DNA of 64,000 bases from Dehalococcoidia bacterium (GCA_965197585.1 OZ240215.1:1568001-1632000); one strand, 5' to 3'; counted from the first letter of the stretch, positions 1 through 64,000 are shown. Numbers and translations are program-made. Notes: generated from the sequence alone by a model not told the origin.

Positions 1-351
1 CCTGGCCGCCGTCGGAGTATTCAGCATATACAGCTGATTCCTCAGCCCCTCGGCCTCGACCTCCGTCGTAATCAATATCCCCTTCTCCACCGCCCCCCTC
101 AGCCCCTGCTCCAATACCTCGACTCGTTCAGTTAGGTGCTCTCCCAGACTAAGCGTCAAAGTCTTGTCGCCTAGCAGTTCCCTGAACGTCACAAATCGCG
201 GTGACCCTTTCTTCTGCTGGAGGGCCCAGAAAACGTGCAGGGCTATCTTCAGTTCTGCCGCGTCCTTGATCAACGGCATGAGCCGGGTGAAAAAGACGTT
301 GGGGATTGCCGTCTTTTGAGAGTTTGGTTGAAAACCCTCGAACGCCGCCAT
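1..351 (-). CDS. DnaD-domain replication protein, N-terminal part (runs off window start)
   Basis: Manual translation from ATG at 351: MAAFEGFQPNSQKTAIPNVFFTRLMPLIKDAAELKIALHVFWALQQKKGHPRFVTF..., resembling Chloroflexota DnaD-domain proteins; lies directly downstream of dnaB. Confidence 0.65.
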   Translation of the reverse strand, partial: MAAFEGFQPNSQKTAIPNVFFTRLMPLIKDAAELKIALHVFWALQQKKGSPRFVTFRELLGDKTLTLSLGEHLTERVEVLEQGLRGAVEKGILITTEVEAEGLRNQLYMLNTPTAAR

Positions 352-358
352 CAGACGG

Positions 359-1714
359 CTATGCCACGCCTACAGGCAATGGCTCGAACTTCGCGAGATG
401 GTCTATGAACCGCAGCTGCACCGTGCCCGTAGGCCCGTTCCTGTGCTTCCCGACTATGATGTCCGCTATCCCCTTCGGGTACATCTGGTCCGGGAACAGC
501 TTGTTCCACTGCTGCTCGTCATAGTAACGATCGGCCTTATAGATAAACATCACCACGTCTGCATCCTGCTCAATGCCCCCACTCTCTCTCAGATCGGACA
601 GCATGGGCCGGTGGTCATTTCGCAGCTCCGGCGCTCGGCTGAGCTGCGATAACGCCAGTAGGGGCACGTCCAGGTCCCTCGCCAGCAGCTTCAGAGACCT
701 GGATATCTCGCTCATCTCCGCAACGTTATTGTCGCCCCGCTGAAGCATCAACCCTATGTAGTCCACGATGATCAGATCAACGGGGTTTTCCAGGTGCAGC
801 CGTTTCGCCTTGCTGCGAAGCTCAACGATGTTCAGCAAGGCCGAATCGTCTATGTAGATCGGAGCCTGGGCCAGCTTACCCGTCGCCTCAATGACGTTGG
901 CCTCTTCATCCGCCGTGAACTCCCCAAGCCTGAACTTCCGCGTATCGACCCCCGACTCACTCGAAAGCAGACGCTGCACCACCTGCTGCTTACCCATCTC
1001 CAGGCTGAATACCGCCACCCGAGCCCCCTGCTCCAATGCAGCAGTGCGGGCGATGTTCAGCGCAAGGCTGCTTTTCCCTAAACTGGGCCTCGCCGCCAAT
1101 ATAATCAGGTCCGAACGGTGCAGACCACCCAGCAGGGTGTCCAGGTTGTGGAAACCGGTCAAAGCCACCGACAATGGCCCTGCCTCGGCGTCCGGCCCGA
1201 ACCCGCTCTCATCGAGATACTGGTCCAGGATTTCCCGGATGTGGACGAAGTCCCGAGAACCCTGCCCGCTCCTAAGCTGGAACAGGATGTCTTCGGCCTT
1301 GCTGAGCGCCTCATCTTCGTCGGGGCCCGCTTCATACCCGATCTTGGATATCTGGCCGGCCGACTCGATGATCCGGCGCATCATCGCCATCCGGTGCACG
1401 ATACGCGCGTAATGCTCAATGTGCGCCGATGTCGGCACCACCGAGATCAGTTGACTCAGATACGCCGCCCCGCCTGCACTGGTCAGCCTATCCAGCCGTG
1501 AAAGCTCATTCTCGACCGAGACCTGGTCAATCGCCACCCCACGGTCGTACAACCCTATGCAGGCCTGATAGCACCACCGGTTCGACTCCCTGTAGAAGTC
1601 CTCGGGATTCAGCAGAGGCGCTACCTCAGGCATCGCATCGCCGTTAATCAGCAGCGATCCTAAAACCGAGTCCTCCGCATCTATATCGTGTGGTGGCAGT
1701 CTTTCCGCGTACAT
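359..1714 (-). CDS. dnaB: Replicative DNA helicase DnaB
   Basis: N-terminal LPPHDIDAEDSVLG, Walker A AARPSLGKS, LSQLSR, SDLRESGGIEQDAD, KHRNGPTG. Confidence 0.98.
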   Translation of the reverse strand: MYAERLPPHDIDAEDSVLGSLLINGDAMPEVAPLLNPEDFYRESNRWCYQACIGLYDRGVAIDQVSVENELSRLDRLTSAGGAAYLSQLISVVPTSAHIEHYARIVHRMAMMRRIIESAGQISKIGYEAGPDEDEALSKAEDILFQLRSGQGSRDFVHIREILDQYLDESGFGPDAEAGPLSVALTGFHNLDTLLGGLHRSDLIILAARPSLGKSSLALNIARTAALEQGARVAVFSLEMGKQQVVQRLLSSESGVDTRKFRLGEFTADEEANVIEATGKLAQAPIYIDDSALLNIVELRSKAKRLHLENPVDLIIVDYIGLMLQRGDNNVAEMSEISRSLKLLARDLDVPLLALSQLSRAPELRNDHRPMLSDLRESGGIEQDADVVMFIYKADRYYDEQQWNKLFPDQMYPKGIADIIVGKHRNGPTGTVQLRFIDHLAKFEPLPVGVA

Positions 1715-1931
1715 CTATCCCTTATAGTGCCCTTTGCATAGTCCTGCGTCTTGGGTGAGGGGCGGCGTCCCACCCCCTCTCCCTCGATGGGAGAGGGGGT
1801 GGGGTGAGGGTGATTCGTACCTTGTAAGACCGGTTACGCAAAGGTTCCTCGACGTATGGACGTGATTCAGGTCTGGCTACAACAGTCAAGCAAAGGTCTC
1901 TCGCAGACTCCTAGCCGCTTCCGGCCCGAGA

Positions 1932-3029
1932 CTATCCGGATTCGTCGGATTGCTCGGACGGCATCCTTCGCTTGGCCCGCCGGACCGCAGCTGCCGCAGC
2001 CGACTCCTTGCCTGCCGCAGACCTTCTCTGTGTTGCGGCAGCCTCAACTTCTTCTTCTGATTCCACCGCGGCGGCAGAATCATCCTCCGTGACGGCGCTC
2101 TCCTCCGCTGTCGGTTCGTCCGCAGTTTCCTCGGCTACCGGTTCTTCGGCCACTTCCACTTCGGCCTCAGCGACAGGTGTTTCTTCCGACACGGGGGCCT
2201 CTTCCTCTACCTCCCCCACTGCGGTTTCCTCTTCCATCTCCGCAACAGGAGTCGATTCCTCTACCTCTGCGACAGGAGCCTCTTCTACCTCCGCCACGGG
2301 GGCTTCCTCTTCCACTTCAGCAACAGGGGCCTCTTCTTCTGCCTCAGCTACTGGAGTTTCTTCAATCTCCGCCGCCGGGGCTTCTTCTTCAATCTCCGCA
2401 ACAGGAGGTTCTTCCACATCAGCAACAGGAGCCTCTTCGACTACTTTAGCCACCACCGCCTCTTCCTGCACCTCGGCTACAGGCACTGCTTCCGTCGTCT
2501 CCTCAACAGCCGCCGCCGACACCTTCGCCGTCTCTCTGCTCTTAGGCGTTCTCGCTTTACGCTTGACTGCCGGCTTGGCAGGCGCAGCCTCGACAACCTG
2601 TACGGTCACCACGGGTTCAACCTCTTCAGCCAGCCTGAAAGTGACCTGATAGTCGCCCACGGCCTTAATTGGCTCTGCTAAATCCAGGTCCCGTGCCTCG
2701 ATCTTTTCTCCCGTAGCCTCGGCAACCGCCTCGGCAACCCTCGCCGACGATACCGACCCATACAACCGACCCGTAGGCCCGCTCCTCGCTTCAATAGTGA
2801 TCGTCAGGCCTTCCAGCTTGGGTGCCAGCTGTGCAGCCCGGGCCCCGGAAATACCCTGCCGTAGATCCTCTGCCCGCTTCAGGGCATCTACTCTTCGCAG
2901 CTGGTCCGGGGTGGCCAACACGGCTAGGTCCTTCGGGAACAGGTAGTTCCTCGCAAACCCGTTCTTCACTTCTTTTACGTCACCCGTTTTGGCGACGTTC
3001 TCGACTTCTTCCAGGAATATAACTCTCAC
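1932..3029 (-). CDS. rplI: 50S ribosomal protein L9 with long acidic low-complexity C-terminal extension
   Basis: GTG start giving MRVIFLEEV..GDVKEVKNGFARNYLFP, GRLYGSVS; about 215 extra Ala/Glu/Val/Pro-rich residues follow. Confidence 0.93.
   Translation of the reverse strand: MRVIFLEEVENVAKTGDVKEVKNGFARNYLFPKDLAVLATPDQLRRVDALKRAEDLRQGISGARAAQLAPKLEGLTITIEARSGPTGRLYGSVSSARVAEAVAEATGEKIEARDLDLAEPIKAVGDYQVTFRLAEEVEPVVTVQVVEAAPAKPAVKRKARTPKSRETAKVSAAAVEETTEAVPVAEVQEEAVVAKVVEEAPVADVEEPPVAEIEEEAPAAEIEETPVAEAEEEAPVAEVEEEAPVAEVEEAPVAEVEESTPVAEMEEETAVGEVEEEAPVSEETPVAEAEVEVAEEPVAEETADEPTAEESAVTEDDSAAAVESEEEVEAAATQRRSAAGKESAAAAAVRRAKRRMPSEQSDESG
2140..2480 (-). repeat. Degenerate coding tandem repeat (APVAEVEEE-like, ~8-9 aa unit) in L9 tail
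   Basis: About a dozen APVAE[VI]EEE-like units in the translation. Confidence 0.85.
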
Positions 3030-3144
3030 TTCGAACCCGAACCTTTCTATCGACGCTTGTTTGGCGATATTAATTGGGCATTCAGCCCAAGGCAATTATA
3101 TACTGCTGGCGGGGCGGGACAAGAACGTCAGCAAGAAAAACATA

Positions 3145-5343
3145 CTACCTCATGGCCTCCGACAGACCGTTTGTCCACACCCGCTCTATTTTCTTCAACG
3201 GCAGGTCTATGTAATTCCCTATCGTCAGCCGGTCTCCCCCCACCACCCCCAGCCCCATAACCGTCACCCCTGACTCCTCCGCCATCTTCCTAACTCCTTC
3301 AACGTCCCCCGGAGCAACCGATACCACTATACGGGACTGCCTCTCCCCAAACAGCACTGCATCCCACCGCCCCTTCACCCCAATCTCCCCACTGAACCCG
3401 ATCTGCCCACGCACAGCACACAATGCCAGGGCAACCCCCAGCCCACCCATTGAGCAATCGTGCGCCGACCGAAGGAGGCCCTTTTCTATAAGTGAGATGC
3501 AAAGCTCTTGTACCCGCTTCTCAGTGTTCAAGCTTATCGATGGTTTTCCGGCAACAGTCCCGTGCATCACTTCCAGGTACTCGCTTCCACCTAGTCCGTC
3601 GGCAGATGGTGGAGTGCCCAAAAGCAGCACCTCGTCCCCCGGCTCCTGAAATCCCATCCGGCACGCGAGGGATACGTCTTCCAGGAGTCCCAGCACCCCG
3701 GCCACTGGGGTCGGGTAAATCGGCTCGTTCATCGTTTCGTTGTAAAGGCTGACGTTGCCGCTTATCACCGGTATTCCGAAGGTATTGCAGGCCTCCGTCA
3801 TCCCCTTGATGCACTGCTCCAGCTGGTAATACACCTCAGGCTTCTCCGGGTTTCCGAAGTTCAGGCAGTCTGTCACCGCTATCGCCCGTGCCCCGACACA
3901 CGCCACGTTCCTGGCCGCTTCTGCCACCGCTATCGCTCCCCCTGCATACGGGTCAAGGTAGCAGTATCGTCCGTTCCCGTCCGTCGAGAGAGCAATGGCC
4001 TTCCCAGTCCCCTTTATTCGTAGCAGCGCAGCGTCTCCGCCTGGCGGCACTACGGTGTTGGTCATCACCTGATGGTCATATTGCCTGTACACCGACTCCT
4101 TGCTCGCCACATTCGGCGAGGCCAGCAGTCGAAGCAGGACCTCATCCGGCCCCGAGTCCGGCATTGGCAATGAATCAAAGTCGAACCCCTGAAGCTCCGT
4201 TAGCCCCTCCGGCTTCCTGCTTTCAATCGTGTACAGTGGAGGTTCGGTCAGCACGTTAACCGGCAAGTCTGAGACCAATTCCCCATCGTCCCTAACCTTG
4301 ACCCGACCGTCATCCGTGACCTTTCCGATGACATCGGAGTGAAGGTCCCACTTTTCCGTTATCTCGTCGACTTCTGCCTTCCTATCCGGGGTCACGATTA
4401 GCAGCATCCTCTCCTGCGATTCGGAGAGCATGATTTCGTAGGGAGTCATGCCTTCCTCGCGTCTCGGCACCCGTGCCACGTCTATATCGACACCGCTCCC
4501 CGCCCGACCCGCGCTCTCCACCACCGAGCTGGTCAATCCCGCCGCCCCGAGGTCGGCAAGCCCCACCAACAACCCCGCCTCCGATAGCTCCAGGCACGCC
4601 TCTATCAACACCTTTTCCAGGAACGGATTGCCCACCTGTACCGTCGGCCTCAACTCCCTTTCCTCTTCGAAAGTCCGTGACGCCAGCCCCGAGGCCCCAT
4701 GAATTCCGTCCCTTCCCGTATCTGCACCCACCAGAATTAGCAGATTGCCCGTGCCCTCCGCCCGTGCCTTCAATAGTCCCTCACTCCGCACAATCCCCAC
4801 GCACATGGCATTCACCAACGGGTTCCCCGAATACGTCGGGGAAAACACCACCTCGCCCCCGACATTGGGTATCCCAAGACAGTTGCCGTACCCGCTTATA
4901 CCGCTCACCACCCCGTTGAACAGGTACCGGTTACGCGCCGAGTCCAGGGGCCCGAATCGAAGAGAATTCATCAGGGCGATTGGTCTCGCCCCCATTGTGA
5001 ATATATCCCGTACTATGCCCCCCACCCCCGTCGCCGCCCCCTCATACGGCTCGATGGCTGAGGGATGGTTGTGAGACTCGATTTTCATCACCACCGCCAA
5101 CCCGCCTCCGATATCGACAGCCCCCGCGTTTTCCGCGCCCGGCTCCACCAGCACCCTTTCACTATCCGAGGGGAACATCCTCAGCAAGGGCTTGGAGTGC
5201 TTGTAACTGCAATGCTCACTCCAAAGAGACCCGATAATCCCCAGTTCGACGAGGTTAGGCTCTCTCCCGAGCTTGTCCACGGCCAACGCGTACTCCTCGG
5301 GGGAAATGGCAAGTTGGTCCAGGGCCTCGGAAGATACGTTCAT
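3145..5343 (-). CDS. purL: Phosphoribosylformylglycinamidine synthase subunit PurL
   Basis: [56 protein letters not shown]; start placed at ATG 5343. Confidence 0.97.
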
Positions 5344-5378
5344 CCTAGGCTTCCCTCGGCCCATGCATGACGCTTCTG

Positions 5379-6239
5379 TCAGTAAGGATCGGCAAACAGC
5401 ACCCCCACGGCAATGGCATTGTTCAGTAAGTGGACAAGAATCGAGGCCCACAGCGCCCCGGTTCTATGATATAGCCATGCGAGCAGCAGCCCCAAGACGA
5501 AAAGAGGTGGGAATCTCAGCGGTTCCAGGTGCGCTCCCATGAAAAGTAGGGAGCTAATCGTCGCCCCCCATACCGGCCCCCACCGCCCCGCCAGCCCCGC
5601 GAAAATGAAGCCTCTGAAAAATAACTCCTCCATAAACGGAGCCAGCGCAACAGCTATAATCGCTAGCCCGATCACGTATTCCGTACCGCCTTCCAGGAAT
5701 GGCGTGGGGGACAAGTCTTCCGTGTCGACACCCGCCGCCTCCAGGATCAGGTAATACACCACCTGCACCGTCAACTCTGCAACCAGGACGACTATCCCCC
5801 ACCCCGCATCCCGGAGCGCGGGTTTCCGCCAAAATCCCAAGGCACTCCACCGGACTCGCCTTCGGGATACGGCGAAGAACCAGACCGTGACCGGCTGCGC
5901 CAGCTGCGCCAGCAGCATCCCCACCAGCAGGGGGACCCCCGTGTACTCGACATCCGCCACTCTCGCCACCACCAGGACAATCGCTAAAATAGAGACGGCC
6001 TGGATGATGTAGAAGCCCGTGCCCAGCGCCACGTCCCCAACACCCCACGCCACCCGACGCCCCGGCCCCTGGGGATCAGTCGCGGCAGCGCCGAATGACG
6101 TCTCGGCTACGACAGGATGGATATGTACCCCGCACCGGGTGCAAAACCGCCAATCGGGTTGTAAGCGCTGTCCGCAGGTGCTGCAAAACACAGGTGGGGC
6201 ATGGGAAGTTTGCGCGGAAGGTTCGTCGGAAGAGTACAT
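5379..6239 (-). CDS. CPBP/CAAX-family intramembrane glutamic endopeptidase with N-terminal zinc ribbon
   Basis: FCSTCG..FCTRCG ribbon; [21 protein letters not shown] motifs; multiple TM segments. Confidence 0.9.
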
Positions 6240-6298
6240 CGGGCGAATTTCCTACTCTGTACGGCGTCGTGCGGAAAGCAAGACAGAAGGGTGAAGAA

Positions 6299-6994
6299 TC
6301 ATCGACGCACGACAGCCCCGACTATCGCCTCGAAGATATACAGCCCATCCGTTCCCCCGAGCACCGGCTCGCAGCAACGCTCAGGGTGTGGCATCATCCC
6401 CAGCACGTTCCCCTCTCGATTCATGATTCCCGCAATCCCATTCAACGAGCCGTTGGGATTCGCTTCAGGGCTTACGGCGCCATCCTCGGCGCAATAACGG
6501 AACAGCACGCGGCCCTCTGTGTCCAGGGTGCGAAGCGTCGCATCATCGGCGTAGTAGCGGCCCTCGCCGTGAGAAATGGGCACCCGAAGCCTCTGTCCCG
6601 ACTCGCAGTTCCCCGTAAACACCGACTCCGAGTTGTCGACTCTCAGGTTAACCCATTCGCACCGAAACTCCAGGCTGTCGTTTCTCAACAGTGCTCCCGG
6701 CAGAAGCCCCGCTTCACAAAGGACTTGAAAGCCGTTGCATATCCCAATCACCAGGCCCCCGCGTCCGGCAAAATCAACCACAGCCTCCATCACCGGGGAA
6801 AACCGGGCGATAGCCCCGCATCTCAAATAGTCGCCATACGAAAACCCGCCTGGCAGAACAACGCAGTCATATGACGACAGGTCCGTATCCTTGTGCCAAA
6901 TGTAGCTGACCTCTTGGCCAAGCACTTCATCCAGAACGTGGTAGCAATCGACGTCGCTCCACGTCCCCGGAAATACAACTACCCCAAATCTCAT
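6299..6994 (-). CDS. purQ: Phosphoribosylformylglycinamidine synthase subunit PurQ
   Basis: [32 protein letters not shown]. Confidence 0.97.
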
Positions 6995-7080
6995 ACGCAG
7001 TCCCGATTAATATCCTCATCACCTCTCCCTGGAAAAACCTTTGCGTAACCCCGCTCCATAGATGGAGGGGGGAGGTTCAG

Positions 7081-7141
7081 TCCCCTCTCCCTTGACGGGA
7101 GTCGTAGATGCGCCGAGGCGTGAGGGCTAGGGTGAGGGTGA
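7081..7141. repeat. REP-like CCCTCTCCC-n-GGGAGAGGG-GGGTGAGGG repeat, interrupted here by a 21-nt module; relatives at ~1773-1812, 22805-22845, 30213-30265, 62698-62760
   Basis: Same palindromic motif seen five times in intergenic DNA. Confidence 0.75.
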
Positions 7142-7182
7142 AGGCTTTATTGACACTCTAATACAAACCCGCCGGACAAACT

Positions 7183-7222
7183 AAAGCCCGGCTCCCTGAT
7201 TAATCATAACCCAGGACCGGGC
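7183..7222 (-). terminator. Probable intrinsic terminator after rpsU-yqeY
   Basis: Minus strand GCCCGGTCCTG...CAGGGAGCCGGGC followed by a short T run. Confidence 0.5.
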
Positions 7223-7247
7223 CCCATGACCTCTTATATGCCTATGC

Positions 7248-7703
7248 TTAAACTGATTTCCCGGCCAGCAACTCCCCGACTATCTGGCTTACCAGCTTCC
7301 CGTCCGCCTTGCCCTTCACCTGGGGCATCAGCCGTCCCATCACCTTACCTCGATCGCCAGCCCCTACGGCGCCGGTTTCCTCTATCACCGAACGTGCGAT
7401 CTCGGTGATCTCCTCTGCGCTGAGTTGCTCGGGCAGATAGCTGGAAATGAGAGCCAGTTCCGCCTCTTCCTTTTCCACAAGGTCGGGCCTATTGCCCTTC
7501 TGGAAAGCATCGATGCTCTCTCTCCGCCTCTTCGCCTCCCGAGACAGTATTTGAATCACGCCGTCGTCACCCAGGGCCTTCCCCTGGGATTTCTCCTCCG
7601 ACTGCAGACTGGCCTTAATAAGACGTAAGGCGGAGCGCCGGAATTCATCCTTACTGCGCACCGCCTCAAGCAGTTCGGCGTCTAGTTGTTCTCGTAGAGA
7701 CAT
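7248..7703 (-). CDS. GatB/YqeY domain protein
   Basis: MSLREQL, KRRRESIDAFQKGNRPDL, YLPEQLS, GKVMG..KGKADGK; typical position after rpsU. Confidence 0.95.
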   Translation of the reverse strand: MSLREQLDAELLEAVRSKDEFRRSALRLIKASLQSEEKSQGKALGDDGVIQILSREAKRRRESIDAFQKGNRPDLVEKEEAELALISSYLPEQLSAEEITEIARSVIEETGAVGAGDRGKVMGRLMPQVKGKADGKLVSQIVGELLAGKSV

Positions 7704-7730
7704 CTGCCCATCCGGTCACGTGACCCGGGG

Positions 7731-7916
7731 CTACCTCCGCGCGGTACGCCGTTTCCGGGCTGCCGCTGCGATTTTCTTCTTCCGCTTGATGCTCGGCTTC
7801 TCGTAGTATTCACGCCGCCTGGCCTCGGAAAGAATGCCGTTCTGCTGCACTTTCTTATTGAACCGCTTCAGCAGACTTTCGAAGTTTTCGTCTCGCCCCA
7901 ACTTTACCTCGGACAA
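7731..7916 (-). CDS. rpsU: 30S ribosomal protein S21
   Basis: [20 protein letters not shown]. Confidence 0.96.
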
Positions 7917-8281
7917 ACTGGAAGCCTCCCACCTGCGCTATCTAATCGATACCGGTTTAACTATAGAAACGGATTCTGATTATATGTACGACGCAATTGA
8001 GTGTCAACAAAACCCCTCCAGAATCTCCCCAACCCTCCTCACCCCGTCATACCGAGGCCCCGCGAGGAATCCGGGCCCTGCTCTCTCACCCCCTTCCTCC
8101 CCTCCCTCATTCCGCCAGAGCCAGTTCCGTTCTTGATACGGGGGCCGGGACCTGAGCGGTGTGCGCGGAAACCGACGTCCCTGCGCGCCTACCATCGTCC
8201 CCCCTCTTTTCTTCGTCATCCCTGCGTCGGCGGGGACCCACACGATCATTCGGGCATAGCGCACGCCTGCCGTACGAGCCT

Positions 8282-8812
8282 TCACCCGGTAGGACCGGCG
8301 GGCGGGAGAGGGCCGGTGGAGCGGTCGGTTCCGAGGGTAGGCCAGATACGCAGGAGGACGGTCTCCGCTGGCGGGACGGGCATCATGGCGCGGCGCGGGA
8401 GGTCGCGGGATGCGAGCGCGCGCCTGACCGCCTCGGCGCTCGCCTCGGGCTGGGTAGAAGCACACGCCAGCACGACATCGACACGCGCGGGAACGGTACG
8501 CCCGCAATGGACGACCGTCGCAAGTGCGCCGGGCTCGAGGTTCCGCCACCACCCGCCGTGGAGGCTGGTCAACGCCTCGAGCGCGCCGTCGTCCGCTCGG
8601 CGGTAGGCGACGGGTGTCTCGTAGCGCTTGCCGGTGCGCCTGCCCTCGAAGCACAGGACGATGACGTGCCGGCTCATCAGTCCGTGCAGTGGTGAGTGGA
8701 GTAGGGCGCGGGCGAGGGGGTTGATCTTGGGAAAAACGGCAGGCACGAGCCGCCGCGCCACCCACCTCGCGATGGCCGTCCTGAGCGAGCACGTCTTGAT
8801 ACGCGTTCTCAT
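8282..8812 (-). CDS. Deazaflavin (F420)-dependent nitroreductase/DDN-like split-barrel protein
   Basis: NPLARALLHSPLHGL, FEGRRTGKRYETPV, WWRNL. Confidence 0.7.
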   Translation of the reverse strand: MRTRIKTCSLRTAIARWVARRLVPAVFPKINPLARALLHSPLHGLMSRHVIVLCFEGRRTGKRYETPVAYRRADDGALEALTSLHGGWWRNLEPGALATVVHCGRTVPARVDVVLACASTQPEASAEAVRRALASRDLPRRAMMPVPPAETVLLRIWPTLGTDRSTGPLPPAGPTG

Positions 8813-8990
8813 TCGTCGGACCGCCCGTTTACCGCTCTCAGGCCAAGCATGCCGATGAGCGTAGCGGAGACGGCGGGGGCGTGTCTATCATCGGCGGGGC
8901 GCTTGGCAAGGCCCGCTTCCCCCTCCAGCACGTAGCGCTCGAGTAGTTGATAGACGGTCGGGGCGAAACCCCGTTGCGCGAACGAATCCC
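8809..8990 (-). pseudogene. Possible 3' remnant of a truncated gene coupled to the DDN-like gene
   Basis: Open frame ends in GAATGA overlapping the next ATG; 5' end runs into a REP mosaic. Confidence 0.3.
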
Positions 8991-9016
8991 GCCTCTCTAT
9001 CCTACCCCTTCCCTCC

Positions 9017-9590
9017 GTCATTCCTGCCTAGGTCGTAGATGCGCCTTTGGCGTGTAGGCCGAAGGTGCGCCGTGACGTGAATCCATCGCCGGATGCGGGG
9101 TCGGTCGTCCCGTCTTTCATGCGGGGCCGCTCACCCTGAGCAAGCTGAAAGTCCGCCGAGGCGGATCGAAGGGTCGAGCGGGGGCGACCCACGCCCCTCC
9201 AATCCGTCACGCCCCACCCCCCGAGGGGAGCCTGTCCGCCAAAGGCGGATCATCCCGAGGCCCCACGAGGGATATAGGACTTGCCCTCTCACACCCTTCC
9301 TCGCCTTTCCTCGCCCTCCCCACTTGGTAACGATATACCAATAAAACAGGGCGGGTGGGCAGGCTGTAAGTGCGCCTATGGCGTGACTCAACTTATCCCG
9401 GCGGGGTCGGGAAGGGCGTCCCCCCCCCCCGACCCCCTCCCTCAACCCACCATTCCGATGCCCCGCGAGGTCGGAGATGCGCCTTAGGCGTGAATCTAGG
9501 ACTTGCCCACTCACACATCTTACCCCCTCCCCAGCGTTGGGCCGCTCATGCTGAGGCTCTCGAAGTATGAGCGGGGGGCGGCCCGCGTTT
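9017..9590. repeat. Mosaic of REP-like palindromic modules; partly homologous mosaics at 22440-22850 and 30040-30290
   Basis: Shared blocks GAGCCTGTCCGCCnAAGGCGGATCAT, GCCGCTCACCCTGAG..TCGAAGGGTCGAGCGGGGG, TTGGnAACGATATA..CAATAAAACAGGG. Confidence 0.8.
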
Positions 9591-9676
9591 GCCAATCCGT
9601 CGCGCCCGTCTTTCCCCCGGACACCCCATTCCACCCCATCATCCTCTCACTCCCCGGTACGTGTGGCATAACCCCC

Positions 9677-9705
9677 TTGACTTTACTGAACATATGTACT
9701 ATATT
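9677..9705 (+). promoter_or_regulatory. sigma70 promoter with LexA-type operator (element copy 1)
   Basis: TTGACT(9677)-17 bp-TATATT(9700); GAAC-ATAT-GTAC at 9688-9699. Confidence 0.75.
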
Positions 9706-9787
9706 ACCTCTCAGGCCCGACATCCCGCGTCGGCCCTAATCAAGGAATAGGTGGAACATCCGCCCCTGGCGGAACAAAAGGAGTCCC

Positions 9788-11155
9788 ATGAGTCGCACAA
9801 GGCTAATCAGGCCCCGTCGTCCCCGAGCGGTATGTCACCGCCCGGCCCCCGGCACGCGCCTCCTCCCCAATCCTCATTCCCGCCTGGACCATTCCCTGAG
9901 GCGGGGCATTCCGCTCGCCCTGAGCCGAGTCGAAGCATGTCCTGAGCCCCGTCGAAGGGGGTCTCAAGAGCGGAATGGGTGGGGCCTCCTCCCCTGTCCT
10001 CTCCATCTCAACTCCCACTACAAGCGCTGCCCAAAGGCCCTACGCCTACGCCTTCGCAGCGATCAATCACCGTCCCGCCCCCTGCATGGAAGGTCCCCGG
10101 ACAAATCACGGCACGCCCTTTCCAAGGACCACTGCCAAGTGCGCGCCCCACTCAAACGGCGCTTAGGTTTCGCCTCTTCAGGCGACGCCCTGGAGCACAT
10201 CGTCATGTCTCCACCTCGGGCCATAGTGCCCCCTTGGGCCTCCGCGCCCTTACCGGACTCCCACGGCCTAGACCTTGCCGGCCAGTCCGAACAGTCGGAT
10301 GAGCGCCGACTCAAAACCAACGCACCCTTCTCGGACTCCGCCGTCGCAGCCCTTGCCGGCCAATCCGAACAGTCGGATGAGCGCCGACTCAAAACCAACG
10401 CACCATTTAAGGATTCCACCGTCGTCACAACCGGAGAACTTCCGACTACGAACGCCGGTCACGGGTCCACGCTCCCATCCCTTAGGGTGGTCGAGCACTT
10501 CTTTACGGATTCCACCGTCGTCACAACCGGAGAACTTCCGACTACGAACGCCGGTCACGGGTCCACGCTCCCATCCCTTAGGGTGGTCGAGCACTTCTTT
10601 ACGGATTCCACCGTCGTCACAACCGGACTACTTCCGACTACGAACGCCGGTCACGGGTCCCCGCTCCCATCCCTTGGGATGGTCGAGCACTTCTGGTGGT
10701 CGGGACTGCCCCACAGCGAGACTTCCTCGCGTCTCCTCCACATCCTCTCAGAAGTTCGGGGCTGTCGCAGAGTCGTCGCCGATGTGAACCGTCCCCAGGG
10801 GCGGACACCGTGCATCGGTACAGGCGTCGCCGTCTTCCTGCACAAACGTCCGGGACCTTCCATCCCCTCCCCCTCTGCCCCTCTAACAACCAAAACAGGT
10901 GTATACTCCCTCCATCCGGCATCCGGCCTTAGTCACCGACACGGGAGCAAGCGCCATGACGAAGCTGAAGGTCGCTCACTACCTGAACCAGTTCTTCGCC
11001 GGCATCGGCGGCGAGGACAAGGCCAACACCTCACCGGGCACCGAACCCCGACCCCTCGGCCCCGGCAACTCCCTCCACCAGACCCTGACCTCCTCTGGCG
11101 ATGGAGCGGTCGTCGCAACCGTATTCTGCGGCGACACCTATTTCACCGAAAATGA
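9788..11155 (+). pseudogene. Degenerate ORF of dispersed element copy 1 with terminase-large-subunit nuclease-like relic
   Basis: AAAGGAG RBS and ATG; N-terminus homologous to the ORF at 22962; GLDLAGQSE...DSTVVT...VVEHFWWSG...RRVVAD...GTGVAVFL; overlaps the grdB-like start. Confidence 0.45.
10273..10692 (+). repeat. In-frame tandem duplications: 78 bp x2 (10273, 10351) then 96 bp x3 (10411, 10507, 10603)
   Basis: Near-identical adjacent units read directly; no spacers. Confidence 0.95.
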
Positions 11156-12284
11156 AGAGGAAGCCCTCGACCGCATCGTCGAACTAGTCCGGGACTCTGG
11201 TGCCGACGTTCTCGTCGCCGGGCCCGCTTTCGGGTCGGGACGCTATGGCCTCGCCTGCGCCCAGGTCTGCCAAAAGGTTGCCTCTTCCCTCGGTATTCCC
11301 GTCGTAGCCGGAATGCACCCAGCCAGCCCGGGAGCCGAGCAGTACAAGGGCCAAGTCTACATCGCCTCCACCGCCGAGACCGCAGTCGGCATGCCAGCCG
11401 CCATCTCTGCTATGGCCAACTTGGCAGCAAAGCTAGGGCGTGGTGAAGAGCTCGGACCCGCCGACGAGGACGGCTATATACCCACCGGCCGGGTCAAGAC
11501 CCAGGTCCACGAAAAGACCATGGCCCAGAGACTTGTCGACATGGCCCTCAAGAAGGTCAGAGGCGAGCCTTTCGAGACCGAGTGGCCCCTCCCCACCATG
11601 GAGAAGATAGCCCCGGCGCCTGCCATAGATTCCTTGGCCGGTGCCCGTATCGCCCTCGTCACCGAGGGCGGCGTCGTCCCCAGGGGCAACCCCGACAAGA
11701 TTCCCAGCGGTTGGGCCCGCCACTGGGCCCGCTACGACATCGGCGAGACGTCAGACCTCACCGCCGAGGAATGGCAGTCGGTCCACGGCGGCTTCGATAC
11801 CACAACGTTAAACCGTGACCCGGACAGGGTCGTGCCCCTTGATGTGATGCGCGATCTGGAAGAAGAAAAGGCCATAGGCAAGGTCCATGAGTATATGTAC
11901 TCGACCGTCGGGAACCTTGGCTACGTCGCCAACATGAAGCAGTTCGGCCAGGATATCGCCGCCGAGCTTCAGGCCGCTGGCGTCCAGGGGGTGATCCTCA
12001 CCGGCACCTGAGGCACGGGTACACGTAGCGGCGCTACGCTTGCCAAAGAGTTGGAACGGGCCGGCCTTCCCACCGCCTTCATCACCGCAATGGTCCCATT
12101 GGCCCAGAGCATCGGTGCAAACCGGATCGTCCAGGGCAAATCAGTGACTACGACTACAGGCGACCCCAGCCTCCCCCCCGACGAAGAAAAAGCTTTCCGC
12201 CGACGCCTCGTCGAGAGGGCTCTCAAGTCACTGCAGTCCACTCCACAGGACCAGGAAGTCGTCTGGGGCGAGGACCGGGGCTAG
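10956..12284 (+). CDS. grdB: Glycine/sarcosine/betaine reductase selenoprotein B family protein (Sec at in-frame UGA 12009-12011)
   Basis: HYLNQFFAGIGGEDKA, AGPAFGSGRYG, HGGFD, DPDRVVPLD; ILTGT-UGA-GTGTRSGATLAKELERAG continues in frame to TAG 12284, matching GrdB LTSTUGTCTRCG. Confidence 0.88.
12012..12045 (+). promoter_or_regulatory. Candidate bacterial SECIS hairpin
   Basis: CGTAGC-GGC-GCTACG stem-loop at 12024-12038, 12 nt after the UGA. Confidence 0.5.
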
Positions 12285-13819
12285 ACCGCCACCCGCTCCA
12301 GGTCTTTCAGTATGGCCTTTGCGGCGTTGTGTCCCGGTGCCCCAGTGATCTCTCCACCGGGGTGCGTCCCCGACCCGCACATGTAGAACCGGTTGATACT
12401 CGACCGGTACGGCATCCGACCCGTGAAAATCTGTTTCGTCGTTATGTCTATATGCCGGATGTTGCCGTCCGTGAGGAATTGCCTGATCTCGATGTCCTCC
12501 GGCGTCTGCAGCGTCCAGTCCACTATCGACTCCCGGAAGTTGGGTGCATAGGTCGTCAGTATGTCTATCAGCTGCTCCCCGACCTTCGGGCCCTCCACGT
12601 CCCACGAACCGTCTTTTAGCTCCGCAGGCGCATACAGCGTCCACGACGAAAGCACGTGGTGGCCCGCCGGCGTCAACGACTTGTCGTAGATCGAAGGCAT
12701 CTGCACGTTCATCACCGGGCAGCTTGAGGGATAGCCGTTCTTGGCGTCGTCCCAGCTCTGCTGGAAGTAGTCCACCGAGGGACAGATTCGGAAATACGCC
12801 GTCAGTCGAGGATCGTATTCCTCCCCCAGGTAGCTGCTGAAGTCGGGCAGCTCCCGTAGGGCAACCAGCAGCTTGACGCAGTTCGCTCGAGTGGATAGTC
12901 CGTCTACTTTGGTCTTCGTAGCCGCGTCTACGTCGGCCGCATCCACCAGGTCCCGGTAAGTGCGCTTGGGGTCGGCGTTGGACACGACCATGAAACTCCT
13001 GATCTCTTCACCGCTCTCCAACCTGACCCCGACCGCCGTCCCGTCTTCGACAATCACCTTGTCTACTACAGTGTTCAACCTGATCTCGACCCCGAGGGAC
13101 TTGGCATACCGGGCCATCGCGAAGGGCAGTTGGCTCATGCCACCGCGCGGTATGCCATAATTCTCCGGCTTGGTGAAGGTGTTTACTCGCAGATATGCCA
13201 GGCTCAGGATGCTGCCCGGTGCGCTTGGGTCACCTGCGTCCTGGGCGTCGATGAAGTGCGCCTTCACCTGCGGATGCTCGAAGTGCCTGTCGACCAGGTC
13301 TCTCATGCTGACGGTGAGCATGGTCTCCCACACTTCCTCATCACTCGTGCCCCGGACGTCCTGGTAAACCTCCGCAAGCGTCGGCGGCTCCCGGAACCAG
13401 TACCTGTGCAGGATCGCCGACGCCCTTTCCCAGAAGTTCACCCATTCAGGGAATGCCCGGGCATCCCTCTCCGAGAACCGGGCCAGCTCCTCTGCGTTCC
13501 GGTGATTCTCCCGGTACGTCATGATGTAGTTGCCGTCCGGGAACGGGTCGAACCGGAACGTCGTGAACGGGATTATGTCCAGCCCGTTGTCCCGCAACTT
13601 CAGGTCGTCGATCACCCGTCCCTGCATGATGTGCAGAATGTAGGCGCAGTAGGGGATGGTGAAGCCCGGGGCGAGTTCGTCGCTGACCACGGCGCCGCCC
13701 ACCATTTCGAGCCGCTCCAGCACCAGGACTTTCAGGCCTTCCTGGGCCAGATATCCCGCCGTGACGAGACCGTTGTGCCCCGCCCCGATGATGATGGCGT
13801 CGTATTCGTGCTGCTGCAT
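12281..13819 (-). CDS. Phytoene dehydrogenase-like NAD(P)/FAD-dependent oxidoreductase
   Basis: IGAGHNGLVTA, GGAVVS, PRGGMSQL, CGSGTHPGGEITGAPGHNAA. Confidence 0.92.
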   Translation of the reverse strand: MQQHEYDAIIIGAGHNGLVTAGYLAQEGLKVLVLERLEMVGGAVVSDELAPGFTIPYCAYILHIMQGRVIDDLKLRDNGLDIIPFTTFRFDPFPDGNYIMTYRENHRNAEELARFSERDARAFPEWVNFWERASAILHRYWFREPPTLAEVYQDVRGTSDEEVWETMLTVSMRDLVDRHFEHPQVKAHFIDAQDAGDPSAPGSILSLAYLRVNTFTKPENYGIPRGGMSQLPFAMARYAKSLGVEIRLNTVVDKVIVEDGTAVGVRLESGEEIRSFMVVSNADPKRTYRDLVDAADVDAATKTKVDGLSTRANCVKLLVALRELPDFSSYLGEEYDPRLTAYFRICPSVDYFQQSWDDAKNGYPSSCPVMNVQMPSIYDKSLTPAGHHVLSSWTLYAPAELKDGSWDVEGPKVGEQLIDILTTYAPNFRESIVDWTLQTPEDIEIRQFLTDGNIRHIDITTKQIFTGRMPYRSSINRFYMCGSGTHPGGEITGAPGHNAAKAILKDLERVAV

Positions 13820-13842
13820 TTAATGTGCTCCCGGGCCCCTGG

Positions 13843-14934
13843 CTAGTCGTACATGATGACGCTTCTGGCGATGTGTGCGTCCCTCATATCCTCGAAAGCC
13901 TCGTTAATGTCTTCCAGCTTGATCCGCTTGGAGATTATCTCGTCCAGCTTCAGCCGACCCTGTCGGTAAAGCTCCATGTACTGCGGCATGTCCACCCTGA
14001 AGTGGTTGGAGCCCATGTTGCTTCCCTGGATTCGGCGCCCGTCCAGCAACGAGGGCCCGTCTATCGTGACCTTTGTCCCCTGCGGGATCATGCCGATAAC
14101 CGTGGCCATACCACCCTTATCGAGCATGTCGTAGCACTGCTCTGCCGTAACCGCCTTCCCTATCGCCTCGAACGCATAGTCCACTCCCAGGCCTCCCGTG
14201 AGTCCTTTTACCTTGTCGACTACCCCACCCTTCGACGCGTCGATAACGTCCGTAGCCCCGACCCTCTGCGCAAATCCCAGCTTGTCCTCCACGGCGTCTA
14301 TCGCTATGACTTTCGCCGCCCCGGCAATGATCGCTCCATTGATCGCGCTCAGTCCAACCCCCCCACACCCCACAACCGCCACGGTACTCCCCGGCCTCAC
14401 CCTGGCTGTCCTCATCGCCGCCCCGACTCCCGTGGTCACGCCACAACCTATCAACGCCTGCACTTCGATTGGCACATCCTCTTCCACAACCACCGCCGCG
14501 TTCTCGTGGACCAGCATGTACTCCGCAAAGGAAGACAGGTTCATCGCTTGGTGGATCACTTCGTCGCCCTTGTGCAGGCGCGGCGACTCATTACGCCCCC
14601 TCTTGAGGCCTACTCCCCTGCAGTTCACCATCTCGCCCTGTATGCACTTGTCGCAGGTGCCGCAGAACACGGAAAGGCAGGTTATGACCCTGTCTCCCGG
14701 CTGATGGTACGTCACCTGGGCCCCGACTGCTGCCACCGTCCCCGCAGCCTCGTGTCCCAGGATGGTCGGCAGGGGGCACTTGTACAGCCCGTCTATGTAG
14801 TGCAGGTCGCTGTGGCAAACTCCGGAAGCTCCCGTCTTTATCAATATCTCCCGGGGCCCGGGTTCCCCTACGTCAACCTCTTCTATGGTAACCGGCTCGT
14901 ACGGCGCCCTCATAACGGCTGCTTTCATCTTCAT
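13843..14934 (-). CDS. Zn-dependent alcohol dehydrogenase (MDR)
   Basis: GVCHSDLH, GHEAAG, CGTCDKC, GCGGVG. Confidence 0.95.
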   Translation of the reverse strand: MKMKAAVMRAPYEPVTIEEVDVGEPGPREILIKTGASGVCHSDLHYIDGLYKCPLPTILGHEAAGTVAAVGAQVTYHQPGDRVITCLSVFCGTCDKCIQGEMVNCRGVGLKRGRNESPRLHKGDEVIHQAMNLSSFAEYMLVHENAAVVVEEDVPIEVQALIGCGVTTGVGAAMRTARVRPGSTVAVVGCGGVGLSAINGAIIAGAAKVIAIDAVEDKLGFAQRVGATDVIDASKGGVVDKVKGLTGGLGVDYAFEAIGKAVTAEQCYDMLDKGGMATVIGMIPQGTKVTIDGPSLLDGRRIQGSNMGSNHFRVDMPQYMELYRQGRLKLDEIISKRIKLEDINEAFEDMRDAHIARSVIMYD

Positions 14935-14997
14935 CTCGGGTGTCCTCCTTGGGTTTTGGTCAATCGGACTCGGTCATTCGTAACGTGATTCGTATTG

Positions 14998-16080
14998 CTA
15001 GTCAAAGGTGAGCACACTCCGGGCCACGTGGCCTTCTTTCATGTCATCAAAGGCCCTGTTTACGTCTTCCAGGGGCATCTGCTGGGAGATCATCTCCTTC
15101 AGCTTCAACCGACCCTGTAGATATAGCTCTATGTAGCGGGGCATGTCGATCCGGAACCTGTTCGACCCCATGCTGCTCCCGCCAATTTTTCTCTCACTCA
15201 ATAGGGACGGCCCGTCCAGGTGGATCATCGTTCCTTCGGGAATCATCCCGATAACCGTGGCCAAGCCTCCGGAATCGAGCATGTTGTACGCCTGCTCCGC
15301 CGTCTCTTTCAGCCCGATAGCTTCGAATGAGTAGTCGACGCCCCTCGGCGAGAGTGAGAACACCTTATCCACCGTCCCCCCACCCGAAGCGTCAATTACA
15401 TCCGTCGCCCCAAGCTCCCTCGCCAACGCCAGCTTAGTCTCTATCGTGTCGATGGCGATAATCCGCTCGGCGCCGGCGAGCACCGCCCCTTGCAAAGCAC
15501 TCAGCCCGATTCCCCCCAGCCCCAGCACCGCCACCGTGCTTCCAGGTGCAACCTTTGCAGTGTTCAGGGCAGCGCCCACACCCGTCGTAACCGCACACCC
15601 GATCAACGCCACCTCTTCGAGGGGAACATCCTTCCGTATCTTGCAGGTGGCATTCTCATGCACCAGCATGTACTCTGCGAACGTGGACAGGAACGAAAAC
15701 TGGTGCATGATGTCCCCATTCTGTCGCAGGCGAGAAGGCTCGCTGGGGAGACGTTCCATCCCTTTCCTACGGCATAGGTTAGGATGCCCGCTCAGGCACT
15801 TGTCACATACGCCGCAGAATACCGAGAGACACGTAATCACGTGGTCGCCCGGCTTCACGTAGTCCACCATCGACCCCACAGCCTCTATCACCCCTGCCGC
15901 CTCGTCACCCAGCACAGTCGGCAAGGGGAACGAGTACTTGCCCTCCATGTAATGAAGGTTGCTGTGGCAGACCCCCGAGGCCACCGTCCGCACCACCACC
16001 TCGTTCGGCCCCGGATCATCGATCTGTACGTCCTCAATAGTTAGCGGGGTATCGACCTCGCGTAGTACGGCTGCTTTCAT
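14998..16080 (-). CDS. Zn-dependent alcohol dehydrogenase paralog with altered catalytic-Zn motif
   Basis: GVCHSNLH, GDEAAG, CGVCDKC, GLGGIG. Confidence 0.93.
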   Translation of the reverse strand: MKAAVLREVDTPLTIEDVQIDDPGPNEVVVRTVASGVCHSNLHYMEGKYSFPLPTVLGDEAAGVIEAVGSMVDYVKPGDHVITCLSVFCGVCDKCLSGHPNLCRRKGMERLPSEPSRLRQNGDIMHQFSFLSTFAEYMLVHENATCKIRKDVPLEEVALIGCAVTTGVGAALNTAKVAPGSTVAVLGLGGIGLSALQGAVLAGAERIIAIDTIETKLALARELGATDVIDASGGGTVDKVFSLSPRGVDYSFEAIGLKETAEQAYNMLDSGGLATVIGMIPEGTMIHLDGPSLLSERKIGGSSMGSNRFRIDMPRYIELYLQGRLKLKEMISQQMPLEDVNRAFDDMKEGHVARSVLTFD

Positions 16081-16335
16081 GGGTCACCTCCCTATCGTGG
16101 GTCTCGATGCGGTGTAAGTTTAGTTAGCGGCACACAATGCGGGTCACGGGTGAGTTTATTATCCCCCGTCGCACGGAGTCAACATGTCTATCCCGCATCA
16201 GAAAATATGCCCGCGCCGATGATTAAACCGCTCTCCTCATTATTCGCCGACCCAATCTGCTGTAAGATGTAGGAACAACGCTGGTTCCACAAGGACCCGC
16301 GTTACAATTCCATATGCCAATTTCCCACTAGGAGC

Positions 16336-16881
16336 TTGCCCATGACGTCGCCCTCAGGTTCCAAGATCATCATGGAAGGCCAATTTGACACGCGCTACAT
16401 TGGATACTACCGCATTTGGGTGTCCATGTTCCTTGTCATCACCGTAGTCGGCATTCTCTTCATACCGTTCTGGCTGATTTTCAGCCTGTGGTACGGCCCC
16501 GAGTCCATACGCCGCCTCTCCGTTCGGCTCACCCCAACCACCCTCGAAATCGGGAAAGGCGTCTACTTCCGTAAAGAAATCACCATTCCCCTGAGCCGCA
16601 TCACCGACGTCCGGCTCCACGATGGCCCCCTGATGCGATTCTTCCGCATCCGCGGCCTTAAGGTCGAGACCGCAGGCCAGTCCGGCAATGATGCAGGCAC
16701 AGAGGGTGATCTCGTCGGCGTCATCGACCCAGTGGAGTTTCGGGACGCCATCCTTCGCCAGCGTGAGGGTATAGTGGAAGGCGCTCAGCCCCCCACCCCC
16801 TCCCCTGCCGCTTCCGGTGACACTGACTCCGTCCTAACCGAAATCCGGGACATCCTCGCCCGCATAGAGTCAAAGGCCTGA
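16336..16881 (+). CDS. Membrane protein with bacterial PH (bPH_2) domain
   Basis: TM segment then TIPLSRITDV..GPLMR..LKVETAG. Confidence 0.85.
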   Translation: MPMTSPSGSKIIMEGQFDTRYIGYYRIWVSMFLVITVVGILFIPFWLIFSLWYGPESIRRLSVRLTPTTLEIGKGVYFRKEITIPLSRITDVRLHDGPLMRFFRIRGLKVETAGQSGNDAGTEGDLVGVIDPVEFRDAILRQREGIVEGAQPPTPSPAASGDTDSVLTEIRDILARIESKA

Positions 16882-16933
16882 ATGACCTGAGACTAACCTG
16901 GGTGCGTCGCACTCCACTCAACCCCCTGATTAC

Positions 16934-16978
16934 AAAAGGAATCGGCGAATGCCCAGGGCATTCGCCGATTCCTTTTTC
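16934..16978. terminator. Bidirectional intrinsic terminator between convergent genes
   Basis: AAAAGGAATCGGCGAATGCCC-A-GGGCATTCGCCGATTCCTTTT perfect inverted repeat. Confidence 0.85.
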
Positions 16979-16996
16979 TGCAAAATAGTTGGGCAG

Positions 16997-17455
16997 CTAC
17001 TCCGTAGTTACCTTCTCTCCCTTACCGACTAGAGCGGCCTTCAGGGTATGCCAGGCGAGGCTCGCGCACTTGACCCGCATCGGGAATTGGCTGACTCCAG
17101 TCAACGCCGCTAGCTTGCCCAGCCTATCGATTGCCTCCATCATATCCATGCCGGTCTCCCCGGTCACCGACTCGTGGAACAGTTCAAACAGCTCCCGGGC
17201 TTCCTCTTTATTCAGACCCTTAACCAGCTCCGTCATCATTGACGCCGAGGCCTTGGAGATAGCGCACCCATCCCCCTGAAACCCCACTGCCATGATAGTC
17301 TCCCCGTCCAGCACGACTTCCACGTTTATTATGTCCCCGCACAGCGGGTTGTACCCTTGCGCCGAGCCGTTTGCGTTTTCGAGTGGCCCGAAGTTTCGGG
17401 GCCGGTTGTTGTGGTCCAACACGGCCTGCTGATACAGGTCTGAAAGATCGCTCAT
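16997..17455 (-). CDS. sufU: SUF system NifU-family Fe-S assembly protein
   Basis: LYQQAVLDH, NPLCGD, GCAISKASAS, RVKCASLAW. Confidence 0.95.
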   Translation of the reverse strand: MSDLSDLYQQAVLDHNNRPRNFGPLENANGSAQGYNPLCGDIINVEVVLDGETIMAVGFQGDGCAISKASASMMTELVKGLNKEEARELFELFHESVTGETGMDMMEAIDRLGKLAALTGVSQFPMRVKCASLAWHTLKAALVGKGEKVTTE

Positions 17456-18714
17456 GTACCAAAGACCTCTATTACTTTGTCTAGTCCCTTGACCAGGGCG
17501 TCTATATCAGACTTGGTGTTGTAGAAAGCCAGCGACGCCCTCGCCGTCGCAGGCACCCCGAAGTGCTGCATCACCGGCTGGGCACAATGGTGCCCCGTCC
17601 GAATCGCCACCCCTTCCGTGTCCAGTATCGTTCCCACGTCGTGAGCGTGAATGCCGTCCAGAAGAAAAGACACGACTCCCGCCTTCTTCCGGGCCGTGCC
17701 CAATATCCGCACCCGTTCTATTGATGATAGCGTCTCGTGCGCGTAGCTCAACAGCGAGTTTTCGTATTCTGCGATGCGTCCCATCCCTACTTCCTGCACA
17801 TAGTCAATGGCCGCGCCCAAGCCTATGGCTCCGGCTATGTTCGGCGTCCCAGCCTCGAACTTGTAGGGCAAGTCGTTGTACACCGTTTTCTCAAATGTCA
17901 CCGACTTGATCATGTCCCCACCACCCTGGTAGGGAGGCATCGATTCAAGTATGTCCGCTTTGCCGTAAAGCACCCCCATCCCCGTCGGCCCGAACACCTT
18001 GTGAGACGAAAACGCCAGGAAGTCGCAGTCTATGTCCCGCACGTCCACCGGGCCATGAGGCACGGCCTGCGCCGCGTCAATAAGTACTGGTATGCCCCGG
18101 CTGTGCGCCATTTCGACTATCGTATTCACCGGGTTTACCGTTCCCAGCGCGTTCGACGTGTGCGCCATGGACACCAGCTTCGTCCGAGGCCCCAGGATCC
18201 GCTCATATTCATCCATGAGCAGTTCCCCGTCCTCGTTGAAGGGAACAACCTTCAACACGGCCCCCGTCTGCTCGCACACCACCTGCCACGGCACAATGTT
18301 CGAGTGGTGCTCCATCTCCGAGATCACGATCTCGTCCCCCACCCCGACTCGGTCCCGGCCGTAGCTCGCCGCCACCAGGTTTATCCCGTCCGTCGTGCCC
18401 TTTACGAAGATGATTTCCCGGTCTTCGGCGGCGTTAATGAACTTCCGCACCTTGGTTCGTGACCCCTCGTACTCTGCGGTCGCCATTTCGCTGAGGGCAT
18501 GGAGCCCGCGGTGAACGTTGGCGTTGTAGCGCGAGTAGTAATCGCTGATCGTGTCTATAACGGCTTGGGGCTTCTGGCTCGTGGCCGCGTTGTCGAGATA
18601 TACCAGAGGCTTGCCCCTGACCTCCTGGTTAAGGGCCGGGAATTCGCTTCTGAGCCTTGCGGCCTCCCGCTCGTCCAGGGGCCTGGCGACGTCTCTCGAC
18701 ACGGATGTGCTCAC
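17452..18714 (-). CDS. sufS: Cysteine desulfurase SufS
   Basis: YLDNAATSQKP, EHHSN, SSHKVFGPTG, RTGHHCAQP; GTG start at 18714 overlaps the sufD stop. Confidence 0.96.
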   Translation of the reverse strand: MSTSVSRDVARPLDEREAARLRSEFPALNQEVRGKPLVYLDNAATSQKPQAVIDTISDYYSRYNANVHRGLHALSEMATAEYEGSRTKVRKFINAAEDREIIFVKGTTDGINLVAASYGRDRVGVGDEIVISEMEHHSNIVPWQVVCEQTGAVLKVVPFNEDGELLMDEYERILGPRTKLVSMAHTSNALGTVNPVNTIVEMAHSRGIPVLIDAAQAVPHGPVDVRDIDCDFLAFSSHKVFGPTGMGVLYGKADILESMPPYQGGGDMIKSVTFEKTVYNDLPYKFEAGTPNIAGAIGLGAAIDYVQEVGMGRIAEYENSLLSYAHETLSSIERVRILGTARKKAGVVSFLLDGIHAHDVGTILDTEGVAIRTGHHCAQPVMQHFGVPATARASLAFYNTKSDIDALVKGLDKVIEVFGT

Positions 18715-20039
18715 CGGGTCTCCTCGAACGCGCCGGACTCGGCAAACTTGGCGAACTCTCCGTCCACCAGGGTCATCAGATGGTCTCTGATGCGGGAGTC
18801 GGCCACTTTCGCTACAATCGATGTCGCAAAACCGTACGTCAATATTCGTTTTGCCTGCCCCGGCCCGATACCTCGGCTGGCCAAATAGAAAATCTGGTCT
18901 GCGTCCAGTTGACCCACCGTGGCGCCATGCGAACACTTCAGGTCGTCGGCGAATATCTCCAGTTGGGGCTTGGTGTCGACCATCGCCTTATCCGAAATCA
19001 ACAGATTGTTATTGGCCTGCTGTGCGTCGACCTGATGAGTCCCGCGCCGCGCTATCACCTTGCCGTTGAACACCCCCCTGGCGCTGCCTGCCAACACCCC
19101 CTTATAGAGTTGCCGGCTTGGAGTAAAGGAACTCCTGTGGTCCACCGACGTATGGTTGTCCACATGACAATTTTCCGAGGCTATGTACAGCCCGTTCATT
19201 TCACACGCCGCCCCCTCTCCATCCAGCCTCACCGACAAATCATTCCTCCCTATCCTGGCCCCTATGTCCAGTGAAAAGGAAGAGAATTCGCTGTTTCTAG
19301 CAAGCGTCGCGTTGGTCGTCCCGACGTGATAGGCCTTAGTCCCCTCTGCCTGCACCTTGAAATAATCTAGTCGAGCCCCGGCCCCTATCACAATTTCTGT
19401 AACGGCATTGGTCAGGTAAACGCCGTCACCGCCGCTGTATTGCTCTACCACCGTGGCCCTGGCGCCCTCCCCCAAGACGATCAAATTGTACGGATTGGCC
19501 ATGCGGGGAGTAGCTCCCGAGTCCGCAGCGAATGACAGCAAAATAGGCGAAGGCGCCGTTGCACTGGCGGGAACGTGTACGAATCCACCGTCCCTCAGGA
19601 ACGCATTGTTAAGTGCGACAAACCCGTTGGGCCGGTCGGCAGACTGCCTATTGAGGTGCGGCTCGATCAGCTCCGGCGAATCGCGCAGCGCCGAGGCCAG
19701 ACCCATCACCCGAATCGAATCCGGCAACCCTTCTCCCGAAGGTGCGCGACCAACGCACAGCCCTCCGTAGAAGCTAAGCCCGGGAAAGTCTGCTACCGGC
19801 GACGAAGCCGCTTCCGCTCCTGTCCTGCCCGCCAGCACAAAGCTCTGCCTGGCTATCGGCGCGACGTTGGTGTATTTCCAGTCCTCGTTCCGCGGAGTGG
19901 GAAACCCCAGCGTCTCGAATTCTCGGAAGGCTTCTCGGCGGAGCGTTCTCAGCCAAGCCGGTGCTAAGCCGTCTTCGTCCGACTGTAGAGCCTTGAACTG
20001 ACCGACATATGAGTGGTCGCTGCTACGGACCTGCACCAA
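18711..20039 (-). CDS. sufD: Fe-S assembly protein SufD
   Basis: EDWKYT, KPQLEIFADDLKCSHGATVG, FYLASRGI. Confidence 0.96.
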   Translation of the reverse strand: MVQVRSSDHSYVGQFKALQSDEDGLAPAWLRTLRREAFREFETLGFPTPRNEDWKYTNVAPIARQSFVLAGRTGAEAASSPVADFPGLSFYGGLCVGRAPSGEGLPDSIRVMGLASALRDSPELIEPHLNRQSADRPNGFVALNNAFLRDGGFVHVPASATAPSPILLSFAADSGATPRMANPYNLIVLGEGARATVVEQYSGGDGVYLTNAVTEIVIGAGARLDYFKVQAEGTKAYHVGTTNATLARNSEFSSFSLDIGARIGRNDLSVRLDGEGAACEMNGLYIASENCHVDNHTSVDHRSSFTPSRQLYKGVLAGSARGVFNGKVIARRGTHQVDAQQANNNLLISDKAMVDTKPQLEIFADDLKCSHGATVGQLDADQIFYLASRGIGPGQAKRILTYGFATSIVAKVADSRIRDHLMTLVDGEFAKFAESGAFEETR

Positions 20040-20074
20040 TGTAGGTTTCTCCCTGGGGATTGGGTGGGAACCCG

Positions 20075-20830
20075 TTAAGCCGTAGTTGCTTGTTCACGCA
20101 CCCAGTCGTAGCCGTGCTCCTCCAGATGAAGGGCCAAACTCCCGTCGCCCGACTCTACAATGCGTCCGTCCATCAGCACGTGAACGTAGTCCGGGTCAAC
20201 GTAATCTAGCATCCTCTGATAGTGGGTAATGAGAAGTATGGCCTTGGAAGGGCTCCTCAGATGGTTGATTCCCTCGGCTACGATTCTCAGGGCGTCGATG
20301 TCCAGGCCGGAGTCCGTCTCATCGAGCACCGCCAGATCGGGCTCGAGAACGGCCATCTGGAGAATTTCATTCCTCTTCTTTTCACCGCCGGAAAAGCCGT
20401 CGTTCAAAGGTCGCGACAGATATGCTGGGTCCATCTCGACCACCTTCAGCTTGTCCTGAAGGAATCGGTAGAACTCGACGGCGTCCATCTCCGGCAGGCC
20501 CCTGTACTGCTGCAGTGAGTTGTACGCAGTCTTCAAAAACTCCTGGTTGGATACTCCCGGAATCTCATAAGGGTATTGGAAAGCCATGAATACGCCTTCC
20601 CGGGCCCGGTCTTCCGGTGGCACGTCCAGCAGTGACTTGCCTTTGTAAAGAATCTCACCCTTGGTGCAGGTGTACGAATGGTGCCCGGCTAATACACGAG
20701 CCAATGTGCTCTTACCGGAGCCGTTCGGCCCCATGATGGCATGAAGTTCTCCGGCCTTGACCGTGAGGTTTATGCCCTTGAGGATGGGTACGTCCCCGAC
20801 TCCCGCGTGAAGGTCTCTGATCTCGAGCAA
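20075..20830 (-). CDS. sufC: Fe-S assembly ATPase SufC
   Basis: GPNGSGKST, GFSGGEKKRNEILQ, LDETDSGLDIDAL. Confidence 0.97.
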   Translation of the reverse strand: MLEIRDLHAGVGDVPILKGINLTVKAGELHAIMGPNGSGKSTLARVLAGHHSYTCTKGEILYKGKSLLDVPPEDRAREGVFMAFQYPYEIPGVSNQEFLKTAYNSLQQYRGLPEMDAVEFYRFLQDKLKVVEMDPAYLSRPLNDGFSGGEKKRNEILQMAVLEPDLAVLDETDSGLDIDALRIVAEGINHLRSPSKAILLITHYQRMLDYVDPDYVHVLMDGRIVESGDGSLALHLEEHGYDWVREQATTA

Positions 20831-20847
20831 GTCGGTTCTGCCTCCGC

Positions 20848-22284
20848 CTACCCCGTCGACCCTTCGAGACTCACCCCGAGAAGCCGGCTCGCCTCCACCG
20901 CAAACTCAAAAGGTAGCTTCTTCACCACGTCCCGGCAGAACCCGCTCACTATCAGCCCTACGGCATTCTCCAGCGAGATGCCCCTCTGCTGGCAGTAAAA
21001 CAGCTGCTCCTCGTTTATCTTGGAGGTGGTTGCCTCGTGCTCCATGTTGGAGGAGCTGTTTTTCACTTCTACGTATGGGAAGGTGTGGGCCCCGCACTGG
21101 TCCCCGATAAGCAGGGAGTCGCACTGGGTGTAGTTTTTGGAACCACCCGCCCTTGGCCCGATTCTCACCAGGCCCCGATACGTGTTGTTCCCGTGTCCCG
21201 CCGATATGGCCTTGGACACGATTGTGCTCTTCGTGTCCCGGCCCAGGTGAATCATCTTTGTGCCCGTGTCCGCCTGCTGGTAGTTGTTGGTCAGCGCTAT
21301 CGAGTAGAATTCACCAACCGACCGGTCTCCCTGCAAAATAACACCCGGGTACTTCCAGGTAATCGCCGACCCCGTCTCAACCTGCGTCCACGATATCCGG
21401 GAGTCGTCTCCGGCGCACTTGCCCCGCTTCGTGACGAAATTATAGATGCCGCCCTTGCCATTCTTGTCACCGGGGTACCAGTTCTGTACGGTCGCGTACT
21501 TGATCTCGGCGTTCCCGAGAGCCACCAACTCGACCACTGCGGCGTGGAGCTGGTTCTCATCCCGCATCGGCGCCGTGCAGCCTTCCAGGTAGCTCACGTA
21601 GCTGTCCTCGTCGGCAACGATCAACGTCCGTTCAAACTGCCCCGTGTCCCGAGCGTTGATCCTGAAATATGTGGAAAGCTCGACAGGACACCTGACTCCC
21701 TTCGGGATGTAGCAGAATGACCCATCGCTGAAAACTGCCGAGTTAAGCGTCGCGAAGAAGTTGTCGGTATAAGGCACCACCGACCCCAGATACTTCTTGA
21801 TCAGATCCGGGTATTTGTGTACTGCCTCAGAGAAGGAGCAGAAAATGATCCCCATCTTGGCCAGCCGCTCTTGGTGAGTCGTGGCCACCGACACGCTGTC
21901 GAACACCGCGTCCACCGCGACTCCGGCCAGCCACTTCTGCTCATCCAGGGAAATGCCCAGCTTTTCGTAGGTCTCCAGAAGCTCGGGGTCCACCTCGTCA
22001 AGGCTATCGGGAGCCTTCTTGGGTGCGGCGAAGTAGACGATCTCTTGATAGTCGATTGGCGGATAGGTGACATTCTGCCAGGAGGGCTCCTTCATCGTGA
22101 GCCAATGGCGGTAGGCTCGCAGCCGCCACTCCAGCATGAAGTCGGGCTCGCCCTTTTTCGCCGAGATCCACCGGACTACGTCTTCACTAAGGCCGGGCGC
22201 CAACCTATCCTGTTCAATATCAGTGACGAAACCGTACTTATATTCTTGGTCGGCTATTGCCTGTATAGTGGCCTTGCTTGCCAT
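20848..22284 (-). CDS. sufB: Fe-S assembly protein SufB
   Basis: [44 protein letters not shown]. Confidence 0.98.
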
Positions 22285-22337
22285 CCGTATTGTCCGTCTC
22301 GATTTAGTATTTGGGTATGCGAAGCTGGTCTATTACA

Positions 22338-22432
22338 TCAAAAACCGGGGCCTGCCGGTAAAGCGGGGGCCCCGGTGAGCCACCGAGTTGAATGTCTAGG
22401 GGAATTATAATCTGTTTTGTTATAAAAATCCA
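22338..22432 (-). promoter_or_regulatory. suf promoter/leader with TTATAA-N9-TTATAA operator and terminator-like hairpin
   Basis: Minus-strand TATAAT at 22404-22409; palindromic half-sites 22405-22425; ACCGGGGCC...GGCCCCGGT followed by TTTT at 22340-22376. Confidence 0.5.
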
Positions 22433-22872
22433 TTGAACCCCTTCCTCCCCGAGGGGAGCGTGTCCGCCTAAGGCAGATCATTCCACCCGCCCAGAGCCGG
22501 TCAAAGATGCTGAAAGTGGAACATCCGCCGGTCTGAAAGTCCGCCCTAGGCGGAAAAGATGCACCTTTGGCGTGAGCCAAGGCGTGAATCCATCTCCAGT
22601 GGCAGGGCCGCTCACCCTGAGCGCCGTCGAAGGGTCGAGCGGGGGGGAGGCCCCGCACTGCCAACCCGTCGCACCCGCCCAACACCCCCCTCCCCCCTTG
22701 GCAACGATATATCAGCCGTGTTGTTCTGCAACACGGCTGATATATCAATAAAACAGGGTGGGTGGGCGGGTACCAATTAAACGGGGTGTCCGGGAGGCGT
22801 CCTACCCCCTCTCCCTCCGATGGGAGAGGGTTGGGGTGAGGGTGACCTTTCCCCAAAAGTGACACGAACCCC

Positions 22873-22902
22873 TTGACCTAATCAAAACACATGTACTATA
22901 TT
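22873..22902 (+). promoter_or_regulatory. sigma70 promoter with LexA-type operator (element copy 2)
   Basis: TTGACC-18 bp-TATATT; AAAC-ACAT-GTAC at 22885-22896. Confidence 0.7.
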
Positions 22903-22961
22903 CGCCCCCAGGCTCCGACCTTGTACGTCGGCCCTAATAAGGAAAGGACTAAAGGAGTCCC

Positions 22962-23711
22962 ATGAGTCGCACCAGCCTAATCAGGCCCCGTCGTAACCGA
23001 GCGGTATGGAACCGCCCGGCGCCCGACACGCGCCTCCTCCCGAGTCCCTCTTTCAACACCGTGTCCCTCGGATTCCCTCTACCAAGCGATGGAAGGTCCT
23101 TCGACTGTCGGCGGCATTCTCCCTCTAAGGGCCTTTGCCGATATATCGCCCCCTCATCCGGGCGTTTGCTCCTCGCCGACTTTACCCTCGCCGAGGATAT
23201 ATCCGCGTCTTTTGACGCGTTTGCCAGGGCCTTAGTGCCCTTATCCGGCTCCACCACCCGCTGTAACTGGAGATTCTCCTTCGGTCCACCGCGGCATCGA
23301 GTCGTTATGCCGTCCCACGCAGCGGTCGAGCGCTGCCGCCGGACGGATAATCCCCACCCAGAGACGCCCTCGACTTCGGTATGTCTCCTCCGACATGCGT
23401 GGGGATATCGCAGGACAGCCGTCGACGCCACCAGCGTCGGCGCAGGTGTCGTCGTCTTCCTGCTTACCAGTCCCGGACCTTCCATCGCCTCCCCTTCCCT
23501 TGCCCCATTCCCAGGCTCCGCTAGAAATCTCGGACTTGCCCACTCACCTATCTCCGCCCTCCCGGCCACTCAGCGGAAATCCAGGTGGGGAGGCCCCTAC
23601 CCCCATCACCCACGAAAGAAACCCGCCTATCTGCTCACATCCCCCACTCTCCCAACCGAGCAGCCAAAGAAAACGTCCCTTTTCCAAAACAATCAAAATT
23701 CGTGCCTCTAA
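22962..23711 (+). pseudogene. Degenerate ORF of dispersed element copy 2
   Basis: MSRTSLIRPRRNRAVWNRPAPDTRLLP homologous to the 9788 ORF; LLRHAWGYRRTAVDATSVGAGVVVFL terminase-like relic. Confidence 0.45.
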
Positions 23712-23759
23712 CCGAAATTCAATCAAAACCCCCCCATCAGAACAACCCCCACAAAAGGA

Positions 23760-23860
23760 GACTGCCTGCTAGCCGATACCTCCTACTCAGCCCCCACAAC
23801 TAAATATCGCACCTTCCGGGGCCTGGCATCTGGCCCTCACTGAACGGGTCAAAGGGACAG
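23760..23860 (-). ncRNA. Possible degenerate SRP (4.5S)-like RNA
   Basis: Minus strand GCCAGGCCCC-GGAA-GGTGC resembles SRP helix 8; flanking TTCAG/CTGAG can pair; the conserved AGCAGC/AGCAAC side is altered. Confidence 0.25.
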
Positions 23861-23976
23861 CGGAATAGCGAGAAGACACCCTTTACCCCCATCAACCTTC
23901 CCCTCCCGGTTGACGCCCACGCACCCGCTTATTACAGTTGTCCCCCGAGACGATAACCCCGAAGGGAGCACCCGAC

Positions 23977-25374
23977 GTGACCGCCAAACAACCCACCCGA
24001 ATAGAAAAAGACTCCATGGGCCCAATGGAGGTCCCCGCCGACGCCTATTACGGCGCTTCCACAATGCGGGCCGTCCTCAACTTCCCCATCAGTGACCTGA
24101 GATTTCCCCGCTCCTTCATCCGAGCCCTTGGCCTGATCAAGCTCGCCGCCTCGGAAGTCAACTCCAGCCTGCGTTTACTGGAACCCGACAAGAAGGACGC
24201 CATCGTCCAGGCTGCCCAGGAGGTCGTCGACGGCAAACTTGATGCCCATTTCGTCCTCGATGTCTTCCAGACCGGCTCCGGCACCTCAACCAATATGAAC
24301 GCCAACGAGGTCATCGCCAACCGCGCCTCCGAGATCATGGGCGGCGACATCGGCTCCCGTATCGTCCATCCCAACGACCACGTAAACAAGGGCCAGTCCT
24401 CTAACGACGTTATCCCCACTACAATGCACCTCGCAGCCCTTACCGAAATCGAGACCAATCTCATCCCCGCCCTACGGCGCACCCATGCGGCGCTCGAATC
24501 CAAGTCCCGAGACTTCTGGGACATCATCAAGACCGGCCGCACCCACCTCCAGGACGCGACACCCGTGCGACTCGGGCAGGAGTTTCTTGGTTACGCAGGC
24601 CAGATCAAGCTCGGCATCCGACGCCTCTCCCACGCCCGGGAAGAGCTTTCACAGGTCGCCCTCGGCGGCACCGCCGTCGGCACGGGCGTCAACACCCACC
24701 CCGAGTTCGCCGCCCGAGTCACCGCCCGCGTCTCCGAGCTCGGCGGCGTGGAAATTCGAGAAACCGAGAACCACTTCCAGGCCCAAAACACCCTCGACGC
24801 CGTCGTCGAGTCCAGCGCCGTCCTCCGAACCATCGCCATCAGCCTCACCAAGATAGCCAACGACATCCGGTGGATGGGCTCAGGCCCCAGGGCCGGCATC
24901 GGCGAGCTAGCCCTCCCCGAGGTCCAGCCCGGAAGCTCTATCATGCCCGGTAAGGTAAATCCAGTCATTCCCGAATCCGTCATCCAGGTCTGCGCCCAAG
25001 TCAAGGGCAACGACACCGCCATCGCCGCCGCCGCCCAGGACAGCTATTTCGAGATCAACTTGATGATGCCCGTGGCCGCCTACAACCTCCTACAGTCCAT
25101 TTCCATACTCTCCGCCGCCGCCGACAACTTCACCAGCCAGTGCATACAGGGCCTTCAGGCCACCGACCAGGGCCCCAAAACCGTGGAGCGAGGCCTTATG
25201 ATCGGCACTTCCCTCGCCCCCGTCATCGGCTACGACCTTGCAGCCCAAATCGCCAAAGAAGCCTCAAAAAGTAACCGCACCATCCGTGAGGTAGCCCGAG
25301 AACTCACCGATCTCTCCGAAGAAGACCTCTCCCGCATCCTCGACCCCAAAACCATGGTAGAACCCCGCGCCTAA
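23977..25374 (+). CDS. fumC: Fumarate hydratase class II
   Basis: RIEKDSMG, QTGSGTSTNMNANEV, GRTHLQDATP, GSSIMPGKVNP. Confidence 0.93.
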   Translation: MTAKQPTRIEKDSMGPMEVPADAYYGASTMRAVLNFPISDLRFPRSFIRALGLIKLAASEVNSSLRLLEPDKKDAIVQAAQEVVDGKLDAHFVLDVFQTGSGTSTNMNANEVIANRASEIMGGDIGSRIVHPNDHVNKGQSSNDVIPTTMHLAALTEIETNLIPALRRTHAALESKSRDFWDIIKTGRTHLQDATPVRLGQEFLGYAGQIKLGIRRLSHAREELSQVALGGTAVGTGVNTHPEFAARVTARVSELGGVEIRETENHFQAQNTLDAVVESSAVLRTIAISLTKIANDIRWMGSGPRAGIGELALPEVQPGSSIMPGKVNPVIPESVIQVCAQVKGNDTAIAAAAQDSYFEINLMMPVAAYNLLQSISILSAAADNFTSQCIQGLQATDQGPKTVERGLMIGTSLAPVIGYDLAAQIAKEASKSNRTIREVARELTDLSEEDLSRILDPKTMVEPRA

Positions 25375-25556
25375 GTGTTAATTCACAGAACGAGGGGTTG
25401 TCACCTCTCTCATAAAGAACTGCCACCAACTGCGATGCACTTGGTGGCAGTCCGAATGAACTTTTTGGGGTGGCACTCCGTCCCTTTCCGTTCGCCCTGA
25501 GCAGAGTCGAAGGGTCTCAAGAACGGAAAGGGACGGAGTGGGGGCGGAGTCCCCTC

Positions 25557-26651
25557 CTAACTCGGAAACTGGATCACAGACCTCAACACCTCACCCCTCT
25601 CCATCTCCTCGAACGCCTCCTCCACGTCCTCCAGCTTGATCAGCTTCGTCACCGCCCTGTCCAGGTCCAGCTTGCCCTGCAGATACCAGTTGGCCAGCAT
25701 CGGGAAGTCCCGAGACGGTAGATTGTCCCCGTACCAGCTAACCCTCAGCGATCCTCCTAGCCCGAAGAACTGAAGCATCGGCAGCTCCATCACCATAGTC
25801 GGGTCCGGCACCCCGATAAGCGTGCACGTCCCCGCCAGGTCCCGAGACCACAGCGCCTGCAGCAACGTCGCCGGTGTCCCGACCGCTTCGAAGGCGTGGT
25901 CAACGCCGTGGCCACCCGTGATCTCCTTGATCGCTTCAACCGGGTCGCCCTTGGTCGCGTCGACTACGTGAGTTGCCCCGAAATCCTTGGCCCATGCCAG
26001 CTTGTTGTCGGCAATGTCCACCCCGATTATCGTCTTTGCATTGGCCAACTTGGCGCCCATGATCACACTGCAACCCACCCCGCCGCACCCATACACCGCC
26101 ACCGTGCTCCCCCGACGCACGCCTCCCGTATAAAGCGCCGCCCCGACACCCGTCGTCACTCCGCAGCCGAGCAGACATGCCTGTTCCGGCGGGCATTCCC
26201 GAGGCACAGGCACGGCCTGCTTTGCCGACACAACGGTATGAGTGCAAAACCCCCCTATACCCAGCGCGGGCGAAAGCAGCTTACCGTCGCTTTTGGCAGT
26301 CATCCTGGGTTTCGCATTCAGGCTCGCCGAGCACAAATGCGGCTGCCCGATAGCGCAAAACCGGCAGTTGCCGCACGGCGCCCGCCAGGCGATCACCACA
26401 TATTCACCCACGCCCGGCGACTCCACCCCCTCCCCCACCGCCTCAACGATACCCGCAACCTCGTGCCCTAGCAGGAACGGAAACTCGTCCGTAATCTTCC
26501 CAAGCTTGTAATGGAGGTCCGTATGGCACACCCCGCTGGCCTGTATCCTTACCAGCGCCTCCCCCGGCCCCGGGTCCTCCACCACCATCTCCTCCACCCG
26601 TGTAGGCGCACCCGCCTCCCTCGAAATCACCGCCTGCGCTATCGTAGACAT
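25557..26651 (-). CDS. S-(hydroxymethyl)mycothiol dehydrogenase-like Zn-dependent dehydrogenase
   Basis: GVCHTDLHY, FPFLLGHE, WRAPCGNCRFC, SWYGDNLPSRDFP. Confidence 0.85.
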   Translation of the reverse strand: MSTIAQAVISREAGAPTRVEEMVVEDPGPGEALVRIQASGVCHTDLHYKLGKITDEFPFLLGHEVAGIVEAVGEGVESPGVGEYVVIAWRAPCGNCRFCAIGQPHLCSASLNAKPRMTAKSDGKLLSPALGIGGFCTHTVVSAKQAVPVPRECPPEQACLLGCGVTTGVGAALYTGGVRRGSTVAVYGCGGVGCSVIMGAKLANAKTIIGVDIADNKLAWAKDFGATHVVDATKGDPVEAIKEITGGHGVDHAFEAVGTPATLLQALWSRDLAGTCTLIGVPDPTMVMELPMLQFFGLGGSLRVSWYGDNLPSRDFPMLANWYLQGKLDLDRAVTKLIKLEDVEEAFEEMERGEVLRSVIQFPS

Positions 26652-26706
26652 GTACAACCTCCGCGAAAGCTGAAATGTCCGCGTATCCTAACACACGCGG
26701 TGTGGA

Positions 26707-27063
26707 ATGAACCCTCATATGCCGACTCGAAAGAAAAACACCGAGTCCGTTCGAGAGGAAGCCGTCAATACGCTTACCGCCCACACCCTCCACCCTGTCC
26801 CCGACTCCCTGTCCCCGCTTCTTGCCTCTATGGTCGAACCTATGGCTTGCTCCTACCGGGGCATTGCGCTGGGTCGGCTGAGGATCGAAAGTCGGGTGCT
26901 TGTGCTGGGCGCCGGGACCGTCGGCCTCTTTGCAGGCCTCCTGGCCCGGGACCGCACCGCCGAGGTCGCCATCACCACCCGATACCCCCAGCAAATCAAA
27001 GCCGCCCGAAGGCTGGGGCTCACTCCCCTAGGCGAGAGCGAATGGGAGGATTGGGCCCGTGAC
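26707..27063 (+). pseudogene. Internal fragment of a Zn-dependent (sorbitol/threonine-type) dehydrogenase
   Basis: LHPVPDSLS..ASMVEPMACS..VLVLGAGTVGL; lacks the N-terminal GHE region and homology stops at ~27063. Confidence 0.7.
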
Positions 27064-28210
27064 CGCTATGCCAGCCAGAGCCGAACGTCATCCCGTCGTA
27101 GCCGACCACCCAAACGCGCACGTCCTCCGTGGTCACCCAGTGGCCCTCTGCGGGAACATCAGATATATCAGTGCCGAGCAGGTCCTTGAGGGCCGTTCCC
27201 ACCAGTGCTTTGTCGTAGTGGTCTACGATTGTGCCACTACTGTCGGCAATGAACGCGAACCATTCCCCTTCGACGGTCTGGGCGCTGTTGTAGTAGTCGA
27301 TAGTCGCTGCCAGTCCTGAATAAACGCTCTCGGGGCCGGTGAAGTATGCGATGGTCGCTTCCAGTCCTGCCGAACGGAACTTGTTGACGGCGGCGAACAC
27401 CAGGGACATGGTGAATTCATCGGCGTTGACATACCAGCCGGAGGCGAACAGCAGCCCGTCGTGCCTCACAACCCAGGCGTTCTTGAGTTGCAGCGTGCCG
27501 GAGTGGTCGGAACCGAGACTGCCACTCTCCGGATTTCTGAACACGTAGGACACCCACTTGCCCTCCCCGGTGGCAGACAGCATGTCCGGCCCGAAGTTGT
27601 AGCCGTTGGCGTCGGTGCCCACCCAGCCCTTCAGGTCCAGCCCAAGGCGGTGAGCATCGGGATGTCCGATGACCAGATCGTTCTCGTCTATGATGAACAC
27701 GTACCACTGGCCGTCGATGCTCTCTGGGCGGTTGTAGTAGGCGAGGGTGGCGTCCAGTCCCTGGCTCTCGTACCTGCTGATGGCCTTCTCTACGAAGAAC
27801 TTGGTGTACTCGACGGGGGCTGACGTGGGTGGGATAGAGGCGACGACGCTGCGGGCGATGCGCTCGGCTTCAGCGGCCGTGAGTCCGGGTTCCGGACGGG
27901 GCATGTCTGCTATCGCCGCCCGGATGGCGGCTTCGATTATCTGCTCGACATCCTCTTGGGACAGTCCCGATTCAGGCTGGGGCATGTCCGCCATCGCCGC
28001 ACGGATAGCATCCTCTACATCTGCGGAAGTGAGTCCCGGCTCCGGTTGGGGCGGGGCTGGCGCGTCGGCTAACTCCTCACGCACGATCTCCTCAACCTCG
28101 GCGCGGGACAATCCTGCGTCTCCGTCTCCGCAGGCGACAAGGAGAACCAGAAGCATCACGGCTAGCGCTGGTGCGACCTTATTCATCTTCAGCCTAGTTG
28201 ACAACTTCAT
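27020..28210 (-). CDS. Lipoprotein with Pro-containing helical repeats and Cache-like domains
   Basis: Lipobox LVAC; PEPGLT repeats; DGQWYVFIID, GTDANGYNFG, GKWVSY, DGLLFASGWY. Confidence 0.8.
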   Translation of the reverse strand: MKLSTRLKMNKVAPALAVMLLVLLVACGDGDAGLSRAEVEEIVREELADAPAPPQPEPGLTSADVEDAIRAAMADMPQPESGLSQEDVEQIIEAAIRAAIADMPRPEPGLTAAEAERIARSVVASIPPTSAPVEYTKFFVEKAISRYESQGLDATLAYYNRPESIDGQWYVFIIDENDLVIGHPDAHRLGLDLKGWVGTDANGYNFGPDMLSATGEGKWVSYVFRNPESGSLGSDHSGTLQLKNAWVVRHDGLLFASGWYVNADEFTMSLVFAAVNKFRSAGLEATIAYFTGPESVYSGLAATIDYYNSAQTVEGEWFAFIADSSGTIVDHYDKALVGTALKDLLGTDISDVPAEGHWVTTEDVRVWVVGYDGMTFGSGWHSGHGPNPPIRSRLGE

Positions 28211-28255
28211 AGGCTATCCAATAGAGCCAAGCATTGCGGGGCAATCCTAATCTCA

Positions 28256-29632
28256 TCAGAGTCCCCCGATGTCCGCCGCTACCTTGTGGCCTGAGTCGTC
28301 GGCAACGGCGTCGTGGCTCAAATCAGCGTCGTTTATTCCGTATCCGAACTTCCCTGTGGCATCCTTGATCTGTTGACCTGTCAGCTTATTGGCGCCGATG
28401 GAGATGCCGTTGTCGTCAGTGTCCCCAGCCTGCACGGTGTAGGCATAGACCACCTCCGTGCCATCGTGGCTCTCGTAGGCGGCGGTTCTGGCTGTGCCTC
28501 CTATGTCAAGCGCAAGCTCGGCTTTGCAATGAACAACTTCGCTGCTACAACTGATGCTTGTGGGAATGCTCATATTCTCGCTGAAGGTCACGGTGACTTC
28601 GATCTTGTCCCCGGTCCCATAGGTGTCGTCATCCCCCGGGTCGGAGGTAAAGGCGATAGACGAAACGGTTGGGGCAACCGCATCCACTATGAAGGATGAG
28701 TCGGCAGCTACGGCCGAGTGGGTCAGAATGGCATCGTTGCCCGCTGCGTCTCTAATGAATCCTCCATTGAGGTCTACCGAGTTGGCGCTAATGGTCGGCC
28801 CGTCACTGTCCAAATCTCCTTCCTGTACCACGTATCCGAAATAGCCCCGATCCCGATACCGGTCAGTGTGGAGGGAGGGGTCCCATTTGGCCACCCTCGC
28901 TTCGCCATCGAAGTTCAAAGTAACTCGCGGTGGACCGGTGACGCTGCCCCGGACTCCATCTTCGCTGAACTCTACTTTGACGAGCAGCTCTTCGCCTGTG
29001 GTGTATGCCCCGTCACTTCCGCCCGAGCTTGCCAGAAAGTCGAGGCTGTCGAGTCTCTTTAGCCGCGGTCGAACGCCGTCAACCTTGTGTCCATCCTGAG
29101 CAGCCAGGGCGTTGTGGGACAGGTCGGCGTCATTGTTCGCCGCATCCTTGATGCTGCCGCCATTGAGCGTTAGCTTATTGGCGTTTATAGCGATTCCGTC
29201 CCTGTCCCAGTGGCCCTCTGCCACCGTGTAGCTGAAAACCACTGCGCTGCCCTCGGCACTCTCGTAGGCAGCGGTCCTATTGCTGGAGTCGAGAGCCAGT
29301 TCCAGTTGTGGTGAGCCAGTGACAGTTACGTTCTCGCTGAACGTCACCGTCACCTGAACATCGTCGCCGATGCGGTAGACGCCCGAAGCCCAGCTGGTCG
29401 ATTGCACAATGCTGCCGCCAGACCGGCCGACAATGTAAGCACCCAGATCGGCGTCGTTTTCATCGGGGTCGCTGGTGATGGCGACGGACGAGATGGTCGG
29501 GGCCGTAGTATCCGCTTGGGCCGAAACTGAGGGCAGGCCGTCGAATGCGAACAGTCCGATGATTCCCACGAGCACTCCAACCACAAGCGCCCACGCCAGT
29601 GTCCATCTAAGGGTTCCTATTCTTATGGTCAT
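28256..29632 (-). CDS. Secreted/surface protein with three Ig-like repeats
   Basis: Signal/TM segment; repeated APTISSVAITSDP..VTVTFSE..YTV.EGD.D.DGI.I.ANKL..IKDAA.NDADLSH. Confidence 0.8.
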   Translation of the reverse strand: MTIRIGTLRWTLAWALVVGVLVGIIGLFAFDGLPSVSAQADTTAPTISSVAITSDPDENDADLGAYIVGRSGGSIVQSTSWASGVYRIGDDVQVTVTFSENVTVTGSPQLELALDSSNRTAAYESAEGSAVVFSYTVAEGHWDRDGIAINANKLTLNGGSIKDAANNDADLSHNALAAQDGHKVDGVRPRLKRLDSLDFLASSGGSDGAYTTGEELLVKVEFSEDGVRGSVTGPPRVTLNFDGEARVAKWDPSLHTDRYRDRGYFGYVVQEGDLDSDGPTISANSVDLNGGFIRDAAGNDAILTHSAVAADSSFIVDAVAPTVSSIAFTSDPGDDDTYGTGDKIEVTVTFSENMSIPTSISCSSEVVHCKAELALDIGGTARTAAYESHDGTEVVYAYTVQAGDTDDNGISIGANKLTGQQIKDATGKFGYGINDADLSHDAVADDSGHKVAADIGGL

Positions 29633-30163
29633 CTGGTTCCTCTCTCTGGAGATTTGGGAGCCTTCCCTTGGGTGAGCTCCACGGGTTACGTAGTCACAAC
29701 CCGCCCAAAACCACCACCGCCGTACCCTCGCTTGTCTGGGACTCCTCGCTCCCGGCGTCGTCGGTATAGGTGGCTCGCACCGAGCGTCATTTCATAATTG
29801 GCGAAGGTTATAATCGCACTTTTGGGATTCTTTGCCAAGCTACGGCCTCCTATGTACCCCCTACATAGGCTGCGAAGCCGGGATTGCATGACAATGCCGT
29901 AGCGTCACCCCACTGGCAATTGCCCGGCCCGTCGCGCCCTGGACGACGGCATATCCAAAATCCTCGGCCTCCCTGACCTCGCCAAGCTAAGAGACCTCCT
30001 GGCCTCGGAACCCGTCATATCCAACCGGCCCTTATGATCCCAGCCCCCATCCCGAGCCCCCCCAATTGACCCCCCCCGAAGTGAGCCTGTCCGCCTAAGG
30101 CGGATCATTCCCGACCCCGAGAGCCGAAATCCACCCCCATCCCCCTCCCCCCAGTACTGAACT

Positions 30164-30204
30164 AGAGGGAGACGTTGGCGCGTCTGCGCCAACGTCTCCC
30201 TCTG
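30164..30204. repeat. Perfect inverted repeat (REP-like or terminator)
   Basis: AGAGGGAGACGTTGGCGC-GTCT-GCGCCAACGTCTCCCTCT. Confidence 0.7.
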
Positions 30205-30290
30205 TTCTTATCTCCCCCTCTCCCTTAATGGCCCTAAGGGAGAGGGGGATCAAGGGGGTGAGGGTTCCCGGTGGGGCTGGGGCGGTGTTC

Positions 30291-30940
30291 CCCCGAAAGT
30301 GACACGAACCCCTTGACCCGTGTGGAACACTAGTGCTATTATCCTCACCGTTCGAACACCAACCTAACTATCTCAAGGAGGAACCAAAAACCCAGGGAAG
30401 CCCACCCGACCCACCCGAGGACTCAACGCCCCAGCCCATCCCAACGGCCCTCGCGCAGGCCCGCGGCACAAGCGAAAGCGGAACGTCCGCCTATGGAGGA
30501 GCGCCATCTCCTCATCCCACCGGGTCCCGTATCCCCTTCCCTGACTCCCAGGCGATGGATGGTCCACAATTTTAAGCGGCACGCTCCCCTCAAAGGAGCC
30601 CTGCCCAAATGAGCCCCGCTCACGCCGGGCCAAACACCTCGGGCCTTTACGCCCTTGGAAATATCTCCCCCGTCGTTCCCTTCGGAGACCCCCATACAAC
30701 CAGCGACGGCAGCGAGAAAACGTGCTCCCCACCCCTCCGAGTGGGTCAGCCAAAACTGGTGGTAGAGATGCCCTCAAGCGAGAACCCCTCGCTTGTCTAC
30801 CACGTGATAACAGAAGCACGGGGCTGAACCAGGCTGGCCTCCCGCCCCCTGAATCCGAGTCCCGGACCTTCCATCGCCTGCCCTCCCCCAACAACCCAAA
30901 CCGAAACCCCACCCCCCACAACCGAATAAAAACCCGGCGA
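30291..30940 (+). repeat. Dispersed element copy 3 (closest to copy 4)
   Basis: 30375-30560 highly similar to the reverse complement of 60045-60212; 3' block CTTCCATCGCC...CCCCACAACnGAATAAAA shared. Confidence 0.85.
30313..30342 (+). promoter_or_regulatory. sigma70 promoter with LexA-type operator (element copy 3)
   Basis: TTGACC-18 bp-TATTAT; GAAC-ACTA-GTGC at 30325-30336; upstream AAAGTGACACGAACCCCTTGACC identical to copy 2. Confidence 0.65.
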
Positions 30941-31057
30941 GCCACTAACCTACCGGACCAGTTCCCCCAATTGACCCCCCACCCCCGACATGCTACCATC
31001 CCACCCTAGTGACCCCTATCACGCGGTAGGGGTCACATTCGGGTATAGAGCCACCCT

Positions 31058-31981
31058 GTGCTGGAAGAGTTAGCCGCCCACCCACCTGACAGACACACAG
31101 CCGTTGCCATCGGCGTGTTCGACGGTGTGCACCTTGGACACCAGGCCCTCTTCCAGACCACCATCGCCCAAGCCCAGGCCCGTGGCCTCGAATCAGCAGT
31201 CGTAACCTTCCGAAACCACCCCCTTACCGTCCTCTCGCCCACCTTCCAGCCCCGCTACCTCATGGACCTCGACACCCGGCTTAATGCCATAGGCTCATTG
31301 GGCATCGACCATACCGTCGCCATAAACTTCACCCGAGAAGTCTCCCAGCTAAGGGCCAGAGAGTTCGTGCAACGACTTTCCGAAGGTCTGAATATGAAGA
31401 CCTTAGTCTGTGGCCAGGACTTCGCCCTCGGCAAGAACCGAGAAGGAGACCTCGAGACCCTCACAAAGCTGGGAGAGGACTACGGTTACGAAGTAGTCTG
31501 CCAAGACGTAATCCAGGACGCCGACCTCACCGTAAGCAGCACCGCTATCCGACAAGCCCTCACAAAGGGCAACGTTGAACTGGCAATGCGCCTGATGACG
31601 AGGCCCTTCCGGCTCTCGGGGTCCGTGGTAGTCGGCGACAAGCGTGGACGCCTCCTCGGCTTCCCCACCGCCAACGTCGATGTCCCTCCCGACCGAGCCC
31701 TTCTGGCCGACGGCATATACGCCACCCGTGTCCTGCTCAATGACCGATGCCTCGACTCCATAACCTACGTCGGCAACAAACCCACCTTCGACGGCGAAAA
31801 ACGTGCCACTGAGGTCTACATCTTCGATTTCGACGAAGACATCTACGGCCGGTCCATCGATGTGGATTTCCTGGCCAAGATCAGGGGCGACATGCGCTTC
31901 TCCGGCGCCCAGGAGTTGATAGACCGGATGAACATTGACGTAGAAATGGCCCGAAATGCCCTCTCATCAATCCTCAGCTAA
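31058..31981 (+). CDS. ribF: Bifunctional riboflavin kinase/FAD synthetase
   Basis: IGVFDGVHLGHQ, VSSTAIR, RGRLLGFPTAN, EVYIFDF. Confidence 0.96.
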   Translation: MLEELAAHPPDRHTAVAIGVFDGVHLGHQALFQTTIAQAQARGLESAVVTFRNHPLTVLSPTFQPRYLMDLDTRLNAIGSLGIDHTVAINFTREVSQLRAREFVQRLSEGLNMKTLVCGQDFALGKNREGDLETLTKLGEDYGYEVVCQDVIQDADLTVSSTAIRQALTKGNVELAMRLMTRPFRLSGSVVVGDKRGRLLGFPTANVDVPPDRALLADGIYATRVLLNDRCLDSITYVGNKPTFDGEKRATEVYIFDFDEDIYGRSIDVDFLAKIRGDMRFSGAQELIDRMNIDVEMARNALSSILS

Positions 31982-33189
31982 TGACTACCAGCAAATACGA
32001 CTACATATTCAACCGCGGAGTCACCGAGGTAATCCGCCGCGAGGAGTTGGAGCAGCTCCTCGACGCTGGTAAGCCTCTCCGACTCAAAATGGGGTTCGAC
32101 CCCAGCCGCGCCGATATCCATCTTGGCCACACCGTCGGGCTCCGTAAACTGCGCCAGTTCCAGGACCTCGGCCACCGCGTAATCCTCATCGTCGGCGACT
32201 GGACCGCCCAGATCGGCGACCCCAGCGGCCAGTCCGCCACCCGGCAAATGCTCTCCGCCGAGACCGTCCGCGAAAACGCCCAGACCTACATGGACCAGTT
32301 CTTCAAGGTCGTGGACCGTGACCACACCGACGTCCGGTGGCAGAGCGAGTGGTTCGGCAACTTCACCCTCACAGAGGTCATATCCCTCACCAGCCGCTTC
32401 ACCGTCGCCCAGATCCTCGCCCGTGAGGACTTCTCCAACCGCTTCAAAGCCAACCGCCCCATCGCCATCACAGAGCTCCTATACCCACTCCTCCAGGCCT
32501 ACGACTCCACGGAGATTGAGGCTGACGTCGAGTTCGGCGGCACGGACCAGAAGTTCAACCTGCTCCTCGGCCGCGAGCTCCAGTCCATGGTAGGCCAGAG
32601 GCCCCAGCAGTGCCTGCTCGTCCCCATACTCGTCGGCACCGATGGCGTACAGCGCATGAGCAAGAGCCTCGACAACTACATAGGCGTCGCCGAGTCCCCC
32701 AAGGACACCTATTTCAAGGTCATGCGCCTCAACGACGACCTCATCCCCAACTACCTAGAACTCGTCACAGACATCTCGGACAACGATATCTCCGATGTCA
32801 AAGAAGCGATGGCATCCCGCTCCGTCAATCCCATCGAGATCAAGAAGCGCCTCGCCCGCAATATCGTCTCCCAGTTCCACTCCACCGAGTCCGCCTCCAC
32901 CGCCGAGACCGAGTTCGAACGCATCGTCCAGCGCAAAGTGGCCGACGACCTGGTCACTGAAGTTCCATTATCATCTCTCAATGCCGGAGAGACCGCTTTC
33001 ATCCCCCGGCTTCTCGTCGAACATAAGGCCGCTTCCTCCTCCGGCGAAGCCCGACGCCTCATAGACGGCGGCGGAGTCGAGATCGGCGGAGACAGGCTCT
33101 CCGAATACACTGTTGACCGCTCGAAGCTGGTGCCTGGCACCCGGATGAAAGTCGGCAAACGCCGTACCCTCATCTTCGTCGATAGCTAG
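31981..33189 (+). CDS. tyrS: Tyrosine--tRNA ligase
   Basis: GFDPS..HLGH, YPLLQAYD, GGTDQKFN, RMSKS, C-terminal S4-like domain. Confidence 0.97.
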   Translation: MTTSKYDYIFNRGVTEVIRREELEQLLDAGKPLRLKMGFDPSRADIHLGHTVGLRKLRQFQDLGHRVILIVGDWTAQIGDPSGQSATRQMLSAETVRENAQTYMDQFFKVVDRDHTDVRWQSEWFGNFTLTEVISLTSRFTVAQILAREDFSNRFKANRPIAITELLYPLLQAYDSTEIEADVEFGGTDQKFNLLLGRELQSMVGQRPQQCLLVPILVGTDGVQRMSKSLDNYIGVAESPKDTYFKVMRLNDDLIPNYLELVTDISDNDISDVKEAMASRSVNPIEIKKRLARNIVSQFHSTESASTAETEFERIVQRKVADDLVTEVPLSSLNAGETAFIPRLLVEHKAASSSGEARRLIDGGGVEIGGDRLSEYTVDRSKLVPGTRMKVGKRRTLIFVDS

Positions 33190-33239
33190 CGACCTTCTCC
33201 TCGGCGCTTAATCCGCTAAAATCTATTCGAGAAAGTGCT

Positions 33240-34349
33240 ATGACAAACGCAAAAGTCCACCTCCGTATCCCCGGCCCCACCCCCTGCCCCGAGGAAGTCC
33301 TCGAGGCCATGACCGCCCAGATGATAAATCACCGCGGGCCTGCGTTCAAAGACATCCTGGAGCGAGTCACCGACCGCCTCAAGCAGTTCTTCCAGACGGA
33401 CAACGACCTTTACGTCATGACCAGTTCGGGCACAGGCGCTATGGAAGCCTCGGTAGTGAACACCCTCTCGGCCGGAGACCGAGTCCTAGCCCTCACCATC
33501 GGCTCTTTCGGACAACGCTTCGTCCAGATCGCAGAGGCATTTGGTGCGGACGTAGTCAAATTGGAAGCCCCCTACGGCAAGGCCATCAACCCCGACGACG
33601 TAGACAAGGCCCTCGCCGACGACCCCTCCATCAAGGCCGTCCTAATCACCCACAACGAGACCTCCACCGGCGTAACTAACCCCCTCTGCTCTATCGCTGA
33701 GATCACCCGTTCCCACAATAGACTCATCCTCGTCGACGCCATCAGCAGCATCGGCTCCATCGACCTCCCCGTCGACGCCTGGGACTGTGATGTAGTATCC
33801 ACCGCCTCCCAAAAAGGCTGGATGGCACCGCCGGGCCTCTCCATGATCAGCGTCAGCCAGCGGGCGTGGGAAGCTTGGGAGTCTGCCAAAATGCCCCGCT
33901 TCCACTGGGATTTCGGGCAGCTGCAGTCCTATCTGGAGAAGGGCCAAACGCCCTGGACCCCCGCCGTTTCCACCTTCTACGCCCTCGACGCAGGCCTTGA
34001 AGTAATGGCTAAAGAGGGTCTCGCCAACATATTTGAACGCCACGCCTCCGTTGCCCGGCGGGCCCGAGACGGCGCTCGGTCCCTCGGTCTCTCCCTCCTC
34101 GCCGACGAAGAGATTGCCTCCAACACCGTCACCGCCATCAACGCCCCCGAAGGCATCGACCTCGCCCAACTCCTCAAGATCACCCGCGAGGAGTACGGCG
34201 TGGTCCTGGCCGGGGGCCCCGGCCCTCTTGCAGGCAGGGTATTCCGCATAGGTCACCTCGGTCACGTTACCGAGCAGGACATCGACGTGGTGATCGACAC
34301 CCTCCGAGAAGTCCTACAACGCCTCGGGTTCCGGGGATCGGGCCAGTAG
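33240..34349 (+). CDS. Alanine-glyoxylate/serine-pyruvate family aminotransferase (class V PLP)
   Basis: IPGPTP, HRGP, SGTGAME, HNETSTG, DAISS, SQKG, RIGHLG. Confidence 0.93.
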   Translation: MTNAKVHLRIPGPTPCPEEVLEAMTAQMINHRGPAFKDILERVTDRLKQFFQTDNDLYVMTSSGTGAMEASVVNTLSAGDRVLALTIGSFGQRFVQIAEAFGADVVKLEAPYGKAINPDDVDKALADDPSIKAVLITHNETSTGVTNPLCSIAEITRSHNRLILVDAISSIGSIDLPVDAWDCDVVSTASQKGWMAPPGLSMISVSQRAWEAWESAKMPRFHWDFGQLQSYLEKGQTPWTPAVSTFYALDAGLEVMAKEGLANIFERHASVARRARDGARSLGLSLLADEEIASNTVTAINAPEGIDLAQLLKITREEYGVVLAGGPGPLAGRVFRIGHLGHVTEQDIDVVIDTLREVLQRLGFRGSGQ

Positions 34350-36404
<2,055 letters not shown>

Positions 36405-37019
36405 ATGTGGCCCTTCAAGAAGAAAAAGTGGTCTGGCGGAGGCTTCGACCTGGCGGTGGTTGGCCTCGGTAACCCCGGCCCTGAATACGACGGCACCCGA
36501 CACAACGTCGGCTTCGACTGCGTCGACAAGTTCGCCTCCGAGCACGGCCTGAAGTGGACAGGGCGTCGCGGCCCCCTCAAGTGGGCCGAGGGTGGGGTAA
36601 CAATTGACGGTTCAGTCAAGCGTGTCCTCCTCGCCAAGCCCCGCACATTCATGAACCTCAGCGGCGAGGCCGTACGCTATATCACCACCCGCTGGTCCGT
36701 CCCCGAGACCAGCCTGCTCATAATCTACGACGACATGGACCTGCCCTTAGGCACTATCCGAATCCGTATGCACGGGAGCGCCGGGGGCCATAATGGGATC
36801 AAGTCCATCATCCGCGCTCTCGGTACCGAGAACATACCCCGCATAAGGGTTGGCATCGGGCGGGATGCCACGGGCCGGACTGGTGCCATCTCCCGGGTCC
36901 TCGGCCACTTCTCGGATGACGAAAGACAGGCTATGGACAGCTCAGTATCCACCGTCTCCGAGGCCATAGCCTGCATCCTGTCCAAGGACCTGGACGCGGC
37001 CATGTCCCGGTATAACTAG
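36405..37019 (+). CDS. pth: Peptidyl-tRNA hydrolase
   Basis: GLGNPG, TRHNVGF, KPRTFMNLSG, GGHNGIKS. Confidence 0.96.
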   Translation: MWPFKKKKWSGGGFDLAVVGLGNPGPEYDGTRHNVGFDCVDKFASEHGLKWTGRRGPLKWAEGGVTIDGSVKRVLLAKPRTFMNLSGEAVRYITTRWSVPETSLLIIYDDMDLPLGTIRIRMHGSAGGHNGIKSIIRALGTENIPRIRVGIGRDATGRTGAISRVLGHFSDDERQAMDSSVSTVSEAIACILSKDLDAAMSRYN

Positions 37020-37056
37020 CAGAGGCTTCCTCATTGGCAGCATTTGCCGCACCCTG

Positions 37057-37314
37057 CTATGGGACAATAACCTCCATAGCTTCCACCTCACCTTCCACGC
37101 CATAATCTGAGCTAGACTCCGCAACCCCGGAATGCCGAGGGTCCGGCAGGGGAAGGCCATCTTTTCTCATCTCCTCGACATACAGTCCCACAGCTTCTGC
37201 GATGAGCTGACACACCTCCTCCTTGGACTCGGCGGCTGCTATGCACCCCGGCAAATCCGGCGCATACGCACTGTAATTCCTGGGTCCCTTCTCGATTATT
37301 ACGGCGTATTTCAT
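37057..37314 (-). CDS. hicB: HicB-family antitoxin (short)
   Basis: MKYAVIIEK..YSAYAPDLPGC..GLPLP. Confidence 0.88.
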   Translation of the reverse strand: MKYAVIIEKGPRNYSAYAPDLPGCIAAAESKEEVCQLIAEAVGLYVEEMRKDGLPLPDPRHSGVAESSSDYGVEGEVEAMEVIVP

Positions 37315-37326
37315 GACCGCCTCGCT

Positions 37327-37515
37327 TTATTTCAAACCTGCCTGTTTCAGAATGTTGTTGTAGGTCCCTTTATGCAGATCGTATCCCTCATTTCCTGCGA
37401 TTACGACTGTGCCCGGCTTATCCGGGTGCTTATATATCCTATGACTCCCTCGCGTTCTTGCAAGTCGCCAGCCGTCCTCATGCACAATTCGCATAGCCTC
37501 TCTAACCTTTGGCAT
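37327..37515 (-). CDS. hicA: HicA-family toxin
   Basis: DGW..RGSHRIYKHP..GT..ILKQAGL. Confidence 0.92.
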   Translation of the reverse strand: MPKVREAMRIVHEDGWRLARTRGSHRIYKHPDKPGTVVIAGNEGYDLHKGTYNNILKQAGLK

Positions 37516-37535
37516 GTACGTCTACCCAATGATCC

Positions 37536-38312
37536 CTACCAGATACTCCAACCCCCATCGACCATAATCGTTTGGCCGGTTATGTAGCTGGAGTTCTCGG
37601 AGGCCAAAAGCAGCAGAAGCCCGACCAACTCCTCCGGCTGCCCGACCCTGTTCATAGGCGAAAGGGCCGAGAGTTCCGCCTTCACGTCGGGTAACTTCAG
37701 GAAACGGTCAGTCAGCTCGGTGTGAAAGAATCCTGGCCCGATCTGGTTGACCGTTACACCCCTCTTGGCCCACTGCTTGGCTGTCTCTCGGGTCAGTCCC
37801 GCCATCGCGTGCTTGGCCGTGCAGTACCCAATGCTGGGGTCGTTCTCCGGCGCGGCCTGCACTCCCTCCACCGAGGAGATGTTGATAATCCTGCCCCACC
37901 CCCTGTCGAGCATCACCCGACCCGCCTTCTGCGTCAGCATGAACACTCCGAAAAGGTTGGTGTCCAGAATGGTGCGGTATTCTTCAAGCGTCGTGGTTTC
38001 GGTCCACATCGCCATTCCGCCCCGAGCCGCGTTGTTCACCACGATGTCTATCCTGCCAAACTCCTCCATCGTCCTCGAGACCAGTTCGTCTATCTGGTCC
38101 TCCTGCGAAACGTCGGTCTGCATCACGAGGCACCGCCGTCCCCGCTCCCTCACCCCCTCGGCAGTCTGTTCCAGCCGCTCTTTCCGCCTCGCTGCCACCA
38201 CAACGTCCGCCCCCGCCTCGGCGAGCGCGTGGGCAAACACCACCCCGAACCCCGAGGATGCGCCCGTCACTATAGCCACCCTGTCTGTCAGATCGAACAA
38301 TTTCTCTATCAT
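37536..38312 (-). CDS. SDR family oxidoreductase
   Basis: TGASSGFG, NNA, YCTAK, VDGG. Confidence 0.94.
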   Translation of the reverse strand: MIEKLFDLTDRVAIVTGASSGFGVVFAHALAEAGADVVVAARRKERLEQTAEGVRERGRRCLVMQTDVSQEDQIDELVSRTMEEFGRIDIVVNNAARGGMAMWTETTTLEEYRTILDTNLFGVFMLTQKAGRVMLDRGWGRIINISSVEGVQAAPENDPSIGYCTAKHAMAGLTRETAKQWAKRGVTVNQIGPGFFHTELTDRFLKLPDVKAELSALSPMNRVGQPEELVGLLLLLASENSSYITGQTIMVDGGWSIW

Positions 38313-38334
38313 GGCTCCTCCTCAGTTAACGCGA

Positions 38335-38367
38335 AACGGCAACCTGCGCGCTGCGCAGGTTGCCGTT
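38335..38367. terminator. Inverted repeat after glnA (terminator or REP)
   Basis: AACGGCAACCTGCGC-GCT-GCGCAGGTTGCCGTT. Confidence 0.55.
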
Positions 38368-38380
38368 GCCTTGTCTCGTT

Positions 38381-39826
38381 CTAAGCGTGGTAGTACAGAG
38401 CGAACTCGAACGGGTGTGGTCTCATTCTCACCGGGTCGACCTCGTTGACCCGCTTGTATTCGATCCACGTCTCTATCAAGTCCGGCGTGAAGACGCCGCC
38501 CTTCAACAGGAAGTCGTGGTCGGCCTCCAGAGCGTCCAATGATTCTTCCAGGCTGCCAGGTACTTGGGGAATTCCCTTGGCTTCCTCCGCCGAGAGCTCG
38601 TACAGGTCCACGTCCATCGGGTCTCCGGGGTCCATCTTCTTCTCTATCCCGTCCAGCCCCGCCATCAACAGGGCCGAGAAGGCAAGATACGGGTTGGAAG
38701 TGGGGTCTGGAGGTCGGAACTCGATGCGTACCGCATTGGGCGAAGTCGAGTAGGCCGGAATCCTGATACAGGCGCTTCGGTTCCTGCGAGAGTAAATCAG
38801 GTTTACCGGGGCCTCGTACCCGGGGACTAGACGCTTGTAGGAGTTGGTGCCGGGAGCGCAGAAGGCCATCAAGGCCGGAGCGTGGGCCAGCAGACCGGCT
38901 ATGTAGTGTCGGCACATGTCGCTGGTGAAGGCGTAGCCGTCCCCGTAGAAGAGGTTGATGTCGTCTTTCCTCAGGCTCTGGTGGACGTGCATCCCCGTGC
39001 CGTTGTCCCCGAAGATCGGCTTGGGCATGAACGTCGCCGTCTTCCCGTGACGCTTGGCAACGTTCTTGGCAATGTACTTGTACAGCAATGCCTTGTCACC
39101 CATCTTGGTGAGCGTGTCGAACCGGATGCTGATTTCACTCTGGCCCCCGGTTGCCACCTCATGATGGTGCATTTCGACCCGGATCCCGACCTTCATCAGT
39201 TCCGTTGCTATATCGTTCCGGATGTCCGTGAGCGAATCCATGGGTGGAGCCGGAGAGTAACCCATCTTGGCTGGCGGCCTGTGTCCCAGGTTAGGAAAAG
39301 GTTTCCCTCTGTCTCCCATTGCCCTATCGGCCCCCCTATTCCAAACGGCCTCCTGCGAGTCTATGTAGTAGTACGCTGCATTTGGCTGGTTGTCGTACCG
39401 GATGTCGTCCAGGATGAAGAACTCCAACTCCGGCCCCCAGGCACTCGAATCGGCGATGCCCGTGCTTACTAGGTAGGCTTCCGCCTTCTTCGCAACGTAC
39501 CTCGGGTCCCGAGAATACTCACCACCCAGCACCGGGTCCCGTACGTCGCAGATCATACTGAGAGTCGGGCGCTCGAACACCGTGTCAATGAACGCGGACG
39601 CCGGATCGGGCACTATAAGCATGTCGCTTTCATTGATTGCCTGAAAGCCCCTGATGCTCGAACCGTCAAACCCCATCCCCTCTTCGAACAGCGCTTCATC
39701 CACCTCTACTGATGGCACCGAAAAGTGTTGAAGTCGCCCGAACAGGTCGGTGAACTTCAGGTCAACGTACTCTATCCCCTCGTCCTTACACCTCTTGATT
39801 ATGTCTTTGCCGCTGGTCTCCGCCAT
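38381..39826 (-). CDS. glnA: Glutamine synthetase type I
   Basis: FDGSSIRGF, HHEVATGGQ, TFMPKP..DNGTGMH, RNRSACIRIP, RIEFRPPD. Confidence 0.97.
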   Translation of the reverse strand: MAETSGKDIIKRCKDEGIEYVDLKFTDLFGRLQHFSVPSVEVDEALFEEGMGFDGSSIRGFQAINESDMLIVPDPASAFIDTVFERPTLSMICDVRDPVLGGEYSRDPRYVAKKAEAYLVSTGIADSSAWGPELEFFILDDIRYDNQPNAAYYYIDSQEAVWNRGADRAMGDRGKPFPNLGHRPPAKMGYSPAPPMDSLTDIRNDIATELMKVGIRVEMHHHEVATGGQSEISIRFDTLTKMGDKALLYKYIAKNVAKRHGKTATFMPKPIFGDNGTGMHVHQSLRKDDINLFYGDGYAFTSDMCRHYIAGLLAHAPALMAFCAPGTNSYKRLVPGYEAPVNLIYSRRNRSACIRIPAYSTSPNAVRIEFRPPDPTSNPYLAFSALLMAGLDGIEKKMDPGDPMDVDLYELSAEEAKGIPQVPGSLEESLDALEADHDFLLKGGVFTPDLIETWIEYKRVNEVDPVRMRPHPFEFALYYHA

Positions 39827-40091
39827 GGGGCCTCCTTTAATCGTGTGGTAACTCTCTTGCTCTTCTCTTGCTTGGTTACGTTAATGTCTCCCGTTGGCCG
39901 AATCACGCCGCGCAATCTCTAGAAATGTGTATTGTCGGTTCGGCGCGAGGCCGCAGGGGAATATACCAACTTGCCAACTCACACACAACGACGAACGCCC
40001 CACGGGCCCCGAAATTAGAGAGGGCGCCCTCCGGATGGAAGGGCGCCCTATACAAGACGTGTCCATTTCTCTTTGCGTACAGGTCGATCGG

Positions 40092-40910
40092 TTAGGCGTG
40101 GGCCAGCACGCCGCAAAAGGCCTCGTAGTCGATTAGTTCCGTGACCGTGGGGTTGTCGCCGCACACCGGGCAGTCCGGGTCTCGACGCACCTTCACCTGC
40201 CTGAATTCCATGTCCAGCGCATCGAAGATCATCAGCCGGCCCGTCAGTGGATCACCCAGCCCGAGCAACAACTTTATCGTCTCGATTGCCTGGATAGTCC
40301 CTATGATGCCCGGTAGAACTCCCAGCACTCCGGCTTCGGCGCAACTCGGCACCATGCCGGGGGGAGGGGGGTCCGGGTAGAGGCAGCGGTAGCAGCCCTT
40401 GTCATGGGTGAACACTGACGCTTGCCCCTCGAACAGAAATATGCTGCCGTGCACGTTCGGCTTCTTGGTCATTACGCAAGCGTCGTTGACAAGGTAGCGA
40501 GTGGGGAAGTTGTCCGTGCCGTCCACGATAACGTCGTAGTCGGCCATTATGTCGAAAATATTCTCGGAAGTGAGGCGTACGGGGTGGGATATGACGTTGA
40601 CGTCCGGGTTGATGCCCTTGAGCGTGTCCGTCGCCGAGTCCACCTTGGGCCTCCCCACGTCACTGTTTCGATGCAGTATCTGCCTCTGCAGGTTGGTGAG
40701 GTCTACTACGTCGAAATCTACGATCCCCAAAGTCCCGACCCCCGCAGCTGCCAAGTACAGCGCTGTCGGCGATCCAAGACCCCCCGCCCCGATCAGAAGC
40801 ACCTTCGAGTCAAGCAGTCTTCTCTGCCCTTTGCTCCCGACCTGCGGCATTATAAGATGTCTGCTGTATCTCTGGACCTGTTCTTTAGTGAAAGCGAGCG
40901 ACGTTGCCAT
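40092..40910 (-). CDS. moeB: MoeB/ThiF-family adenylyltransferase
   Basis: RYSRH, GAGGLG, NLQRQ, CYRC, CAEAGVLG, CPVC. Confidence 0.9.
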   Translation of the reverse strand: MATSLAFTKEQVQRYSRHLIMPQVGSKGQRRLLDSKVLLIGAGGLGSPTALYLAAAGVGTLGIVDFDVVDLTNLQRQILHRNSDVGRPKVDSATDTLKGINPDVNVISHPVRLTSENIFDIMADYDVIVDGTDNFPTRYLVNDACVMTKKPNVHGSIFLFEGQASVFTHDKGCYRCLYPDPPPPGMVPSCAEAGVLGVLPGIIGTIQAIETIKLLLGLGDPLTGRLMIFDALDMEFRQVKVRRDPDCPVCGDNPTVTELIDYEAFCGVLAHA

Positions 40911-41065
40911 TAAGACAATTCCTCCTAGGGATTCAAGCCTGTTTCTTCGGCCAGTCCATCCCCTTTTCCGCTATCCAATGACAATATATGATAACATAGC
41001 GCTCGCTCCCCTTCAATTTGGGTGCTAGCTAGAAAACGATAACACAGACCGGAGATACCGATCCT

Positions 41066-41707
41066 ATGGACACCATACAGTTGGCCGTAGATGTTCGCGA
41101 AGCAATGGGCAAGAAGGCCCGATTCCTGAGGCGCGATGGCCTCACCCCCGCCAATATCTACGGCCGAAACCTCGATTCCGTCGCCCTTCAACTCCCCTCC
41201 GCCGACCTTATCCAGGCACTGTCCCAGGGAGGCCAAAACGCTGTCCTGGACGTCAAGGTTAAGGGCGAGAAAACTGCCAGAACTGCCGTTATTCGCAACA
41301 TCCAACGTAATCCCGTCACTGACGTGGTAATCCACGTTGACTTCCTCCAAGTGGACGTCACCCGGGCCATCACCTCTGACGTGCCTCTGGTGTTTGTCGG
41401 AGAGTCACCCTTGCCCAAGACGCAGACAGTGATATCTCAGATCCTCGCATCCATACAGGTCTCCGGGCTGCCTATGCAAATCCCGAACTCAATTGAGGTA
41501 GACGTTTCGGTGCTGGAGGAAATAGACCAGTCGATATTCGTGCGTGACCTTCAGCTCCCCGACGACATTGAGGTCATCACAGACGGTGATCAGATGATAG
41601 TCAGGGCCACTCCGGGCCGCGTCGCAGAGGTGCTCCCCGGAGAAGAGACGGAGGACGCCGAAGACGGGATTCCCGCCGAGGCCCCCTCCGAATCAGAAGA
41701 ATCCTAA
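41066..41707 (+). CDS. rplY: 50S ribosomal protein L25/Ctc
   Basis: GKKARFLRRDGLTPANIYG, HVDF, C-terminal beta domain. Confidence 0.94.
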   Translation: MDTIQLAVDVREAMGKKARFLRRDGLTPANIYGRNLDSVALQLPSADLIQALSQGGQNAVLDVKVKGEKTARTAVIRNIQRNPVTDVVIHVDFLQVDVTRAITSDVPLVFVGESPLPKTQTVISQILASIQVSGLPMQIPNSIEVDVSVLEEIDQSIFVRDLQLPDDIEVITDGDQMIVRATPGRVAEVLPGEETEDAEDGIPAEAPSESEES

Positions 41708-41839
41708 CCCCTTGCTCTTGTCCTCCTGTCAATCTGAGGCTCCTTCTCTGTAATTCCGAGGCTCCGCGAGGAATCTGGGACTTGCCTAGCTTCGTCTCTC
41801 CTCTGTATGTCGCGCCCCATCCACCCTTTCTCGCCCCCA

Positions 41840-41887
41840 TTGACACCCTCTGTCCACTTTGTTATTATTTCCTTAGAACGCCCGTTC
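41840..41887 (+). promoter_or_regulatory. lexA promoter and autoregulatory SOS box
   Basis: TTGACA(41840)-17 bp-TATTAT(41863); GAAC-GCCC-GTTC at 41876-41887. Confidence 0.85.
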
Positions 41888-41902
41888 CCAACAGAGGTGC
41901 GC

Positions 41903-42535
41903 ATGAAAGCTTTGTCAAAAAAACGTAAGCAAGTCCTTAACGCCATTACTGGCTTTATGGACCGGCACAAGTATCCTCCCAGCGTCCGGGACGTCGTCCA
42001 TATGTGCAGCATGAGCTCTACTTCAGTGGCCGACTACCACCTCAAAGCCCTCGAGAGGGAGGGCTACATCCGCAGGGAGTCGGGCGTATCCCGGGGAATA
42101 GAAGTCATCGGCTACGATGGTCGGGACGCCAACATCTTCAGGGCCCCACTCCTGGGCACCATCGCTGCCGGCGAGCCTCTCCCAGTCCCCACCTCAGAGC
42201 CCTGGGCTTCCTTGGAAACCCTCGAAATTCCCGAGGACATGGTCGGCGGCAGAGAGAATGTCTACGCCCTCAAAGTCAAGGGCACTTCAATGATCGACGC
42301 CCTAATCGACGACGGTGACATCGTCCTCCTCCAGCACGTCAACACCGCCGACGACGGCGATATGGTCGCCGCCTGGCTTGAGGCCGAGGAGGAAGTCACC
42401 CTCAAGCGCCTCTACCGAGAGCCGGATAGGATCAGGCTTCAGCCCGCCAACTCCCAAATGGCCCCCATCTACGTCCACCCCTCTAACCTCTCCGTCAAGG
42501 GCAGAGTCATAGGCGTCATACGCAAACTGGCCTAA
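41903..42535 (+). CDS. lexA: SOS repressor LexA
   Basis: YPPSVRD..SSTSVADYHL, IAAGEP cleavage site, GTSMID, VTLKR. Confidence 0.96.
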   Translation: MKALSKKRKQVLNAITGFMDRHKYPPSVRDVVHMCSMSSTSVADYHLKALEREGYIRRESGVSRGIEVIGYDGRDANIFRAPLLGTIAAGEPLPVPTSEPWASLETLEIPEDMVGGRENVYALKVKGTSMIDALIDDGDIVLLQHVNTADDGDMVAAWLEAEEEVTLKRLYREPDRIRLQPANSQMAPIYVHPSNLSVKGRVIGVIRKLA

Positions 42536-42950
42536 CTCCTCGTCCTAGGCTTAGCCCATCGCTTAACGAAGATGAAGAGATGGCTGGGGTAAGACGGTTA
42601 CTCTACTCAATCAGCGGGCCGAGCAGAGCGCACTCAACACCCATGTTATCGTGAGGTTCCACACTGAAAGTGGAACATCCGCCTCTGGCAGGAGATATCT
42701 AGGACTTACCCCCTCACATCCTTCTCTGCCACCCCTTTCCCTCAATGAGTCCTTTGAACAACCCACCAAGGATTACCGCGGACTGGCATGTTAGATCCTG
42801 ACAGGAATCCGTCCGCACTGATCCCCATTAAGCGCGAGCGTATTCTGCGTGGGGTGAAAAAGAAAAATGAGTCTGGCTCAACTCCTCCCCCCCATCGGAG
42901 GAAGAGGGCGAGCCAAAAATAATGAGACGTTTAGTCTGTGGGGTCTGGCT

Positions 42951-43094
42951 CTAGTCCGCCGAGGGAAGAGGCTTCGGCTGCTGGAGTGTCATCTCCACGC
43001 TGCAGCAGTTCACCACACCCTCTCCCGCCTTGGTGCACAGCACCTGGCTCCCGCAGTTCTCACAGACGAACCGTTTGCCCAACAAGTTTGGCAT
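42951..43094 (-). CDS. 47-aa desulforedoxin-like (CxxC...CC) metal-binding mini-protein, absent from the ORF track
   Basis: Manual translation MPNLLGKRFVCENCGSQVLCTKAGEGVVNCCSVEMTLQQPKPLPSAD; GGAGAGG upstream. Confidence 0.8.
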   Translation of the reverse strand: MPNLLGKRFVCENCGSQVLCTKAGEGVVNCCSVEMTLQQPKPLPSAD

Positions 43095-43154
43095 TCCGCT
43101 AAATCCTCTCCGACGTTTTAAGTTGACCAGTCCCTGAATGGACCGTGGTGGTCG

Positions 43155-43271
43155 CTACTTGAGGACCATCTCATTTTCGCAGCACATTATTGTGCCATTC
43201 CCGCCCCGGGTCACAATGAACTCCGACCCGCAGGTCTCGCACTTGTACCGCTTGCCAGTCTGATTTGCCAC
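43155..43271 (-). CDS. 38-aa desulforedoxin-like mini-protein
   Basis: GTG start after AAGAGG; MANQTGKRYKCETCGSEFIVTRGGNGTIMCCENEMVLK. Confidence 0.8.
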   Translation of the reverse strand: MANQTGKRYKCETCGSEFIVTRGGNGTIMCCENEMVLK

Positions 43272-43374
43272 GTAGTGCCTCTTGGAAAATCGGGCCCGAG
43301 TCCAAAACCCGCGCCCGACAAGATTTTGCGCAATTATAGCCACCCCCATTTAAGAGGGTCAAGGGAGCGTGGGG

Positions 43375-45395
43375 CTACAGCGCCCACACGTTGAAATTTA
43401 AAAACTGAGCGTCACCCCTGTCACCTTCGAAAAATCCAGCCATCGCACTAACCTCGCCAACATCTTGATTATGTCCCAAGTCCAACTTGAACACTAATTG
43501 GTCGTTTATGAAAACCCACCCCGAGCCCGCAACAGCTATCAATGCCAGCCGATTCCGATTCGAAGACAGACGGCACCCAGAACTGGAAAGGAAACCAGAA
43601 GACACCTCGGTGTATTCGGTGTCCCCAACGTCCCGAGTATTGTGGAACCACCATTCATCATCCGTCACACCAATAACTTCCAATCGATTGAACTCGGGGT
43701 TCCTTATTACGAATCCATAGTCCCAGTTTTGACCCCCCGGATTGATAAACTCCACTTCTACCACCAAATCCCTGGTCCACACTCTGCTTCCGTGTTCTCC
43801 GATAACACCCGGCCTATCCTCCATGACTCCGTCCACAGGTCCATACTGCCTCCTCAACCTATAGCCCTTGAAACCCTCGTATCGGGTCACGGCCCCGGTA
43901 ATTTCATTCCCCCCGTAATATCCAGTGAAGACCACGACGTCACCGGCATGTGGCACTGTTGCCAAGTCTACAAGCGTGACAAAATCTCCATTCACAAAGA
44001 ACCATCCCCGCTCTCCTAGAGTCACAACCATCAGGTGATTACGGCCTCCGACACTCGAATCGAAGTTCCCGATTTTTCCCGCATCCAGGAGGCTGGAAGA
44101 AGACCCAATGCCAGATTTTACCTCCCAGCTATGGTCGCTAGTTACGATAAACCCCAGAAACGAACCAATGCTATCCTGCCAGTTATAGCGCAAGAACATC
44201 CCGTAGTCCCATGAGTTAGTCGAAGCCGCATATGGGTTCACGAACCTGGTCTCAACAACCATGTCTGATGCCAAGACGTTGGCATGGATGATCTTTGAGT
44301 AATTCGCGGATGCATTGTGGCGGAGCTCTCCGTTCAAAGGCCCAAAGTCATATCCCTGACTCGCAAAAGGTGTTGGGGTAGGGCTTGTAGGAGTTGCAGT
44401 CGGCACCGCCGTCCCAGCCCTCAGGACCGGCACCCGCTCTGTCACCGTCCTCGCTGATATCGCAAACCCGATCCCCTCCGCACCATAGTCCGACACGTAT
44501 ACAAACGAGTTGATCCCCAGCACTCGGCCTTCAGGCGAAAGCATAGGGCCTCCACTGTTGCCCGGGTTTATCGACGCGTCCGTTTGGATCACATACGCCT
44601 GATGATCTGAGTCGTAGCGCAATGCCGATACTATCCCCTTTGTAACAGTAGCCTGCCCTTCGATGCCCAACGCATATCCAATGTTCACCACTTCGTCCCC
44701 TACTTCCAGCGCCGTCGCATCCCCGAACTCCAGAGCTGTGAAATCGCCGCAACAGTGCTTACAACCGCCAGATCCCGAGTTGCGTCTACCCCCAACACCG
44801 TCCCGTTATAAGTCGTCGAATCGTTTACCGTCACATTCACTCTTGACAGCGCCTCTACAACATGCTCATTAGTGACCACGTATCCCGTCCGGCCCTGCGT
44901 GTCGAATATGACCCCAGTACCGCTGATCGTGCTACTGGTTATCCTCACCACGGCCGGCCGCGCCCGTCTAACCATCACACTAATCGGCTCCGAGCTGGAC
45001 GTTGCAGTGGGCACAGGCGTAGGTATGGCCGTAGGCACAGGCGCTGGTGTGGCTGTAGGCACGGGTGTGGGTGTGGCCGTAGGTAGGGGCGTGGGCGTGG
45101 CTGTAGGCACAAGTGTGGGAGTGGCTGTAGGCACGTGTGTGGGAGTGGGCGTCGAGACCAGTGTGGGCGCAGGTATAGCCGTGGGGGGCATTGCCGCCAT
45201 GGTGGCCGCCAGCCGTGCCTCAACTGTGGCGTCGATGTCCGGGAGAGGGGTTGGCGTAGCTGTAGGCAGGGCTTCCGCGACCGCCGTCCTCACCTCCGCC
45301 CCCACGTCGGTAGTAGGCGTAGGGGCTTCACCCGACCCGCTGCACGCGCCCATCAATAGCGCAAGGGTGATTGCCACCACACCAAGGACTCTCAT
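43375..45395 (-). pseudogene. Trypsin-like (S1C) serine protease lipoprotein with PTATP repeats, frameshifted near 44757
   Basis: Lipobox MGAC, TNEHVV and DLAVV in one frame; CCGDFTALEFGD..INPGNSGGP in another; consistent with a single missing base. Confidence 0.85.
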
Positions 45396-45491
45396 TTGTT
45401 GCCCCAACTACTCCTACGTATAAGCCTGCTCCGGAGTTCGCGCAATATCCCGTACCCTCTAAATCATCCCGTCTCCCCCACACCCGACTCC

Positions 45492-45884
45492 CTACACGCT
45501 CCCCGCATCTTCTACGTACGCGGGCCCCGCATTGTCCGGCCTGAGATTTCTGGCGTCTTTCATATATACGTGCTTTATGTCTTTTGCCGTCTTCTCAGTG
45601 TTAATCAGAACCATTGCCCGGATCACCTTTTTGAGTCCCTTAGGCACGTTCATCTCGTGGCCGCAAAGAAGGGCCGTGTCCACCCAACCCAGCCGCCGGG
45701 CCGCGACCGCCGGATACTCCGCATTCAGGTCCTCCGTAGTAGTAAACGTCGCCGAGGCTATCTGATCAGCCTCGATGTCGTTCGCCTTGATCATCTGTTG
45801 GAGAAGCTCAGTCGTAGCCTTAAGGATCGATTCCTCACTGTTCTCTGTTGCCGTAATGGCCCCGCGTATTCCTCTGCACCACAA
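45492..45884 (-). CDS. aroH: Chorismate mutase, AroH class
   Basis: RGIRGA, DLNAEYPA, EMNVP, HVYM..LRPD. Confidence 0.93.
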   Translation of the reverse strand: MWCRGIRGAITATENSEESILKATTELLQQMIKANDIEADQIASATFTTTEDLNAEYPAVAARRLGWVDTALLCGHEMNVPKGLKKVIRAMVLINTEKTAKDIKHVYMKDARNLRPDNAGPAYVEDAGSV

Positions 45885-45900
45885 AATAAAAACTCTCCTG

Positions 45901-46701
45901 TTACAAAGCCTCAGCGCAGCCCCGAAGCCCGCGCACAAAATTCCTTACATTCTCTTCCCGGTCCCCAGGCACCGACTGCTCGATCAGGTTTATTAGAGCG
46001 CTTCCCACAGCCACTCCATCTGACATCGAAGCGGCCCTTTCCACGTGCTCTCTTGTCGAAATCCCAAACCCGACCAATAACGGCAAGTCCGTCTCGGCCC
46101 TCACCCTGCCCAGAAACTCCGGAAGATCGGCTCCCATCTCCCGCCTCGCCCCCGTGACACCCGTCAAGCCGACGCAGTACACGAACCCCGATGACACCGC
46201 CGCCACTCTTTTTATCCGCTCCTCCGTGCTGGTAGGGGCCAGAAGAAATATGAAGTCCATGCCGCGGGCCTTCGCCTCGCTCTGCAATGGCCCCGCCTCT
46301 TCGAGAGGCAAATCGACAACAATCAGCCCATCGAGACCCGCCTCCGACGCATCATCGGCAAACTGGTTCAGACCATAGCTCAGCAGCGGATTGTAGTATC
46401 CCATCAATATCAACGGAACGTCCGGGAATCGGCTTCGTGCGTTCCGGCAGCAATCGAGGCAGTCCGCAAGAGTGATGTTCTGATCAAGAGCAACCTGGCT
46501 GGACCTCTGTACGGTCGGCCCTTCCGCAAGGGGATCACTGAACGGAGCCCCAAGCTCGATAATGTCGGCCCCACCCTCCACCATTGCCCCTACCATAGCC
46601 TGGGTCAACTCCCTCTCAGGAAACCCGACTGTTAGAAACGTTGCAATAACGGGTCTATCAGCAGCTCGGGCCCGTTCAAATGTATCGGATAAACGGCTCA
46701 T
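45901..46701 (-). CDS. trpA: Tryptophan synthase alpha chain
   Basis: IELGAPFSDPLAEGPTVQ, MGYYNP, GVTGAR, VGFGIS. Confidence 0.96.
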   Translation of the reverse strand: MSRLSDTFERARAADRPVIATFLTVGFPERELTQAMVGAMVEGGADIIELGAPFSDPLAEGPTVQRSSQVALDQNITLADCLDCCRNARSRFPDVPLILMGYYNPLLSYGLNQFADDASEAGLDGLIVVDLPLEEAGPLQSEAKARGMDFIFLLAPTSTEERIKRVAAVSSGFVYCVGLTGVTGARREMGADLPEFLGRVRAETDLPLLVGFGISTREHVERAASMSDGVAVGSALINLIEQSVPGDREENVRNFVRGLRGCAEAL

Positions 46702-47119
46702 TTGCTTATCAACATCCGGTCTTTTTTCAAACCCAACCCCCTCGGCCTTGCTCCCCGCACCAATAAGGGTGGAATACTAGCACCCCCCTCCCCCCCTTTC
46801 AAGAAACGTAGACAGACCCTCATATTCTCGATATTTCAAGCTACTAGTCAGGGGAGCCCGTGAAAATTGCCATGCCGTATAAGCTGAGTTTCTTCATAGT
46901 CACTCGCTCCTCTCCACTCCTACACTCCCCGCCGTATCTACTGCTTATTATCCGACTTGCGAAATACGGCCCAACTACCTCCCCTCCTTCCCTTCCCACA
47001 CCCTTGACACAACTTTAGCCTATCGGTATCTTGGAACCGCTTCATTAGGAAGTAATACCCGTGGCCCTAAGCCTAGGACTCAACCTGTCCCTCGTTTGAG
47101 GGGGAAAAGAGGCCCGCCT

Positions 47120-47992
47120 TTGAAATGGATCGATTACCTTAGCCCTACGTCCCTTAGCAAGGCTGTCGAGATCCTCGCCCGTGACGGCGACCGCACCCGT
47201 GCCCTCGCCGGCGGCACTGACATCCTCGTTCAGCTTCGCGCCAGGCGTCGCCAACCCGATTTGCTGCTCGACGTCAAAACCATCCCGGAGCTCAATGAGC
47301 TCTCCTACGACTCCGCCTCAGGCTTGACCATTGGCGCAGCGGTCGAATGTTGCAAGATCTACGAAGACGCCGCTGTGATGGCGCATTACCCCGCCCTCGT
47401 GGACTGCACCTCAATCATCGGCGGCATCCAGATCCAGGGTCGAGCCTCCGTTGGCGGCAACCTCTGTAACGCCGCCCCCAGCGCCGACTCCATTCCCGCT
47501 TTGATAGCCTACGGCGCAACCGCTAATATCGCCGGACCCAACGGCACCCGTAGCGTCCCCGTCGAGGACGTCTGCACCGGCCCCGGTCTGAGCATACTCG
47601 CCGCCAACGAGATTCTTGTCTCGATTAGCGTCCCAGCCCCCGCTGCCAACTCCGGCGCCCGCTACATCCGCTTCATACCCCGTAACGAAATGGACATCGC
47701 CGTAGTCGGGGCAGGCGTATCGGTGGAGTTGGACGGAGACACCATCAAGTCCGCCCGCGTGTCCCTCGCCTCCGTCGCACCAACTCCCCTCTTCGTCAGG
47801 GAAGCCGGCGACGCCCTCGCCGGGCAGCCTATAAGCGACGAGTCCATTCGTAAGGCTTCCGCGCTCGCCCAGGCCGCTGCCAGACCCATTACCGACATGC
47901 GCGGCACCATCGAATTCAGGACACACCTCTGTGAAGTTTTGACCCGACGAGCTTTAAACACCGCCATCGAGCGGGCCAAGGAGGCGTCTTAG
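47120..47992 (+). CDS. Xanthine dehydrogenase family FAD-binding subunit (CoxM-like)
   Basis: LAGGTD, GGNLCNAAPSAD, PITDMRGT. Confidence 0.93.
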   Translation: MKWIDYLSPTSLSKAVEILARDGDRTRALAGGTDILVQLRARRRQPDLLLDVKTIPELNELSYDSASGLTIGAAVECCKIYEDAAVMAHYPALVDCTSIIGGIQIQGRASVGGNLCNAAPSADSIPALIAYGATANIAGPNGTRSVPVEDVCTGPGLSILAANEILVSISVPAPAANSGARYIRFIPRNEMDIAVVGAGVSVELDGDTIKSARVSLASVAPTPLFVREAGDALAGQPISDESIRKASALAQAAARPITDMRGTIEFRTHLCEVLTRRALNTAIERAKEAS

Positions 47993-48478
47993 ATGCCCAG
48001 GAAAACCTACGTACAGACGACCATTAACGGCGAAAACGTCGAGTTCCTCTGCGAACCCCGACAAAGCCTCCTCGAGTGCCTGCGCGATGTAATCGGGCTC
48101 ACCGGCTCTAAAGAGGGCTGTAATGACGGCAACTGCGGCGCCTGCACCGTGAACATGGATGGCCGCATCGTCACCTCCTGCCTCGTCCTCGGCGTCGAGG
48201 CCGAAGGCAAGAACATCGAAACCATTGAGGGCGTAGCCGACGGCAACAACCTCCACCCCATACAGCAGGCCTTCCTCGAAAATGCAGCCCTCCAGTGCGG
48301 CATCTGCACCCCCGGCTTCATCGTGGCGGCCAAGGCGCTCCTTGAAAGGGAACCCGACCCCTCAGAGGACCGCATCCGCTTCTGGCTCGCCAACAATCTT
48401 TGCCGCTGCACGGGCTACGACAAGATCGTTAGAGCCGTACTCGACTCCGCGAAGAAGATGCAGGAGGCTAAGAGTTGA
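47993..48478 (+). CDS. 2Fe-2S subunit (CoxS-like)
   Basis: GCNDGNCGAC, QCGICTPG, NLCRCTGY. Confidence 0.95.
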   Translation: MPRKTYVQTTINGENVEFLCEPRQSLLECLRDVIGLTGSKEGCNDGNCGACTVNMDGRIVTSCLVLGVEAEGKNIETIEGVADGNNLHPIQQAFLENAALQCGICTPGFIVAAKALLEREPDPSEDRIRFWLANNLCRCTGYDKIVRAVLDSAKKMQEAKS

Positions 48479-50754
48479 CAACAAGGCAGGGCACCGACTC
48501 CAACGTAGTCCTAGTTAATCAGGAGTTCGATGTAGTCGGCACCCGGCCCATCCGTCATGACGGCGCGGATAAGGTAACGGGCCGCGCCCGTTACGGCGCC
48601 GACTTCCAGGCCGCCGACCTCCTTCGCGCCAGGGTACTGCGCAGCCCCCACGCCCACGCCCGCATTAAGTCCATAGACACCTCCAAGGCCGAGGCCCTGG
48701 AAGGCGTCCGCGCCGTTGTCACCTCTAAAGACTTCCCCACCAACGGCGCCGACAAGCCTGCCAGACACTACCAGCGGGAGAACGTCCTCGCCGGAGAGAA
48801 GGCCCTCTACGTCGGCCATGCCATAGTAGGCGTAGCCGCCGTGAGCGAACATGTCGCCGAAGAGGCCCTTTCCCTCATCGATATCGAATACGAGGTCCTT
48901 CCGCCCGTCACCAGTGCCCCCCAGGGCATGGCCTCCGACGCGCCTATTCTCCACGAGGAAATGCGCACCGACGAGTCCGGTGAAAAAGGCGCTGAGCCCA
49001 GCAATGTCGCCACCCACTTCCAACAGGTCATCGGCGATATCGAAGAGGGTTTTGCAAAGGCCGATTTCATCATCGAAAGAGATTTCGACACCGCAACCGT
49101 CCACCAAGGCTACATCGAGCCCCAGAACGGCACCGCCCTCTGGAACAATGATGGCCGTCTCCACGTCTGGACCAGTACTCAGGGCGCCTTTCCCGTAAGG
49201 ACCTCCATGTCTCAGATCTTGGACATACCCGTTTCCAAGATACGCGTAACACCTATGGAGATCGGTGGAGGGTTCGGCGGCAAGATACCCGTCTACTTGG
49301 AACCCGTGGCCGCGCTCCTCTCCAGGAAGACCGGCCGACCCGTCAAGATGCAGATGTCCCGCAGAGAGGTTTTCGAGGGCACAGGCCCGACCCCCGGCTC
49401 CCACGTAAAGGTAAAGATGGGCGCCACCAGGGACGGCAAACTTACCGCCGCCCAGGCCCACCTCGCCTACGAGGCCGGAGCCTTCCCCGGCTCCCCCGTT
49501 GGTGCCGGTGCTACTTGCGTTTTCGCCTGCTACAACATCCCCAATATCGTCATTGACGGCTACGATGTTGTCGTAAACAAGCCCAAGACGGCGGCCTACA
49601 GGGCCCCCGGCGCGACCAACGCGGCCTTCGCTTCCGAGACAGTGGTAGATATGCTCGCCGAGAAGGTTGGCATGGACCCCTTGGACTTCCGTATGCTCAA
49701 CACCTCGAAGGAAGGCACCCGTCGCGCAGACGGCACGTCCTACGGCGTGGTCGGCTGCGCCGAGGTTATCGAGGCCATGAAGTCGCATCCCCACTACGCT
49801 TCCAAGCTGGAAGGACCCAACCGGGGACGAGGTGTCGCAGTCGGGTTCTGGATGAATATCGGCTGGAGGTCGGCCTGCTCCATCAGCGTCAACTATGATG
49901 GCACCATCAATCTGCTCATCGGCTCCACCGACATCGGCGGAACCCGAGCCTCCATCGCCATGCAGGCCGCAGAGGTCCTGGGCATCTCTCCCGAGGACGT
50001 TAACCCCGCCGTCGTCGACACAGACTCTATAGGCTACACCGACGTCACTGGCGGCAGCCGTACCACCTTCGCCACCGGCTGGGCCGCCCACGAGGCCGCG
50101 GTGGACGTCCGCAACGAAATGGTAAAACGGGCCGCCATCCTCTGGGAAATAGAGCCGGAGAACATTGAGTTCAACAAGAGCGTATTCAGGTCCAAGTCGG
50201 ACCCTGAACTCTCCATCTCCTTCAAGGAGTTGGCTCGCAAGATGAACGATACCGGAGGTGGCGTCGTAGGCAAGTCCACCGTCGACCCCAAGGGCGTAGG
50301 CGTCTCCTTTGCCGGTGCAATCGCCGACGTGGAGATAGACCCCGAGACTGGCAAGGTCACCGTCCTCCGCTTCACCTGCGTCCAGGACGTAGGCAAAGCC
50401 GTTCACCCGTCCTATGTGGAAGGCCAAATGCAGGGCGGCAGCGTCCAGGGCATCGGCTGGGGCCTCAACGAGGAGTATTACATGAACCCCGAGGGTGGCA
50501 TGGACAATTTCACCCTCCTAGACTACCGGATGCCCACTTCCCTCGACATCCCCATGATCGACACCGTCATCGTCGAAGTCGCCAACCCCGGCCATCCCTA
50601 CGGAGTCCGGGGCGTGGGAGAGGCAAGCATAATCGCTCCCCCCGCGGCCATCGCCGACGCCATACACAACGCCATGGGCATTAGGCTGGAAAACTTGCCA
50701 ATGAATCCCCCGGCAGTCCTGGCCGCTCTGAGTAACGGTAACTCCGAGAGTTGA
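48475..50754 (+). CDS. Xanthine dehydrogenase family molybdopterin-binding subunit
   Basis: KVTGRARY, GGGFGGK, AYRAPG, GGSRT, VRGVGE. Confidence 0.94.
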   Translation: MTTRQGTDSNVVLVNQEFDVVGTRPIRHDGADKVTGRARYGADFQAADLLRARVLRSPHAHARIKSIDTSKAEALEGVRAVVTSKDFPTNGADKPARHYQRENVLAGEKALYVGHAIVGVAAVSEHVAEEALSLIDIEYEVLPPVTSAPQGMASDAPILHEEMRTDESGEKGAEPSNVATHFQQVIGDIEEGFAKADFIIERDFDTATVHQGYIEPQNGTALWNNDGRLHVWTSTQGAFPVRTSMSQILDIPVSKIRVTPMEIGGGFGGKIPVYLEPVAALLSRKTGRPVKMQMSRREVFEGTGPTPGSHVKVKMGATRDGKLTAAQAHLAYEAGAFPGSPVGAGATCVFACYNIPNIVIDGYDVVVNKPKTAAYRAPGATNAAFASETVVDMLAEKVGMDPLDFRMLNTSKEGTRRADGTSYGVVGCAEVIEAMKSHPHYASKLEGPNRGRGVAVGFWMNIGWRSACSISVNYDGTINLLIGSTDIGGTRASIAMQAAEVLGISPEDVNPAVVDTDSIGYTDVTGGSRTTFATGWAAHEAAVDVRNEMVKRAAILWEIEPENIEFNKSVFRSKSDPELSISFKELARKMNDTGGGVVGKSTVDPKGVGVSFAGAIADVEIDPETGKVTVLRFTCVQDVGKAVHPSYVEGQMQGGSVQGIGWGLNEEYYMNPEGGMDNFTLLDYRMPTSLDIPMIDTVIVEVANPGHPYGVRGVGEASIIAPPAAIADAIHNAMGIRLENLPMNPPAVLAALSNGNSES

Positions 50755-50758
50755 GCTC

Positions 50759-51022
50759 ATGGCCACCGTATTTATCCCGTCCCTGATGCGGACCCTATCC
50801 GGCGGTAAGGACCGCGCCGAGATTGAGGGTTCAACCGTGCGCCAGATCATCAAGAACCTTGACGAGGTCTTTCCCGGAATGCAGAACCGGCTCACCGAGA
50901 ACGGACGCCTCAAGGCCGCTTTTGCCGTCGCCGTAGACGGCGAAGTCTCCCAGCTTGGCATCCTCGAAAAAGTCCGCGAGGACAGCGAGGTCCACTTCCT
51001 CAACGCCATAGCCGGCGGCTAG
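50759..51022 (+). CDS. MoaD/ThiS family sulfur carrier
   Basis: Beta-grasp size, C-terminal AIAGG. Confidence 0.9.
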   Translation: MATVFIPSLMRTLSGGKDRAEIEGSTVRQIIKNLDEVFPGMQNRLTENGRLKAAFAVAVDGEVSQLGILEKVREDSEVHFLNAIAGG

Positions 51023-51040
51023 ACGGGGCACCGCACCAAC

Positions 51041-51525
51041 ATGGAGCAGCCCAACCCCATAACCGAACTCACCTACGAAGACGCCCAGATCGGCTTCGAG
51101 TTCGTCCCCTACACCTTCGAGGTCACCCGAGACCTCGTTGACCACTTGGCTGACCTCCTCGAAGAAGATCTCCCCGTCTTCCGCAATTCCGACGCTGCCA
51201 AAGATGCCGGCTATTCACAAATCGTAGCCATGCCCGTGCTTATGAACTGCTATGCCCACTTCATAGCTATCATGGATGGCGCGGGTTATCGACGCCCGGG
51301 CGAGTCCTTCCACTCCCGTTCCGGCTTCACCTTCATCGCACCCGTCTACCCCGGCGACACCATCACCAGCAAGATGAAGATCGTCGACAAGTGGGTTAAG
51401 CGAGACCATCAGTATCTCGCATTCCGCATCGAGAGCCGTAACCAGAACGGTCCGTCGCCGAGAAATACCACGCCAGCGTCTGGCCCAGCGAGAACAATCC
51501 GCCCGCCCTTAGGAGAGCGTCATGG
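51041..51525 (+). pseudogene. MaoC/hotdog dehydratase, frameshifted near 51450
   Basis: FIAPVYPGDTI..ESRNQNG, then the expected VAEKYHASVWP continues in another frame. Confidence 0.7.
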
Positions 51526-52240
51526 CCCAAGCCGGAGATCCGAAAAGGCGACACCGTCCCGACCCTCACCCGCACCGAGGAGATGGTCATCGCCTACGAA
51601 AACCCTTCGAGAGAATAGCCGCCCGCAGGAGAGCGTCATGGCCCAAGCCGGAGCGACTCACCGAGGCCCTCTTCTCCGTCCTCCTCACCCGCTGGCTCCC
51701 CAAACCCAAGGGTTGGAAAGGCGGCACCCTCACCACCAAGTTCACCGTCTGGTACCGACACCCTCACCTACAACGCAGAAGTCTCACCCGCCACCGTCCA
51801 CCTCAACATCTGGGCCGAAGACGGCAAAAAAGTCATCGTCGGCGAAGGTCCTGTAGCCTATCGCCTACGAAAACCTCTTCGAGAGAATAGCCGCCCGCAG
51901 CGATTGGAAGGCCAGCTTCCACGCCGACCGGGAAGCCGCCTCCCAGACCATGTACCAGGAGCCCATTGCCCAGGGCGTCCTCACTGAGGTCCGCTCTTCT
52001 CCGTCCTCCTCACCCGCTGCCTCCCCAACCCTAAGGGTTGGATCGAAGGCGGCACCCTCACCACCAAGTTCATCGCCCCAGTCTGGTACGGAGACACCCT
52101 AACCTACAACGCAGAAGTCTCCAAAGTCGAAGACACCACCCCCCGCCCCACCGTCCACCTAAACATCTGGGCCGAAGACCAGAACGGCAAAAAAGTCATC
52201 GTCGGCGAAGCCATCCGCCCGATATCAGACTCATTGAACC
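51522..52240 (+). pseudogene. Second MaoC-like gene present as two broken tandem copies
   Basis: 51586-51848 repeats 51860-52210 with many small deletions; reconstructs to FHADREAA..PIAQG..KFIAPVWYGDTL..EDQNGKKVIVG. Confidence 0.7.
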
Positions 52241-52569
52241 CACGTCCCATTCATCCCGCCCTCCCCCGTAGGGGTAGGTCTCGTGCGCTACACCTCCCGG
52301 ACAACTTCTTGGCCACAAAATGTGGATGTTAAGTACTGGGAAGGAGGTACTCGCTCTCGGCAGACTCAACGCTAACTACCCTGTCATTCCGAGGCCCCGC
52401 GAGGAATCTAACGCGCTTCATTAACAATCTGTCTCAGGAAACCCCCTCACCGAATGGCCCCGAATCCTCTCTTCCTCAACCAGTGTCCAGAGAACAACTG
52501 AAACTGATCAGTACCACTCGTTCGGGGACTTAGGTAACACATTCCATAGGATCACGTTGCAATGCTCCT

Positions 52570-53763
52570 TCACGGAATAACCCCCTCCCCCTTCATCCCC
52601 TCAATCTCATCCCAGGAATACCCACACTCCAGCAGCACCTCTTCCGTATGCTGCCCCGTCTCGGGCGCCGGCCCCCGAGCCCCATTCTCCGTCGCACTGA
52701 ACTTCACCGGAAAGTTAATCGTCCTGTACTCCCCAAACTCCGGGTGCTCCAGCGTCTCAAAAGCCCCAATCGCCTCGGCCTGCGGGTCCTCCGAGACCTC
52801 CATCAGGTTCTGGATCGGGGCCCAGATCACCTCGTTTTCGGTCAAGAGCGGGGCCCACTCATCCCGGGTCTTCGTCGCGAAAATCTTGTCGAACAATGCG
52901 TTTAGCTCAACGCAATGCTCTAGCAGTCCTTCCACCGTGGAGTACTCCGGCACATTCTCCAGGTCGGCAAGCCCCAGGGCCCGACACGTCCGCTGCCAGT
53001 AGGGGCAGGGATTTGGGTTCTCCAAGATCAACCACTTCCCGTCTTTTGCCTGGTACCAGTTCGTAATGGGACTTTCGTTCTCGTGGCGGTAGGGTCTGCG
53101 CTCAGCGTCTCGGCCATTCACCAAAGTCCTCTGCAGGTCAGCCCCGATAACCCACAGACCAGTGCCGAACAGCGACCCCGACACCTCCTGCCCCTCCCCC
53201 GTCCTCTCCCGGTAATACAGCGCACCCAGCACCCCCGCCAGCAGCCCCAGGGAAGTGGCGTGGTCTCCCATCCCGCCTCGCTGCAGGATGGGCGGTTCGC
53301 CCGGCCAACCCATCAGGTTCATGATACCCGACCGAGACCAGAATGCCCCGAAGTCCATACCTAGCCTGTCATATTGTGGCCCCTTCTCCCCGTATCCCGT
53401 GAAGGAAACATAGATAAGCCGGGAGTTGATGGCTTTCAAGTCTTCGTAGGTAACCCCAAACCTTCGCCTGCGTCTGGGCAGCAGGTTGGTCACGAACACG
53501 TCCACGCCCTTGGCAATCTTGTGCACTATCTCCTGCGACCGGGGATGGCCCAGGTCAAGCGCTATGTCCCTTTTGCCCCGATTGTCCTGTTCGAAAGCAT
53601 AGTTAACCGGGTCTCCAGCACGATACCCTCGCCACGGGTCTCCCCTGTGAGGCTCGACCTTTATGACGTCGGCCCCCAGGTCAGACAGCAGGGCCGCTGC
53701 CGCCGGCGCCGCCAGCCAGTTGGCTATTTCCAGGACCTTTATTCCATCAAGTATTCTGGTCAT
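52570..53763 (-). CDS. CaiB/BaiF family III CoA transferase
   Basis: LDGIKVLE, DLGADVIKVE, NRGKR, GQHTEEVL. Confidence 0.95.
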   Translation of the reverse strand: MTRILDGIKVLEIANWLAAPAAAALLSDLGADVIKVEPHRGDPWRGYRAGDPVNYAFEQDNRGKRDIALDLGHPRSQEIVHKIAKGVDVFVTNLLPRRRRRFGVTYEDLKAINSRLIYVSFTGYGEKGPQYDRLGMDFGAFWSRSGIMNLMGWPGEPPILQRGGMGDHATSLGLLAGVLGALYYRERTGEGQEVSGSLFGTGLWVIGADLQRTLVNGRDAERRPYRHENESPITNWYQAKDGKWLILENPNPCPYWQRTCRALGLADLENVPEYSTVEGLLEHCVELNALFDKIFATKTRDEWAPLLTENEVIWAPIQNLMEVSEDPQAEAIGAFETLEHPEFGEYRTINFPVKFSATENGARGPAPETGQHTEEVLLECGYSWDEIEGMKGEGVIP

Positions 53764-53863
53764 AGGTTAGAGATGTCCGAACTGCAAATGCCGGTCAAGT
53801 ATAATGGCCTCGGCAAACAAGCGACAACGCAGACTCCGACACCCCAGAAAGGGACGGCCAAAC

Positions 53864-54961
53864 ATGCTTATAGACGGCCACGCTTACATATTCGAGCCAA
53901 TGGACTCTGCCGCCGGATACCCGACCCTCGAGCAAAAGATGCAGGCGGTCCAGCAGGAACTGTCGATTCACCACCAACCCGTCTGGCGAGTCCGCGACCG
54001 AGCCCACGCCGACAACTCCGTCCTCGCCGACCCCGACTCCGGCGCCCTTCACGAAGTCTCTTGGGGCCGGGACAAGGACCGCCTGACCTGGACGTATGAG
54101 GGTGAGACTTACACCAAGCAGTACCTTCCGCCCATGCTCAACAACCTCGAAATGCCCCCCGAGCGTCTCATCGCCGAGATGGACTACGCCGGCGTCGACT
54201 TAGCAATTCTCCACAACGCCTCCCACCTGGGCCGCAACAACAAGCTCCACTCCGAGGCCACCTCCCAATACCCCGACCGCCTCAAGAGCCTCATGCACGT
54301 GCCCGAGACCGACATCCCCTCCGACCCATACGCCGCCTTAAAGGAAGTCGAGCATTGGCTTAACGCCGGTGGCGTATGCGGATTGCAATTCTTCACGCGC
54401 CCTTACTCGACCGGCGGCTTTGCGGAAAGCTGGAATATGGGCCCCATGCGCGAATTCTGGCAGGGCATCTCTACGCTTGGACTCCCCGTATACTTCACAG
54501 TACAACCTAGGGCTGGTCAGGCATTCGCAAAGTCCGGCACCGCAAGCTACCTCAGTGAACTCGATACGGTTCACGACTGGCTGGAAGATTATCCCAACCT
54601 CCCCGTCGTCCTTACCCATGGCCTTAGCTGGGGCAACTTCCGCCAGGACGACCGCATCATTCTCCCCGAAGCCGTCTGGCGTGTATTCGAATCCGACAAA
54701 TGTCACCTCCAACTCCTCTTCCCCATCCAACTCGGCGGCATCTGGCAGTACCCTTTCAAGAACGTCGAGCCAACCGTTGAAGAGATAGTTCAACGCATCG
54801 GGTCCGACCACGTCATCTTGGGCACCGACTTACCCATGGTCGCCCGATTCTGGACTTACCGACAAACCATCGACCAGTACCGCGTCCACTGCCCCTTCCT
54901 CTCCGACGAAGACCGAGCCAACATCCTCGGCGGAACCGTCGCCCGAATTCACAACCTTTAA
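53864..54961 (+). CDS. Amidohydrolase family protein (Amidohydro_2)
   Basis: IDGHAY (HxH variant), THG, GTDLP, ILGGT. Confidence 0.85.
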   Translation: MLIDGHAYIFEPMDSAAGYPTLEQKMQAVQQELSIHHQPVWRVRDRAHADNSVLADPDSGALHEVSWGRDKDRLTWTYEGETYTKQYLPPMLNNLEMPPERLIAEMDYAGVDLAILHNASHLGRNNKLHSEATSQYPDRLKSLMHVPETDIPSDPYAALKEVEHWLNAGGVCGLQFFTRPYSTGGFAESWNMGPMREFWQGISTLGLPVYFTVQPRAGQAFAKSGTASYLSELDTVHDWLEDYPNLPVVLTHGLSWGNFRQDDRIILPEAVWRVFESDKCHLQLLFPIQLGGIWQYPFKNVEPTVEEIVQRIGSDHVILGTDLPMVARFWTYRQTIDQYRVHCPFLSDEDRANILGGTVARIHNL

Positions 54962-54986
54962 ATACAACATCCTCCGGAGGACACCT

Positions 54987-56156
54987 ATGAACAATGGCTT
55001 CAAAGTCATGGACAGCGACATCCACGTCTCCGAGCCCCCCGACCTGTGGATCGACTACATCGACCCCGCCTTCCGAGACGTTGCCCCGCGCAAGATGTCC
55101 ATGAACGGCCGCTCCGAGACCTGGCACTGCCTTGGCAAGCCTCTCCCCGCCTTCATCGACAGGCCCGAACGCCAGCGTGGACTCGATATCCGCAACGAGA
55201 TCGCCCGTCAGAAAGCTGAAAGCGAAGGGATATACCAGCCCGAAAAGCACGAGTCCGGTAGCCCGGGCGTTGAGGAGGAAGAAGGCTCCCGCCCCGAGCA
55301 CATGCTCGAGGCAGTCAAGGTGGAAGGCCTGGACGCGGCCGTCTGTTTCCGTACCATGGCTGCCCACGTCATCGGCATCGACGACATGGACCCCAATATA
55401 GCCGCCGCCATATGCCGGGCCTTCAACCGCTGGCTCCGGGACTTCTGCGATGCGGACCCATCCGTCCTCAAGCTCGGCGCCCTAGTCCCCATGCACGATG
55501 TCAACCTCGCCGTCCGGGAAGCCGAGTTTGCGGTCAACGAACTCGGTGCCGTGACTCTCGTCCTACCCAGCAACCCCGTCCGCCAACTCCCCTGGTACGA
55601 CCCCTCCTACGAACCATTCTGGGCTGCAGCCCAATCCCTCGGAGTCCCCGTCTCATTCCATGGCATCCAGATGGCCTACCAGGACCATCTAGCCAGGCGT
55701 TACATGGACAACCACGCACTGGGCCACTCCGTTGCCCACCCCGTCGAAATGATATGCACCCTCGGCGCAATGATCACCGGCGGTGTCCTCGAAAGAATGC
55801 CCACCCTTAAGGCCGCCTTTCTGGAGGGCCACAGTAGCTGGGTCCCATGGTGGCTCTACTGCCTCGACGAGCACGAGGAAATGATGGGCGACAAAGACCG
55901 CTTTGGCCTCACCCGTGCCCCGAGTGAATATTTCCTCGAACACTGCTTCGTCTCCGTTGACCCCGACGAGGCCCTCGTCAAATACACCATCCAGGCCATA
56001 GGCTCCAGGAACCTGGTCATCTCCACCGACTGGCCCCACAACGACTCCGCCTACCCCCATGCCATCGAGACCTTCCTCTCCCTCGAAGACGTCCCCGAGT
56101 CCAGCCAGCGAGAAATCCTCTGGGACAACTGCGCCCGCCTGTACAACATCTCGTGA
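54987..56156 (+). CDS. Amidohydrolase family protein (Amidohydro_2)
   Basis: DSDIHVSEP, SFHG, FLEG, STDWPHND, NCARLY. Confidence 0.93.
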   Translation: MNNGFKVMDSDIHVSEPPDLWIDYIDPAFRDVAPRKMSMNGRSETWHCLGKPLPAFIDRPERQRGLDIRNEIARQKAESEGIYQPEKHESGSPGVEEEEGSRPEHMLEAVKVEGLDAAVCFRTMAAHVIGIDDMDPNIAAAICRAFNRWLRDFCDADPSVLKLGALVPMHDVNLAVREAEFAVNELGAVTLVLPSNPVRQLPWYDPSYEPFWAAAQSLGVPVSFHGIQMAYQDHLARRYMDNHALGHSVAHPVEMICTLGAMITGGVLERMPTLKAAFLEGHSSWVPWWLYCLDEHEEMMGDKDRFGLTRAPSEYFLEHCFVSVDPDEALVKYTIQAIGSRNLVISTDWPHNDSAYPHAIETFLSLEDVPESSQREILWDNCARLYNIS

Positions 56157-57151
56157 GTAAAACCTTCTTGCTGAATAAAGCCGGGATTACCGTCACGTCC
56201 GTAGTACTCGCCGTCCTGCTGATGTGTATCGCCTGTGGCCCGACACCCCCCGCCCTACCCCTCCTCGACGCCATAGACCAGGAGGATACGGATGTCGTCC
56301 GGGCCCACATGGAGATCGGCACAGACCCCGACAAGACATTCATCCCACCGGGCATCCCATTTGCCGGTGCCTCGGCCCTCCACGTTGCAGTCCTTAAGGA
56401 CAACCGAGAAATAGTCCAACTCCTCCTCGATAACGGCGCAGACATCGATATAAGGGCGCTGGACGATTCCAAGGGCTCACCTCTCGAATGGGCGGCCTAC
56501 TTCGGGCTCAAGGACATGGCCGTCTTCCTCGCTAAGTCGGGCGCATATATCAACGCCAGAAACGCTTACGGCACCACGCCCCTTGACGCCGCCTATGCCA
56601 ACAACCCCTTCATCCCCGAAGAGGATCGCAACCGGTTCAACGCAAACCGCGACCTCATAAGTGCATATCTGATTGAAAAAGGCGCACAGTCCACCACCCC
56701 GGTCCTCACCCTCTTGGACGCCATCGATCAGGACAACACCAACGCCGTACGTGCTCACATGGAGTCCGGTACAGACCCTGACAAGACTTTCATCCCGCCG
56801 GGACTTCCCTTCGCCGGCGCCTCAGCACTCCACGTCGCAGTCCTTAAAGATAACCGGGAGATCGTCCAGATTCTCCTCGACAACGGTGCAGACATCGACA
56901 TGCAGGCATCCGACGAATTCAAAGGCTCGCCTCTGGAATGGGCTGCCTTCTTCGGCATCAAGGACATGGCAGTCTTCCTGGTAGAGTCCGGCGCCGACAT
57001 CAACTCTAGGAACGCCTACGGCACAACCCCCCTCGACGCCACCTCATCAGACAATCCTTTCATTCCCGAAGAGGACCGCAAGCAGTTCGACGAAAATCGC
57101 TTCTTCTTAAGACAATACCTCTCCGAAAAAGGCACCCAGTCCGGCCGGTAA
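56153..57151 (+). CDS. Ankyrin-repeat lipoprotein made of two duplicated 150-aa units
   Basis: Lipobox IAC; SALHVAV, SPLEWAA, TPLDA; DNA units offset by 450 bp (56261 vs 56711). Confidence 0.92.
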   Translation: MSKTFLLNKAGITVTSVVLAVLLMCIACGPTPPALPLLDAIDQEDTDVVRAHMEIGTDPDKTFIPPGIPFAGASALHVAVLKDNREIVQLLLDNGADIDIRALDDSKGSPLEWAAYFGLKDMAVFLAKSGAYINARNAYGTTPLDAAYANNPFIPEEDRNRFNANRDLISAYLIEKGAQSTTPVLTLLDAIDQDNTNAVRAHMESGTDPDKTFIPPGLPFAGASALHVAVLKDNREIVQILLDNGADIDMQASDEFKGSPLEWAAFFGIKDMAVFLVESGADINSRNAYGTTPLDATSSDNPFIPEEDRKQFDENRFFLRQYLSEKGTQSGR

Positions 57152-57161
57152 ACCCCTCCCC

Positions 57162-58073
57162 CTACCCCCCACCAAACAGCGGAATAACCTCCCGCGCAAT
57201 CCTCTCCGGCATCTCCGCTGTCACTTCCTCCGGCCCTGACGGACTGAATATGAAGTGCTCGACCCCTGCATCCCGGTACTCCTGCATCCGAGCCACAATC
57301 TGCTCCGGCGTCCCCAAAAGCGCGTACCTCCGCACTATCTGATCGAATGACTGACCGTAGTCGCCCCCCAACGCCTGACTCGACATCCGGGCCGCCTCGT
57401 CATAGCTGTCGTCTATGCAGATTGGTACCCATACCGTCGGCTCTATCTCCTTCGGGTCCCGACCCACACCCTCGGCGATCTCTACAATCTGCTGCCACCC
57501 CTCCTTGAACAGTTCCGGCGAGTACATGTACGGAATCCACCCATCGCCGTACAGTGCCGTCCTCCGCACCGACTTCCTCCGCCCGCCGATGTAAATCGGC
57601 GGATGCGGTTTCTGCACCGGTTGCGGTTTCAGCCCCACGTCTTCCAGTTGATAAAACCGCCCGGAAAACGTCACTGACTCCTCAGTCCACAGCCGTTTCA
57701 TTAGCCGCATGATCTCGTTGGCCCTCGGCCCTCGCTCATTCACCGGCACACCCATTGCCTCGAACTCTTTCGTGTATTCCCCCCCAATCCCGATCCCGAA
57801 CTTAACCCTCCCCCCCGAAAGATGGTCCAGCGTGGTCACCGCCTTGCACATCAGTATCGGGTGCTTAAGGGGGATCAGTACTATCGCCGTGCCCAGCTCT
57901 ATGCGCTCGGTGACCGCGGCCGCAGCCGCCATCTGCATCAGGCTGTCCTGGATCGGGTGTCGCCACACGACGTGCTCTCCCGCCCACACCGAGTCGAAGC
58001 CCAGGTCCTCGGCCTTGCGCGCCTGCCCCGCGGGGTCTCCCCCACTCTCCTTAAGCGTAATCCCGAACTTCAT
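57162..58073 (-). CDS. LLM-class flavin/F420-dependent oxidoreductase
   Basis: AEDLGFDSVWAGEH, LDHLSGGR, PQPVQKPHPPIYIGG, GTPEQ. Confidence 0.94.
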   Translation of the reverse strand: MKFGITLKESGGDPAGQARKAEDLGFDSVWAGEHVVWRHPIQDSLMQMAAAAAVTERIELGTAIVLIPLKHPILMCKAVTTLDHLSGGRVKFGIGIGGEYTKEFEAMGVPVNERGPRANEIMRLMKRLWTEESVTFSGRFYQLEDVGLKPQPVQKPHPPIYIGGRRKSVRRTALYGDGWIPYMYSPELFKEGWQQIVEIAEGVGRDPKEIEPTVWVPICIDDSYDEAARMSSQALGGDYGQSFDQIVRRYALLGTPEQIVARMQEYRDAGVEHFIFSPSGPEEVTAEMPERIAREVIPLFGGG

Positions 58074-58089
58074 AGTAGGCGTTCGGGCC

Positions 58090-59454
58090 CTACCCCAGCT
58101 CCGAGCTCACGTCGCTTAGGATTTCGTTCAGATTGCTGACTATGTAGTCCACCTCATCCCTTGTCACACACAGTGGAGGACTGAGGAAAATCAGGTTGCC
58201 ACGCTGCCGAGTCAAGATGCTGTGCTTTAGGAAGCCCTTGGTCAGCTTCTCTCCCAGCCCCGAGTCTTCTGCAAACTTCTCCTTCGTGTTCCGGTCCTTC
58301 ACTATCTCCACCGCCGCCAGAAGCCCGAGACCCCCCCGCACGTCCCCGACTATCGGGTGCTCGTACAAGGTCTGAAGTTGCTCATACATGTAAGTGCCCA
58401 TCTCTGCGGCATTCTGCACCAGCCCCTCGCCTTCCAGGATGTCCAGGTTGGCCAGCGACGCCGCGCACGAAACAGGGTGACCGCCGAAGGTCAGCAGGTG
58501 TTTGAACGTCTTATCCTCACCTCCGATGAATGTGTCGGCCACCGACTTCCGAGCCACCGCCGCCCCTATGGGCAAGTATCCGCTCGAAAGGCCCTTGGCC
58601 ATCGTCATTATGTCCGGCTGCAGGTCCCAGTGCTCCGATGCGAACATCTTTCCCGTTCGCCCGAACCCCGTGATCACCTCGTCCACAATGAGGAGCACGC
58701 CGTATTTGTCGCATATCTCCCTGATCGTCGGCCAGTATTCGGGATGAGGCACCATCATAGTCGCCGCCGAAATCGGCTCCGCAATGATCGCCGCTACCGT
58801 CTCTGGCCCCTCGTGCAGTATCGCTCTCTCGAAGTCCCTGGCACACTCCACGTTACACTGACCGGCCATACTGCAGAACTGGCACCGGTAGTTGTTCGGC
58901 TGGGAAACGTGAATGTTCCCCGGGATCAGAGGCCCGAATCCGCTTGTGCCGGGGTATCCTCCCAGGCTCATCAGCGCGAACGTAGCCCCGTGATAGGAGT
59001 TCTGGCGGCTGATGATCTTGTACCGACCCTTGTCTCCCCTCACCTGGTGGTACGCCTTCGCCATCTTCAACGCCGATTCCACCGCCTCCGACCCACCGCT
59101 CACCATGAACACCCGAGACTCCTTGTCCCGTGACAAGCTAGCCAGCCTTGTGGCCAGCTTAAGCGCCGGAACGTTAGTCGTGTTCTCCGGCGAGTATGTG
59201 ATGTGCTGCATCTGCTCATACACCGCATCGGCTATCTCCGTCCGGCCGTATCCAATGTTCTTCAGCCACATCCCCGACAGTACGTCAATGTATTTCCTGC
59301 CATCCGTATCCTCTACCCAGCAGCCCTTCCCGTCTGCCATCACGTGGAGCCCGTCCTCCTTATCGAAGTCGGCTACCTGCTGAGAGTGAGGCCAGAAGTG
59401 ATCGCGGGCCATTTTTTTCAGCTCGTCTGCGCTGGGGGATTGGATAGACGCCAT
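58090..59454 (-). CDS. Class III PLP aminotransferase
   Basis: SGGSEAVE, SYHG, DEVITGFGRTG, AKGLSSGY. Confidence 0.94.
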   Translation of the reverse strand: MASIQSPSADELKKMARDHFWPHSQQVADFDKEDGLHVMADGKGCWVEDTDGRKYIDVLSGMWLKNIGYGRTEIADAVYEQMQHITYSPENTTNVPALKLATRLASLSRDKESRVFMVSGGSEAVESALKMAKAYHQVRGDKGRYKIISRQNSYHGATFALMSLGGYPGTSGFGPLIPGNIHVSQPNNYRCQFCSMAGQCNVECARDFERAILHEGPETVAAIIAEPISAATMMVPHPEYWPTIREICDKYGVLLIVDEVITGFGRTGKMFASEHWDLQPDIMTMAKGLSSGYLPIGAAVARKSVADTFIGGEDKTFKHLLTFGGHPVSCAASLANLDILEGEGLVQNAAEMGTYMYEQLQTLYEHPIVGDVRGGLGLLAAVEIVKDRNTKEKFAEDSGLGEKLTKGFLKHSILTRQRGNLIFLSPPLCVTRDEVDYIVSNLNEILSDVSSELG

Positions 59455-59596
59455 AACGTGACTCCTTTGGAGAGCATTCCTGAGACTTGTGGGTAACGGG
59501 CACAGCCCCAACTAATCGGGGCCTCTGGCCTCGATTCTATACCCGCCCGCGAGGCTCGGTCAAACCTGTGTACTCATTCGGTAGACTAGCGACACA

Positions 59597-60290
59597 CCGG
59601 GTTTTATTCAGTTGTGGGGTTTTGGGTGTTGGTTGTTTTGTTGGGGGGGTGGCGATGGAAGACGCCCGTTTGGCAGAGCTGCTTGTTCGTGGACTTGCAG
59701 CCAGTATGCCCTGATGCTAGATGGTATACACGGACAATTCTCGGGCCAGACGTCCGGCAGAGGCTCCTTATGGGGGCTGTATGCACGTGGGGGCATGTCA
59801 GGGCCAGGGATCCAGCTGTGCGAGGCCCCACAGCCTAACTAATAGTGTCCAAGTTCGCCGGAAAAGGACAGGAGCGAATATCCTCCGGGCACCCCCGCGC
59901 CGTAGCGCCAAACTCCAGCAATGCGGCCCGACGTTCGAGATGGTTCTCCATGGGGGTTAGGCGGTCCGCGGAGTGTATGCTCCGGTCACCCTTGATGCAA
60001 TCTCCCATGCAGGGAGCGGGGTGGGAGCGTGAAGGCCAGGGCGTCTTTCCATCGCCTGGGGGTCAGGGAAGGGTACACGGGACCCGGTGGGGATGAGGAG
60101 ATGGCGCCGGTCGCTTGTGCCGCGGGCCTGCGCGAGGGCCGTTGGGATAGGCTGAGGCGTTGAGTCCTCGGGTGGGGCCGGGTGGACTTCCCTAGTTTTT
60201 GGTTCCTCCTTAAGGTGGTTGAGGGTAGTGGTCGGGTCTAGACCTGGCTCCAATATAGAACATAAGTACTTACGATGTCAAGGGGGTGAT
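59597..60290 (-). repeat. Dispersed element copy 4 (inverted)
   Basis: Reverse complement matches copy 3 at the 5' block (AAGGAGGAACCAAAAAC...GCGATGGA) and the 3' block (CTTCCATCGCC...GAATAAAACCCGG). Confidence 0.85.
60252..60281 (-). promoter_or_regulatory. sigma70 promoter with LexA-type operator (element copy 4)
   Basis: Minus-strand TTGACA-18 bp-TATATT; AGAAC-ATAA-GTACT at 60257-60270. Confidence 0.8.
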
Positions 60291-60573
60291 GTTACCCCTC
60301 TATGTGAACGGGATCATCTGCCCCTCTCGTCCCCCTCTCCCTCATCCCCGTGCCCCGACATGTGAATCCATTCCACGGGCGGGGCCGCTCACTTGATCAT
60401 CCTTAGTCTGCTAAACGTTACAATTCCATTACATTGTTGGTGTTTCAGATAAACCTGTTGGGGTGTATTGAGGAACGGCGCTTCTCCCCGTCATTGTCCC
60501 TCTATCCTTCCCTGTGATATACTCGCAGACGCTAATTTTAAGGCTATACGGGAAGGGAAAGAGCAACCTAAAC

Positions 60574-61464
60574 ATGGTACAAGAGACCGTAACGGAAGCA
60601 CCAGCGGAAGCACAGGTAGAAGCGCCTCACCCCCAGGAGCAACGCCCTCCCGAGCCCGTGCCCGTAACCATGAAGCTGCTTCTCGAATCAGGCGTGCATT
60701 TCGGCCATCAGACTCGCCGTTGGCATCCCAAGATGAAGCGCTACATCTTCACCCAGCGCAACGGCATCCACATCATCGACCTTCAGCAGACCATTACAAT
60801 GCTCGACGACGCCTGCGATTTCATCCGCTCCATCGTCCTTGAAGGTGGCGAAATCCTCTTCGTCGGTACCAAGAAACAGGCCCAGGACGTAATACAGGAA
60901 GCGGCAGGCCGCTGCGGAATGCACTACGTCAACATACGTTGGCTCGGTGGCACCCTGACCAACTTCAACACTATCCAGTCCCGCATCGACCACCTGGTCC
61001 GACTCGAAGACCAGAAGGAGAAGGGCGTATTCGAGTCCCTCCCCAAGAAGGAGGCGCAGAAGCTCGAGGACAAGATCGTCCGTATGAACCGGCTCCTCGG
61101 CGGCATCAAGGAGATGACCAAGCTCCCCGACGCCGTATTCATCGTCGACCCCGGCAAGGAGGACATCGCCGTCAAGGAGTCCCGACGCGTTGATGTCCCC
61201 CTCGTAGCCATCGTGGACACGGACTGCGATCCTAATCTCATCAACCGCCCGATCCCCGGCAACGACGATGCCATACGTTCCATCAAGCTCATCAGCGGCA
61301 AAATCGCCGACTCCGTCCTTGAAGGTATTCAACTTCGCCAGAGGCTCGCCGAAGAGCAGCAGAAGGCCTACGAAGAGGCCATGGTAGAGCCGGAAGACGT
61401 TTCCCAAACCTTCGTATCCGAATCCGAATTTCAGGACTCCACCCCGTCCACCCCTCAGGAATAG
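60574..61464 (+). CDS. rpsB: 30S ribosomal protein S2
   Basis: [34 protein letters not shown]. Confidence 0.97.
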
Positions 61465-61467
61465 ACA

Positions 61468-61971
61468 ATGCCAATTTCAACCGATTCCATTAGAGACCTC
61501 CGGGAGCGTTCCGGGGCCGGTATCATGGACTGTAAGCGTGCCCTCGAAGCGACCGATGGCGCAATAGAAGCGGCCGAAAAGCTCCTCGCCCAGAAGGGCC
61601 TCGCCGTCGCCTCTAAGAAAGCAGGCCGCACCGCCGGTCAGGGACTCGTAGACTTCTACGTCCACTCCGGTGGCAAGCTCGGCGCCATGATCGAAGTAAA
61701 CTGCGAGACAGATTTCGTCGCCAGGACTGACCAGTTCAAGTCCCTGGCCCACGATCTCGCGATGCAAGTCGCTGCCATGAATCCCCAATTCGTCCGCGCC
61801 GACGAAATCCCCGAGGACTCCGCCTACTCCCCCGAGGAAGCAGCCCTCCTTTCCCAGACCTTCATTAGAGACCCCTCCAAGACTGTCCAGGACCTCGTCA
61901 ACGAGACCATAGGCCAAGTCCGCGAGAATATCCAGGTACGTCGCTTCACCAGGTTCGAGATCGGTAAGTGA
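61468..61971 (+). CDS. tsf: Elongation factor Ts (short form)
   Basis: [32 protein letters not shown]. Confidence 0.96.
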
Positions 61972-62693
61972 CGGCACCTGCCAACCCCAAATACCGCCGC
62001 CTCCTCGTCAAGATCAGTGGCGAGGCCCTCGCCGGCAGTAAGGGTTTTGGCATCGATAACGCCACCGTCTCGCTCGTTGCGCGCCAGATAAAGGAAGCCA
62101 AGACCCCCGACTGCGAGATAGCTATGGTCGTCGGCGGCGGCAACATCTGGCGTGGCGCCGACGCAGCAGCCAACGGCATGGATCGGGCTACTGCTGACTA
62201 TGCAGGGATGCTCGCCACCGTCATAAACTCCCTCGTCATGCAGGACGCCCTCGAGAAAGAGGGGATTGTCACTCGGGTCCAGACCGCCCTGCCCATCCAG
62301 TCCGTCGCCGAACCCTACATTCGCCGACGCGCACTGCGGCACCTCGAAAAAGGCCGCGTTGTCATCTTCGCCGCAGGCACCGGCAACCCCTATCTCACGA
62401 CCGACACCACCGCCGCCCTGCGCGCCGTCGAAATTTCCGCCGACGTCGTCCTAATGGCCAAGAACGGCGTCGATGGCGTATACGAGGCCGACCCCAAGTC
62501 CCACCCCAACGCCAAAAAGCTCCCGACTCTAAAATACCTCGAAGCCCTCAACCTGCGCCTCGGAGTCATGGACAGCACCGCCCTCTCCCTCTGCCTCGAC
62601 AACGACATTCCAATCATCGTCTTCAACTTCCAGGCCCCCGACTCCCTCAAACGCATCATCCGCGGCGAACACGTCGGCACCCTAATCTCATAA
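61968..62693 (+). CDS. pyrH: UMP kinase
   Basis: [31 protein letters not shown]. Confidence 0.97.
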
Positions 62694-62967
62694 GCTATCC
62701 CCTCTCCTGTTGAGGCAGAGGATTAGGGCCGAAGGCTCGCTAAGGAGAGTGAGGGTGACCCCTCCCTCGTGGTTGCCCTCCCCGCCCGTCACAGACAATC
62801 AAAATTCATGCCTGTCCTCCGCAAACAATCAAACACAAACCTAATTGCTTCTGTTTGTCCGCACCTGACTTGACTGTAATATGTCAACTGATTCCCACCC
62901 CTTGCCCCTTCCACCCCCACGCTATTAAACTTGCCCCCATCACCTCTCCGCCTGGAAGGCTATTGCT

Positions 62968-63531
62968 ATGCCAGAAACCGACAAATTGCTAGAAGAAGCC
63001 GAACTTAAGATGGAGGACTCCGTCGATGCCATTGCAAGGAGCCTCGCCTCCATCAGAACAGGCCGGGCCAGCCCTGCCCTCATCGAGGGACTCCAGATCG
63101 ACTATTACGGTACCTCCGTTACTCTCAACCAGCTCGCCTCCATCTCCGTCCCGGAGGCCAGACTCCTCATGGTACAACCTTGGGACAAGCGCTCCATCCC
63201 CGCAGTCGAGAAGTCCATCCTCAAGGCCGACCTCGGCCTCAACCCGTCCTCCGACGGCGAGCTTATCCGAATCCCAATCCCCGCCCTCACCGACGAACGG
63301 CGCAGGGACCTCGCCAAGCTCGTCAGCCGACGGGTCGAGGAGGGACGCGTCAGCGTCCGGACCGCCCGACGCGAATCGGTGGACCAGGCGCGGTCACTGA
63401 AGAAGGCCAAGGAGATATCAGAGGACGAGGAGCGTCGCACCACAGAACAGCTTCAGAAACTCACCGACTCCTTCGTAAAGAGGATCACCGGCCTCGGCCA
63501 GGCCAAAGAGCAAGAGCTCATGGAAAGCTGA
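62968..63531 (+). CDS. frr: Ribosome recycling factor
   Basis: IRTGRA, DYYG, LGLNP, LTDERR. Confidence 0.97.
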   Translation: MPETDKLLEEAELKMEDSVDAIARSLASIRTGRASPALIEGLQIDYYGTSVTLNQLASISVPEARLLMVQPWDKRSIPAVEKSILKADLGLNPSSDGELIRIPIPALTDERRRDLAKLVSRRVEEGRVSVRTARRESVDQARSLKKAKEISEDEERRTTEQLQKLTDSFVKRITGLGQAKEQELMES

Positions 63532-63558
63532 TCCCCGCGTTCATTCACTGATGCTGTT

Positions 63559-64000
63559 TTGGAACAACCGGCAGTCCAACCCAAGCCCGTAGAGCAACCC
63601 GAGAGCGCGTCCGCGCTCCTCGGTCCTGTTCCCCGTCACGTGGCCGTAATCATGGATGGCAACGGAAGATGGGCCCAGCGCCGCAACCTGCCTCGCCTCC
63701 AAGGACACAGCGCCGGTATCTCCAACATCCGCCCCGTCATTGACAGCTTCGCCGAACACGGCGTCGAGTACCTAACCCTATACGCCTTCTCCACCGAAAA
63801 CTGGACTCGCCCCCAAGAGGAGGTTGCAGGCCTCCTGGAGTTCCTCGCTGCCGCCATCAAGGACGAGACCCAGTATTTCCACGAAAAGGGCGTCCGACTC
63901 GTTCACCTCGGCCGTATCGACCGCCTGGCCCCGGACATCCAGGCAGCTATCCGCGAAGCCGTCGATCTCACCAAGGACAACCGCTACATCACCGTCTGTA
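63559..64000 (+). CDS. uppS: Polyprenyl diphosphate synthase (runs off window end)
   Basis: Manual translation: PRHVAVIMDGNGRWA..GH..YAFSTENWTRP. Confidence 0.93.
   Translation, partial: MEQPAVQPKPVEQPESASALLGPVPRHVAVIMDGNGRWAQRRNLPRLQGHSAGISNIRPVIDSFAEHGVEYLTLYAFSTENWTRPQEEVAGLLEFLAAAIKDETQYFHEKGVRLVHLGRIDRLAPDIQAAIREAVDLTKDNRYITVC

What the first reader, a model, noticed from the sequence alone, without database searches (positions are those of the whole stretch)
9670..60290. Dispersed family of four SOS-promoter-headed intergenic elements
Seen: four elements at about 9670-10890(+), 22851-23490(+), 30291-30940(+) and 59597-60290(-). Each starts CCCCTTGAC, a 17-18 bp spacer and TATATT/TATTAT. 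A (G/A)AAC-N4-GT(A/G)C box sits immediately 5' of the -10 in every copy. All share an internal GC(G)ATGGA..GTCC-like block and a 3' CTTCCATC(G/C)CC block, followed in three copies by a C/A-rich tail. Copies 1 and 2 form one subtype and copies 3 and 4 another, while the middles are strongly diverged. Established: GAAC-N4-GTTC is the LexA motif of Firmicutes, Actinobacteria and Chloroflexota, and the window's lexA carries GAACGCCCGTTC. Inference: a multicopy, DNA-damage-inducible transcription unit (non-autonomous mobile element, ncRNA or variable-peptide family) that keeps its regulatory head while the body decays or diversifies. Four copies in 64 kb suggests many per genome. No transposase or terminal inverted repeats were seen.
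Basis: partly seen in the sequence, partly recalled or inferred. Interest (0 to 1): 0.85.

Follow-up and report, generated by a model that had tools for sequence, protein, structure and literature searches.

The report
Promoter-headed structured RNA leader family
Four copies of an undescribed 0.6-1.2 kb element sit upstream of unrelated metabolic genes in a Dehalococcoidia-like genome; each has a strong promoter with an SOS-like operator and encodes a highly folded C-rich RNA, and one subtype keeps a long reading frame open without conserving its protein.

Summary
Four elements (c1 9661-10880 +, c2 22855-23500 +, c3 30295-30935 +, c4 60300-59600 -) share a promoter head, an internal block and a 3' block; no fifth copy lies in the window.

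New findings:
- The internal and 3' blocks are reverse complements. They form a 15-25 bp long-range helix with compensatory variants.
- 18 relatives occur in five Dehalococcoidia MAGs, at least 7 in one genome.
- Bodies are conserved between species, not decaying.
- Subtype A (c1, c2) has a conserved SD-ATG and an ORF kept open by in-frame indels. Substitutions are even over codon positions, and the product looks non-protein-like.
- Subtype B (c3, c4) has an invariant AAGGAGG but no start codon or ORF.
- 17 of 18 copies point at a co-oriented gene 90-450 nt downstream; 16 of 18 lie in divergent intergenic regions.

There is no Rfam or Pfam match. My best reading, at 0.35, is a cis-acting, possibly LexA-operated leader cassette whose C-rich tail acts as a Rho-type attenuator; in subtype A, ribosomes crossing the frame would mask that tail. 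LexA control is plausible but untested: 0 of 22 boxes are perfect.

The parts
9661..9705 (+). c1 head: upstream GTGTGGCA motif, -35 TTGACT (9677-9682), box GAACATATGTAC (9688-9699), -10 TATATT (9700-9705)
9777..9790 (+). c1 SD AAAGGAG plus 4 nt plus ATG (9788), conserved in 9 of 9 subtype-A DNA copies
9788..11155 (+). c1 frame-only ORF (455 codons). It runs through the whole structured body, the 3' block and the tail, and 198 nt into the GRDB-like gene in another frame
10083..10102 (+). c1 5' strand of the long-range helix (TGCATGGAAGGTCCCCGGAC)
10268..10694 (+). c1 in-frame tandem duplications: a 78-nt unit twice, then a 96-nt unit three times (10406-10694)
10848..10880 (+). c1 3' strand of the helix (GTCCGGGACCTTCCATCC), 3' block 10857-10867 and short C-rich tail. 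The downstream ATG at 10957 has no other promoter before it
22855..22902 (+). c2 head: GTGACACGAA, -35 TTGACC (22873-22878), box AAACACATGTAC (22885-22896), -10 TATATT (22897-22902)
22962..23711 (+). c2 frame-only ORF (249 codons), preceded by AAAGGAG
23086..23107 (+). c2 5' strand of the long-range helix (GCGATGGAAGGTCC..GACTG)
23468..23489 (+). c2 3' strand (CAGTC..GGACCTTCCATCGC) with 3' block 23479-23489
23910..23938 (+). second promoter-like site (P2) between c2 and the Lyase_1 (fumarase/aspartase-type) gene
30295..30342 (+). c3 head: GTGACACGAA, -35 TTGACC (30313-30318), box GAACACTAGTGC (30325-30336), -10 TATTAT (30337-30342)
30375..30550 (+). c3 subtype-B 5' domain: invariant AAGGAGG (30375-30381) with no start codon, then blocks CCGAGGACTCAACG, AGCCCATCCCAA, CAAGCGA and CGCCATCTCCTC. 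It contains a 22-nt hairpin-module insertion at about 30478-30502
30551..30565 (+). c3 5' strand of the long-range helix (GGCGATGGATGGTCC)
30864..30935 (+). c3 3' strand (GGACCTTCCATCGCC, 30864-30878) and C/A-rich, G-poor tail with ACCGAAACCCC and ACAACCGAATAA
30971..30999 (+). P2 promoter-like site in front of ribF
60252..60300 (-). c4 head: GTAACATCAC, -35 TTGACA (60281-60276), box GTACTTATGTTC (60269-60258), -10 TATATT (60257-60252)
60057..60211 (-). c4 subtype-B 5' domain (AAGGAGG at 60211-60205)
60036..60056 (-). c4 5' strand of the long-range helix, Y variant (GGCGATGGAAAGACGCCCTGG)
59600..59667 (-). c4 3' strand (GGGCGTCTTCCATCGCC, 59667-59651) and C/A-rich tail ending ACAACTGAATAA
59534..59563 (-). 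P2 promoter-like site in front of the class-III aminotransferase gene. The stretch up to its -35 (CTACCGAAyGAGTACA..TTGAC) is conserved in L057 and L075, which have different downstream genes
41876..42535 (+). lexA (ATG 41903) with the only perfect GAAC-N4-GTTC of the window (41876-41887), just downstream of its -10. This is the candidate regulator, not part of the elements

Best explanation
The four elements belong to an undescribed, lineage-restricted (Dehalococcoidia) family of promoter-plus-leader cassettes that act in cis on the gene downstream.

Shown:
- Each cassette has a strong sigma-70-type promoter (P1) with a palindromic operator-like box in its spacer.
- It encodes a C-rich transcript of 0.6-1.2 kb with a conserved 5' domain (type A or B).
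- A 15-25 bp long-range helix closes a multi-hairpin body (module X or Y).
- A C-rich, G-poor tail follows, and then a co-oriented gene 90-450 nt further on.

Inferred:
- P1 is held down by LexA and fires after DNA damage.
- The tail works as a Rho-loading (rut-like) site. Whether P1 transcripts reach the downstream gene therefore depends on what covers the tail.
- In subtype A, ribosomes start at the conserved SD-ATG and must read through the whole body and across the tail. That would explain why selection keeps the frame open and all indels in frame while ignoring the amino acids.
- In subtype B there is no translation. The invariant AAGGAGG pairs with CCCUUCC next to the helix, so RNA folding alone (or a bound factor) would set read-through.
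For: Promoter and box:
- The promoter and box are present in 4 of 4 window copies.
- The same box position precedes Y-family polymerase genes in 4 clostridial loci.
- GAAC is enriched at that position in other Chloroflexota promoters (23 of 36).
- The window encodes LexA with a perfect box.

RNA structure:
- MFE z-scores are -6.9 for c3 and -6.0 for c2, with 0 of 100 shuffles as stable.
- The long-range duplex is -29 to -43.5 kcal/mol in 17 of 18 full copies (L055 -16). Cognate strands average -33.5 against -22.6 for X-Y mismatched partners.
- The helix inner part has compensated variants: GGTCC/GGACC versus GACGCC/GGCGTC, and GACTCT/AGAGTC, GACTG/CAGTC, GACTA/TAGTC.
- The hairpin GCGAG/CTCGC versus CCGAG/CTCGG is pair-consistent in 109 of 118 instances read from 98 ORF translations.

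Frame-only ORF:
- SD plus ATG or GTG is present in 9 of 9 subtype-A copies.
- The ORF is open to and past the 3' block in 6 of 7 full copies.
- The ATG-to-3'-block distance is 1 mod 3 in 6 of 6 orthologues despite lengths of 690-1077 nt.
- Simulated neutral change at 8-24% divergence leaves the frame open in only 34-4% of trials.
- Substitutions are even over codon positions (for example 27/29/33; 17 synonymous against 49 non-synonymous codons).
- GC at codon positions 1/2/3 is 0.66/0.56/0.68, against about 0.62/0.42/0.76 in 13 real genes.
- AlphaFold2 with a 98-row alignment gives pLDDT 52, pTM 0.14 and no secondary structure.
- The language-model recognition score is 1576, below the 2300 mark.

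Position:
- The downstream gene is co-oriented in 17 of 18 copies (p=1.4e-4) and the upstream gene is divergent in 16 of 18 (p=1.3e-3).
- c1 has no other promoter before its gene.
- No intrinsic terminator lies on the element strand in 4 of 4 window copies.
- The strongest C-over-G window of each element lies at the tail (C 42-56%, G 9-14%).
- The subtype-A ORFs run 44-177 codons past the 3' block, so they cover the tail.
Against: - A second promoter-like site (P2) lies between element and gene in 9 of 18 copies, 3 of them in the window. Those genes therefore need not depend on P1.
- L053 and L055 have a strong terminator hairpin about 60 nt after the element.
- Subtype B has no ORF, so the ribosome-shield step cannot be general.
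- The 5' domain of subtype B is conserved in sequence but shows almost no covariation (2 of 25 predicted pairs).
- The downstream genes share no pathway.
- No box is a perfect LexA site (0 of 22). The AC and GT positions were forced by the scan pattern in 18 of those 22.
- The same head also precedes unrelated bodies: L004 group, L011/L088.
- Transcription, translation, Rho and LexA binding are all unobserved. No rho gene lies in the window.
Confidence: 0.35

Rival explanations
1. Stand-alone, trans-acting large structured RNAs, on the scale of OLE, GOLLD or ROOL, made from P1 and ended by Rho at the tail. They would bind a protein or other RNAs through the sequence-invariant C-rich 5' blocks. 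Subtype A would be a dual-function RNA.
For: - Their own strong promoter.
- Strong folding and covariation.
- Invariant single-stranded blocks in the 5' domain of 13 subtype-B copies.
- P2 sites in 9 of 18 copies give the neighbouring gene its own promoter.
- A terminator follows the element in L053 and L055.
- Several old paralogues per genome.
Against: - The strict co-orientation (17 of 18) and the preference for divergent intergenic regions (16 of 18) are not expected of free-standing RNA genes.
- c1 ends 90 nt before a gene that has no other promoter.
- No partner gene recurs in the flanks of 14 loci.
- No Rfam family matches.
Confidence: 0.25
2. A non-autonomous mobile element or 'mobile promoter' cassette. 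It would spread to the upstream side of genes by recombination at promoter-like ends or by a transposase acting in trans. The internal inverted repeat would be the ends of a nested MITE-like insertion.
For: - Copies lie before non-homologous genes and are not syntenic between genomes. Only 1 pair among the 14 full-flank loci shares flanks, and the window's flanks match no locus.
- A 15-25 bp inverted repeat bounds modules X and Y.
- The 5' domains and middle modules are combined in a mosaic way.
- Both ends carry similar promoter-like sequence: GAGTGACA..TTGAC and GAGTACA..TTGAC.
- Promoter reuse ahead of unrelated genes is described (PMC3575422; I saw only the title and the start of the abstract in the search listing).
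Against: - Orthologues in other species are closer than paralogues in the same genome: c1-L023 90% against c1-c2 75%; c4-L037 93% against c4-c3 81%. There has been no recent burst.
- The inverted repeat is internal, not terminal.
- A transposase or integrase is adjacent in only 2 of 18 copies (L074, L059).
- No match in plasmids or phages.
- Internal hairpins covary, which transposase binding does not explain.
- Empty sites and target duplications could not be examined.
Confidence: 0.15
3. Subtype A is a true gene family for fast-evolving, basic, disordered proteins (R/P/S/H-rich), perhaps damage-induced. The hairpins would be incidental or regulatory, and subtype B copies would be derived non-coding relatives.
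For: - Conserved SD-ATG and open frames.
- 424 predicted proteins of 198-630 aa with E<=1e-3 among the 8000 candidates scored.
- 190 representative clusters in 1.84 billion proteins.
- A consistent N-terminus, and repeats always in frame.
Against: - No excess of third-position change.
- Atypical GC at the three codon positions.
- No Pfam match, no predicted fold and low language-model recognition.
- No selected stop codon: ORF ends are scattered and sometimes overlap the next gene.
- Base-pair covariation crosses codons.
- Subtype B is at least as conserved as A without any frame.
Confidence: 0.12

Closest known systems
Gram-positive-type LexA (SOS) operators, GAAC-N4-GTTC
   Same: - A 12-bp palindrome-like box lies in the promoter spacer abutting the -10.
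- The same place carries the box in four clostridial Y-family polymerase promoters found in the scan.
- The motif is described for B. subtilis and Gram-positives in PMC3323433 (passages seen).
   Different: - Never perfect here: 10 of 22 boxes have one mismatch and 12 have two.
- One half-site is usually GTAC or AAAC.
- Binding is untested.
- That Dehalococcoides LexA uses this motif is recalled, not seen in any call.
Leader-ORF, Rho-dependent attenuators (tna operon TnaC type; recalled)
   Same: - An upstream ORF whose translation, not its product, would decide whether Rho terminates before the structural gene.
- A C-rich, G-poor stretch lies at the end of the leader.
   Different: - The frame is 176-455 codons long instead of about 25.
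- It runs through a highly structured RNA and has no placed stop codon.
- Subtype B lacks the ORF altogether.
Large structured bacterial ncRNAs (OLE, GOLLD, ROOL, HEARO; Rfam families, names recalled)
   Same: - Size of 0.6-1.2 kb, many hairpins and long-range closure.
- Restricted to one lineage.
   Different: - No match to any of 4227 Rfam models.
- Several to many copies per genome.
- Fixed position ahead of genes.
- An ORF under frame-only selection.
Putative mobile promoters / promoter reuse (PMC3575422; title and start of abstract seen in the listing)
   Same: Highly similar upstream regions lie in front of non-homologous genes within and between genomes.
   Different: - Here the shared unit is far longer than a promoter.
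- It includes a conserved structured RNA, and in many copies two promoters.
Dual-function RNAs (SgrS/SgrT, RNAIII/hld; recalled)
   Same: One transcript carries both a structured RNA and a translated frame.
   Different: There the peptide is short and conserved. Here the frame spans the whole RNA and its amino acids are unconstrained.
REP/BIME/MITE-type intergenic repeats (recalled)
   Same: - Dispersed, intergenic, hairpin-rich and mosaic.
- Small REP-like modules are inserted in some copies.
   Different: - Ten times longer and promoter-bearing.
- Orientation-locked to the downstream gene.
- Paralogues are old.

Membership tests
LexA (SOS) regulon, Gram-positive-type box | GAAC-N4-GTTC palindrome overlapping or abutting the core promoter | tested here: inconclusive
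   - The position is met in 4 of 4 window copies.
- The sequence is imperfect: 1, 2, 1 and 1 mismatches in the window copies; 0 of 22 family heads are perfect.
LexA (SOS) regulon, Gram-positive-type box | LexA encoded by the genome with its own box | tested here: met
   lexA lies at 41903-42535 (Pfam LexA_DNA_bind and Peptidase_S24), with GAACGCCCGTTC at 41876-41887.
LexA (SOS) regulon, Gram-positive-type box | LexA binding and damage induction | not testable with these tools
   This needs EMSA or footprinting, and expression data.
Known Rfam RNA families (including large ncRNAs, riboswitches, T-box) | Covariance-model match at the gathering score | tested here: not met
   - 0 matches over the whole window.
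- Only chance-level hits at E up to 10 on c1, c3 and c4.
- c2 was not run at the lax threshold.
Structured RNA (generic) | Folding energy beyond shuffles, and compensatory base changes | tested here: met
   - z -6.9 for c3 and -6.0 for c2; c4 only -2.0 with 20 shuffles.
- Long-range helix in 17 of 18 copies.
- Hairpin covariation in 109 of 118 instances.
- RNAalifold on mixed alignments gave weak consensus structures.
Protein-coding gene | Open frame with start signal, kept by in-frame indels | tested here: met
   - Subtype A only: SD-ATG in 9 of 9 copies; open frame in 6 of 7; frame kept in 6 of 6.
- Subtype B has stops in all six frames.
Protein-coding gene | Purifying selection on amino acids and genome-typical codon composition | tested here: not met
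   - Codon-position differences are even in 15 of 15 pairs.
- GC at the three codon positions is atypical.
- pLDDT 52.
- No Pfam match.
MITE / non-autonomous transposon | Terminal inverted repeats | tested here: not met
   The inverted repeat is internal: it lies 200-440 nt from the 5' end. The head and tail lie outside it.
MITE / non-autonomous transposon | Target-site duplication and empty sites | not tested
   Only one syntenic pair was available (L023/L065) and both are occupied. No further collection scan was allowed.
Leader-ORF Rho-dependent attenuator | Leader ORF ending at or covering a C-rich, G-poor rut-like site upstream of a co-oriented gene | tested here: met
   - Subtype A: ORFs run 44-177 codons past the 3' block.
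- The tail has the largest C-over-G excess in each element.
- 17 of 18 downstream genes are co-oriented.
Leader-ORF Rho-dependent attenuator | Rho-dependent termination relieved by leader translation | not testable with these tools
   There are no transcript data, and no rho gene lies in the window.
Promoter reuse ('mobile promoters') | Homologous upstream region before non-homologous genes | tested here: met
   18 copies precede genes of at least 12 different Pfam families.

The most novel reading that the evidence does not exclude
A new class of large (0.6-1.2 kb) structured RNA specific to Dehalococcoidia. It would be switched on by DNA damage through LexA. In one subtype the ribosome is used as a moving part: a 180-450-codon frame is kept open purely so that ribosomes traverse and remodel the RNA and mask a Rho site, while the peptide is throw-away. 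The family would wire a set of catabolic genes to the SOS response.
Probability: 0.2. Interest if true: 0.88.

Novelty: new variant of a known kind. Interest (0 to 1): 0.72.

Why it matters
- If the reading holds, this is an unrecorded RNA family with several to many copies per genome in an abundant, uncultured soil and subsurface lineage.
- It would also be an unusually clean case of selection on the act of translation rather than on the protein, over hundreds of codons.
- It would make testable how long untranslated or structured transcripts escape Rho, and whether SOS control reaches metabolic genes in Chloroflexota.
- It is a practical warning for annotation. At least 424 database 'hypothetical proteins' of 198-630 aa are probably translations of this RNA.

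Tried and rejected
- Rfam at gathering score on the whole window, and at E up to 10 on c1, c3 and c4: nothing.
- tRNA/tmRNA scan: none.
- Pfam on all element ORFs, including the antisense ORF 30373-30999: none. The antisense ORF 22949-23569 was not scanned.
- A recurring partner gene in the flanks of 14 loci: none.
- Plasmid and phage collections: no match for c1 or c4. c2 and c3 were not sent.
- ESM Atlas: no usable hit.
- RNAalifold on the subtype-B 5' domain and on the repeat unit: weak consensus (-15.6 and -8.4 kcal/mol) with little automatic covariation. The structural case therefore rests on the long-range helix, single-sequence z-scores and hand-checked hairpins.
- Other Chloroflexota promoters with the box as a wider non-coding family: only L003/L027/L036 (a shared unknown gene) and L011/L088 are related to each other.
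- Translational coupling of the subtype-A stop to the next gene's start: rejected, because the stops are scattered.
- Literature, 6 searches: no paper describing this element. The searches cover only the held open-access library.

Full report
**What is there.** Each begins with GT(G/A)ACA-N4-CCCCTTGAC, a 17-18 nt spacer and TATATT or TATTAT. The promoter scan scores these 10-11 of 12. A 12-bp box (GAACATATGTAC, AAACACATGTAC, GAACACTAGTGC, GTACTTATGTTC) abuts the -10 in all four. The exact 3' block CTTCCATCSCC occurs four times, once per element. nhmmer profiles of the family find no fifth copy in the window. No tRNA, Rfam or Pfam match falls in the elements.

The 'internal block' is the reverse complement of the '3' block'.
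- With their neighbours they form a 15-25 bp duplex of -29 to -43.5 kcal/mol in 17 of 18 full-length copies (L055 -16). Cognate strands average -33.5 kcal/mol against -22.6 for mismatched X-Y partners.
- The inner part exists in compensated versions: GGAAGGTCC/GGACCTTCC (module X: c1, c2, c3) and GGAAAGACGCC/GGCGTCTTCC (module Y: c4). The extension also varies in step: GACTCT/AGAGTC, GACTG/CAGTC, GACTA/TAGTC, CCGGAC/GTCCGG.
- Minimum-energy folds of c3 and c2 contain this helix and are far more stable than shuffles (z -6.9 and -6.0, 0 of 100 shuffles). c4 is weaker (z -2.0, 20 shuffles).
- Inside the body, the hairpin GCGAG-loop-CTCGC alternates with CCGAG-loop-CTCGG. Read from 98 ORF translations, 109 of 118 instances keep the pair, 9 do not, and none shows the reverse mismatch. 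These instances are related to each other, so this is not an independent count.

**Relatives.** One scan of species-representative genomes used the head pattern, with only AC and GT of the box fixed.
- Eighteen are family members, all in five Dehalococcoidia MAGs: 7, 5, 3, 2 and 1 copies.
- Each window copy has closer relatives in other genomes than in the window. c1-L023 is 90% against c1-c2 75%. The c4-L037 5' domain is 93% against c4-c3 81%. c3-L007 is 76% over 505 nt.
- The bodies, including c1's tandem repeats, are therefore conserved rather than decaying.
- Domains are combined in a mosaic way: 5' domain A with X, B with X, B with Y.
- Flanks are not shared with the window. Only L023/L065 are syntenic: flanks 89-91% identical, head 88%, middle 73%.

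**Subtype A carries a frame that is kept but not read for meaning.**
- All 9 subtype-A DNA copies have GGAG-4 nt-ATG or GTG. In 6 of 7 full copies the frame stays open to and 44-177 codons beyond the 3' block; L065 has one stop.
- The ATG-to-3'-block distance is 1 mod 3 in 6 of 6 orthologues, although it ranges from 690 to 1077 nt. Every indel and tandem duplication seen in the protein-guided alignment is in frame.
- Neutral simulation at the observed 8-24% divergence keeps such a frame open in 34% down to 4% of trials.
- Yet differences are spread evenly over codon positions in all 15 pairs (for example 27/29/33), and the synonymous to non-synonymous codon counts look neutral (17:49).
- GC by codon position is 0.66/0.56/0.68 in c1 and 0.59/0.62/0.68 in c2, against about 0.62/0.42/0.76 in 13 window genes.
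- AlphaFold2 with 98 homologues gives pLDDT 52, pTM 0.14 and no secondary structure. The language-model recognition score is 1576, below the 2300 mark.
- Gene callers have nevertheless produced at least 424 such 'proteins' (E<=1e-3 among 8000 scored candidates of 198-630 aa).
- A profile search finds 190 representative clusters in 1.84 billion proteins.
- Subtype B (c3, c4 and 11 loci) has an invariant AAGGAGG but no start codon after it, and stops in all frames. Two B+X copies, L067 and L075, still have the X frame open.

**Position.**
- In 17 of 18 copies the next gene downstream is co-oriented (p 1.4e-4). In 16 of 18 the upstream gene is divergent (p 1.3e-3).
- The 3' block lies 90-450 nt before the start codon.
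- The downstream genes are unrelated: GRDB-like, Lyase_1, RibF, class-III aminotransferase, luciferase-like monooxygenases, MetE-like, amidohydrolase, PrpD, NuoE/F, MFS and others.
- The four window copies have no intrinsic terminator on their strand.
- The tail is the most C-rich and G-poor stretch of each element.
- A second promoter-like site follows the tail in 9 of 18 copies (c2, c3 and c4 in the window). In c4, L057 and L075, sequence conservation runs right up to its -35 although the genes behind it differ.
- c1 has no second promoter before its gene.

**The box.**
- GAAC-N4-GTTC is the LexA motif of B. subtilis and Gram-positives (PMC3323433, passages). That Dehalococcoides shares it is my recollection, not a call result.
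- The window's lexA has the only perfect copy.
- In the scan, four clostridial promoters with the box at the same spot precede Y-family polymerase genes.
- Among 36 other Chloroflexota hits, 23 have GAAC and 15 have GTTC at the free positions. The box is therefore a recurrent regulatory motif, not chance.
- The family's own boxes are weaker: 6 of 18 have GAAC, 5 of 18 have GTTC, and none has both. Over all 22 heads, 10 have one mismatch and 12 have two.
- The same head also precedes other bodies.

**Reading.** These points are settled:
- It is a real, undescribed, lineage-restricted family.
- It has a strong promoter with an operator-like box.
- It encodes a highly structured C-rich RNA with a long-range helix.
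- One subtype has a frame under selection for openness only.
- It sits in a fixed position ahead of co-oriented genes.

The mechanism is not settled. I favour a cis-acting leader cassette at 0.35. P1, probably LexA-operated, drives the structured leader, and the C-rich tail acts as a Rho entry site. In subtype A, ribosomes must run across that tail to mask it, which would explain frame-only selection. In subtype B, folding alone would decide read-through. The rivals are a free-standing large ncRNA (0.25), a mobile promoter cassette (0.15) and a true disordered-protein family (0.12). The remainder is unassigned.

Noticed in passing
window 22790-22850, 30205-30270, 60325-60385, 7060-7135: REP-like hairpin modules (CCCTCTCCC..GGGAGAGGG followed by GGGTGAGGGT) lie just upstream of three of the four heads and also elsewhere in the window. 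They are probably a separate genome-wide repeat.
   Followed up: no
window 9750-9775 and 30478-30502; tails of L057, L074, L075: A small hairpin module (GGAACATCCGCC-N3/4-GGCGGA) is inserted at different places in different copies: 25-26 nt in c1 and L055, 22 nt in c3. The c1 insertion lies before the ATG and the c3 insertion is in a copy without a frame.
   Followed up: partly
L004, L005, L018, L050, L084 (all OY282365.1): Five copies of a different element of about 280 nt carry the same promoter and a GAACTCCTGTAC box. It is full of GTTCCAC / GGAACAG / TGGGACA repeats and is unrelated in body to the family studied.
   Followed up: partly
L011 539-1993 (-) and L088: The same head precedes a 485-codon ORF. 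It begins with 60-66-nt tandem repeats and continues into an acidic, more protein-like C-terminal half. It has no Pfam match.
   Followed up: partly
window 43375-45407 (-): A trypsin-like (HtrA/DegP-type) protease is split into two ORFs in different frames around a TAG at 44700-44702. The N-terminal part of the Trypsin_2 profile is in one ORF and the C-terminal part in the other. This is either a frameshifted gene or an assembly error.
   Followed up: partly
window 1932-3095 (-): The ORF holding ribosomal protein L9 is 387 codons long, but the L9 domains cover only residues 24-169. Either there is a long C-terminal extension or the ORF is over-extended.
   Followed up: no
window 30163-30204; L053 and L055 about 60 nt after the element: There are very long, perfect terminator hairpins (19 pairs at 30163-30204) starting CTAGAGG. 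A similar design recurs after two family members in other genomes.
   Followed up: no
L003, L027, L036: Three Chloroflexota loci share an unknown gene (236-248 aa, no Pfam match) behind a GAAC/GTAC-N4-GTKC promoter. It is a candidate SOS gene of unknown function.
   Followed up: no
window 62794-62834 and 23688-23730; several loci: CAATCAAAA-type C/A-rich motifs recur in 5' untranslated regions just before ribosome-binding sites. They may be a general leader feature of these genomes.
   Followed up: no
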